This document shows, piece after piece, positions 1 to 31,839 of a DNA stretch of 31,839 bases. The stretch comes from an uncultured Clostridia bacterium. GTDB lineage: Bacteria; Bacillota; Clostridia; Christensenellales; Aristaeellaceae. The stretch covers positions 1 through 31,839 of the forward strand of contig CALCTW010000008.1 in NCBI GenBank assembly GCA_937907055.1, given 5' to 3'. Position 1 is the stretch's first letter. Every line of letters begins with the position of its first letter. Under the pieces are notes generated by a model, which saw nothing but the letters and a program-made list of their open reading frames with translations, did no database searches and had not been told where the DNA came from. The translations under genes were made by a program, and so were the position numbers.

Positions 1-466
1 CGGTCTCGCGGCCCAGTTCGCTCATCATGGAGCAGATGTTGATGATCTTGCCGTGACCCTTTTCGATCATGGAGGGGATGACGGCCTTGGCGCAGATGAA
101 GGGAGCATTGAGGTCCACATCGACGACCTTGCGGAATTCAGCGGCGCTCATCTCGATCATGGGCACGCGGCGGATGATGCCGGCGTTGTTAACCAGGATA
201 TCGATCACGCCCACTTCGGCTTCGATCTGCTTCACGAGCGCGTTGACCTGATCTTCATCAGTGACATCGCACACATAACCCTTGGCGTCAATGCCCTTCT
301 CGGCATAGGCGGCCAGACCCTTGTTGACCAATTCCTGATTGATATCATTGAAAACGATGGTCGCGCCCGCGGCGGCATACGCTTCCGCGATGGCGAAGCC
401 GATGCCGTAGCTGGCACCGGTGATCCAGGCGATCTTGCCGGACAGGGAAAAATCATTCATATTCAT
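1..466 (-). CDS. kduD: Short-chain dehydrogenase/reductase, KduD / gluconate 5-dehydrogenase-like (N-terminal 155 codons; runs off the window edge)
   Basis: Absent from the ORF track because it has no stop in the window. My reverse-strand translation from ATG at 466 gives MNMNDFSLSGKIAWITGASYGIGFAIAEAYAAAGATIVFNDINQELV...LVNNAGIIRR...INICSMMSELGRET, with the TGxxxGIG and NNAG motifs of classical SDRs. GGAGG lies 8 nt upstream (complement of 475-479). It sits directly downstream of kduI. Confidence 0.85.
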   Translation of the reverse strand, partial: MNMNDFSLSGKIAWITGASYGIGFAIAEAYAAAGATIVFNDINQELVNKGLAAYAEKGIDAKGYVCDVTDEDQVNALVKQIEAEVGVIDILVNNAGIIRRVPMIEMSAAEFRKVVDVDLNAPFICAKAVIPSMIEKGHGKIINICSMMSELGRET

Positions 467-483
467 TGCCGTATCCTCCGTTA

Positions 484-1326
484 TTATCTGAGTTCGGTAG
501 TGGGGATGACATCCATATCATCGAAGGCCTGATTTTCGCCGCCCATGGCCCAGATGAAGGTGTAATTGCTGGTGCCGGCACCGGCGTGGATGCTCCAGCT
601 GGGGCTGATGACCGCCTGTTCGTTCTGCATGACGATGTGACGGGTCTCATTGCCTTCGCCCATCATGTGGAAGACCACATTATCCTGCGGCACCTCGAAG
701 TAGAAATAGACCTCCATGCGGCGCTCATGGGTGTGCGCGGGCATGGTGTTCCACACGCTGCCCTCATCAAGACGGGTCATGCCCATGGAGAGCTGGCAGG
801 TCTTGAGCACAGATGGATGGATGAACTGATTGATCACGCGCTTGTTGCTGGTCTCCACCGCGCCGAGAGGCTTCTTGGCCGCGTCCTGAATGCGGATAAG
901 GCGGCTCTCATAGCTGCAGTGCGCGGGGGCGGATACGCAGTAGAACTTGGCGGGGGCAGCCGGATCATCGCTGACGAAGTACACTTCCTTTACGCCGCGG
1001 GTGATATAAAGGCAATCCTTATAGCCCAGTTCATACACAACATCATCGGCATACACCTTTCCGCTGCCGCCGACATTGAACATGCCCATCTCGCGGCGTT
1101 CGAGGAAGTATTCGGTGCCGAAGTTCTTCCAGATATCGATGCCCTTGTCGAGGGCAACCTTTTCATTGACAGGCATGATGCCCAGGGTGACCATACGATC
1201 CACATGGCTGTAAACCGCCGTCACCTCATCCGGGGTGAACAGCTTTTCGATCAGAAATTCTTTACGGGTCTCTTCCGTGGTATAACGCTTAAAATCACGC
1301 TGATTGCAGGAATAACGGATATCCAT
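484..1326 (-). CDS. kduI: 5-dehydro-4-deoxy-D-glucuronate isomerase (KduI, cupin fold)
   Basis: 280-aa ORF that resembles KduI over its full length (MDIRY..NQRDFKRYTTEE...HTHERRMEVYFYF...SPSWSIHAGAGTSNYTFIWAMGGEN). AGGAGG RBS upstream, TAA stop, paired with the kduD-like SDR. Confidence 0.93.
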   Translation of the reverse strand: MDIRYSCNQRDFKRYTTEETRKEFLIEKLFTPDEVTAVYSHVDRMVTLGIMPVNEKVALDKGIDIWKNFGTEYFLERREMGMFNVGGSGKVYADDVVYELGYKDCLYITRGVKEVYFVSDDPAAPAKFYCVSAPAHCSYESRLIRIQDAAKKPLGAVETSNKRVINQFIHPSVLKTCQLSMGMTRLDEGSVWNTMPAHTHERRMEVYFYFEVPQDNVVFHMMGEGNETRHIVMQNEQAVISPSWSIHAGAGTSNYTFIWAMGGENQAFDDMDVIPTTELR

Positions 1327-1461
1327 CGTTAATAACGCCTCCTTATTGTGGGTGATTGCATTATATCACAGGATGTAAGCGCTTTCAATCCCCAATCTTC
1401 CGGGTTCGGGACATTTTCAGGGCGGCAGGGACAGGCTTTACTTGTCGTACCTGAAAAGCTT

Positions 1462-1470
1462 TGCTATAAT
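1462..1470 (+). promoter_or_regulatory. Extended -10 element (TGcTATAAT) upstream of the MscS gene
   Basis: The sequence ttTGCTATAATggg lies about 45 nt upstream of ATG 1515. No strong -35 was seen. Confidence 0.4.
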
Positions 1471-1514
1471 GGGGGCATTCATCCTGTGACTGATCTGAAC
1501 GGAAGGAGAATCCC

Positions 1515-2480
1515 ATGCGTTATTCTCTGCTTCATAAATCCGGTGCCGTCCTCCTGACGGCTTCTGTTTCCGCGCTTTTTTCCTCACTTTTTTCAGTTGC
1601 CGCGGCAGAACCCGTGCTTCAGGAGATCAACGCCGTGACGGAAACCAGTGTCGGCTTCCTCAGCGATCTGGTGAAAAACATGCCGCGCTATCTGCTGAGC
1701 CTCCTCTTCGCGGTGATCGTCATTCTGGTGGGCATCCTTCTCATCCGGCTGGGACGCTCGCTGATCCGCAAGCTTTGCGCGGCCCATGAAAAGCGCCATC
1801 CGGCCCCCGAGGATCCGAACCCCAATGACTGCGACTGCGTGACCCGTCCCTCCCAGATGCGCACGGTGCAATCGCTGATCCTGAGCATTTTTAACTATGT
1901 GATGTATTTTATCATCATCATCATCGTGTTCAGCGCGCTGGGGGTGGATATCACCGGCCTGCTCACGGTGGCCGGTGTCGGCGGTATCGCGGTCGGCTTC
2001 GGCTGTCAGACGCTGGTGAAGGATTTCATCTCCGGCCTGTTCCTGCTGCTGGACGGTTCTGTGAAGGTGGGCGATATCGTGACCGTCAACGGCGCGACAG
2101 GGACGGTGGAGGAGGTGGCCATCCGCACCACGAAGCTGCGCTGCACAAACGGCAACATTCAGGTGGTGCCGAACGGCGATATCCGCACCGTGACCAATTT
2201 TACCCGCGATTACCGCTGCGCCATCGTGGATGTCACCGTGGCGCATGGTCAGGATTATACCCACACGCTGGAGATCCTGAGGGAAGAGATGGCCAATTTT
2301 GATATCGGCAGCGATCTGGTGGACGAGCCGCCTGTGGTGACCGGTGTGATCGCCTCCGACGGCCGCGCGGCGACCATTCGCATTGAGTGCCGCTGCCGCG
2401 TGAAGGACTGCTGGACCATTGAGCGTGAGATCCGTCTGCGCTGTCTGGAACGCTTCCGCGCGGAGGGCATTCGTCCCTGA
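1515..2480 (+). CDS. Small-conductance mechanosensitive channel (MscS family)
   Basis: 321-aa ORF with N-terminal TM helices followed by the MscS signature region ...GVGGIAVGFGCQTLVKDFISGLFLLLDGSVKVGDIVTVNGATGTVEEVAIRTTKLR..NGNIQVVPNGDI... AAGGAG RBS at 1503-1508, TGA stop. Confidence 0.9.
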   Translation: MRYSLLHKSGAVLLTASVSALFSSLFSVAAAEPVLQEINAVTETSVGFLSDLVKNMPRYLLSLLFAVIVILVGILLIRLGRSLIRKLCAAHEKRHPAPEDPNPNDCDCVTRPSQMRTVQSLILSIFNYVMYFIIIIIVFSALGVDITGLLTVAGVGGIAVGFGCQTLVKDFISGLFLLLDGSVKVGDIVTVNGATGTVEEVAIRTTKLRCTNGNIQVVPNGDIRTVTNFTRDYRCAIVDVTVAHGQDYTHTLEILREEMANFDIGSDLVDEPPVVTGVIASDGRAATIRIECRCRVKDCWTIEREIRLRCLERFRAEGIRP

Positions 2481-2510
2481 CACCGGGATTGTAAATTCTG
2501 CCGCGGTTTC

Positions 2511-2539
2511 TTGAGACCGGCCTTTTGCTGTGATAAAAT
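2511..2539 (+). promoter_or_regulatory. Sigma-70-like promoter TTGAGA-17-TAAAAT (with TGa extended -10)
   Basis: ttgaga at 2511-2516, a 17-nt spacer ending in tga, and taaaat at 2534-2539. It lies about 95 nt upstream of the 2635 start. Confidence 0.4.
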
Positions 2540-2634
2540 AGCATTGAAAGCGCCCTGTACCGTGTTCAGGCTTCAGCCTGCCGGAGATTTTCAGAGGACG
2601 CGCTTTGGATCCCGCTCCCGAAAGGAGAATGCTG

Positions 2635-3096
2635 ATGGTAAAACGTATTTTAGCCCTGTTTCTGATCCTGAGTCTTTTGTGCTGCGCCGCGATCGCGGAG
2701 GATGTGACCTACGACACCGGAAAAGGGGTGATCACCCTGCCGGCCGGCTGGACCGCTGCCGAGGATAACCGCGTGATCTCCCTGCACGGCGCGGAGGGCG
2801 CGATGGTGCTGGTGATCAACAGCTTCGGCGCGTATACCGCGCGGCAGGTGCTGGAAAACCTGCTTCCCGGGGTGCGCGCACAGCTGGCGCTGGCCTTCAC
2901 GGACATCGCTTTCTCCGAAGAGGGAACGATCATCCTGTGCGGCGAACGCGAAGCCGTACGCTATACCTTCACGGCGGAGGGCCGGGAGTATCATCAATAC
3001 ATCATCCCGGTCGGCGAGGATCTGTGGTATCTGACCGCCAATGTGACACCGGATACGCTGACCGATCGGCTGATCGCGTCCATCGCGGAAAAGTAA
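2635..3096 (+). CDS. Hypothetical small secreted protein or lipoprotein (signal peptide, no recognisable domain)
   Basis: The ORF track lists 2605..3096. I prefer ATG 2635 (MVKRILALFLILSLLCCAAIAEDV...) because AAAGGAG at 2621-2627 sits 7 nt upstream. Hydrophobic signal sequence, TAA stop, followed by a terminator. Confidence 0.7.
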   Translation: MVKRILALFLILSLLCCAAIAEDVTYDTGKGVITLPAGWTAAEDNRVISLHGAEGAMVLVINSFGAYTARQVLENLLPGVRAQLALAFTDIAFSEEGTIILCGEREAVRYTFTAEGREYHQYIIPVGEDLWYLTANVTPDTLTDRLIASIAEK

Positions 3097-3114
3097 AAAG
3101 CATGCATCAAACGG

Positions 3115-3150
3115 GGGCTGTGAAGAGCAACATCTTCACAGCCCTTTTTT
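3115..3150 (+). terminator. Rho-independent terminator
   Basis: gggctgtgaaga (3115-3126), a 6-nt loop, tcttcacagccc (3133-3144), then TTTTTT (3145-3150). Confidence 0.85.
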
Positions 3151-3177
3151 GACACGGGTTGAAGAAGGTTACAGCAG

Positions 3178-3289
3178 ATCACTAAAAATCATAAAAAGTC
3201 ATAAAAAGTCATAAAAAGTCACTAAAAGTCACAAAAGGTTCGCGCAGGTTATAAAAAGGTTCATAAATGTTCATAAAGGTTCATTGAAT
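3178..3289. repeat. Tandem array of about 11 units with 10-11 bp period (GTCAYAAAAA x6, GC-rich spacer unit, GTTCATAAAK x4); phased A-tracts
   Basis: Read directly: atcactaaaa atcataaaaa gtcataaaaa gtcataaaaa gtcactaaaa gtcacaaaag gttcgcgcag gttataaaaag gttcataaat gttcataaag gttcattgaat. Confidence 0.9.
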
Positions 3290-3312
3290 GTCACCGCGAA
3301 AGGGTGTATTAT
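3284..3312 (+). promoter_or_regulatory. Promoter-like TTGAAT-17-TATTAT at the end of the repeat array, pointing into the mfd 3' end
   Basis: ttgaat at 3284-3289, a 17-nt spacer, tattat at 3307-3312. No ORF is served and the bidirectional hairpin follows within about 10 nt. It may be fortuitous in AT-rich DNA. Confidence 0.3.
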
Positions 3313-3318
3313 GATACT

Positions 3319-3346
3319 GAAAAAGCAGCCGCGAGGGCTGCTTTTC
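3319..3346 (-). terminator. Rho-independent terminator of mfd (bidirectional hairpin)
   Basis: agcagcc (3324-3330), loop gcgag, ggctgct (3336-3342). There is an A-run on the + strand upstream (a T-run for the minus transcript) and ttttcctgtttt downstream on the + strand. Confidence 0.75.
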
Positions 3347-3400
3347 CTGTTTTCCCGATATGATCCTGACAGGAGCCGGGAAGCGGCCGCGCTTCACCGG

Positions 3401-5734
3401 TCATGCCTTTTCCGGCTCGGGAGAGTTGAGAAGAAGGTTCAGTTTTTCAAGCGCGGGCACCGCCTGCTTCAGCAGCTGCTCGGCATCCAGACGGCCGTCA
3501 CGCAGCAAAAGCCCAGTTTCACGGCCCATGGACAGCATGAGGCGCTTATCCGCCTTCGCGGCGGCATCATACAGGGCCGTCGGTTCCAGCTTCGTGTCCT
3601 TATCGAAGCGCATGACCAGTGAGCCGTTCATGTGCGTGATGCGGTTGATGCCCAGCCTGCGGGCTTCGGCACGCGCGTGCGCGATCTCGATCAGATTGAC
3701 GACACACTGCGGCGGCTCGGCAAAGCGGTCGATGATCTCCTCCAGCACATCCTCGCGGTCCTCCCGGTTATCGATGGCCGCGATGCGCTTGTAGATCTCC
3801 ATGCGCTGGGCCGCGCCGGATACATAATTGGACGGCAGATAGGCATCGATCTTGAGCTCGATCTTGGTCTCAACACGCTTGGCGACCTGTTCGCCGTTCC
3901 CGGCGCGGGCCTCGCGCACAGCCTCCTCAATGAGCTTGCAGTACATATCATAACCCACCTGAGAGACATTGCCGCTCTGCTCGGGACCGAAGATATTGCC
4001 CGCGCCGCGGATCTCCAGATCGCGCATGGCGATGCGGAAGCCGCTGCCGAAGGCGGTGAACTCACGGATGGCATCCAGACGCTTCTGCGCGGTCTCGCTG
4101 AGCATCTTATCCGCGCGGACGGTGAAATAGGCGTACGCCGCGCGTGTGGAACGGCCGACACGGCCGCGGAGCTGATAAAGCTGACTGAGACCGAAATGAT
4201 CCGCGTCATAGATGATCATGGTATTGGCGTTGGGCACATCCAGACCGTTCTCGATGATGGTGGTGCACAGCAGTACATCGAACTTGCCTTCATAGAAGTC
4301 CAGCATCACGTCTTCCAGCTGCTGTTCCTTCATCTGACCGTGGCCGATCGCGATCCTGGCCTCCGGCACAAGCGCCTTCAGACGGCTGCGGAAGGCCTCG
4401 ATGGAAGAGACGCGGTTGTACAGGAAATACACCTGTCCGCCGCGGCCAAGCTCGCGCACGATGGCGTCGCGGATCACGGTCTCGTTATAATCCAGCACAA
4501 AGGTCTGCACGGGGAAACGCTCTTCCGGCGGCGTTTCCAGCAGACTCATGTCACGCACGCCCACCATGCTCATATGCAATGTGCGCGGAATGGGCGTGGC
4601 GGACAGGGTGAGCACATCCACCATGTTTTTGATGTTCTTGATGCTCTCCTTGTGACCGACACCGAAGCGCTGCTCCTCATCCACGATGAGCAGCCCCAGA
4701 TTTTTGAACTGCACATCCTTGCCCAGCAGCCGGTGCGTGCCCACCACGATATCCGTCTTGCCGGACTTGACATTTTCAAGCGTCTGCTTCTGCGCGCTGC
4801 TGTTGCGGAAACGCGACAGTACATCCACCTGGACAGGGAAGGTCTTGACACGCTTTAAAAGATTATAGTAATGCTGCTGCGCCAGAATGGTGGTCGGCGC
4901 GAGGATGGCCACCTGCTTGCCGTCCATGACGGCCTTGAAGGCGGCGCGGAAAGCGACTTCGGTCTTGCCGTAGCCCACATCGCCGCACAAAAGACGATCC
5001 ATATTGAGCGGGCTTTCCATGTCCTGCTTGATATCCCGTACGGCACGGGCCTGATCGGGCGTGAGCTCGTAGGGGAACAGATCCTCAAACTGACCCTGCC
5101 ACGGGCTGTCCGGCCCGAAGGCATAGCCGGGGTTGTTCTGACGGGAGGCGTAGAGCTGCACAAGATCAAACGCCAGCTTCTTCAGGCCGGACTTGACCTT
5201 GCTCTTGGTCTTTTCCCAGTCACCGCCGGAAAGAGAATTGATCTTCGGCGGGGTATCGGTATTGCCGATAAACTTCTGCACCCGGTCGAACTGATCGGTG
5301 GGGACATAAAGCTTATCATTGCCCTGATACTGAATGAACAGATAATCGCGGTAGGTGCCCTCTGTCTGCAGCCTGACCGTGCCGCGGAAGACGCCGACAC
5401 CGTGGCTTTCATGCACCACGTAGTCGCCTTCTTTAAGATCGGTAAACGCGTCGATCCGCTCGCCGGCGTTCCGGCGCTGACGGCGCCGCTGATGACCGGT
5501 GCCGAAGATATCCCCGTCGCCGATCAATACGAAATCCTTGCTTTCAAAGCCCTGATGCTGGGTGATGGGATAGATGGCGATATCATATTCCCTGTTTTCG
5601 GCCATCTGCTCCTCCGTAATGAAGGGCACATCCACCGAAAGCTGCTGCAGCGCGGTACGAAGGCGTTCGCCGCGGTTATCACCGCCGGAAAGCAACGCGA
5701 TCTTCTTGTTTTCTTTGCGCCAGTCCGCGATATC
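3401..5734 (-). CDS. mfd: Transcription-repair coupling factor Mfd, part downstream of the in-frame TAG (RID, DEAD/helicase translocase, TRG, D7)
   Basis: The track ORF 3401..5695 contains ...[14 protein letters not shown]...[19 protein letters not shown]...[11 protein letters not shown]...SATPIPRTL...[11 protein letters not shown]... The 13 codons 5696-5734 ([13 protein letters not shown]) are in the same frame directly after the TAG. TGA stop. Confidence 0.93.
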
Positions 5735-7006
5735 CTAAGCCAGTTCCTTGATCCGGCTGTCATAACGCGGCGCGGGCGTGCTCTCCAGCTTCAGAGGCGC
5801 GGACGCCTGATCGATCAGGCCGGAGGTGCCGTGCAGAAATTCCTGCAGGGTGATCAGGGTAAACTGTCTGAGACGCGGCAGCATCTCATCCACCGACCAC
5901 TGCGCGCCCAGCATTTCAGGCACAGCCTGACCATGCTCCATGGCAGCCTTTAATTCCTCGGCAAAGCCGGCTTCACGATCCCGGCAGCGGCCGATGGCAT
6001 TCTCAGGGTAATCAAAAACGAGCACGCAATCCTGCAGCCAGTCCGCCAGCAGCTCCGGCCGCGGATAGACCGTACCGGCCCACAGCGGCAGCTGAGAGAA
6101 CGGGAAGCCTTTCTCTGCCTCCTCCGCGTCATCCGCCATGCCGGAAAGACCGGTACGCAGCGCGCGCGGAACATTGCCGCGCTCAAAGATCACGGCAGGG
6201 TCACTTTCGGCTTCATCGCCGTCATCAAAATCAAAACGGCCGCCCTCCAGCACATCGCGGGGCAGGCGGGCGCTCTGCGCCCGGATGGCCTCCCGCATGG
6301 CAGAAGCCACACGCGCGCCCTCCCCTTCCGGGATCAGGAATTCATACGCCGGACAGATCGTGACTTCATCCAGCCGTTCATCACTGCGCTGGGAGATGCA
6401 ATCGAACCGGCGGATGGAATCGACCTCCGTATCGAAAAACTCGATACGGATGGCGGTCAGCTGATCCGGCGGGAACACATCCACGATCTCACCGCGAAGC
6501 GCGCACTGTCCGCGGCCCTCCACCATATCGGCGCGGGTATAACCGCAGCGCAGCAGCCGGTCGATCAGCACGCCCGGCTCAGTCTCATCCCCCACCCCGA
6601 TGGTGACACAGGCTTCCTTGAAACGGGCAAGGGGCATCATGGGCTGCAGCAGCGTTTCCGCCGAGATTGAGAGGAATGTGATCTCCCCCCGTACGGCGCG
6701 GGAAAGGATGGACAGACGCTGGATCTCTTTTTCGCGGCCGCCGGTCATGTGGGCGAATGTGTTTTCTCTGGCCGGCAGCATGGCCGCGCGGTCCTCCAGC
6801 CACACACCGGCGTCATCCGCCACATGCATGGCCTGCTTTTCACCGGAGGAGACATAGATCACCGGTCTGCCGGTCTCCCTGAGCGCGCGGCACGCGAAAG
6901 GAACGCGCTGTCCCTCGGACATCTCAAACAGCGCGCAGCTCTCATGATCTCTGATCTTGTCAAACGCCGCCTGCCAGGCAGGCAGCATCGCGGAAAGTAT
7001 ATTCAT
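5735..7006 (-). CDS. mfd: Transcription-repair coupling factor Mfd, N-terminal part (UvrB-homology D1-D3), ending at the in-frame TAG 5735-5737
   Basis: 423-aa ORF with the Mfd N-terminal module (...GYTRADMVEGRGQCALRGEIVDVFPP...IRIEFFDTEVDSIRRFD...). It is in the same reading frame as 3401..5734. Both parts together give 1201 codons, a normal Mfd length, and the gene lies immediately downstream of pth as in Firmicutes. Confidence 0.92.
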   Translation of the reverse strand: MNILSAMLPAWQAAFDKIRDHESCALFEMSEGQRVPFACRALRETGRPVIYVSSGEKQAMHVADDAGVWLEDRAAMLPARENTFAHMTGGREKEIQRLSILSRAVRGEITFLSISAETLLQPMMPLARFKEACVTIGVGDETEPGVLIDRLLRCGYTRADMVEGRGQCALRGEIVDVFPPDQLTAIRIEFFDTEVDSIRRFDCISQRSDERLDEVTICPAYEFLIPEGEGARVASAMREAIRAQSARLPRDVLEGGRFDFDDGDEAESDPAVIFERGNVPRALRTGLSGMADDAEEAEKGFPFSQLPLWAGTVYPRPELLADWLQDCVLVFDYPENAIGRCRDREAGFAEELKAAMEHGQAVPEMLGAQWSVDEMLPRLRQFTLITLQEFLHGTSGLIDQASAPLKLESTPAPRYDSRIKELA

Positions 7007-7026
7007 AGATCTCGTTATCCGTTCAG

Positions 7027-7629
7027 TTACAGCGTATCGGGAACGGGCGGCTTCTGCTTGCCGGGCTTTTTATTGAAGCGATTCATCGTGGTATCGATGC
7101 CGTTCTTCACCCAGCACAGCACGGCATCCGCCGCCAGATTATACATATCAAAAGCGATCTTGCGGTCCTCGGGCGTATCAAAGTGCCCCAGCACCCAGTC
7201 CTTCAGATCCCAGCCTTCCTTCGCCGCGCCCATGCCCAGACGGATACGCGGAAAATCGCCGCTGCCGGTGCACTGGATGATATGGCGCAACCCGTTATGC
7301 GTGCCGGGGCCGCCCTTGGCGCGCAGACGCATCTGACCGAACGGCTGATCGATATCATCCGAAAGCACGATGATATCGCTGATATCGACCTTGTACCAGT
7401 TCATGGCGTCAACGAACGTGAAGCCGGAAAGATTCATATAGGTCTGCGGCTTGATGAGCACGATCTTTTCGCCCTCATAGACGCCTTCGCCCACTGTGGC
7501 GCGGCACTTGAGTTTTTTGACCGGAATAAAAAGCCGGTCGGAGAGGATATCGATCACATCCCAGCCCGCGTTGTGACGGGTGTGCTGATATTCATTGCCC
7601 GGATTGCCCAGGCCGATAATAAGCTTCAT
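7027..7629 (-). CDS. pth: Peptidyl-tRNA hydrolase
   Basis: 200-aa ORF beginning MKLIIGLGNPGNEYQHTRHNAGW... and continuing ...MNLSG...VLSDDIDQPFGQMRLRAKGG.GTHNGL. The pth-mfd arrangement is conserved. TAA stop. Confidence 0.95.
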   Translation of the reverse strand: MKLIIGLGNPGNEYQHTRHNAGWDVIDILSDRLFIPVKKLKCRATVGEGVYEGEKIVLIKPQTYMNLSGFTFVDAMNWYKVDISDIIVLSDDIDQPFGQMRLRAKGGPGTHNGLRHIIQCTGSGDFPRIRLGMGAAKEGWDLKDWVLGHFDTPEDRKIAFDMYNLAADAVLCWVKNGIDTTMNRFNKKPGKQKPPVPDTL

Positions 7630-7644
7630 ACTGTTTCCCCCGGA

Positions 7645-9465
7645 TCAGGCATGCTCGGTATACATGCTGTACAGTTCGTGATAGATGCCCTTCTTCGCCA
7701 TCAGTTCCTCATGCGTGCCGGTCTCCTCCACGCCCTTATCCGTCAGCACCCAGATCTCATCGGCGTTGCGGATGGTGGTGAGACGGTGCGCGATGGTGAA
7801 GGTGGTGCGGCCCTTCGCCAGCAGCTCAAGCGACTGCTGCACAAGCAGCTCGCTCTCGTTATCGAGCGCGCTGGTGGCTTCGTCCAGAATCAGGATGGGC
7901 GGATTCTTCAGGAATACACGGGCGATGGAAAGACGCTGCTTCTGTCCGCCGGAGAGCTTGACGCCGCGCTCGCCGATGTAGGTCTCATAGCCGTCGGGAA
8001 GACCCAGGATGAATTCATGCGCGCCGGCGCGCTTAGCCGCCAGCTCCACTTCCTCGCGGGTGGCATCGGGCTTGCCGTAGATGATATTATCCATGACCGT
8101 GCCGCTGAAGAGATAAACATCCTGCTGCACCATGCCGATGGAATTGCGCAGCGAATGCTGAGTGACCTTGCGGATATCCGTGCCGTCGATGAGGATGGCG
8201 CCGCGCGTGACATCAAAGAAGCGTGGGATCAGATTGCAGAGCGTGGTCTTGCCCGAACCGCTGGGGCCGACGATGGCGATATTCCGTCCGGCTGCCACCT
8301 TCTGATCCACATCGCCCAGAACCTCGCGGTCCGCGGCGTCATTGTAGTGGAAGCCCACATGATCAAACACCACTTCGCCCTTCACATCTGTCATTTCCAC
8401 AGCGTCGGGCGCGTCGCTGATCTCCTGCGGGGCATCCATGACCTCGCAGAAGCGCTCGATACCCGTCATGCCGCGCTGGAACTGCTCGGTAAACTCCACG
8501 ATGCGGCGGATGGAATTGATGAGCGTGCCGATATACAGCAGATAGGCCACATAGGTGCCCACATCGATCCAGCCCTTGGCGAGGAAAACGGCGCCGGCCA
8601 CTACGACCACGATATTCATCAGCGCGTCAAACACGCGGGTGACCGTGTTGAAGCCCGCCATGTAGTGATACTGCTTCTTTTTGAGGCTGAGGAACAGGAA
8701 ATTGCCCTTGCGGAACTTTTCCTTTTCGATCTCCTCATTGGCGAAGGACTTGACCACCCGGATGCCGAGCAGACTGTCCTCCACCTGTGAATTGATCTCA
8801 CCCACCTGATGACGGCATTCCTGCATGGAGCCGCGCAGGCGCCTGCCGAAGTAACGGGTGCCCAGCCCCATAAAGGGCAGGAACACAAACACCAGCAGCG
8901 TGAGCCATACATTCATGGAGGAAAGAATGATGAAGGCAGCCACGATCTTGATGCCCGCGATGAGGAATTCCTCCGGGCAGTGATGCGCGAACTCGGTCAC
9001 CTCGAAAAGGTCGCTGGTGATGCGGGCCATGAGCTGACCGATCTTGGTGTTATTATAATAGGAAAAAGACAATTGCTGCAGATGGCCGAACAGATCGTTT
9101 CGCATATCGGTCTCGATGCGGCTGCCCATGATATGGCCCCAGGACTGCATGTAGTAGTTGGCGGACGCGTCGATCACACGCAGCACGATATACAGCAAGG
9201 CCAGACGGACGAGCCACGGCAGCCAGTCCATGCCGAGCCCGGCAGTATACGCCACGATGCCGCCCTCCGAGGTGGCCGCGTTGGTGACCGCCTTGATGAT
9301 GAGCGGCGAAACGACCTCACAAAGGCAGGTAAAGGACGCGCAGAACAGATCAAACACGAGCGCGCCGCGGTAACGGCGAAAATACGGCAGGAAACGGCGG
9401 AACAATTCCCTCAGTTTCATTTTATGCGCCGTACCCTTGACAGCCTGTCCCTTTGATTGTGCCAT
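7645..9465 (-). CDS. ABC transporter, fused permease/ATP-binding protein (type I exporter, MsbA/multidrug-like)
   Basis: 606-aa ORF with an N-terminal 6-TM domain, then Walker A GPSGSGKTT, the signature LSGGQKQRLSIAR, and Walker B ILILDEATSALD. AAGGAGG RBS, TGA stop. Confidence 0.93.
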   Translation of the reverse strand: MAQSKGQAVKGTAHKMKLRELFRRFLPYFRRYRGALVFDLFCASFTCLCEVVSPLIIKAVTNAATSEGGIVAYTAGLGMDWLPWLVRLALLYIVLRVIDASANYYMQSWGHIMGSRIETDMRNDLFGHLQQLSFSYYNNTKIGQLMARITSDLFEVTEFAHHCPEEFLIAGIKIVAAFIILSSMNVWLTLLVFVFLPFMGLGTRYFGRRLRGSMQECRHQVGEINSQVEDSLLGIRVVKSFANEEIEKEKFRKGNFLFLSLKKKQYHYMAGFNTVTRVFDALMNIVVVVAGAVFLAKGWIDVGTYVAYLLYIGTLINSIRRIVEFTEQFQRGMTGIERFCEVMDAPQEISDAPDAVEMTDVKGEVVFDHVGFHYNDAADREVLGDVDQKVAAGRNIAIVGPSGSGKTTLCNLIPRFFDVTRGAILIDGTDIRKVTQHSLRNSIGMVQQDVYLFSGTVMDNIIYGKPDATREEVELAAKRAGAHEFILGLPDGYETYIGERGVKLSGGQKQRLSIARVFLKNPPILILDEATSALDNESELLVQQSLELLAKGRTTFTIAHRLTTIRNADEIWVLTDKGVEETGTHEELMAKKGIYHELYSMYTEHA

Positions 9466-9514
9466 CAGATCTCCTCCTTGTTATTTAACTGAAAATTTCC
9501 CGTTCGCGGGATCG

Positions 9515-10132
9515 TTATAAAACACCGGTCAGATCAAACGGCGGCGTATAGCTTTTTTCCGCCGCTTCTTTTTCCTGCGTGAAGCCCGTGAGCCCCAGGG
9601 CCTCGAACCGCTCCAGCACGCGCTCATACTCCCGGTCATTCACGCGCCGGTCCAGCGGAGACGGCAGCGAAACACCCTCCGGCGGCGTATACTGCCGCAT
9701 CAGGGAGACCGGGATCCGCGGGCAGTTGGCGGCGATCCACTCCAGCACACGGAGCGAATCCATGGTGCAGCCGGGCAGCACCAGATGACGGATGAGGGTG
9801 CCCTTCTTCATGAGACCGTCGTCATCATAGACCGGCGCGCCGGTCTGACGGATCATCTCAAGAATAGCTCCCGAGGCATTCTCGAAATAATCGGGCGCGC
9901 CGCAGCAGAGCTGCGCGATCCTGGGCGAAAAATGCTTGAGATCCGGCAGATAGATATCAATGATACCATCCAGCGCCTTTAAGGTCTCCTCCCGCTCATA
10001 GCCGGAGGTGTTCCACAGAAGCGGAACAGCCGGGCGGTAGATCTTCAAAGCCTTCAGGACCTGCGGCACGAAATGCGTGCCGGTGACAAAATTGATGTTA
10101 TGCACCCCGGCCGCCTCCAGACGGCGCAGGAT
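9515..10132 (-). CDS. Radical SAM protein, PflX/pyruvate formate-lyase-activase-like, part downstream of the in-frame TAG
   Basis: The track ORF 9515..10105 (..HNINFVTGTHFVPQVLKAL...WNTSGYE...DIYLPDLKHFS...LIRHLVLPG...) plus in-frame codons ILRRLEAAG directly after the TAG. TAA stop. Confidence 0.85.
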   Translation of the reverse strand: MLRRLEAAGVHNINFVTGTHFVPQVLKALKIYRPAVPLLWNTSGYEREETLKALDGIIDIYLPDLKHFSPRIAQLCCGAPDYFENASGAILEMIRQTGAPVYDDDGLMKKGTLIRHLVLPGCTMDSLRVLEWIAANCPRIPVSLMRQYTPPEGVSLPSPLDRRVNDREYERVLERFEALGLTGFTQEKEAAEKSYTPPFDLTGVL

Positions 10133-10384
10133 CTATGCCAGGGCTTCCGGCGAGACCTGCTTGCCGGCGCGTCCCCGGCTGATCTCCTGATTCTGGCAGA
10201 AGATGCACTTGAGCGTACAGCCGGCGAAAAAAACAGCGCCGCTGCCGCGGGTGCCGCTGATACACGGCTCCTCCCACAGATGCGGCGCCGCCCGGGCCAC
10301 CAGCATCTCATCCGTACAGGCACAAAAACCTTCGGCGGTTTTCCTGTCCGCCCCGCACCGGCGGGGACAAAGATCGCATTTCAT
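10133..10384 (-). CDS. Radical SAM protein, N-terminal part with the CxxxCxxC cluster, ending at the in-frame TAG 10133-10135
   Basis: I start at ATG 10384 (MKCDLCPRRCGADR...), which has GGAGG 9 nt upstream. It contains the radical-SAM motif GCTLKCIFCQN. It is in the same frame as 9515..10132, and together they give 289 codons, the normal length for this family. Confidence 0.85.
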   Translation of the reverse strand: MKCDLCPRRCGADRKTAEGFCACTDEMLVARAAPHLWEEPCISGTRGSGAVFFAGCTLKCIFCQNQEISRGRAGKQVSPEALA

Positions 10385-10430
10385 TGTTGGCAGCCTCCGG
10401 GGCGATCCCCTGTCATGCTTGCAAAAAAAC

Positions 10431-11327
10431 TTACTGCGCGGTGAATACGAATTCCGCGCACGCGGGCGCGATATTGGCTTCCTCATCGGCAACGATCGTC
10501 ACCACGGAAGCGCTCTTGAGCCGGTAGCCCGGCAGGAGAGACAGATCCGCCCTGACAGCGGCGAAGCTGCCGGTGCGGACGATCACGGAAGAGGCATACA
10601 GAACTTCCTTTTCGCCGTGATCAAAGGTGACGTAGCGTACGGGCACCTCGATCTCCTCCGGGATGTGTGGCGAATGATACAGGAAGGTGACGACCGCGGG
10701 ATAGGCCTTCCCCTGTGTGTACAGCACCTGCACACGATCCTCTCCGGTGCGCGTGAAGCCTTCCGGAACAAGACTGTCATCCGGCGTGATGATCTGCGTG
10801 CGGGTGATCTGCATTTCCGTTTCCCAAAAGGCGACCCCGAACTGATCCTGATAACGGACGCGCACGGCAGCCGGGGCAAAAACGGTCTGCGCGGCCTGGG
10901 GCGCGGGCGTAGGCGTTGCTTCTTCCTTACGCGCGGGATCGCCTTCATACAGCAGCCACTGCGTGGCGCTTCCGGCGATGCCGTCGGCGATCAGCCCGTT
11001 GGCCTTCTGAAAATCGATCACGGCATTGCGTGTCATCGTTCCGAAGGAGCCGTCCGCCCTGCCGGTCAGATATCCCAGATCGATCAGCGCCTGCTGAAGC
11101 GCCTTGACCTTATCCCCGCGGCTGCCCTCGGAAAGCGAAGCGTAATAGGTGGGCACTTTGGTGGGGGCGGGCGTCGGCGCGGGGGTGGCAGTGGGGACCG
11201 GGGTCACAACAGCGGTGGCCTGCGCGACGGGCGTCGGCTGACTGACCGGCATGCTGATGACCTCCGTCGCTGCACCCTGCGCGGACAGCAGCGCCATATA
11301 GACGATCAGAACCCTGATAAGATCCAT
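10431..11327 (-). CDS. Secreted peptidoglycan-binding (PG_binding_1) domain protein with a Pro/Thr-rich linker and an uncharacterised C-terminal domain
   Basis: 298-aa ORF with a signal peptide (MDLIRVLIVYMALLSAQGAA), a PT-rich linker, and a PG_binding_1 pattern (GDKVKALQQALIDLGYL..ADGSFG..T..AV..FQKANGL.ADGIAG..T). AGGAG RBS, TAA stop. Confidence 0.8.
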   Translation of the reverse strand: MDLIRVLIVYMALLSAQGAATEVISMPVSQPTPVAQATAVVTPVPTATPAPTPAPTKVPTYYASLSEGSRGDKVKALQQALIDLGYLTGRADGSFGTMTRNAVIDFQKANGLIADGIAGSATQWLLYEGDPARKEEATPTPAPQAAQTVFAPAAVRVRYQDQFGVAFWETEMQITRTQIITPDDSLVPEGFTRTGEDRVQVLYTQGKAYPAVVTFLYHSPHIPEEIEVPVRYVTFDHGEKEVLYASSVIVRTGSFAAVRADLSLLPGYRLKSASVVTIVADEEANIAPACAEFVFTAQ

Positions 11328-11342
11328 GCTTGATACTCCTGA

Positions 11343-12350
11343 TCAAAGATCGATAAACTTCTCAAACTCGGGCAGGATGCCGATGCCATCCGGATAATGC
11401 GCGGCAAACTGCGGGATGGCGTGGCTGGGGAAGGAATTGCCCTCAATGAAAACAGGACCCTTCTCCGTGATCGCCACATCCCAGGCGATGAAACGCATCT
11501 GCGGCACCTTCTGCATGGCCTTGAGGCACATGGCCTTCGCCTCTTCCCAGTAGGGGATGGTAAAGCCGATGATGGGTGTGCCGGTCATGGGATGATGATC
11601 GTACACATGGCCCGCCTTATCCGCGGCCACGGTGAGCAGACTGCCGGTCTCAAGATCGACACGCGCGGCCATGCCGCCGCAATCGACATTATCCATCACA
11701 TTGCCGTTTCCGATCCGCAGGAAGGCGTAGACGATCCCCTGCTGCTTATCCCCGAGCAGGGTGGCGATGCGGATGGTATTGACGGAGGTGGGGCACATGC
11801 CGGCCATGACCGGATGCTGCACGACCAGTTCCTCCAGAATGCCATCGCCCATTTGGGCCAGCTTTTCGCGGAAGGACTTGAGATCCGCCCAGTCCGCCTT
11901 CGTGAACTTCTGAATGCCCTGACCGGAGGAGCCCTCCAGCGGTTTGTAGAGCATGGACTCCTTGCCGTTTAAGAAGTTTTCCAATTGTTCCATGGTCATG
12001 GCGGCATCGGCGCGCACCCAGTCGCGGTTCACCTGCTCGGCAAACAGGGTATCGAACTGCGTCTTGTCATCGAAGAAATGCCAGTAGGCCTTGTCATTCA
12101 TGCGGCGCACGATGTCATTGGACTTGCCGCGAGTGATGACGGTCCTCCGCTGTTTGCCGTTCAGGCGGTACATTTCGGCGATCTTATAGTCGATATAGCC
12201 GGCATTGTAGCGCAGCGCGCAGCAGGCGATATCCAGCCTGAGACGCAGCTTGCTGTAGCCGGTCTTCTCGTGCAGATAATCCAGCGTTTCCTTCATGCGG
12301 GAGGTATCGATCTTACGGATGCGCCTGAGCACATATCCGATCCTGGACAT
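11343..12350 (-). CDS. Sugar-transfer-associated ATP-grasp family protein
   Basis: 335-aa ORF. The N-terminal region (..RLRLDIACCALRYNAGYIDYKIAEMY....RRTVITRGKSNDIVRRMNDK.....FDDKTQF...F) and the ...YKPLEGSSGQGI... core resemble the ATPgrasp_ST family. TGA stop. Confidence 0.75.
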   Translation of the reverse strand: MSRIGYVLRRIRKIDTSRMKETLDYLHEKTGYSKLRLRLDIACCALRYNAGYIDYKIAEMYRLNGKQRRTVITRGKSNDIVRRMNDKAYWHFFDDKTQFDTLFAEQVNRDWVRADAAMTMEQLENFLNGKESMLYKPLEGSSGQGIQKFTKADWADLKSFREKLAQMGDGILEELVVQHPVMAGMCPTSVNTIRIATLLGDKQQGIVYAFLRIGNGNVMDNVDCGGMAARVDLETGSLLTVAADKAGHVYDHHPMTGTPIIGFTIPYWEEAKAMCLKAMQKVPQMRFIAWDVAITEKGPVFIEGNSFPSHAIPQFAAHYPDGIGILPEFEKFIDL

Positions 12351-12496
12351 AATGCATAACCTCTTTTCGGTCAGTTATCTTTTGATCACAAAACAAATGA
12401 AATGACAGTGAAGGCACGATCGGTATCCCGTCCACACATATAATACGAACGCCGGGAGTACCTATTATAATCCTTCATCTTTGAGCCCCCGTCTCC

Positions 12497-12523
12497 AAAA
12501 GCGCGAGCCGAAGGCTGAGGCGC
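12497..12523 (-). terminator. Hairpin plus U-run about 150 nt downstream of ychF (candidate ychF terminator or 3' end of a structured RNA)
   Basis: The minus strand reads GCGCCUCAGCCUUCGGCUCGCGC followed by UUUU. The stem is interrupted by a small internal loop. Confidence 0.45.
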
Positions 12524-12670
12524 GAAGAAGAACGGGATGGATTTCGTGCTTCCGGCAAAGCCGTACGGAGGGAGGCGTAGCAGCGTATCCGTTGACCGGA
12601 GTGAGGCACAGCCGGAACGCGTAAATCCGCCCGTTATGCCCGCACCGAAGCCTGAGGCGAGCGCAAAAAA

Positions 12671-13768
12671 TTACACATTGAAGCGGAACAGCGTCACATC
12701 GCCGTCCTGCATCACATATTCCTTGCCTTCGGAACGGATGAGACCCTTTTCACGGCAGGCCGCCATGGAGCCCAGTTCCTTCAAAGTGGCGAAGGGCACG
12801 ATCTCAGCGCGGATAAAGCCGCGTTCAAAGTCGGTATGGATCTTGCCGGCAGCCTGAGGCGCCTTGGTGCCGCGAGTAATGGTCCAGGCGCGGCACTCAT
12901 CCTCGCCGCAGGTGAGGAAGGAGATGAGACCCAGCAGTTCATAGCAGGCGGAGACCAGACGATCCAGTCCGCTCTTGCCGATGCCCATATCCTGCAGGAA
13001 CTCCTGCTTTTCTTCTTCATCCATCTGCGCGATCTCTTCTTCGATCTGCGCGCTGATGACCAGCACCTGCGCCTGCTCCGCCTTCGCCGCTTCACGAACG
13101 GAGACCACGAAGGGATTCTCGTCATCGCTCATGGCGATGTCATCCTCGGCGATATTGGCGGCATAGATGACGGGCTTGGTGGTCAGAAGGAAGTATTCCT
13201 TGATGATCTCCTTTTCGTCATCGGTGCAATCAAAGGTGCGGGCGGGCTTGCCGCTCTCCAGATGATCGTACAGGCGATGCGCCAGCGCGGCTTCCTCGGC
13301 GTATTTCTTTTCGCCGGTCTTGACCAGCTTGGCAGCCTTGTCCTCGCGCTTCTTCACCGTTTCCATATCGGCGAAGATCAGTTCCAGATTGATGGTCTCC
13401 ATATCACGGACGGGATCAACGGAACCATCCACATGGATGATGTTCTCATCCTCGAAGCAGCGCACGACATGCACGATGGCATCGCATTCGCGGATATGGG
13501 AAAGGAACTTGTTGCCCAGACCCTCGCCGCGGCTGGCACCCTTGACCAGACCGGCGATATCCACAAATTCGATCATCGCGGGCGTGACCTTCTTGGGATG
13601 ATACATCTGATCCAGATCATGCAGACGATCATCCGGCACCGCGACCACGCCCGTATTGGGCTCAATGGTGCAGAAGGGATAGTTTGCCGCCTGCGCGCCG
13701 GCATTGGTAATGGCATTGAAAAGCGTGCTCTTGCCTACATTGGGCAGACCTACGACACCCAGTTTCAT
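12671..13768 (-). CDS. ychF: Ribosome-binding ATPase YchF (Obg-like GTPase family)
   Basis: 365-aa ORF beginning [20 protein letters not shown]......[17 protein letters not shown], continuing ...[31 protein letters not shown], and ending with the C-terminal TGS-like ...AW.I..G..AP.AAG.IHTDFE.GFIRAE motif. Confidence 0.96.
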
Positions 13769-13838
13769 AATGTATGACCTCTCTTTGATCGATAATAAAG
13801 CTTCTTCGGGGCAAATTTGGTCAATTTACCACATATAT

Positions 13839-13867
13839 ATTATACTGTATCTGCCCCCGATTTGCAA
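13839..13867 (-). promoter_or_regulatory. Sigma-70-like promoter TTGCAA-17-TATAAT for ychF
   Basis: On the reverse strand, ttgcaa (13862-13867), a 17-nt spacer, and tataat (13839-13844), about 70 nt upstream of ATG 13768. Confidence 0.55.
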
Positions 13868-13949
13868 GAAACGCGGCGGAGATTTACAGGACTTCCGTGC
13901 CCGGAAAGCACGGTTTCGTACGCGCTGCTTGCGCAGGGCGAAGCCAATC

Positions 13950-13958
13950 TGCTACAAT
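13950..13958 (+). promoter_or_regulatory. Extended -10 (TGcTACAAT) upstream of the kinase gene
   Basis: aatcTGCTACAATagg lies about 35 nt upstream of ATG 13992. Confidence 0.4.
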
Positions 13959-13991
13959 AGGAAAAACGAAGGGAAAACCGGGAGGAAGGCC

Positions 13992-14723
13992 ATGAGCGAT
14001 GCCATTATCTATGAAGCGGAAGTGACCGGTATGCCGGTCCGCGCGGTCTATTCGAAAAAAAGCGTCGAAAAGGTGTTTCTGCCGCTGATCGAAGATCTGC
14101 GCGTGCTGAGAAGGAAAAAAGGAAGACGGATCCTGGTCTTTCTGGCCGCGCCTCCGGCTGCCGGAAAAAGCACGTTATCCGGGTTTCTGGCCACCCTCTG
14201 CCCTGAAATGACGGTGCTGGCCATGGACGGATATCATCATTATCAGTCATGGCTGCTGGAACATACCACGATAAGAAACGGAAAAACGGTGCCGATGGTC
14301 TCGGTGAAGGGCGCGCCGGAGACTTTCGACCTTGAAAAACTGCGAAAAGACCTTGCGCGCGCCGCGGCGGGCGAGATCATCGGATGGCCCATCTATGACC
14401 GCGCGGGGCACGACCCTGTGGAGAACGCGGTCACGGCCGAAGGCGAGATCCTGCTGCTGGAGGGCAACTATCTGCTGCTGGACGAGGCGGGCTGGCGCGA
14501 TCTGAAGCAGTACGCGGATTATACGATCATGATCCGCGCGGAAGAGAGCATGCTGCGTCCGCGGCTGATCGAGCGGAAGCTGAACCTGGGCAGAACACAG
14601 GCGGAGGCGGAAAAATTCGCCGATGAGAGCGATCTGCCAAACGCGCGGCTGATCCTGCGCAGCAGCAGCCCGGCCGACCTGACCCTCCGGCTGACGGAGA
14701 CAGGAGAATACCGGCCTGAATAA
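13992..14723 (+). CDS. P-loop nucleoside/nucleotide kinase family protein (uridine kinase/PRK-like)
   Basis: The track ORF 13704..14723 is over-extended. I start at ATG 13992 (MSDAIIYEAEV...), which is preceded by GGAGGA. Walker A motif LAAPPAAGKST, then ...MDGYH.... TAA stop followed by a hairpin terminator. Confidence 0.75.
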   Translation: MSDAIIYEAEVTGMPVRAVYSKKSVEKVFLPLIEDLRVLRRKKGRRILVFLAAPPAAGKSTLSGFLATLCPEMTVLAMDGYHHYQSWLLEHTTIRNGKTVPMVSVKGAPETFDLEKLRKDLARAAAGEIIGWPIYDRAGHDPVENAVTAEGEILLLEGNYLLLDEAGWRDLKQYADYTIMIRAEESMLRPRLIERKLNLGRTQAEAEKFADESDLPNARLILRSSSPADLTLRLTETGEYRPE

Positions 14724-14740
14724 CGATATCTTCATATAAT

Positions 14741-14780
14741 AAACAGCTGTACCGGCATATGATGCGATACAGCTGTTTTT
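14741..14780 (+). terminator. Rho-independent terminator (copy 1 of a repeated hairpin)
   Basis: aaacagctgta, a 16-nt loop, tacagctgttt, then tt. It begins 18 nt after the kinase stop. Confidence 0.75.
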
Positions 14781-14968
14781 ATGGGATGAGAAGGGACTTG
14801 CGCGGGGAATGACCGGACGGATGAACAAAGGCGCGTGCAGGAATCGACAAAGATAAGGCGAATAGGAATCATTGGATAATTGGATCGAATATGGACCGGT
14901 CTTTCAGAATATGATGGACCGCGATCAGATCATCATAAAGCACGATACGCAAGGAGGCGTTTTTCCCG

Positions 14969-16462
14969 ATGAGCAAACGCAAGATGAACACTGTTGCCAT
15001 GGCGGCCTGTCTGTTGTGCGACGAGGCGAAGTGCGGAGCTGCCTGCCCGCATTTTGATCCGTCCAGGGCGCTGCGCAGTCTCTGGTTTGACAACGAGAAA
15101 GGCGCGCGCGCGGCCATTCCGGACTCAATTCCCTGCGCTGAATGCAACGCTCCATGCGCGGAAGCCTGTCCGCAGCGCGGAAAGATCGACATCCGGGAAC
15201 TGATGCTTCAGATGAGCAAAGAGATCCCGGTCCAAAGGGGGCTCGATCCCGCGAGGCTTCAGACGGATTTCCTTGGCTTTAAATTGCAGAATCCTTTTCT
15301 GCTTTCTTCTTCCGTGGTCGGATCCAGCTATGATATGTGCCGCCGCGCCTTTCAGGCCGGATGGGCCGGTGTTGCCTATAAGACGATCTGCATGTTCAGC
15401 ATCCACGAGACATCGCCGCGCTATGCCGCGATCAAGGATCCGAGCGGCACGGTCATCGGATTTAAAAATGTGGAACAGTTATCGGATCTGCCGCTTGAAG
15501 AGAATCTTTCCACATTCCGTCGGCTGAAGGCGGAATTTCCTGAGAAATATCTGCTTGTTTCCATCATGGGACGGGATGAGGAAGAATGGGAAGCGCTGGC
15601 GCGGATGGCGGATGAAAACGGCGCGGACGCGATAGAACTGAACTTTTCCTGTCCGAATATGAAGGACGACGGCCTGGGGAGCGATGTCGGTCAGGACAAT
15701 CTGCTCATCAGCCGGTTTACAGCGGCTGCCCGGCGGGGCACGAAAAAGCCGATCATTGCCAAACTGACCCCCAATGTGCAGGAAATGTCCTCTGCAGCGC
15801 TGGCCGCGAAGAGGGGCGGCGCGGACGGACTCGCGGCCATCAATACATTGAAAAGCTACATCACACTTGACGGTGAGACCTACGCGAAGGACGCGGAGAA
15901 TGCCGCGTACCACCTGACAGCGGTAGGCGGATATTCCGGCGCGTCCGTGAAGCCGATCGCCCTGCGCTTTATCGCGGAGCTGAAAACGAACCCCATGCTT
16001 CACGATATGCCGCTTTCGGGGATGGGCGGTGTGGAAACCTGGCGTGACGCCGCGCAGTTCATGATCATGGGCGCTTCCTCTGTTCAGGTAACAACCGCTG
16101 TCATGCTTTATGGGTACCGGATCATTGACGACCTGTGCGACGGGCTTTTGCGCCTTCTGGATGAATATGAACTGGCATCGGTTGATGAACTCATCGGTAT
16201 CGGTCTCCGGAACGTCGTTCCCCTGCATGATGTGGAACGGGACGCGGTGATCTATCCGCGTTTCGACCTTTCCCGCTGCGCGGGCTGCAGACGATGCTAT
16301 CGCTCCTGCATGGACGGCGGACATCAGGCGATCTCCTTTATGAACGGGCATCCGCGCCTTGATGCCGCGCGATGCGTGGGCTGCCATCTTTGTGTGATTG
16401 TATGTCCGAAGGATGCCATTTCTTCTTCCGGGATCTCTGTGCAGCGTGTTCGGAAATCCTGA
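14969..16462 (+). CDS. Dihydroorotate/dihydropyrimidine dehydrogenase-family flavoenzyme (PreA-like) with a C-terminal 2x[4Fe-4S] ferredoxin domain and an N-terminal Cys-rich extension
   Basis: 497-aa ORF. The TIM-barrel DHOD/DPD core includes ...NPFLLSSS....S........AGWAGV.YKT., ...ELNFSCPNM... and ...GGYSG...KPIAL.... The C-terminus carries CAGCRRCYRSC...CVGCHLCVIVCP and the N-terminus carries CLLCDEAKCGAACP...CAECNAPCAEACP. AAGGAGG RBS, TGA stop. Confidence 0.85.
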   Translation: MSKRKMNTVAMAACLLCDEAKCGAACPHFDPSRALRSLWFDNEKGARAAIPDSIPCAECNAPCAEACPQRGKIDIRELMLQMSKEIPVQRGLDPARLQTDFLGFKLQNPFLLSSSVVGSSYDMCRRAFQAGWAGVAYKTICMFSIHETSPRYAAIKDPSGTVIGFKNVEQLSDLPLEENLSTFRRLKAEFPEKYLLVSIMGRDEEEWEALARMADENGADAIELNFSCPNMKDDGLGSDVGQDNLLISRFTAAARRGTKKPIIAKLTPNVQEMSSAALAAKRGGADGLAAINTLKSYITLDGETYAKDAENAAYHLTAVGGYSGASVKPIALRFIAELKTNPMLHDMPLSGMGGVETWRDAAQFMIMGASSVQVTTAVMLYGYRIIDDLCDGLLRLLDEYELASVDELIGIGLRNVVPLHDVERDAVIYPRFDLSRCAGCRRCYRSCMDGGHQAISFMNGHPRLDAARCVGCHLCVIVCPKDAISSSGISVQRVRKS

Positions 16463-16516
16463 TGCCGCCGCTGACCGCAACGGTAAACAGGACCCCAACG
16501 AAAATGAAGTAAATAG

Positions 16517-16560
16517 AAAACAGCTGTGCCGGCATATGATCCGGTACAGCTGTTTTAGCG
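16517..16560 (+). terminator. Rho-independent terminator (copy 2 of the repeated hairpin)
   Basis: aaaacagctgtgccgg, loop catatgat, ccggtacagctgtttt. The stem is 16 bp with one G-U pair. Confidence 0.8.
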
Positions 16561-16598
16561 TGCTGAGGGTGAGTATAACGGCGTGAAGGCGGAAGAAA

Positions 16599-16855
16599 AA
16601 CGGCGCGAGGATTCACGGGAACCATATTCAGGACCGTGTGAAACAGCAAAGGTGATAACAGGCACCGCGCGTCATGATCATCCAGCCGGACAGCCGTATG
16701 GGATGATGACCGGTGATCAGGGATCAGTCAAAATATTTTCTGAGGGGCCAGGCATCGCGGAAGTCAAAGCGCTTTTCAAAAAAGCCGCTGCACTTACCGA
16801 TGATGAAGCCATTGAGCAGGGCGCACACGACCGTACCGGCCTTGACACCTTGAAA
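16599..16855. repeat. Left copy of a 257-bp direct repeat (13 mismatches against 17956..18212, no indels)
   Basis: Aligned by hand. The offset is exactly 1357 bp at both ends. Confidence 0.9.
16724..16855 (-). pseudogene. Orphan 3' fragment (last 43 codons plus stop) of a YczE-like membrane-protein gene
   Basis: The reverse strand translates to FQGVKAGTVVCALLNGFIIGKCSGFFEKRFDFRDAWPLRKYFD*, compared with the intact gene end FEGVKAGTVVCALLNGFIIGKCSGFFEKRFDFRDAWPFRKYFD*. There is no upstream coding continuation, because the AT-rich islet begins at 16856. Confidence 0.85.
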
Positions 16856-16859
16856 TTCC

Positions 16860-17276
16860 TTATTCTATCGAAATATAGATTCCAAGTCCCCCTTCAGATG
16901 CAGAAATACTCAAAATCACATTATCTTTTTTTAAGACAACACCAATTGCAACATCTTCTTTTTTATCAAGAACGCTATGATATCCTAAGTCTTTTAATCC
17001 CTCTATATATTTTCCTGCTTCTTCCATGCTTATATCAGAATAGAAAACTGCGTATTTTCCATTATCACTATCATCTATCACATAATCAGCAATTCCGAAA
17101 GAAGGCTTTATGATATTATCAGTGAATCTGTTTTCAGGCCACTCAGCTATTTCTACTATTCTTTCTTCAAGATTCGTATTTGATTTATTCACTTCATTCT
17201 TTGGTAAACCACAGCCCGTCATTAACATCAGCGTAAAAAAGCACAACAATAACAAAATGCTCAACTTACTCTTCAT
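16860..17276 (-). CDS. Hypothetical lipoprotein (AT-rich islet gene)
   Basis: 138-aa ORF with a signal peptide and lipobox-like LMLMTGC (MKSKLSILLLLCFFTLMLMTGCGLP). It overlaps the upstream XRE gene by 11 nt. Composition is clearly AT-rich relative to the flanks. Confidence 0.75.
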   Translation of the reverse strand: MKSKLSILLLLCFFTLMLMTGCGLPKNEVNKSNTNLEERIVEIAEWPENRFTDNIIKPSFGIADYVIDDSDNGKYAVFYSDISMEEAGKYIEGLKDLGYHSVLDKKEDVAIGVVLKKDNVILSISASEGGLGIYISIE

Positions 17277-17820
17277 CTTTCTTCCTCACATTCTCTCTGA
17301 ATAATCTTACAAATAGAAATCCTCCAACTGTGACCAATACTGTGCCAATCACTAATATTGACATTGAAAGCATATTGGGGCTTGTTGACTCAATATAGAT
17401 ATTAGTCAGTGCATCAGCTTGTCCAATAATACCCGATGAAGAAACCTTCTTACTTATAATAAATCCGATATCACAAATAATGAACCCCGACACAATCAAA
17501 AGAATGGCTCTTATAAATCTTCGTTTTAGTCTGTTTTTTTCATAATCTGCAATAATTATTGAAGCTTCTATCGCATTATCTGCTTCTTTATGTGTTATTT
17601 CTTCCTTGTCACTGATTCTACATTGTATAACTTCCATAAGGCTTAATCCAAACACTTTAGAGATATCCTCGAACTTTGACACCTCCGGAAGACAAAGCGA
17701 GCGTTCCCACTTACTAACAGCAGCGGTAGACACATTTAATTTTACGGCAAGTTGCGTCTGTGTCATATTTTTTCTTTTTCTTAGGTCTGTTAAAAACGGT
17801 CCGAATTCTTGTGGTACCAT
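17266..17820 (-). CDS. Membrane-anchored XRE-family helix-turn-helix transcriptional regulator
   Basis: The track ORF starts at GTG 17829, but that GTG is part of GGAGGTG. I prefer ATG 17820 (MVPQEFGPFLTDLRKRKNMTQTQLAVKLNVSTAAVSKWERSLCLPEV...), which has a typical HTH_3 motif followed by two predicted TM helices. Confidence 0.8.
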   Translation of the reverse strand: MVPQEFGPFLTDLRKRKNMTQTQLAVKLNVSTAAVSKWERSLCLPEVSKFEDISKVFGLSLMEVIQCRISDKEEITHKEADNAIEASIIIADYEKNRLKRRFIRAILLIVSGFIICDIGFIISKKVSSSGIIGQADALTNIYIESTSPNMLSMSILVIGTVLVTVGGFLFVRLFRENVRKKDEE

Positions 17821-17955
17821 TCTTATCACCTCCCAAGAAAAAATACCATTTCACTAAATATTAGTAAAACGACCTATGGTTGAATTGTAGTAGAATCAAG
17901 TTTTATCGTATGTATAAGCGGTTAATTCTAATATTTCTGCTGCACCCTCTTGCAG

Positions 17956-18212
17956 AACGGCGCGATGCTTCATGGGAACCATATTCAGGACCGCGTGAAA
18001 CAGCAAAGGTGATAACAGGCACCGCGCGTCATGATCATCCGGCTGGACAGCCGTATGGGATGATGGCCGGTGATCAGGGATCAGTCAAAATATTTCCGGA
18101 ACGGCCAGGCATCGCGAAAGTCAAAGCGCTTTTCAAAAAAGCCGCTGCACTTACCGATGATGAAGCCATTGAGCAGGGCGCACACGACCGTACCGGCCTT
18201 GACACCTTCAAA
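17956..18212. repeat. Right copy of the 257-bp direct repeat (covers the last 43 codons of the intact membrane-protein gene plus 125 bp downstream)
   Basis: See the left copy. I counted about 95 percent identity (13 of 257 mismatches). Confidence 0.9.
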
Positions 18213-18764
18213 CCGCATGAAGCCCATGAACAGGAAGGACAGAATGACCGCCAGCAGACAGCTGCAGCAATCGTAGACAGTCTTCACCTTATGGATGTCC
18301 CATCCGTATTTTGATGACAATTCCTTGACGAACAGTTCGTAGGCTTCCGGCGCGATATAGGTGTGGAAGAGAAGCGACACGCCCACCGACCCGATGCCCA
18401 TGCCGAAAACGAAATACACGATCCGCACGGCGAGACCGGGGGTCGGCAGGAACGAGAAGACAGCCATCATGGCATCCAGAATGAGCCCGTAAAGCACCGC
18501 TGTGACGAATGAAAACAGGAACTTTCGCTTAAAGCGGCGCAAAACGAGCGTGAGCAGCAGGATGAGGACCGCCTGCAGGCAGTATTCCGCCATGCCGAAG
18601 GTGAACCACGGCCAGAAGGCGGAAAGCTTCAGATAGACCAGATAAGCCGGCGCTACGACCATGGACATGCCGAGATCCGCCTTTTCCATGAAGACTGTGC
18701 CGACCGCGAGGATCACAAGGCCCAGGAGATACGCCGCCTCCGAGTAAAAATGATTTTTCTTCAA
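18081..18764 (-). CDS. Polytopic membrane protein, YczE/DUF6198-like
   Basis: 227-aa ORF with 5-6 hydrophobic helices. The family assignment is from memory of similar Firmicutes proteins, so it is only moderately certain. TGA stop. Confidence 0.7.
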   Translation of the reverse strand: MKKNHFYSEAAYLLGLVILAVGTVFMEKADLGMSMVVAPAYLVYLKLSAFWPWFTFGMAEYCLQAVLILLLTLVLRRFKRKFLFSFVTAVLYGLILDAMMAVFSFLPTPGLAVRIVYFVFGMGIGSVGVSLLFHTYIAPEAYELFVKELSSKYGWDIHKVKTVYDCCSCLLAVILSFLFMGFMRFEGVKAGTVVCALLNGFIIGKCSGFFEKRFDFRDAWPFRKYFD

Positions 18765-18851
18765 AGGGACTCCTTTCAGATGCTGACGTTTGATACAGAA
18801 ACGGCAAAAGATTTGATTTTTGACTGATAAAAAAACTATACGGAACAGGAG

Positions 18852-19592
18852 TTACAGCACAGCGGCGCCGTGCAGCGATACCTCGCCCGTGAACAGCCTT
18901 CTTTCCATGCCGTCCCCGTCCCGCACAAGCAGCGCGCCGTCATCATCCACACCGGTCACAAGCAGCGGCTCGCCCTGATAGACGACCGTTTTGCCGATGA
19001 GGAACATCTTCTGCCGGTAGTACGACATCGCGGCGGCATGATCCTCCGCAAAGGTGATCAGATGCCGGGCGACCGTGCCGCACAGCACATCACGGGAAAT
19101 ATCGCGGTCGATGGCAATGGCTGTGTTCCGGATCGCCTCCGGGAACCCATCCCGCGGCGTACGGACATTGATGCCGATGCCGATCACCACGCCCTCTCCG
19201 GCTTTTTCGCACAGGATGCCGCAGACCTTTTTCCCCTCCAGATAGACATCATTCACCCACTTGATCACGGGGGCATGATCGGTCAGTTCACCGATGGCGG
19301 CGCATACCGCGCAGGCGGACGCGATGGTCATCTCCAGCGCGGCCATGGCTGAGGGCGTTTTCAGATACAGGCTCATATACAGCCCGGTATCCGCCGGAGA
19401 AGAAAAGCTGCGGCCCAGCCGGCCTTTGCCGCCGGTCTGACGATCCGCCACGATCAAAATGCGATCCTCCGCGCCGCTTCGCGCCATCTCCTTCAGGGAG
19501 TCATTGGTGGAGGTGATCGACTCGTACACAAATACATTCCTCAGATCGAGGCATCCGTTCAATATCACTTCGCTGTCCAGATCCTTCAGCAT
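18852..19592 (-). CDS. birA: Biotin--[acetyl-CoA-carboxylase] ligase (BirA, group I, no HTH)
   Basis: Contains ..STNDSLKE....G........VADRQTGGKGRLGRSF.SP...GLYMSL.., ...KWVNDVY..GKKVCGIL.E and ...GIGINV. The track ORF starts at 19631. I prefer ATG 19592 (MLKDLD...), which has AAGGAGG 9 nt upstream. TAA stop. Confidence 0.88.
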   Translation of the reverse strand: MLKDLDSEVILNGCLDLRNVFVYESITSTNDSLKEMARSGAEDRILIVADRQTGGKGRLGRSFSSPADTGLYMSLYLKTPSAMAALEMTIASACAVCAAIGELTDHAPVIKWVNDVYLEGKKVCGILCEKAGEGVVIGIGINVRTPRDGFPEAIRNTAIAIDRDISRDVLCGTVARHLITFAEDHAAAMSYYRQKMFLIGKTVVYQGEPLLVTGVDDDGALLVRDGDGMERRLFTGEVSLHGAAVL

Positions 19593-19689
19593 CGCGCCCG
19601 TCCTCCTTCTCCGAACAAAATCCTGTATCATTTTAATGCTCCGCGCGTTTTTGTCAATCCCGCCTTCTCTTGAGCATCCCTGCCGCCTA

Positions 19690-19698
19690 TGCTATAAT
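19690..19698 (+). promoter_or_regulatory. Extended -10 (TGcTATAAT) upstream of trmO
   Basis: ctaTGCTATAATcg lies about 25 nt upstream of ATG 19723. Confidence 0.4.
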
Positions 19699-19722
19699 CG
19701 CGGTATCGGAGGTATCAGAGCC

Positions 19723-20400
19723 ATGTTTGAAATGCACCCGGTTGCGGTGATCCGCAACGATTTTGATGAAAAATTCGGGATCCCGCGCCAGAGCGGCATG
19801 CTGAACGAAATGAAGAGCGTGATCGAATTCGCGCCGGAATACAGATCAATGGATGCCGTGCGCGGCATGGAGGGTTACAGCCACCTGTGGCTCATCTGGG
19901 TGTTTGATAAGAATAACCCCTCCGGAAAAAAGCTGACCGTGCGTCCACCGCGCCTGGGCGGCAATACCCGGATGGGCGTATTTGCCACCCGTTCCCCCTT
20001 CCGGCCCAACCCGATCGGACTGAGCTGTGTGCGGCTGGAGGAGATAAGGAAAAACGAGAAGGGCGAGCCCGTGCTGATCGTAAGCGGCGCGGATCTGTGC
20101 AGCGGCACCCCGATACTGGATATCAAGCCCTATGTGCCCTATTCCGACAGCCATCCGGACGCGCTGAGCGGCTTCAGCGTGAATGAGGAAGGGCATGTGC
20201 TGGCGGTGCGCTGCGACGAAAAGCTGCTCAGTGGACTGCCGGAGGAAAAACGCGCGACGCTTCTGCGCCTGCTCTCCTACGACCCCCGTCCGGCCTACCA
20301 GAGCGATGACCGGGAATACGGCATCACCTTCGCGGGGATGAACATCCGTTTTTCCGTAAAGGACGGCACCCTGACGGTGCTCAGCGCCGCTCCGGTATGA
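19723..20400 (+). CDS. trmO: tRNA (N6-threonylcarbamoyladenosine(37)-N6)-methyltransferase TrmO (YaeB/TsaA family)
   Basis: The track ORF 19459..20400 is over-extended. I start at ATG 19723 (MFEMHPVAVIRNDFDEKFGIPRQSG...YSHLWLIWVFD......VRPPRLGGN...GVFATRSPFRPNPIGLS.V.L......L.V.G.DL..GTPILDIKPYVPY.D). TGA stop. Confidence 0.9.
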   Translation: MFEMHPVAVIRNDFDEKFGIPRQSGMLNEMKSVIEFAPEYRSMDAVRGMEGYSHLWLIWVFDKNNPSGKKLTVRPPRLGGNTRMGVFATRSPFRPNPIGLSCVRLEEIRKNEKGEPVLIVSGADLCSGTPILDIKPYVPYSDSHPDALSGFSVNEEGHVLAVRCDEKLLSGLPEEKRATLLRLLSYDPRPAYQSDDREYGITFAGMNIRFSVKDGTLTVLSAAPV

Positions 20401-20471
20401 CGCGTGTCTTTGCCGGAAACAGGGATCAGGCCGGGATCATACGCGGAATAACAAAATGTTAAAAATCATAG

Positions 20472-20500
20472 TTGACTTTGTAATATTATTGTAATATAAT
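20472..20500 (+). promoter_or_regulatory. Near-consensus sigma-70 promoter TTGACT-17-TATAAT for the SH3b wall-protein gene
   Basis: ttgact at 20472-20477, a 17-nt spacer, tataat at 20495-20500. This leaves a 5' UTR of about 100 nt. Confidence 0.6.
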
Positions 20501-20608
20501 TTCCGTGGTGTATTCTATTTATTTCTCCTGATACGCTTCGCTTGCGGACGGTTTTTATCGCGCAGGCGGCAAATAGACCCGATATCATTTCCGGTGAGGT
20601 GTACATCT

Positions 20609-23416
20609 ATGAAGAATCGAAAATTCGGCACTGGTCTGCGCGCTGCGATCCTCGCGTTCCTGATCGCGGTGATTCTGTTCGTATTGCCTGTGCTGACCGG
20701 CTCCGCCGCGCAGGCCGCGTCGAATTCCTATGTGAAGACGAATCAGGCCTCCGTCAATTTCAGAAAAGGAGCAAACCTGTCCTCCGACGTGTGGGCATCC
20801 CTGCCCAGCGGCTGGGTGCTGAAGTATAACGGCACCAGCATCAAGGACGGCGGCTATACCTGGCTGAGCGTGACCGCCAATATTCCCGGACATCTGTACA
20901 CCAACTATTCCGGCTATATTTCCTCTTCCTTTGTGACCACGCTGACCACCGCGGAAGCCAACCAGTGGGAGAGCTACCCCGTGCAGAAGGGCTGCACCCC
21001 CAGCCCCGTTCCGGCGGTATCCGGCAGCTATGCCATCATCACCGCGGACGGCGTTAACATGCGCTCCTACGCGCCCGGCGGCGATGTGATGTGCGTGATC
21101 AAGCAGAATGTGGTCGTGCGCGTCATCAGCGCGCCCACCAACAGCTACGGCTGGTTCTATATCAACTACAACAATATGAACGGCTATGTGTGGAACGAGT
21201 TCGCCCGTCTGCTCACCGATGAAGAGCTGATCCAGCGCGGCCTGATGACCGCCACGCCCTCCTTCGTGACCGCGACGCCCACGCATTCCTCCGGCAGCGG
21301 CGACGGCATCTGCAAACTGGCCAAGGACGCTGTTCGTTTCCGTTCGACCCCGAACGGCAATATCATCGCCACCCTTTCCAAGGGCACCACGTTCACCTAC
21401 TGGGGCACCGGCACCATGGGCAGCGACGGTTATCTGTGGTTCCAGGTCTCCTACAACGGCACGATGGGCTATGTGCGTAAGGACATGCTGACCTTCCTTG
21501 ATCCCAGCGGCAAGGTGACCACGGCTCCCACCATTTCAAAGAACACCCCCACTCCGGCCCCCACCACCACGGTGATCCCGGACGCGACCGAGTATGTGAT
21601 CCTGACGGCCGGCGGCATCAACTTCCGCAGGACCGCGGGCGGTGACATTCTGGGCCGCCTTGACAAGGGCACGATCCTGCCCTATCACGGCACCGACAAC
21701 ACCGGCAAGTGGGCGCTGGTATATTCCAATATCTATGGTCTTGGCTATGTGAGCACCGATTATACCAAGAAGTATAATCCTCCCGGCAGCAACACACCCA
21801 CGCCCGCGCCTGTCGTGACGCCCACCCCGGCGCCTCTCACGAACGGTTATGTGCTGATCACCAAGAACGCCGTCAACCTGCGCGCGCAGACTTCCACCTC
21901 CTCCAATGTTGTGGCGCAGCTGAGCAACGGCACGGTCTGCTATCTGACGCAACCGCCGATCATGTCCGGCAGCTATATGTGGTATCCCGTGCGCACCATG
22001 AATAACTTAAACGGCTATGTGCGCGGCGATGTGGCCTATGTGCTGGCTGACTGGCAGGTGCAGTATTATCTGCAGCACGGCGTTGTGCCCACGCCTTCCG
22101 CCGGACCTACCTCCACCCCCAGCGGCAACAGCCCGTATATCCGCATCACAGCTTCCGGCACGATCAATGTGCGTTCCTCTTCCACCACCACCAGCAGCGT
22201 GGTCGGCACCACCTCCAACGGACGCGTGTACAAGTATCTGGCCACCGCCAAGGTCGGCAGCTACACCTGGTACAAGATCCAGTACACCTCCTCCAAGGTG
22301 GGCTGGGTGCGCAATGATCTGATGAAGGTAATGAGCTGGGCGGAATATTACGCCTGGGCCGGAACCGCTACCCCCACCAAGGGCAACACCGTATCCCCCG
22401 TGATCACACCTTCTGTGACCTCTCCCTATTCCTCCGATCTGAGCGATATGGCCGTGACCACCGTTGAGGGCCTGAATGTCCGCAGCGGCGCCGGTACCAG
22501 CTTTACCCGCGTGGGCAACATCAGCGCAAAGGGCACTTATGTGACCTACCTGCAGAAGTCTTCCACCGTGGGCAATGAGACCTGGTACTTTATCGAATCC
22601 GGCAATATGCAGGGTTGGGTCCTCAGCAAGTACATCAACATCTACACCAACCGTCAGAAGACGGCTTACCTGCAGAGCGGCGATCCTTATGTGATCCCCG
22701 AAGCCAGCTACACCACGCTGAGCCTTGGCAGCACCGGCAATGCCGTGACCGTTCTCCAGAAGGAACTGGTGACCAAGGGCTACCTGAGCGCCGCTGATGT
22801 GACCGGTCAGTACCTGAGCAGCACGGTGAACGCCGTGAAGCAGTTCCAGGCTGCCAAGGGCCTGACTGTGGACGGCATCGCGGGTGACGCCACCCAGCAC
22901 GCGCTGTTCAACACCGTTCCCGCCGGCTCCAATCAGGGCAGCACGGTCATTCCCGACCTGAAGCCCGTTGAAATGGTCGACTGGGTGACCGGTGATATCC
23001 AGAAGGTGTGGCTGAAGGGTGAAACTGCCATCGTCACCGATGTTGAGACCGGCCTTTCCTTCCGCGCGAGGCGCTGGAGCGGCGGTCTGCACGCTGACGT
23101 TGAGCCGCTGACCGCGGCTGACTCCGCTGTGATGTGCAAGATCTACGGCGTTTCCATCGCCCAGGATATCGCGGACCTGAATCTGTATCAGCGTCATCCC
23201 ATCTGGGTCACCATCGCCAACCGTACCTTCGCGGCTTCCATGTATGGCTGCCCGCACAACTATCCCGAGGGAGACACGATCCCCGATAACAACTTCTACG
23301 GTCAGTTCTGCATTCACTTTGTGAACAGCCGTGTCCACCGTACTGAAAAGATCGATGCCGATCATCAGGCCGCGATCAAGTATGCTTATCAGCACAGCAT
23401 CAGCGGACAGAAGTAA
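20609..23416 (+). CDS. Large secreted cell-wall-associated protein: about 9 SH3b (SH3_3) repeats, a PG_binding_1 domain and an uncharacterised C-terminal domain of about 190 aa
   Basis: I start at ATG 20609 (MKNRKFGTGLRAAILAFLIAVILFVLPVLTGSAAQA, a signal peptide). SH3b-like modules recur (..VNMRS......V...K....V.V.......GW..I.YN...GYV....). PT-rich linkers separate them. The PG_binding_1 domain reads LSLGSTGNAVTVLQKELVTKGYL...VKQFQAAKGLTVDGIAGDATQHALF. TAA stop plus a terminator. Confidence 0.85.
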   Translation: MKNRKFGTGLRAAILAFLIAVILFVLPVLTGSAAQAASNSYVKTNQASVNFRKGANLSSDVWASLPSGWVLKYNGTSIKDGGYTWLSVTANIPGHLYTNYSGYISSSFVTTLTTAEANQWESYPVQKGCTPSPVPAVSGSYAIITADGVNMRSYAPGGDVMCVIKQNVVVRVISAPTNSYGWFYINYNNMNGYVWNEFARLLTDEELIQRGLMTATPSFVTATPTHSSGSGDGICKLAKDAVRFRSTPNGNIIATLSKGTTFTYWGTGTMGSDGYLWFQVSYNGTMGYVRKDMLTFLDPSGKVTTAPTISKNTPTPAPTTTVIPDATEYVILTAGGINFRRTAGGDILGRLDKGTILPYHGTDNTGKWALVYSNIYGLGYVSTDYTKKYNPPGSNTPTPAPVVTPTPAPLTNGYVLITKNAVNLRAQTSTSSNVVAQLSNGTVCYLTQPPIMSGSYMWYPVRTMNNLNGYVRGDVAYVLADWQVQYYLQHGVVPTPSAGPTSTPSGNSPYIRITASGTINVRSSSTTTSSVVGTTSNGRVYKYLATAKVGSYTWYKIQYTSSKVGWVRNDLMKVMSWAEYYAWAGTATPTKGNTVSPVITPSVTSPYSSDLSDMAVTTVEGLNVRSGAGTSFTRVGNISAKGTYVTYLQKSSTVGNETWYFIESGNMQGWVLSKYINIYTNRQKTAYLQSGDPYVIPEASYTTLSLGSTGNAVTVLQKELVTKGYLSAADVTGQYLSSTVNAVKQFQAAKGLTVDGIAGDATQHALFNTVPAGSNQGSTVIPDLKPVEMVDWVTGDIQKVWLKGETAIVTDVETGLSFRARRWSGGLHADVEPLTAADSAVMCKIYGVSIAQDIADLNLYQRHPIWVTIANRTFAASMYGCPHNYPEGDTIPDNNFYGQFCIHFVNSRVHRTEKIDADHQAAIKYAYQHSISGQK

Positions 23417-23436
23417 GAAGTAGAACAATTTTCCTG

Positions 23437-23468
23437 CCGCGCCGCGAAAACGGCGCGGTTTTTGTTTT
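23437..23468 (+). terminator. Rho-independent terminator
   Basis: ccgcgccg, loop cgaaaa, cggcgcgg, then tttttgtttt. Confidence 0.85.
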
Positions 23469-23542
23469 GCCGAAACAGTTTCAATTTCAAACAGGCGTTT
23501 CTCATGCCCTTCCCATTTTTCGTGGCGAATCGATGAAAAATA

Positions 23543-23551
23543 TGTTATACT
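23543..23551 (+). promoter_or_regulatory. Extended -10 (TGtTATACT) upstream of the LRR surface-protein gene
   Basis: aatatgttatactgtc lies about 55 nt upstream of ATG 23606. Confidence 0.35.
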
Positions 23552-23605
23552 GTCATCAGAATGCAGACAGTAACTGCCGGAGGCAAAACAATAGGAGGAA
23601 CAACG

Positions 23606-24040
23606 ATGAAAACAAAGCTGATGTGCATAGCGCTGCTGGTGATGACCCTGCTGATGACGGCCTTCACCGCATCAGCCGATGACGGCGGAAGCTTTAGTGA
23701 TAACCTGACCTGGGCATTCGATGCCGCGAACAATACGCTGACGATCTCGGGCAGCGGGAATATGGAAGACTTCAGTTCTGTTTCGCTGCCCCCGTGGTAT
23801 GATCATACCGACATGATCAAAACAGTCATCATCGAACCAGGTGTGACGAGCATCGGAGCTTATGCCTTCTATTCTGCGGAAGCGGAAACAGTCTATGCTG
23901 CCGACAGCGTGACGAGCATCGGCGAGTATGCATTTTTCCGGAGCAAGCTGAAGAGCTTCCATATGCCGTCCGGCATCCGGAGCATTGGCTCCTCCGCATT
24001 TTTTTGGCTCAGCTTGAACAACTGTCCATCGGCGATCTGA
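23606..24040 (+). CDS. BspA-like leucine-rich-repeat surface protein, N-terminal fragment (signal peptide plus first LRRs), truncated by a frameshift at the T7 run 23999-24005
   Basis: ATG 23606 with AGGAGG at 23593-23598. The product begins MKTKLMCIALLVMTLLMTAFTASADD...NLTWAFDAANNTLTISGSGNM...VTSIGAYAF...VTSIGEYAF...IRSIGSSAFF, then reads 11 out-of-frame codons and TGA. Confidence 0.8.
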   Translation: MKTKLMCIALLVMTLLMTAFTASADDGGSFSDNLTWAFDAANNTLTISGSGNMEDFSSVSLPPWYDHTDMIKTVIIEPGVTSIGAYAFYSAEAETVYAADSVTSIGEYAFFRSKLKSFHMPSGIRSIGSSAFFWLSLNNCPSAI

Positions 24041-27000
24041 AAGCCTATCTGAACTGCAACTACACGGATGAATACGCGTGGCCGCTATACAGCGTGTCAG
24101 AGCCGGTCACGCTTATCGTGAATGGCAATGAAGCGACCGTTCTGGAGATCCCGGAGGGCGTCAGCCAGATCGGTGATTTTGCCTTTTTCCATTGTAAGAG
24201 TATTACCGACCTGAAGATCCCGGAGGGCGTGCTGAGGATCGGCTGCAATGCTTTCTGTGACTGTACCAATCTGGTCGAGGTTTCTATGCCGGCGTCACTG
24301 AAAACGATCGGCGATGGAGCGTTTGCCAACACAGACAATATCCGCCGGGTCAGCATTGCCAGCATTGAATCCTGGCTGAATCTATCATTTGAAAACGAGT
24401 ATGATACCTGGTCGCTCCCGAACTGGATCAACGGCAGTAACATAAAGGACATGCGTCTATACCTGAATGGGCAGGAATTGACGGAGATCCAGATTCCCGG
24501 AAGCATCAAGACCATTCGCAGAAACGCTTTTGAGAATTTCGATCGTATCTCCCGCGTAGTCATCAATGAAGGCGTTGCCCGCATTGAAGAAAATGCTTTC
24601 GCGCACATGAGCGGACTGAAGACCCTGAGCCTGCCTGCCAGCATCCAATCGATCGCTCCCACTGCTTTTTGGAGTTCATTGGAGATTGACAGCTTGCTGC
24701 TGAGTGACCTGACAGCCTATCTGACCAGCATGCCCGCGGAAAATGACAACTATCATGGCATTCTGGGTGAGAACGGGCAGGTTTGGCTGAACGGCAAAGA
24801 GCTGTTCGATCTGATCATCCCTGAGGGTTTCACGCGCGTTCCTGCTAATGCCTTCTACAATTGGACCAATCTGCGCACGATTTCAATGCCCAATACCCTG
24901 CAGACCATCGGCACAAATGCGTTTTACCATTGTTCCTCGGTCAGCAAGATCGTGATCCCCGGCGGTGTGACGAGCATTGGAAATTCCGCGTTCAGCAGAT
25001 GCAACGGCTTGCAGGAACTGTCTCTGCCTGCCAGCCTGACAAGTGTCGGCAGTCATTGCTTTGGCGGAAGCGTCAGCAGACTGGACCTCGAAAGCCTCGA
25101 AGCGTATCTGAATTGCAGCTATGGTACCAACAGTGCGCCGCTTGAAGGTGGCACGAGCGGCCGTGCCATCTATGTGAACGGCGAGCTGCTGACCCAGGTC
25201 ATCATCCCCGATACGGTACAGAAGGTGCCCCCGCATGCATTTGATAATTGCCGTGATATAACGGAGGTCATTTTTGCCGGACCAACCACTGAGATCGATG
25301 AATACGCGTTCTTCTTCTGCAGCGGTCTGAAAACGATTGAGCTTCCCGCAGGCCTGCAAACGATCCGAAAATTAGCATTTGCATATTCCGGACTCGAATC
25401 GGTCTACATCCCGGACAGCACAACCAAAATCGAGCATCAGGTCTTTTCCCAGTGTGAAAAGCTGAGCCGTGTCAGCCTGCCTGCCAGTGTGGTCATCGAC
25501 CAGAATGCCTTCCCGGGTTCGTATACCCCGCTCGAGGTAGATTACCACGGCGATCGTATCGACGCCGCGAATCTGCTGGTGCTGGGACCATGGAACGAAG
25601 CATTGACCAACCCCGACGCAGTCTGGCACTATCGCCCGAACGGCAAGTGCGGCGAAGACCTGACCTGGGTCATTGATGACAGCGGCACACTGATCATCAG
25701 CGGTACCGGCGAAATGACTGCTTATACCGCCAGCCTGCAGCCCTGGGATCCGAAGGCGTTCAGCCGGGTCAGGATCGAAGAGGGCGTGACCACCATCAGC
25801 GACTACGCGTTTTATAACGCTCCGGTCGACATCATTCAGCTGCCCGAGTCGATGGAGACCTTCGGCGTTCACATCGTGACCTCTCATCCCATCGTGCTCT
25901 GCCCGGAATTCAGCAATGCCGATTATTGGGCATACTCCAACCAGTTTGAGACTGTCTATTCCGATCAGCTGGACATGGATCCGTTCTTCCGGGAGCATGG
26001 AAATATCGAGTTGTTCAGCGACACTACGCTGTACCGCGGCACCGTACACCGAATCACAGCCTGCGTGTTCCCGCTTGAAGCAAATGAGCTCCTGAAGTGG
26101 ACCTCCTCCGACCCAACCGTAGCCGAGGTGGATCAGAACGGTCAGGTGACTGCCGTCAACCATGGCCGAGCTGTCATCACGGCAGAATATGCCGGTGTTT
26201 CGGACTGCGTGACCGTGACAGTCAACAATTTTGAGGATGTGGGCGTGATCCACATGGACGAAACGCCGGAATTCCTCCGGCTGGGTGAAACGCTGCAGTT
26301 GTCTTTCCGCACCGTACCTCAGGATAACAGCCTCACATTCACCTATACCAGCACAGACAGCAGCGTCCTTGACGTTGACGCCAATGGTAAGGTGACCGCA
26401 GTCGGTCACGGCTATGCCTGCGTCTGGGTAGAGGCAGAAGGTGTGACCGCGGCAACCGGCCCCATCTATGTCTATACCCCCATTACAGATGTGACCCTCC
26501 CTGAAGAATTCTGGGGCGTGGCAAAGTCCTTCACGCAGATACACTGGGACATTGAGCCTGCAAACGCGAACCCCCTCTGGATCTGGACCTCGGAGCATTC
26601 CGCCCACGCAGCAGTGACGGTTTCCGAGGATGGACTGGTGAGCTGTTTCGTGCCCGGTGATATCACCATCACCATGACGGACAGGATCACCGGTCTCAGC
26701 GCTTCAACGCTGGTGCATGTCTGCCGTCCGGTCACATCCATCGAGATGCCGGAGGAGCTTACCTTTGCGGAATGCACACGATCCTACCAGTTCGAGTCTG
26801 TGGCCGTGACCATGAACGCGCGCTACATCAACCATCTGATCGTTTACACCAGTGACGACAACAACGTGGCAACCGTGACCGATGACGGCCTGATGACGAT
26901 CGTGGGACCCGGTACGGTGAATATCACCACCCGGGCCGAGAGCGGTGTATCAGCCTCCTGCAAGGTAACGATCCTGCCGGAGCACGACCGTAAAACGACG

Positions 27001-27714
27001 ACTCCCGCAGTTCTTCCCACCTGTGTGGATACGGGCAACACCGAATACTTTACCTGCGATGATTGCGGCGCATTCTTTGGATTGGTTAACGACGAATATG
27101 TAAGCATTGAGGAAAACAGCTGGATCGTTCCCGCGATTAATCACCAGCATTGGGAAAAGGCCGATGTGACAGCTGTCGAGCCCACCTGCACCGAAGACGG
27201 CTGCATGGAATACGCTGTATGCGATGATTGCGGCGCCTATTTGCTGGTGGAGGATGAAACGGTGACAGTGATCGAGGAAAACAGCTGGATCATTCCGGCG
27301 CCGGGTCATACTGAGGTCGTTGATGAAGCGATCGCGCCTACCTGCACCGAAACAGGCCTGACTGAGGGCAGCCACTGTACTGCCTGTCAGGAAGTATTTG
27401 TTGCCCAGGAGATCCTCCCTGCCACACACCGTCATGTGATGCAGTCCGGCGCGTGCTGCACCTGCGGCCGGTCATTCGACACAACAGGCGCGAAGGTGCT
27501 CACACTTCCTTCCCTGCTCACAAGCATTGCTGACAATGCCTTCGAAGGAATCTTCGCGGAGATCGTTGTGATCCCAGCCGGGTGCACGAAGATCGGCGAA
27601 CGTGCCTTTGCCGATTGCGCCGCGTTGCGGTATGTGTTCATGCCCGCGGACATCGACATTCATGACAGCGCGTTTGATGGCTGCGAGAATACGATCGAGT
27701 TTATCATCCAATAA
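24004..27714 (+). CDS. BspA-like LRR (LRR_5) / Big_2 / Cys-rich-repeat surface protein, main body (continues 23606..24003 if the T-run is 8 rather than 7)
   Basis: 1236-aa ORF. It has many IP.GV..IG..AF..C..L LRR_5 units and about 4 Big_2-like modules (e.g. TSSDPTVAEVDQNGQVTAVNHGRAVITAEY). Three PTC..(T/E).G....C..CG Cys-rich repeats lie around 27000-27480, followed by terminal LRRs. TAA stop plus a terminator. Confidence 0.88.
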   Translation: MAQLEQLSIGDLKAYLNCNYTDEYAWPLYSVSEPVTLIVNGNEATVLEIPEGVSQIGDFAFFHCKSITDLKIPEGVLRIGCNAFCDCTNLVEVSMPASLKTIGDGAFANTDNIRRVSIASIESWLNLSFENEYDTWSLPNWINGSNIKDMRLYLNGQELTEIQIPGSIKTIRRNAFENFDRISRVVINEGVARIEENAFAHMSGLKTLSLPASIQSIAPTAFWSSLEIDSLLLSDLTAYLTSMPAENDNYHGILGENGQVWLNGKELFDLIIPEGFTRVPANAFYNWTNLRTISMPNTLQTIGTNAFYHCSSVSKIVIPGGVTSIGNSAFSRCNGLQELSLPASLTSVGSHCFGGSVSRLDLESLEAYLNCSYGTNSAPLEGGTSGRAIYVNGELLTQVIIPDTVQKVPPHAFDNCRDITEVIFAGPTTEIDEYAFFFCSGLKTIELPAGLQTIRKLAFAYSGLESVYIPDSTTKIEHQVFSQCEKLSRVSLPASVVIDQNAFPGSYTPLEVDYHGDRIDAANLLVLGPWNEALTNPDAVWHYRPNGKCGEDLTWVIDDSGTLIISGTGEMTAYTASLQPWDPKAFSRVRIEEGVTTISDYAFYNAPVDIIQLPESMETFGVHIVTSHPIVLCPEFSNADYWAYSNQFETVYSDQLDMDPFFREHGNIELFSDTTLYRGTVHRITACVFPLEANELLKWTSSDPTVAEVDQNGQVTAVNHGRAVITAEYAGVSDCVTVTVNNFEDVGVIHMDETPEFLRLGETLQLSFRTVPQDNSLTFTYTSTDSSVLDVDANGKVTAVGHGYACVWVEAEGVTAATGPIYVYTPITDVTLPEEFWGVAKSFTQIHWDIEPANANPLWIWTSEHSAHAAVTVSEDGLVSCFVPGDITITMTDRITGLSASTLVHVCRPVTSIEMPEELTFAECTRSYQFESVAVTMNARYINHLIVYTSDDNNVATVTDDGLMTIVGPGTVNITTRAESGVSASCKVTILPEHDRKTTTPAVLPTCVDTGNTEYFTCDDCGAFFGLVNDEYVSIEENSWIVPAINHQHWEKADVTAVEPTCTEDGCMEYAVCDDCGAYLLVEDETVTVIEENSWIIPAPGHTEVVDEAIAPTCTETGLTEGSHCTACQEVFVAQEILPATHRHVMQSGACCTCGRSFDTTGAKVLTLPSLLTSIADNAFEGIFAEIVVIPAGCTKIGERAFADCAALRYVFMPADIDIHDSAFDGCENTIEFIIQ

Positions 27715-27728
27715 TTCAGAAAACATCC

Positions 27729-27762
27729 ATACCGCAGACGGAACTTCCGCTGCGGTATTTTT
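27729..27762 (+). terminator. Rho-independent terminator
   Basis: ataccgcag, a 12-nt loop, ctgcggtat, then tttt. Confidence 0.8.
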
Positions 27763-27958
27763 GCGCGCCATCGTGAATGAACTCCATGATACAAGCATTC
27801 ATTTCTCGTGTTCCGCAAGGAATCTGCTTCCCGGCTTTCTTATCGTAACCTATGTATGACACTCGCAGACAAAACAGTTTCAATTTCAACAGACCCTATT
27901 GACAATCAAATAAAAAGAATTATCATTAATACCGACAATCAACAAAGGAGAAAGAAAT

Positions 27959-29062
27959 ATGCTTAAGAAATGGATCTCAATTCTTATCGTGATAATCTGC
28001 CTCGTTCCGCTCGCGGCTTCCGCCTACACGATGGACGATATATACTGGTCTCTGGAAAGAGAAGACGGAAAGACCGTCCTTTACCTCAAGGGAATCAAAG
28101 GCTTCTCTTCTGATGATTCAGACAACCTTGTGATAACGACCCCCGTGGACAAGATCGTCTTTGCGATCCCGTATCCCGTATCCGATATATACAGGACCCT
28201 GCGCATTGATAAACTGTTTATTCCTTCTGTGCAGGAATATGCTGTGGAAGGCCCGCGCACGGTCTCGGACGGAATTTCCGTTGAAAATCATTTCTGGTTC
28301 CATGAGGTTGTTGTGATGGGAAACATCAAACAATGGCCGAACCTTAATAACGCCGTGATGTTCGATGATATCAGTGTCACGGTCAACGGAACGGTCGGCT
28401 TTATCCCCGCGGACAGTTTTTATCCGAGCGAAAACAGCTTCCAAAAATGCGCGTACAAAAACATTTCCCTGATCAGCAACGAGTATTACACCTTCGAAGA
28501 CGGTGTGCTTGAAGATTCGTTCACCGGCATGCCGATGTGGGCTTCTGAAGAGCATATTTTCTACGAAGAACCTTATTATTACATGTTCAACCGCGCGCAT
28601 GATGCCGTATCCCTCATTGATTACAGAGGAAAAAACACCGAATCGGAGTACTATCTTCCCGATACCACAAAGGATGGGTATCCTGTCCGTTGGATCTCCG
28701 GCCCCGCGCTCATTGCCATGAACCCTTATGATTTTACGAATGATCTGAACAAATTGTACGATAAGTTGTCGAGCGCGCAGGATCAGCTGGACCGCTGGAT
28801 CGCAGGCGGAAAAAAGACGGAAGAACAGATCAATAAGCAAAAAGAAAAGATCGATCAGTTACAGGCTGAGTATGATGCGATGTATGAGGAATCTCTGAAA
28901 ACGAGATACCGCAATACGCTGTATCTTGGGCAGAATGTCGAAGCCGTATCCGACTTTGACTCTGAGCTGCTTGACTTTGATATGCTCTATGTTCCTGTAA
29001 CATTGAAGCACTATGGTAAAGGATTGCTGGAATCAACACAAGCTGTTCGTTTCAATCCTTAA
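27959..29062 (+). CDS. Secreted hypothetical protein, paralogue 1 (degenerate LRR-like N-terminal part, C-terminal coiled-coil-like segment)
   Basis: 367-aa ORF with AAGGAG RBS and signal peptide MLKKWISILIVIICLVPLAASA. It is collinear with 29214..30317. GC is lower than in the flanks by eye. TAA stop. Confidence 0.8.
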   Translation: MLKKWISILIVIICLVPLAASAYTMDDIYWSLEREDGKTVLYLKGIKGFSSDDSDNLVITTPVDKIVFAIPYPVSDIYRTLRIDKLFIPSVQEYAVEGPRTVSDGISVENHFWFHEVVVMGNIKQWPNLNNAVMFDDISVTVNGTVGFIPADSFYPSENSFQKCAYKNISLISNEYYTFEDGVLEDSFTGMPMWASEEHIFYEEPYYYMFNRAHDAVSLIDYRGKNTESEYYLPDTTKDGYPVRWISGPALIAMNPYDFTNDLNKLYDKLSSAQDQLDRWIAGGKKTEEQINKQKEKIDQLQAEYDAMYEESLKTRYRNTLYLGQNVEAVSDFDSELLDFDMLYVPVTLKHYGKGLLESTQAVRFNP

Positions 29063-29213
29063 ATCTGTTCTTTTAAGAAAAACGGAAGGGTGTTCTGCTG
29101 ATATAACCCTAAAACCGTACGACCGGTAATGCATATCAACAATGTCAAGAAAACGGGGCAATTGATATCATAAATAATCAATTCACATTGAATACAACAA
29201 TGAGGGAAAAAGC

Positions 29214-30317
29214 ATGCTTAAGAAATGGATCTCAATTCTTATCGTAATCGTCTGTATCATTCCATTCGCGGCTTCCGCATACACAATGGATGATATCTTC
29301 TGGTCTCTTGAAAGAGAAGACGGGAAGACAGTTCTTTATCTCAAGGGTATCCGAAACTTCCCTTCCGATGGATCCTATGATTTGGTTGTGAATGTTCCTG
29401 CGGATAAAATCGTGTTTTCGGTCCCTTATTACGTTAAGGATCAATATTGGAGTCTACACATTGATAAACTGTATATTCCCTCCGTTTCGGAATATGCTGT
29501 AGAAAGCCGTGTACTCATCCATGATGATTTCTATTATGAAAACTATATTCACTATATCCATATCATTTTCATGGGAAATATAAATGAATGGCCGGATTTC
29601 AGAAACGCCTACTGCCCCCAATCATTTTCTGTTACGGTTAACGGAACGGTCGATTACATTCCTTCAAACGCTTTCTTCCCGGACGGATACAATGTTATGG
29701 ATCGGCTGTACGATAATGTCTCCCTGATCAGCAATGAACATTATACCTGCGAGAACGGTGTGCTTGAGGATTCCTTCACCGGCATGCCGATCTGGGCCTC
29801 TGAAGAGAACATTTTCTATGAAGAGCCGTATTACTACATGTTCAACTGCGCGCATGATGCCGTGTCCATCCTTGATTACAAAGGGAAAACGACCGAACCG
29901 GAATTCTATATTCCCGACACGACAAAGGCCGGTTATCCTGTCCGTTGGATCTCCGGCCCCGCGATCATTGCCATGAATCCCTATGATTTTACAGATGATC
30001 TTGCTAAGGCACTGGATAAGCTGGAAAGGGCACTGGATCAGTTGGATCGTTGGCTTGCCGGCGGGAAAAAGACAGAAGAGCAGATCAACAGGCAAATGGA
30101 AAAGATCAATGAATTACAGGCCGAATATGATGCTTTATATGAGGAATCTCTCAAAACGAGGTACCGCAATACACTGTATCTCGGACAGAACATCGAGGCT
30201 GTATCCGATTTCGATCCCGATCTGCTCAGATTTGACGCGATCTATGTTCCTGCCACGCTGACCCACTATGGCAAGGGGCTGCTGGATATGGAAAGTCGTC
30301 TCTATATCAATCCGTAA
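29214..30317 (+). CDS. Secreted hypothetical protein, paralogue 2
   Basis: 367-aa ORF with signal peptide MLKKWISILIVIVCIIPFAASA. It has the same length as paralogue 1 and aligns without gaps. TAA stop plus a terminator. Confidence 0.8.
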   Translation: MLKKWISILIVIVCIIPFAASAYTMDDIFWSLEREDGKTVLYLKGIRNFPSDGSYDLVVNVPADKIVFSVPYYVKDQYWSLHIDKLYIPSVSEYAVESRVLIHDDFYYENYIHYIHIIFMGNINEWPDFRNAYCPQSFSVTVNGTVDYIPSNAFFPDGYNVMDRLYDNVSLISNEHYTCENGVLEDSFTGMPIWASEENIFYEEPYYYMFNCAHDAVSILDYKGKTTEPEFYIPDTTKAGYPVRWISGPAIIAMNPYDFTDDLAKALDKLERALDQLDRWLAGGKKTEEQINRQMEKINELQAEYDALYEESLKTRYRNTLYLGQNIEAVSDFDPDLLRFDAIYVPATLTHYGKGLLDMESRLYINP

Positions 30318-30327
30318 ACACACAAAG

Positions 30328-30358
30328 CCCGGAAGAGAGAACCTCTTCCGGATTTTTT
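30328..30358 (+). terminator. Rho-independent terminator
   Basis: ccggaagag, loop agaac, ctcttccgg, then a ttttttt. Confidence 0.85.
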
Positions 30359-30388
30359 TATGGACAGAAACAGAATGAGAAGAATGTA

Positions 30389-30417
30389 TTGAAAAATGCG
30401 TTTTTTTCCGTTACAAT
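30389..30417 (+). promoter_or_regulatory. Sigma-70-like promoter TTGAAA-17-TACAAT for the riboswitch-folT unit
   Basis: ttgaaa at 30389-30394, a 17-nt spacer, tacaat at 30412-30417. Confidence 0.6.
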
Positions 30418-30433
30418 GCACATAACGGCCTAA

Positions 30434-30599
30434 GAGGCAGAGTAGCTGCAGGCGCGTAAAGTGTTCATGAACGGGGAGTTGTCATGAAACGAAGTCTTCG
30501 GCGCGAGAGCGCGAAGAGACGCGGTGCCTGCGGCGCATCCCGCTGCTTAAAGTGACTGCCTCCTGCAGGTCGAGGACTTGCGCGGAGGCGTTTTCTTTG
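30434..30599 (+). promoter_or_regulatory. THF (tetrahydrofolate, folT-motif) riboswitch aptamer (about 30434-30550) with an intrinsic-terminator expression platform (30559-30599)
   Basis: It matches the conserved THF-riboswitch strings I remember: AGAGUAG, GCGU(U/A)AAGUG, the P3 hairpin UUCAUGA-ACGGGGAGUUG-UCAUGAA, ACGAAG, GAGAGCGCG..GCGGUG and GCAUCCCGCUGC. The terminator is cctcctgcaggtc/gacttgcgcggagg followed by a T-run. It lies upstream of an ECF S-component gene. Confidence 0.85.
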
Positions 30600-30671
30600 T
30601 ATATGGATGCTTTGAAAACTCCTTTGCTGTTTGGCGTATCCGAATCACGCGATCAGAAAGGAGTTTTTTGA

Positions 30672-31415
30672 ATGACAAAAACCGGATCTTCAGAACCGAA
30701 AGTTCTGCCCATTTGTTCCAAGCAGTACTGGCGTACAGCGCTCTCCCTTGTAAAGGATACAAGGATGCTCGTATTCGCGGCGCTGATCATCGCGCTGCGT
30801 GTGGCCGTCAAAACGCTGAAGCTGACCACGGGCACCATCTCTTTTACATTTGACTGCTATGTCAACTCGCTGGGCTCCATTGTGTACGGCCCGATCATGG
30901 GTCTGCTGGTGGGCGCGGTAAGCGATACGCTGGGATGCATCCTTGTTCCCAGCCCGACCAGCCCGTACTTTTTCCCGTTCATCTTTGTGGAGATGAGCAG
31001 CAGCTTCATCTTTGCCCTGTTCCTGTGGAAGCGTCCGCTTTCCCCCTCCAGAACGCTGCTGTGCAAATTCACGGTGAACATGTTCTGCAATGTCATCCTG
31101 ACCTCGCTGTTCATCAAGTGGTCCTACTCCTACTTTGGGATGGATAAGGTGTATAACCTTTTCAACCTGCAGCGGCTGGTGAAAAACATGATCACCTTCC
31201 CTGTGGAATCCATGCTGATCGTGCTGATCCTGCAGGCCGCGATCCCTGTATTGCAGCGGTGCGGGCTCAAATCCATCCTGCCGGTCAAAAACCGGCTGCA
31301 GAAAAAGCATTACTGGCTTATCGCGCTGCTGCTGGTCATTTCTGTGGGGCTGATCCTGCTGTACATTTTTGTGCTCAACGATCTGCTGAAGGCCAATAAT
31401 ATCAAACTGCTGTAA
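30672..31415 (+). CDS. folT: ECF-transporter S component, folate family (FolT-like), with an extra C-terminal TM helix
   Basis: 247-aa polytopic ORF (..LVFAALIIALRVAVK......FTF..YVNSLGSIVYGPIMGLLVGAVSDTLGC...). AAAGGAG RBS. The function is inferred mainly from the THF riboswitch directly upstream. TAA stop. Confidence 0.8.
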   Translation: MTKTGSSEPKVLPICSKQYWRTALSLVKDTRMLVFAALIIALRVAVKTLKLTTGTISFTFDCYVNSLGSIVYGPIMGLLVGAVSDTLGCILVPSPTSPYFFPFIFVEMSSSFIFALFLWKRPLSPSRTLLCKFTVNMFCNVILTSLFIKWSYSYFGMDKVYNLFNLQRLVKNMITFPVESMLIVLILQAAIPVLQRCGLKSILPVKNRLQKKHYWLIALLLVISVGLILLYIFVLNDLLKANNIKLL

Positions 31416-31434
31416 AGAGAAAGGAGACGCGGAC

Positions 31435-31839
31435 ATGGACGTGCAGAAGGTGTTTGCGATCCTGAAAGAACTTTATCCTGCCGCCGGGCCGGAGCTTCAC
31501 TTTTCCAACGCGTATGAAACACTGGTCGCCACCATTCTGTCCGCCCAGTGTACGGACGCGCGTGTCAATCAGGTGACCCCTGCCGTGTTCCGCGATTTTC
31601 CGACACCTGCCGCCATGGCGGAGACAACGCCGGAGATCCTGTTTCCCTATGTGCGCTCCTGCGGCTTCAAGAGCAAGGCCTCGAATATCGTTGCCGCATG
31701 CAGAATGATCATGGATGAGTACGGCGGAGAAGTGCCCCATACCATGGAGGAACTGACCCGTCTGCCGGGTGTTGGCCGGAAGACCGCCTCGGTGGTGCTG
31801 CTGGCCAGTGAAGAATGGGCCGCCGCCAATGGCTGGCCG
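31435..31839 (+). CDS. nth: Endonuclease III (Nth, HhH-GPD family), N-terminal 135 codons; runs off the window
   Basis: Absent from the ORF track because it has no stop in the window. My translation from ATG 31435 gives MDVQKVFAILKELYPAAGPELHFSNAYETLVATILSAQCTDARVNQVTP.VF......AMAE.......YV...GF...KA.NI......I...YGGEVP.TMEELT.LPGVGRKTA.VVL......GWP. AAGGAG RBS. Confidence 0.88.
   Translation, partial: MDVQKVFAILKELYPAAGPELHFSNAYETLVATILSAQCTDARVNQVTPAVFRDFPTPAAMAETTPEILFPYVRSCGFKSKASNIVAACRMIMDEYGGEVPHTMEELTRLPGVGRKTASVVLLASEEWAAANGWP

Follow-up and report, generated by a model that had tools for sequence, protein, structure and literature searches.

UAG is probably translated as an amino acid in an uncultured Clostridia species of the gut or rumen, a trait that at least one sister lineage would share; we infer that a Glu or Gln tRNA(CUA) and a change in RF1 go with it. 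The DNA analyzed here (the window, a stretch of 31,839 nucleotides) belongs to this focal species; among named organisms, Christensenellales-like MAGs from rumen and gut are its closest relatives. A previous sequence-only reading of the window had raised the possibility that a bacterial chromosome reads through or reassigns amber codons. This idea gains support from the conservation of the TAG codons, from selection on the genes that carry them and from further in-frame TAGs in other strains and in the sister lineage.

Stop-codon usage in the window

Between positions 484 and 31415 the window holds about 23 ORFs, on either strand, that terminate in TAA or TGA only. Among the 23 ORFs tallied, TAA was the commonest terminator (14) and TGA accounted for the other nine; TAG was not found at any gene end. 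The sequence-only reading had counted 22 genes with 15 TAA, seven TGA and no TAG: its zero holds, while its split does not, because different hypothetical or frameshifted ORFs were counted. As it had also stated, neither TAA nor TGA occurs in-frame in any conserved gene of the window. Combining the window with the same-species contig ERZ27247138:k141_659371 gave about 42 distinct focal-species genes. TAG terminates none of them (0/~42), and no in-frame TAA or TGA was seen in this set. The locus is chromosomal, as had been proposed: Pfam confirms pth, mfd, ychF, birA, trmO and nth in the window, and the genomic context of the species further comprises dnaN, relA and recJ. An LRR gene of the window carries the homopolymer frameshift described earlier, at a T7 run near position 24000.

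The lack of TAG terminators had been offered as evidence in itself. The absence stands, but not the weight placed on it. The probability of finding 0/42 TAG terminators is 0.28 at a baseline of 3% and 0.03 at 8%, and in the nearest relatives (L019-L030) true TAG terminators make up 3 of 141 called genes, a baseline of about 2%. Because the relatives and the clade as a whole also rarely use TAG at gene ends, the absence is weak evidence alone, and we dropped it as a statistical argument. Missing NNT/AGN codon junctions were likewise rejected as a special feature, being general in these Clostridia including Lachnospiraceae. The strong half of the observation is the in-frame TAG, which is reproducible, conserved and under selection. 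In-frame TAGs number two to four per ~14,000 codons in the focal species, about 0.02% of codons.

In-frame TAG codons in mfd and in a radical-SAM gene

The two in-frame TAGs said to interrupt conserved genes of the window were both found. They lie on the minus strand, in mfd and in a radical-SAM gene. The mfd gene, encoding the transcription-repair coupling factor, occupies 3401..7006 (minus strand) and forms one frame of 1201 codons that runs across the TAG to a TGA end. Its TAG is codon 424 (5735..5737, minus strand; context ...KELA TAG DIADW...) and is kept in 6/6 covering assemblies. It divides a normal Mfd domain order, with Pfam matches to UvrB_inter in the N-terminal part and to CarD_TRCF_RID, DEAD, Helicase_C and TRCF in the C-terminal part. 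In relatives this column holds G, D, S, T, N, A, E or Q. Purifying selection on the gene is strong both before and after the TAG: 94 synonymous versus 11 nonsynonymous changes separate the strains, of which 36/3 lie upstream of the TAG, 2/0 in the next 43 codons and 56/8 downstream. An SD-like GGAGGAG-N4-ATG is found 43 codons past the TAG, and a split gene with a restart at this site is possible. In comparison with relatives, the stretch of 43 codons from the TAG to this candidate restart is as well conserved as the sequence flanking it.

The radical-SAM gene (PflA-like activating-enzyme family; 9515..10384, minus strand) comprises 289 codons across its TAG, ends in TAA and has GGAGG 9 nt upstream of its ATG. 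The TAG is codon 84 (10133..10135, minus strand; context ...PEALA TAG ILRRL...) and is kept in 4/4 covering assemblies. In homologues the gene encodes a single protein of about 289 aa with no interruption (full-length matches of 288-297 aa, 60-72% identical at 96-100% query coverage), and the residue at the TAG position is D (102) or E (17). A cluster of the C-terminal fragment has nine members of 196 aa. About 16 synonymous versus 4 nonsynonymous changes were counted among strains, a figure for the whole gene, as an indel in L004 breaks the alignment register and makes a per-segment count invalid.

TAG codons among strains of the same species

Eight independent same-species assemblies were available from ENA, NCBI and Logan. 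The window TAGs are kept in every one that covers them, at ~98% nucleotide identity and across several studies and pipelines; over the whole region, 310 synonymous versus 72 nonsynonymous changes were counted among strains. Assembly error and pseudogenization, which the sequence-only reading had named as alternatives, were both looked at and are countered by the independent assemblies and by the synonymous excess in mfd. A sequencing or assembly artefact might be suspected since the window contig is metagenome-derived and its LRR gene has a homopolymer frameshift, but the same TAGs recur in all covering assemblies amid ~2% genuine nucleotide divergence, and we regard error as ruled out for all practical purposes. 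We also rejected gene decay, given the substitution counts of mfd and the radical-SAM gene, the fact that the stops are all TAG and the freedom of the TAG-bearing genes from frameshifts.

Strain comparison revealed additional TAGs. A cell-wall protein gene with SH3_3 and PG_binding_1 domains (20594..23416, plus strand) is intact in the window and interrupted by TAG elsewhere. At 21887..21889 (plus strand) the codon is CAG in the window and in L011 and TAG in L009 and L010, where the gene calls are divided into 426 + 501 aa. Strain ERZ27247138 has two further in-frame TAGs, in the cysteine-desulfidase-like and SH3 genes, at sites that are CAG in other strains; the former site falls in a variable loop, where an alignment with PDB structures is uninformative. 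When two strains were compared, CAG and TAG were exchanged at 1/198 sites versus 11/411 for the synonymous pair CTG and TTG, and TAG is therefore not a freely interchangeable Gln codon. The fixed TAGs of the focal species align with D/E (radical-SAM) and with a variable column (mfd), and the log-odds for the TAG residue are +2.0 for Q and +1.5 for E.

In-frame TAG codons in a sister lineage and in other relatives

RelA fragments matched by a concatenated AddA-C + RelA-C query led to a sister lineage (L181-L184), which has the same recJ-relA order and a RelA 74% identical to that of the focal species. It carries 11 in-frame TAGs in ~3,300 codons (about 0.33% of codons): five in recJ, four in relA and two single ones, in an MBL-fold and a HemN-like gene. 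None is lost in any strain that covers it (99.3% nucleotide identity), and the genes of this lineage terminate solely in TAA or TGA (TAG 0/9 in L181). The TAGs lie mainly at conserved Glu positions of RecJ and RelA. One RelA column is E in 53/54 homologues, RecJ position 354 is E in 3/3 solved RecJ structures, and at RecJ positions 459 and 467 the focal species has E, encoded by GAG. Log-odds for the TAG residue are +8.7 for E, -2.2 for D and -6.6 for Q.

Two further lineages have in-frame TAGs in mfd, L099 with two and L100 with one, all at positions other than the focal one. In L103 a TAG occupies a conserved Tyr/Phe position, which fits neither Glu nor Gln. The distribution among relatives looks patchy, with in-frame TAG in the focal species, L181-L184, L099 and L100. 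The 12 nearest GTDB genomes showed no in-frame TAG apart from one candidate, in L022. A scan of GTDB representative genomes with the C-terminal part of Mfd returned only relatives at ≤70% identity, and a metagenome scan returned short contigs of relatives only. TAG is used as a terminator in L021, L025, L185 and L186. Fragmented mfd or relA calls reflect frameshifts in L101, L102, L187 and L188 and an in-frame TAA in relA of L186; these serve as negative controls only.

In the four lineages (focal, L181-L184, L099 and L100), 18/18 in-frame stops are TAG. At this codon usage TAG is expected to make up 53-62% of random nonsense mutations, and the observed share therefore corresponds to P ~1e-4. 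None of the four was seen to use TAG as a terminator within the sequence examined.

Search for decoding machinery and RNA signals

About 56 kb of focal-species sequence could be reached, and it contains no tRNA, no release-factor gene and no pyl or methyltransferase genes. Neither the window nor the same-species and sister loci yielded a tRNA with ARAGORN, which also detected no CUA tRNA in 70+ loci. A 'tRNA-Stop(tta)' call in L023 was rejected as a false positive because it lies inside a gene and folds poorly. The release-factor motif GGQ[HN]VN, searched as a regular expression, is absent from all 181 loci fetched. No consistent RNA structure follows the TAGs (folding z-scores from +0.9 to -2.8 over 90 nt at 15 sites), and Rfam found only a THF riboswitch. 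Signal-dependent recoding of the SECIS or PYLIS kind was rejected, as no conserved structure adjoins the TAG sites.

Discussion

TAG is most likely a sense codon in this clade. The alignments suggest Glu as its meaning in the sister lineage, and either Glu or Gln for the focal species. If UAG is translated, Mfd, the radical-SAM protein and, in some strains, the cysteine-desulfidase-like and SH3 proteins would therefore be full-length. We propose that UAG is read, independently of local context, by a tRNA whose anticodon is CUA. This tRNA would carry Glu, for which the sister lineage gives the best support, or Gln, and recognition of UAG by RF1 would have been lost or weakened. TAG may first have dropped to a very low frequency at gene ends throughout the clade and may now be re-entering genes as a sense codon, by a 'codon capture' or an 'ambiguous intermediate' route. 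We extend this proposal tentatively, at somewhat less than an even chance, to a family-level clade of rumen and gut Clostridia in which UAG would mean Glu, with a tRNA-Glu(CUA) and an RF1 that is lost or retuned. Such a code would be the first in which a bacterial chromosome reassigns amber, and also the first outside eukaryotes to turn a stop into Glu. The lineages of this clade would then, with equal reserve, have gone to different lengths in regaining TAG, which makes up ~0.02% of codons in the focal species and ~0.33% in L181.

Could the TAGs simply be nonsense alleles in dispensable genes, which yield two pieces after a downstream restart or are tolerated losses? It is true that the focal species carries TAG in four genes that are all dispensable or non-essential, that the SD-like site in mfd and GTG or TTG codons after the other TAGs offer places to restart, and that half of the four TAGs are polymorphic among strains, through the commonest type of mutation, CAG to TAG. 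TAG is expected to be the majority of random nonsense mutations in any case, and broken genes do occur in the data, as the TAA in L186 relA and the frameshifts of L101, L102, L187 and L188 show. Even so, we consider this explanation unlikely. All 18 stops are of the one codon with which no gene examined in the same four lineages ends, the radical-SAM break falls inside the catalytic core, and the stretch before the candidate mfd restart is conserved like its flanks. Moreover, recJ with five and relA with four strain-conserved stops are implausible as four to six working pieces.

Two other explanations accept that UAG is translated. Pyrrolysine, inserted through pylT and pylS as in Pyl-using bacteria and archaeal 'code 34', would let TAGs accumulate wherever Pyl is tolerated. 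Methylamines are abundant in rumen and gut habitats, rare TAG termination across the clade with sporadic TAGs in housekeeping genes resembles Pyl-decoding archaea, and the residues aligned to the TAGs are heterogeneous in the focal species, L099 and L103. The sister TAGs, however, gather on conserved or invariant Glu sites (GAG in the focal species), as expected for a Glu codon and not for a bulky lysine derivative, and the residue preference test, with D as the next best residue after E, also speaks against Pyl. Neither pyl nor methyltransferase genes occur within the only ~56 kb available, and the literature searched holds no link between Pyl and Christensenellales; Pyl appears quite unlikely. 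RF1 might instead be lost or weakened with no dedicated suppressor tRNA, which would leave UAG effectively unassigned; near-cognate tRNAs (Gln, Tyr, Lys, Glu, Trp) would decode it slowly and yield mixed products. This would suit the overall rarity of TAG, the apparently mild selection against changes between CAG and TAG, and the aligned residues E, Q, K and a conserved Y (L103), all one base from TAG. But five TAGs in one sister gene, at the TAG density of that lineage, would be very costly unless decoding were efficient, and a Glu signal of this strength speaks for a single, defined meaning. We hold near-cognate reading to be very unlikely, and a sequencing or assembly artefact to be extremely improbable.

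The preferred reading, in which TAG is a sense codon for a canonical residue, bears on several fields. If true, a GC-rich, apparently free-living bacterial clade decodes TAG, which extends the known routes of code evolution, and natural lineages can be observed both early and further on in codon capture. For genetic code expansion, the clade would be of interest as a candidate source of a natural tRNA/synthetase pair that decodes amber and, possibly, of a bacterium that does without RF1. On the practical side, gene calling with table 11 splits genes in these MAGs, so that mfd, recJ and relA appear as two to four 'proteins' in public databases, and this distorts completeness and annotation statistics.

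Comparison with known genetic codes

Accepted bacterial stop-codon reassignments all concern TGA, and reassigned TAG is known from phages, some archaea (pyrrolysine) and eukaryotes only. The literature that we searched contains no bacterial TAG reassignment, and none appears in large code screens, one of which covered ~2.7 million assemblies, in line with the earlier remark that confirmation would be novel. The pattern points to a stop-to-amino-acid code change unreported for any bacterial chromosome. TGA is reassigned (NCBI tables 4 and 25) in Mycoplasmatales, some endosymbionts, Gracilibacteria/Absconditabacteria and, recently, Eggerthellaceae. As in those groups, a standard stop stands in-frame in several conserved chromosomal genes (mfd, radical-SAM, cysteine-desulfidase-like and SH3 in the focal species; recJ, relA, MBL and HemN-like in the sister lineage) and is unseen as a terminator in the examined sequence, and the trait belongs to a lineage rather than to a single gene. 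In contrast, the codon here is TAG, which would involve RF1 instead of RF2, the genomes are GC-rich (55-61%) and apparently free-living rather than reduced, the TAG density of the focal species is very low and the distribution looks patchy.

In code 15, recoded gut phages (crAss-like, Lak) read TAG as Gln by means of phage suppressor tRNAs. The use of TAG as sense in gut-associated sequences is similar, and the two polymorphisms between TAG and CAG in the focal species would fit Gln. However, the genes concerned here are chromosomal housekeeping genes (pth-mfd and recJ-relA, with dnaN nearby) and not phage late genes, and the TAGs of the sister lineage align with Glu, not Gln. The eukaryotic UAR-to-Glu codes of peritrich ciliates (NCBI table 30) and Blastocrithidia (table 31) share the UAG-to-Glu meaning proposed for the sister lineage, but they reassign UAA as well, whereas TAA is the commonest terminator here, and their termination machinery is unrelated. 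In archaeal 'code 34' all TAG codons mean pyrrolysine (Kivenson et al., bioRxiv 10.1101/2024.09.30.615893). There too the change affects only TAG, with TAA and TGA still serving as stops, TAG density varies widely by lineage, the distribution is sporadic and table 11 callers split genes. The present lineages differ in being Bacteria with no sign of Pyl machinery in ~56 kb, and their TAG positions suggest a canonical acidic or amide residue. Finally, chromosomal amber codons are also tolerated by E. coli supE/supF amber suppressors and by RF1-deleted recoded E. coli, through a CUA tRNA or RF1 loss. Those strains are laboratory constructs or mutants, whereas the state described here is fixed in wild populations and common to more than one lineage.

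TAG interrupts conserved genes in independent assemblies

Both in-frame TAGs that the sequence-only reading had placed in conserved genes are real. The mfd frame (7006 to 3401) is open apart from one TAG at 5735-5737, which divides the usual Mfd domain order, leaving UvrB_inter on one side and RID, DEAD, Helicase_C and TRCF on the other. The second TAG (10133-10135) lies in a radical-SAM gene (10384 to 9515), 20 residues past the CxxxCxxC motif; nearly all homologues among the matches listed are uninterrupted proteins of ~289 aa. As had been claimed, none of the 23 window ORFs holds an in-frame TAA or TGA.

A look-up with the Pth protein yielded eight independent same-species assemblies (ENA, NCBI GCA_045628485.1 and several Logan runs) that are ~98% identical to the window, and the TAG at either site is kept in every assembly covering that site. 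The recurrence of the same TAGs rules out a sequencing or assembly artefact. The C-terminal fragments of the radical-SAM protein (196 aa) form a cluster with nine members. Among strains, synonymous outnumber non-synonymous variant codons of mfd upstream of the TAG (36/3), in the 43 codons past it (2/0) and further downstream (56/8), and the radical-SAM gene carries ~16 synonymous versus 4 non-synonymous variants. Conservation of the TAGs together with the synonymous excess shows that both genes are functional either side of the stop, so that assembly error and pseudogenisation, previously named as real alternatives, are excluded.

We rebuilt 42.7 kb of the 100-kb contig of a second strain of the focal species (ERZ27247138) and found two additional in-frame TAGs, which interrupt a cysteine-desulfidase-like gene and the gene of the SH3 wall protein. 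Other strains carry CAG at both sites (21887-21889 in the window for the SH3 gene). CAG and TAG are exchanged between two strains at 1 of 198 sites, compared with 11 of 411 for the synonymous CTG/TTG pair, which argues that TAG is tolerated yet is not a freely neutral synonym of CAG. This low rate is explained no less well by a conservative exchange of glutamine and glutamate than by a synonymous one. In L009, a locus with the SH3-gene TAG, an AddA/RecB-like nuclease gene (20061-20744, minus strand) is called at 188 aa only, but upstream of the call its frame continues without a stop until the fetched locus ends; a further in-frame stop may lie just past that point.

The locus is chromosomal

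The chromosomal nature of the locus, read earlier from pth, mfd, ychF, birA, trmO and nth, is confirmed by ordinary chromosomal genes throughout the 31.8-kb window (GC ~55%). Besides these six, it encodes kduI, an MscS channel, an ABC exporter, the radical-SAM enzyme, a PG-binding protein, an ATP-grasp enzyme, a DHODH-like Fe-S protein, the SH3/PG-binding wall protein, a BspA-type LRR protein and an ECF S-component. The second strain has dnaN, relA and recJ within 20 kb. Rumen/gut 'Clostridia' and 'Christensenellaceae' MAGs are the nearest named relatives, and the C-terminal part of their Mfd is 68-70% identical to that of the window.

Two regions are missing from strain ERZ27247138. One is a low-GC insert (16500-18050, ~44% vs 57%) with an HTH_3 regulator (17266-17829, minus strand) and a 176-aa ORF without Pfam match (16583-17113); there, the DHODH-like and DUF6198 genes are 270 bp apart. 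The other is a strain-specific block (23500-30400), without which the SH3 gene has the ECF gene as its immediate downstream neighbour. The block carries two neighbouring 367-aa low-GC ORFs without Pfam matches (27959-29062 and 29214-30317) and the BspA-type LRR/Big_2 surface protein gene, which is split near 24000 by the homopolymer frameshift already recognised, now located to a T7 run, and which may be phase-variable. A THF (tetrahydrofolate) riboswitch (Rfam RF01831, 79 bits, 30436-30547, plus strand) lies just 5' of the ECF-transporter S component (30672-31415), which suggests a substrate of the folate family.

TAG terminators are rare throughout the clade

The earlier tally of 15 TAA, 7 TGA and no TAG in 22 genes was right in its zero; our counts, over 23 ORFs, are 14 TAA and 9 TGA, the difference coming from the choice of hypothetical or frameshifted ORFs. 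With the second strain included, TAG terminates none of ~42 distinct genes of the focal species, and each gene call 'ending in TAG' is a conserved gene interrupted by TAG. As an argument this absence is weak. Using a simple codon-usage gene caller written for the analysis, we found 4 TAG-ended calls among 141 in the 12 nearest GTDB relatives, three being true terminators and the fourth a candidate in-frame TAG within a transposase-like gene. Because TAG terminators are so rare in these relatives, 0/42 is unremarkable (probability 0.28 at a 3% rate), and the rarity of TAG characterises the clade rather than the focal species.

Each of the three true TAG terminators in close relatives, one in L021 (21874) and two in L025 (9736 and 13004), has another in-frame stop only a short way on, at a distance of 8, 13 and 4 codons, respectively. 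The candidate in-frame TAG is in L022, a GTDB relative (red-deer 'Christensenellaceae' MAG), at 14310-14312; it joins 93-aa and 178-aa parts of the gene, which is of an Rpn/PD-(D/E)XK transposase-like kind, and could mark a pseudogene or be another sense TAG. Out-of-frame TAGs at NNT/AGN codon junctions are nearly absent from the window's coding regions (0-2 vs ~57 expected). The coding regions compared also covered ctgA and L019-L053. All relatives checked, Lachnospiraceae included, show this scarcity, which is therefore general rather than peculiar to the focal species.

Related lineages carry further in-frame TAGs

A search with the 423-aa Mfd N-fragment recovered other such N-fragments. 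L099 has TAGs at codons 429 and 474 and L100 one at codon 435, all three distinct in position from the focal mfd TAG. L103 is an unselected metagenome contig, with an Mfd 74% identical to that of the window. Its TAG (595-597) occupies a position of helicase motif Ia at which Tyr/Phe is conserved (AQQH#Y). This agrees with neither Glu nor Gln and may reflect near-cognate reading or a genuine nonsense mutation.

A RelA search led to a sister lineage (L181-L184; eight contigs from at least four samples) with 74% RelA identity to the focal species and the same recJ-relA synteny. It carries 11 in-frame TAGs in ~3,300 codons (recJ 5, relA 4, an MBL-fold gene 1 and a HemN-like gene 1), all kept in the strains covering them (99.3% identity), and its terminators are only TAA or TGA. 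The negative controls L101, L102, L187 and L188 are frameshifts, and L185 and L025 have TAG terminators. In the relA of L186, a relative belonging to the same ENA study series, TAA stands in-frame where Gln is conserved, near the contig end, and the gene terminates in TAG (sites 79-81 and 1501-1503), so that this relative appears to use the standard code.

TAG sites of the sister lineage align with glutamate

Judged by alignment, the sister-lineage TAGs probably correspond to glutamate. Glutamate occupies RelA position 190 in 53 of 54 homologues, RecJ position 354 in all three solved RecJ structures, and RecJ positions 459 and 467 in the focal species (GAG) and most structures; at the other columns D, E, Q and N are mixed. 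A Codetta-style log-odds sum gave E +8.7, D -2.2 and Q -6.6. Taken by itself, the focal species is ambiguous (Q +2.0, E +1.5): 119 of 120 homologues have D or E at its radical-SAM site, and its mfd site is a variable column in which E is commonest.

Decoding of TAG and alternative explanations

The interrupted genes might instead be split genes or tolerated nonsense alleles. At 5603-5617 (minus strand), 43 codons past the mfd TAG, the sequence ACGGAGGAGCAGATG places an SD-like GGAGGAG four bases 5' of an in-frame ATG, at which public gene callers begin a C-terminal 'Mfd' fragment. The motif stems from Glu-Glu codons, and a restart could occur there if TAG terminated. Dispensability of the TAG-bearing genes of the focal species also fits this explanation. 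However, the in-frame stops are TAG in 18 of 18 cases across four lineages, where random nonsense mutations would give 53-62%, and genes with 4-5 conserved stops cannot function as fragments.

Pyrrolysine decoding fits the clade-wide rarity of TAG but is at odds with the preference for Glu positions, while near-cognate read-through without a dedicated tRNA suits the low TAG density of the focal species but not the sister lineage. For reassignment, we propose a mechanism that combines reduced RF1 action on UAG with a CUA-anticodon tRNA that would read it, after an earlier stage in which TAG would have all but disappeared from gene ends. The sequences covered contain neither tRNA nor release-factor genes. 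No common RNA structure was found after the TAGs, so decoding looks context-independent; the only Rfam match was the THF riboswitch.

Neither a tool paper nor a screen of ~2.7 million assemblies, both from 2026, lists a bacterial TAG reassignment. Sense use of TAG is strongly indicated by our data, if not proven. As a stop-codon reassignment it would be a known sort of change, for which the TAG examples in the literature searched come from phages (to Gln), archaea (to Pyl) and eukaryotes alone.

Follow-up and report, generated by a model that had tools for sequence, protein, structure and literature searches.

In the uncultured, high-GC, Christensenellales-like Clostridia species represented by the window, which is the whole stretch of DNA analyzed here and at the same time an entire contig of 31,839 bp, UAG does not appear to act as an efficient terminator. 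In-frame TAG codons are instead probably translated, full-length proteins would be made from the genes that carry them, and glutamate is the likeliest residue to be inserted; we place the probability of this reading at about 0.7. The codon first drew attention within mfd, where the following features of the window are concerned:

3401..7006, minus strand: complete mfd (transcription-repair coupling factor), 1201 codons with the TAG read through, TGA stop; identified by translation and by TIGR00580.
5735..5737 (5737..5735), minus strand: the in-frame TAG, codon 424 of mfd; seen in the sequence and identical in strains L081-L084.
5606..5734, minus strand: the 43 codons from the TAG to the first downstream ATG (5605), a stretch that a split gene would leave untranslated.

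The two open reading frames at 5735..7006 and 3401..5695 lie in one frame, and the minus strand reads GAA CTG GCT TAG GAT ATC GCG around the codon. Their joint translation comprises 1201 codons ending in TGA, with a single internal stop and no frameshifts. With glutamate placed at the TAG, the protein gives one uninterrupted match to the NCBIfam equivalog TIGR00580 (residues 151-1123 against profile positions 1-906 of 907), with a score of 1058 bits where the cut-off is 800. Across the two halves the Pfam domains follow in the order UvrB_inter and then CarD_TRCF_RID, DEAD, Helicase_C and TRCF. The original prediction of an intact 1201-codon mfd, with one stop and all modules in order, is thus confirmed by translation, by Pfam and by TIGR00580.

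The TAG is present in all five assemblies of the species that cover the site, namely the window and four others (L081-L084) that derive from four samples and have ~98% nucleotide identity to it. A 90%-identity protein cluster of the 423-aa Mfd N-terminal product likewise contains four distinct sequences, each exactly 423 aa long; these cluster members were used in place of the window's own 423-aa product, for which an exact look-up returned no match. Among the database matches there was no full-length Mfd variant close to the species, the next match being 47% identical. A sequencing or assembly error at 5735-5737, one of the explanations first considered, has nothing in its favor beyond its prior probability and is contradicted both by the same TAG in five independent assemblies and by four distinct N-terminal sequences that end at the same length; its likelihood is practically negligible. 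Between the window and L081 the dN/dS of mfd is 0.028 for the part before the TAG and 0.050 for the part after it, with dS at ~0.07, and strong purifying selection acts on the gene to either side of the codon. The comparison of the two sides that had been proposed as a check therefore reveals no relaxed selection downstream (0.03 and 0.05), and the suggestion of a fresh nonsense mutation fails on the same selection in both halves and on the occurrence of TAG in five independent assemblies.

A second possibility is that such genes are truly split, with translation stopping at the TAG and restarting downstream (for mfd at ATG 5605), which would yield two polypeptides, one N-terminal (UvrB-homology/D3) and the other C-terminal (RID plus translocase). 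Gene callers do annotate mfd as two products of 423 aa and 734 aa, and an SD-like GGAGGA lies upstream of ATG 5605. It had been argued that separate expression of the C-terminal part is unlikely because no convincing ribosome-binding site precedes the TTG at 5695; this argument is not sufficient, since the SD-like motif before ATG 5605 means that a missing ribosome-binding site alone cannot rule out re-initiation. TTG 5695 itself is a poor candidate start, being CTG in the four other strains and so unconserved. What disfavors re-initiation is instead the pattern of selection in the 43 codons between the TAG and ATG 5605. This segment aligns with orthologues, and among the five strains it differs only synonymously (codons 430, 438 and 446), the change of TTG 5695 to CTG being one of these synonymous differences. 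The other genes of the species that bear a TAG speak against splitting as well, and on balance we consider it improbable.

These further cases begin with the second interrupted gene, 4.4 kb away, on which the original prediction had drawn and which proves to be real. It and a third gene of interest are located in the window as follows:

9515..10384, minus strand: radical-SAM (glycyl-radical-activase-like) gene, 289 codons with the TAG read through, TAA stop.
10133..10135 (10135..10133), minus strand: the in-frame TAG, codon 84 of the radical-SAM activase-like gene, kept in L081 and L082.
21887..21889, plus strand: CAG, codon 432 of an SH3/PG-binding gene (20594..23416, 940 codons); TAG in L167 and L168.

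The radical-SAM TAG is found in 3/3 conspecific assemblies covering the site (the window, L081 and L082), and the gene differs between the window and L081 at 16 synonymous and 4 non-synonymous codons. The orthologous proteins, 288-292 aa long, run without interruption in L085, L166 and L010. The TAGs of mfd and of the radical-SAM gene are real and fixed in the species. A YhaM/UPF0597-like gene of 425 codons (L081, 17509..18786) contains an in-frame TAG at codon 171, and codon 432 of the SH3/PG-binding gene is polymorphic within the species, with TAG in L167 and L168 and CAG in the window and L169. The YhaM/UPF0597-like gene sits just outside the window, in the part of the L081 stretch that extends past the window start. 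Over ~46 kb the species tally comes to three fixed TAGs and one polymorphic TAG, all at variable or linker columns, and over the same ~46 kb the TAG-bearing genes contain no in-frame TAA or TGA and no frameshifts. Splitting would require the same event in three to four genes with TAG every time, and neither a radical-SAM barrel cut after 83 residues nor a YhaM-like protein cut at residue 170 is likely to work as two chains.

Several other candidates were set aside. The TAGs at 19694 (upstream of birA) and at 13680 each precede the real start within a long stop-to-stop frame and lie outside genes, and the TAGs that look in-frame in L001-L013 belong to spurious ORFs or 5' extensions, or are true stops.

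The TAGs could also be nonsense mutations that have become fixed, which would make mfd, the radical-SAM gene and the others young pseudogenes. Orthologues in other species do have sense codons at the TAG columns, as this explanation would have it, but a dN/dS of 0.03-0.05 on both sides at a dS of ~0.07, the lack of any frameshift, TAA or TGA in the TAG-bearing genes, and the finding that 18 of 18 in-frame stops in the window species and a related lineage are TAG leave it very little probability. Sense codons in sister genomes had been named in advance as a sign against translation of the codon. They formally occur at the level of genus and family (S, N, G, D, A or T at the mfd column), although not among conspecific strains, and because the conspecific strains all keep TAG, sense codons in other species do not refute translation. 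The proposal that the TAG is translated is upheld, but the evidence points to genome-wide sense decoding in this lineage and in a relative rather than to a gene-specific read-through signal.

The relative in question, L085/L165, was reached through a second cluster of Mfd N-terminal fragments, in which seven of the eight members are 428 aa long. L165 is 99.4% identical to L085 and comes from a different sequencing run; the lineage as a whole belongs to uncultured Clostridia. L085 and L165 share with the window the gene order ATP-grasp, PG-binding, radical-SAM, ABC, pth, mfd, and they carry TAG at much higher density, with 13-14 in-frame TAGs in 10 kb. There are eight in the mfd of L085 and nine in that of L165, with no TAA and no TGA before the true TGA stop, two in the PG-binding gene and three in nagA, while all genes end in TAA or TGA. 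If TAG stopped translation here, the L085 mfd would fall into nine pieces, which is a further point against split genes. The lineage's codon count, 14 TAG beside 91 GAA and 118 GAG (209 together), corresponds to TAG at ~0.4% of codons.

The residues that standard-code homologues place at these positions are informative. Among 80 such homologues, glutamate is aligned to three of the L085/L165 mfd TAGs in 80/80, 80/80 and 74/80 sequences; at a fourth site it occurs in the closest relatives, and the remaining sites hold variable polar residues. The window's own Mfd has glutamate at four of the L085/L165 TAG columns. In NagA a TAG stands where the E of 'TLAPE' is expected, a motif conserved in the four PDB NagA sequences compared. 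Log-odds from a column likelihood over the L085/L165 mfd TAG sites come to +8.7 nats for Glu, -7.4 for Asp and -7.7 for Gln, and from these alignments we conclude that TAG is read as glutamate in the L085/L165 lineage. The one TAG polymorphism within this lineage is CAG/TAG. UAG is also the codon of pyrrolysine, and organisms that use pyrrolysine are typically TAG-poor, so a genome-wide pyrrolysine code such as that of some archaea would suit both the codon and the scarcity of TAG in these genomes. The L085/L165 TAGs fall, however, on invariant glutamate columns that include catalytic and structural motifs, where a bulky lysine derivative is implausible, and no pyl or methylamine methyltransferase (mtt) genes were seen in the loci examined, which are a small part of each genome; pyrrolysine is a very improbable reading, though slightly likelier than pseudogenes.

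In the window species the identity of the residue is less sharply constrained. Among the nearest species the mfd TAG column is occupied by S, N, G, D, A or T; L085 has G there, and more distant homologues have E (18), Q (13) and K (8). At the radical-SAM TAG column, 75 homologues have D in 22 cases and E in 21 (D/E together 43/75), followed by A (9), R (5) and Q (3); L085 and L010 both have D. At codon 432 of the SH3/PG-binding gene, sister strains encode Q, while the remaining SH3 repeats of the protein show S or G at the matching position. These columns are compatible with glutamate and suggest it over glutamine by only about tenfold, by our own estimate from column frequencies. The assignment of glutamate in the window species is suggestive, its main sources being the related lineage and a single acidic column. 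CAG to TAG is a transition and the commonest mutational route to TAG. Both recent TAG gains, one in each lineage, arose from CAG, and this would also fit TAG as glutamine. The probability of about 0.7 thus belongs to the decoding of TAG as sense, and that of glutamate specifically in the window species is lower. Such decoding would be expected to involve a putative Glu-charged tRNA with anticodon CUA, which could arise for example from tRNA-Glu(CUC) by a single change, and a release factor 1 that has been lost or inactivated.

As an alternative, UAG could be unassigned. Release factor 1 would be gone and no dedicated suppressor tRNA would have taken its place, so that UAG would be read slowly by near-cognate tRNAs (inserting Gln, Tyr, Lys, Trp or Glu) and tolerated only at variable positions and in low-need genes, with a dedicated tRNA-Glu(CUA) confined to the L085 lineage. 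The low density of TAG in the window species and the placement of all its TAGs at variable or linker columns agree with this, as do sister lineages that have neither TAG stops nor in-frame TAGs. There is also a precedent, in that the abstract of PMC6207430 describes recoded E. coli without RF1 resolving UAG by near-cognate mistranslation. Against it stands the fixation of the TAGs in all strains, within housekeeping genes on which purifying selection is strong, and this suggests that decoding is efficient enough to have no visible cost. We regard an unassigned UAG as unlikely, though it is the strongest of the competing explanations.

The genomic setting of these codons is chromosomal. The contig carries housekeeping genes (pth-mfd, ychF, birA, trmO, an ABC exporter and a dihydroorotate-dehydrogenase-like gene), the TAG-bearing DNA of the species as a whole lies in the pth-mfd, ychF and dnaN neighborhoods, and no phage genes are involved at the TAG-bearing loci. 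The window's ~22-24 real genes all end in TAA or TGA, and the other ORFs ending in TAG are shadows of larger genes. TAG terminators number 0 in ~40 genes of the species and 0 in ~80 genes of the subclade loci, compared with a background of 4/148 from the 12 closest GTDB loci, a difference that is not significant. Since the whole family rarely uses TAG stops (4/148), their absence here does not discriminate between explanations. The TAG-bearing genomes are GC-rich (55-60%) and have no reduced look. An Rfam scan of the window found a THF riboswitch only, and no tRNA(CUA) was found in the window and the 36 loci scanned, where the loci of both lineages contain no tRNA genes of any kind. Nor do the loci examined, which for the window species amount to ~46 kb, include a prfA (RF1) locus.

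The tetranucleotide CTAG is strikingly depleted. The window contains none, against 54.8 +/- 6.5 in dinucleotide-preserving shuffles, and the 13-22 kb loci of high-GC relatives contain 0-3 sites where roughly 50-85 are expected from base composition. The base that precedes an in-frame TAG is never C, and in L165 it is A in 8 of 14 cases, A being found at 9% of third positions (p=7e-6). Such a non-random context could stem from selection on how TAG is decoded, from avoidance of CTAG, or from the two together.

In an NJ tree of Mfd, the window falls into one subclade with L085, L166 (P0055), L010, L009 and P0057. The nearest Mfd to that of L085 is from L010 (71.5% identity) and the nearest to that of the window is from L166 (65.7%), so that the two TAG-bearing lineages are not sisters but are interleaved with L166, L010 and L009. 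Neither in-frame TAGs nor TAG stops occur in L166, L010 and L009 in the 10-14 genes of each, and the capacity to decode TAG may have arisen once or twice. A scan of GTDB species-representative genomes returned relatives of at most 71% identity, all with uninterrupted mfd, and neither TAG-bearing lineage was present among them; a scan of metagenome contigs added only three short close relatives (L087-L089). In one of these, L087, a conserved Tyr column is occupied by a TAG that is probably an error or an unrelated nonsense mutation; it creates a CTAG, which is otherwise absent from the family. Fragmented Mfd on long contigs (L086, L174-L177) was likewise discarded, as it results from frameshift-type breaks in long-read assemblies and not from TAGs.

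This distribution could reflect codon capture, in which depletion of CTAG and TAG across the family would first have removed TAG terminators, and loss of release factor 1 and capture of UAG would have followed. The proposed stages would run from a loss of CTAG and of TAG stops throughout the family, through lineages without TAG in any role, to lineages in which the codon has returned as sense. The window species would represent a low-density stage, with ~3 fixed TAGs in ~46 kb at tolerant sites, and the L085 lineage a high-density stage, with TAG at roughly 6% of glutamate positions, invariant catalytic and structural glutamates among them. The wider proposal, that UAG encodes glutamate in an undescribed bacterial code of an uncultured, high-GC, Christensenellales-like clade of gut and rumen Clostridia whose members record stages of codon capture, is one to which we give even odds.

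A chromosomal code in which UAG specifies an amino acid, and glutamate in particular, would if true be a new bacterial translation table. Under table 11 the affected genes are split, mfd into 423 and 734 aa in the window and into four or more pieces in the L085 lineage, and such split calls corrupt protein databases and may affect estimates of genome completeness. The clade may offer natural intermediates with which to compare codon-capture and ambiguous-intermediate models, with extreme avoidance of CTAG, eliminating TAG stops, as a possible driver. If the reading is true, these bacteria would be a natural counterpart of engineered RF1-free, UAG-recoded E. coli, they would hold a natural glutamate-inserting amber suppressor system of interest for genetic-code expansion, and they would be genetically isolated from any phage or plasmid that follows the standard code and ends genes in TAG.

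The literature searched from 2021 to 2026 yielded no bacterial UAG reassignment. Known bacterial stop reassignments all concern UGA (Shulgina and Eddy, 2021), and a passage of a 2024 preprint gives Bacteria three known codes. A 2026 screen of ~2.7 million assemblies reports bacterial reassignments of ACA to Asp and of CGG to Ala and none of UAG, and it regards inferences for TAA and TAG as prone to contamination. The gTranslate preprint (2026) models tables 4, 11 and 25 only and mentions UAG only for the archaeal Pyl code. For bacteria, these two 2026 works name no tables other than 4, 11 and 25, which are reportedly also the limit of what present screening tools model.

Among known systems, two reassign UGA, to Trp in table 4 (Mycoplasmatales and others) and to Gly in table 25 (Absconditabacteria/Gracilibacteria). 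They are likewise chromosomal, lineage-wide changes from stop to sense, and there too conserved housekeeping genes contain in-frame stops and are called in fragments when table 11 is used. The case described here differs in that the codon is UAG, so that RF1 rather than RF2 is expected to be dispensable, and in that the genomes are GC-rich (55-60%) and not reduced-looking. Among eukaryotic nuclear codes, UAR is read as Glu in peritrich ciliates (table 30) and in Blastocrithidia (table 31). Such codes share the pairing of UAG with Glu, one step from GAG, as the abstract of PMC12153298 sets out; they also take UAA and use eRF1, whereas here UAG alone would be reassigned and TAA is still a common terminator. 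In gut phages that use code 15 (crAss-like and Lak phages; UAG to Gln), where UAG is sense through a suppressor tRNA, the gut and rumen ecosystem is the same, but the present codons lie on a bacterial chromosome, in a housekeeping context without phage genes, and in the related lineage they point to Glu and not Gln (+8.7 against -7.7 nats); what was found is therefore not what phage code 15 would produce. The archaeal genome-wide decoding of UAG as pyrrolysine (Kivenson et al.) resembles it in that all UAG is sense in TAG-poor prokaryotes and is hard to spot by coding density, while here, in Bacteria, no Pyl machinery was seen in the loci examined and a canonical residue on Glu columns is inferred. 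Two sequence-level marks of a reassignment are present: in-frame codons within genes under selection, and a consistent residue at those codons in the lineage where they are dense.

The palindrome CTAG has no match in window positions 1-31839, against 54.8 +/- 6.5 in shuffled sequences, and is close to missing in all of the high-GC relatives compared (L001-L013, L081, L165 and L166); in the low-GC Clostridia loci (L014-L020) it is not depleted to near absence. This distribution suggests a family-wide pressure from restriction or repair, on which the rarity of TAG may rest. The base preceding in-frame TAG is also skewed in L165, a related lineage dense in these codons: of the 14 codons immediately 5', 8 have A in third position, as compared with A at 9% of third positions overall (p=7e-6), and none has C there. 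Within the window, the corresponding pairs are GCT-TAG in mfd (preceding codon at 5738-5740) and GCA-TAG in the radical-SAM gene (10136-10138). It is possible that this bias reflects selection on the context in which UAG is decoded, avoidance of CTAG, or both. A change of the neighboring base along with the gain of a strain-specific TAG is seen in the SH3/PG-binding gene, where GCG CAG at window 21884-21889 corresponds to GCT TAG at 8096-8101 of the conspecific strain locus L167, the gain being a tandem GC-to-TT substitution.

Several other irregularities were found among relatives. The metagenome contig JAEEGL010857058.1 (L087) carries, at contig positions 595-597, a single in-frame TAG in an mfd 74% identical, in a column strongly conserved as Tyr (QQH*Y), and this TAG generates the contig's only CTAG. 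Since Tyr departs from the Glu pattern, the codon probably stems from an error or from an unremarkable nonsense mutation. In several long-read assembly loci (L086, L174, L175 and L177), Mfd is split into overlapping ORFs with TGA or TAA stops; such fragments resemble recoding in protein-length tables, yet the breaks are of the frameshift type and have no connection to TAG. Separately, ARAGORN reports an 86-nt "tRNA-Stop" with anticodon TTA at 7367-7452 (minus strand) of L005, a standard-code relative from a sheep rumen MAG; the call may be spurious, or it may mark a gene resembling an ochre suppressor.

Parts of the window vary between strains. The segment at ~16855-17956, which has low GC (~44%) and encodes an HTH_3 regulator (17266..17829, minus strand), is without a counterpart in the alignment to strain L081 and is probably a strain-specific insertion. 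Between the SH3 and ECF genes, strains L167 and L169 lack a block of ~7 kb (window ~23500-30400), which is therefore a strain-variable island; it encodes BspA-type LRR/Big_2 surface proteins together with two proteins of unknown family, each 367 aa long. LRR_5 is found in both ORFs 23561..24040 and 24004..27714, which differ in reading frame; the switch falls at a T7 run (23998-24004), and its cause is therefore either slippage during sequencing or phase-variable frameshifting. One riboswitch was identified:

30436-30547, plus strand, THF riboswitch (Rfam RF01831, 79 bits)

Downstream of it lies the ECF-type S-component gene (30672..31415), which probably encodes a folate transporter.

Follow-up and report, generated by a model that had tools for sequence, protein, structure and literature searches.

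A TAG codon fixed within a radical SAM gene suggests that an uncultured Clostridia bacterium reads TAG as an amino acid

Introduction

Does a TAG in the middle of a conserved bacterial gene mark a broken gene, or can it be a codon that is translated? The question is raised by a radical SAM gene on contig CALCTW010000008.1 (assembly GCA_937907055.1) of an uncultured Clostridia bacterium of the Aristaeellaceae. We analysed the whole 31,839-nucleotide stretch, here called the window, together with related DNA from other assemblies.

The known bacterial reassignments of stop codons all concern UGA (codes 4 and 25), with loss of RF2, and none concerns UAG (PMC8629427, PMC13462651); no description of a bacterial UAG reassignment was found in the literature searched. 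TAG is read as glutamine, under translation table 15, in phages and prophages of the gut (crAss-like, Lak, Garnet, Topaz; 10.1101/2021.08.26.457843; PMC9523058). Gut Clostridia harbour such TAG-recoded prophages, and TAG-recoded phages often carry suppressor tRNAs (10.1101/2021.08.26.457843). Near-cognate Gln and Tyr tRNAs read UAG in recoded E. coli from which RF1 has been deleted (PMC6207430), and in archaeal genetic code 34 every TAG is read as pyrrolysine, with Pyl machinery and proteomic proof (10.1101/2024.09.30.615893). Conserved in-frame stops under purifying selection, TAG/CAG polymorphism among them, have also been described in bacteria that use the standard code (Belinky et al. 2021, PMC7918605).

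The fixed TAG described here, together with three others in about 40 genes, suggests that TAG is translated as an amino acid in this bacterium; pyrrolysine aside, this is undescribed in a free-living bacterium.

Results

The minus-strand ORFs 10133..10492 and 9515..10105 share a common frame, and translation of 9515..10384 through the TAG gives MKCDLCPRRC...CTLKCIFCQNQEISRGRAGKQVSPEALA*ILRRLEAAGVHNINF..., with a single internal stop. This bears out the original prediction that the two ORFs form one gene of 289 codons, a normal length for its family: radical SAM homologues from related uncultured Clostridia are 288-292 aa long and show 71-72% identity to the read-through protein over its full length. 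The read-through protein matches Pfam Radical_SAM (PF04055) with 51.7 bits against a cut-off of 29.5, and Fer4_12 is also matched. Across 67 homologues Cys56, Cys60 and Cys63 of the cluster motif are unchanged, and in an extra N-terminal Cys-rich segment C3, C6, C10 and C21 are invariant. Assignment as PflA proper was rejected, the PflA equivalog TIGR02493 scoring 28.9 bits, far under its cut-off of 231.75, and we regard the protein as a homologue. No glycyl-radical enzyme gene was found near the radical SAM gene, whose neighbours encode a PG_binding_1 protein, an ABC transporter, pth and mfd.

Table 1. Positions of the genes, codons and elements discussed in the text (window coordinates, except where a locus is named)
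Feature	Position	Strand	Remarks
PFL-activase-like (PflX-type) radical SAM gene	9515..10384	minus	289 codons, ATG 10384, TAA 9515..9517, one in-frame TAG
In-frame TAG, codon 84 of the radical SAM gene	10133..10135	minus	From translation and conspecific loci
CX3CX2C cluster motif (Cys56/Cys60/Cys63)	10196..10219	minus	5' of the TAG; invariant in homologue alignment
GGAGG, 8 nt, then GTG	10103..10118	minus	Possible restart, nine codons past the radical SAM TAG; start of the 196-aa fragment in gene calls
pth and ABC transporter gene	7027..9465	minus	Between the two TAG-bearing genes; tightly packed, both intact
mfd (transcription-repair coupling factor)	3401..7006	minus	1201 codons; Pfam UvrB_inter, CarD_TRCF_RID, DEAD, Helicase_C, TRCF
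In-frame TAG, mfd codon 424	5735..5737	minus	In 9/9 conspecific loci
CAG (Gln427) in SH3_3/PG_binding wall-protein gene 20609..23416	21887..21889	plus	TAG in sibling strain
TAG in SH3_3 wall-protein gene, sibling strain	locus L089 8097..8099		
TAG in SDH_alpha-family gene, sibling strain	locus L096 12339..12341		
THF riboswitch (Rfam RF01831, 79 bits)	30436..30547	plus	5' of ECF-transporter S-component gene 30672..31415

As a structural proxy we used the AlphaFold model of the closest intact homologue (P0002, 72% identical; pLDDT 95.6, pTM 0.93). The model is a partial (beta/alpha)6 barrel that lies closest to PFL-AE, with 3C8F as its best PDB match (E 6e-10, TM 0.61/0.70), and this makes the earlier label "PflX-like" a fair one. 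The TAG column is located midway along helix alpha1 (79-91), past strand beta1 and the cluster loop and ahead of beta2. Because the protein forms a single partial barrel whose helix alpha1 is interrupted by the TAG, neither of the two fragments can be a complete enzyme or a folding unit, in agreement with the earlier suggestion that the TAG parts the cluster motif, with its three cysteines upstream, from the rest of the barrel. The expectation of an acidic or polar residue at this column was likewise correct: 119 close homologues have D in 101 cases, E in 17 and A in 1, and D and E also lead among 116 diverse representatives of the family (E38, D34, A11, K8, G6, R5, Q5, N4). The 196-aa gene downstream of the TAG was called in all assemblies.

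Conspecific contigs were found by looking up exact proteins together with their neighbouring genes (ERZ27247138, a 100-kb contig; ERZ27247132; ERZ27247179; GCA_045628485.1; and several Logan runs). Being 97.8-98.3% identical to the window DNA, they represent other strains of one species. The radical SAM TAG was present in 7/7 conspecific loci covering the site, and the assemblies that carry it (ENA ERZ27247138 and ERZ27247132, Logan SRR14246005 and SRR21151017, and the window contig) represent at least five independent samples and assemblers. All sister strains keep the TAG, with GAG or CAG in none of them and no further lesions in the gene. Since both flanking ORFs fit one family in one frame and the TAG recurs in every covering assembly, it is the product of neither chance nor error. 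It predates the common ancestor of the sampled strains, as does the mfd TAG (dS about 0.07-0.09).

Among 5.8 billion protein clusters the species was present solely as the 196-aa C-terminal fragment, in nine sequence variants, and a full-length homologue of the radical SAM protein above 72% identity was absent. The species was not represented among the GTDB representatives, where the best mfd match reached 70% and covered the C-terminal part, and it was not found in the metagenome collection, which returned unrelated ABC homologues only. Its nearest relatives are Christensenellaceae-like MAGs with 60-72% protein identity.

A survey of 38 genes across 23 conspecific loci revealed four internal stops, all of them TAG, in the radical SAM gene, in mfd, in an SDH_alpha-like gene and in the gene of an SH3 wall protein; no internal TAA or TGA and no disrupting frameshift was found in the same genes and loci. 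The mfd gene aligns across its TAG to Thermus Mfd (6M6A), and the residue at its TAG column is K both in Thermus Mfd and in the nearest relative, and S, N, G, D, A or T in other sequences. The other two TAGs are polymorphic within the species. In the gene of the secreted SH3_3 wall protein, ERZ27247138 and ERZ27247132 have the TAG allele, and the window and a Logan strain read CAG; the SDH_alpha-family gene has TAG in the same two assemblies and CAG in the NCBI MAG. Of the four sites, two are CAG in conspecific strains, the radical SAM column is D/E and the mfd column is variable. All four TAGs occupy substitution-tolerant positions.

The set of in-frame TAGs in the species is small, with four sites only, and subject to ascertainment bias, the window having been picked for containing in-frame TAGs; its density comes to about 1 per 3,000 codons. 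In relatives (58-72% identical proteins), one in-frame TAG was found in about 168 genes, within a transposase-like ORF. The latter is a PDDEXK_2 transposase-like ORF of a red-deer Christensenellaceae MAG (locus L012, 14004..14849; ..YDLEV*RAD..), and the position of its TAG is one at which we take the PDDEXK_2 family to have a conserved Gln.

Four of the 39 gene calls on the 100-kb contig end in TAG, and all four are internal interruptions. Among about 47 genes of this species, not one has TAG as its true terminator (TAG use in relatives about 3% of stops, P about 0.24), and the lack of TAG terminators is underpowered as evidence, since relatives themselves end only about 3% of genes in TAG. 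That all four lesions are TAG also carries little weight. Among the Gln codons in 35 genes (L089, L096, L001) we counted 336 CAG and 13 CAA, and because of this codon usage 55-66% of random nonsense mutations would yield TAG (P 0.1-0.2). The informative signals are instead how densely the in-frame TAGs occur, how long they have persisted under normal constraint and that no other lesion was found.

Substitutions were counted between the window and the ERZ27247138 strain. Within the 196 codons past the radical SAM TAG, 14 synonymous and 3 non-synonymous changes were found (146 and 442 sites), giving a dN/dS of about 0.07 (binomial P against neutrality about 1e-6), so that the downstream part, whose selection pattern had been proposed as a check, is clearly constrained. 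The mfd gene shows 22 synonymous and 2 non-synonymous changes 5' of its TAG and 33 and 6, respectively, 3' of it, with 2 and 0 in codons 425-467. With values of 0.05-0.07, dN/dS in the TAG-bearing genes is as low as in uninterrupted genes. Because the parts past the TAGs have stayed in frame and constrained since before the common ancestor of the strains, a decaying pseudogene is excluded for both the radical SAM gene and mfd, and it is from these selection patterns that we infer read-through. Differences between CAG and TAG numbered 1 against a neutral C<->T expectation of 8.8, and 1 against 3.1, or about 0.1-0.3 of the neutral rate, which suggests that a change between CAG and TAG is tolerated like a missense change, unlike a knockout.

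The four TAGs stand in the contexts CTG GCA TAG ATC (radical SAM), CTG GCT TAG GAT (mfd), CGC GCT TAG ACT (SH3) and GTC CAG TAG GGC (SDH_alpha-like). The longer stretches on which the original prediction had based a common 5' context, GAA GCC CTG GCA TAG in the radical SAM gene and GAA CTG GCT TAG in mfd, match the sequence, and the proposal survives in part: an Ala codon GCA or GCT lies 5' of 3/4 TAGs (10136..10138, 5738..5740 and L089 8094..8096), whereas Leu at -2 and the upstream Glu are not general (CGC GCT TAG, GTC CAG TAG). The Leu-Ala of the radical SAM gene is itself no signal, because it is conserved protein sequence, with L in 119/119 and A in 112/119 close homologues, and the same conservation accounts for the upstream Glu of this gene.

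Relatives have GCC or GCG at the -1 position of the radical SAM gene. Together GCA and GCT account for 130 of 12,044 codons (1.1%) and for 12% of Ala codons, and their occurrence ahead of 3/4 TAGs has a P of about 5e-6 in a post hoc test. In the SH3 gene the CAG alleles read GCG CAG and the TAG allele GCT TAG, the wobble base of the Ala codon having changed along with the TAG, and this looks like selection for read-through efficiency. The GCA/GCT bias could come from context selection for read-through or from a dinucleotide mutation process. A purine after UAG favours amber suppression, and a purine follows directly after all four TAGs.

The 3' contexts had been put forward for comparison as possibly sharing structure. 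Folding of the 103 nt past each TAG revealed no shared or stable 3' RNA structure (z-scores -1.3, +0.5, -0.2 and +0.6), and this, together with the absence of a common motif, argues against a SECIS- or PYLIS-like cis-element. In a table-15-like code decoding would be independent of context; here GCA/GCT precedes 3/4 TAGs and a purine follows 4/4. Such a need for context fits decoding in competition with the release factor better than complete, context-free reassignment.

ARAGORN and Rfam detected no tRNA gene in the window and the conspecific loci (~60 kb), where the THF riboswitch was the only RNA element detected, and prfA does not lie within the ~60 kb of species DNA. A 'tRNA-Stop (tta)' call by ARAGORN in a relative (L013, 7406..7491) was rejected as spurious, since it falls within a long ORF and Rfam gives no tRNA match for it.

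The loci also showed several further features. Two insertions, at about 16500..17950 and about 23400..30600, are strain-specific and have no counterpart in the ERZ27247138 strain. A low-GC segment carrying an HTH_3 gene makes up one of them, and a viral scan with the low-GC island gene gave no matches. The other is a 7-kb island that contains a leucine-rich repeat gene and tandem paralogues of 367 aa (27959..29062 and 29214..30317) with no Pfam match. The repeat gene encodes a BspA-type LRR_5/Big_2 surface protein and is split between two frames (23537..24040 and 24004..27714) at a run of seven T (23999..24005); phase variation, a frameshift or an error in the homopolymer could account for the split. 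In AddA the nuclease domain at the C-terminus forms a separate call of 188 aa (L089, 20061..20744), with a frame that runs open as far as the retrieved DNA extends, and AddA is probably interrupted further upstream. Between L100 and L096, recJ differs by two compensating 1-nt indels, with a C-terminal protein identity of 90% despite DNA identity of 97.9%.

Discussion

Our main reading, to which we give a probability of about one half, is that TAG codon 84 is a genuine, fixed codon that is translated through to a full-length radical SAM enzyme of 289 residues, by amber suppression at the level of the organism, and that it belongs to a genome-wide set of such TAGs. UAG would be read through organism-wide, most likely as Gln, in competition with termination. 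The reader would be either a tRNA with a CUA anticodon or an abundant tRNA-Gln(CUG) that misreads UAG under weak competition from RF1, and the efficiency would be set by context, the P site being occupied by the Ala codon GCA/GCU and the UAG being followed by a purine. Read-through, amino acid, tRNA and the state of the release factor are all things we infer.

Gln is the best guess for the inserted residue because both polymorphic sites alternate with CAG, although CAG to TAG is also merely the commonest mutational route to TAG, and the acidic radical SAM column, with Q in 5/116 representatives, is a counterpoint. Since CAG outnumbers CAA by 336 to 13, most Gln tRNA is probably tRNA-Gln(CUG), the natural candidate for reading UAG as a near-cognate codon. 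A bolder version, which we offer only tentatively, holds that this is the first free-living bacterium found to capture UAG as Gln. A dedicated CUA-tRNA, possibly acquired from a TAG-recoded temperate phage, would act with a weakened or lost RF1, leaving the code in an ambiguous intermediate state in which TAG has gone from gene ends and new TAGs become fixed only in the context GCW-UAG-R.

The most serious alternative, though on balance an unlikely one, is that these are ordinary nonsense alleles under the standard code: TAG would stop most ribosomes, and spontaneous near-cognate read-through, below a few per cent, would keep non-essential genes under selection with no special machinery. Such alleles have precedent, including TAG/CAG polymorphism with dN/dS below 1 (PMC7918605). 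TAG is the expected majority nonsense class at this codon usage, two of the four sites are strain polymorphisms within one lineage, leaky termination also predicts a context bias, and the mfd, PflX-like, wall-protein and SDH_alpha-like genes are all plausibly dispensable. Against this stand the high density, with 4/38 genes affected compared with 1 in about 168 in relatives, and the two TAGs that have been kept through the diversification of the species (dS about 0.07-0.09) at a dN/dS of 0.05-0.07. The absence of frameshift, TAA or TGA lesions from the 38 genes and the change of the SH3 Ala codon along with its TAG also speak against it. Even if the leaky-nonsense explanation were right, the amber codons tolerated here would still be unusually densely clustered and would have lasted unusually long.

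It is improbable that the genes are split, translation stopping at the TAG and restarting just past it (in the radical SAM gene at GTG 10105 after GGAGG) to give two polypeptides that assemble. An SD-like GGAGG does lie 8 nt ahead of the GTG, nine codons past the radical SAM TAG, possible starts are found 6-13 codons past the three other TAGs, and gene callers give two genes in every assembly. The GGAGG, however, falls within coding sequence for a conserved L-E-A and may therefore be incidental, and in a barrel that consists of one domain the TAG breaks up helix alpha1. The SH3 wall protein is secreted, and its C-terminal half would moreover lack a signal peptide on its own, and four independent functional splits, all at TAG and with the same 5' context, are unlikely.

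Still less probable is that UAG encodes pyrrolysine as a general sense codon by means of pylT/pylS, as a bacterial counterpart of archaeal code 34. We know of no use of Pyl in this clade. No sense reading of UAG other than pyrrolysine is known to occur naturally in bacteria. Code-34 archaea resemble the present species in their low TAG use and in that each gene call ending in TAG is part of a longer gene, with the TAG inside it (10.1101/2024.09.30.615893). Those are Archaea with Pyl machinery and proteomic proof. The region examined contains no methylamine methyltransferase or pyl genes, the TAG-bearing genes are unrelated to methylamine metabolism, no structure follows the TAGs, and at both polymorphic sites the alternative codon is CAG, not AAG.

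A dead pseudogene, of which a single in-frame stop is the textbook mark, or an assembly or sequencing artefact is very improbable and is contradicted by the data, given the identical TAG in at least five independent samples and assemblers, the strong downstream purifying selection and the absence of further lesions.

If amber suppression at the level of the organism is the right reading, a close parallel lies in the table-15 phages. There too, TAGs break otherwise intact genes and standard gene calls are fragmented, and the parallel extends to the gut habitat, to hosts that include Clostridia such as Oscillospiraceae, and possibly to the equivalence of TAG with Gln/CAG and to depletion of TAG as a terminator. 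As in a table-15-like code, in-frame TAGs occur here in several unrelated intact genes, four in 38. Unlike in the phages, the TAGs lie in chromosomal housekeeping genes of a bacterium (mfd, and the ychF and pth neighbourhood) at a far lower density, about 1 per 3,000 codons; no suppressor tRNA was found in ~60 kb, and the 5' bias suggests partial rather than complete reassignment.

In E. coli strains with supE/glnV tRNA-Gln(CUA) and in RF1-deleted strains, UAG is similarly read as Gln, with or without competition from RF1 and in a context-dependent manner. Those are laboratory strains, whereas suppression in the present species would be natural and species-wide, with TAGs fixed in conserved genes.

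The cases of Belinky et al. share with ours a TAG common to related genomes, TAG/CAG alternation (here at two sites) and purifying selection on both sides. An orthologous in-frame stop in several genomes with dN/dS below 1 is found here as well, which describes a pattern and names no mechanism. Those cases are mostly short-lived and scattered, whereas about 40 genes contain four TAGs here, of which two are fixed in the species, with a common 5' codon context. The bacterial UGA reassignments are alike in that a stop codon has turned into a sense codon in a bacterial lineage.

As for the enzyme itself, it shares with PFL-AE (3C8F), its best structural match, the CX3CX2C radical SAM core. It differs from PFL-AE in adding an N-terminal Cys-rich segment, in its sub-cut-off PflA score and in having no glycyl-radical enzyme gene nearby.

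Annotation under the standard code splits roughly one gene in ten of this lineage into false fragments, and public databases already hold the resulting 83-aa and 196-aa (radical SAM) and 423-aa and 734-aa fragment 'proteins'. If confirmed, the finding would mean that a free-living bacterium is capturing UAG and has apparently come partway, to a stage that depends on context. The species would then show a living organism midway through stop-codon capture and give an unusually clear read-out of the context rules of UAG read-through, and it would bear on the interplay between TAG-recoded phages and their hosts.
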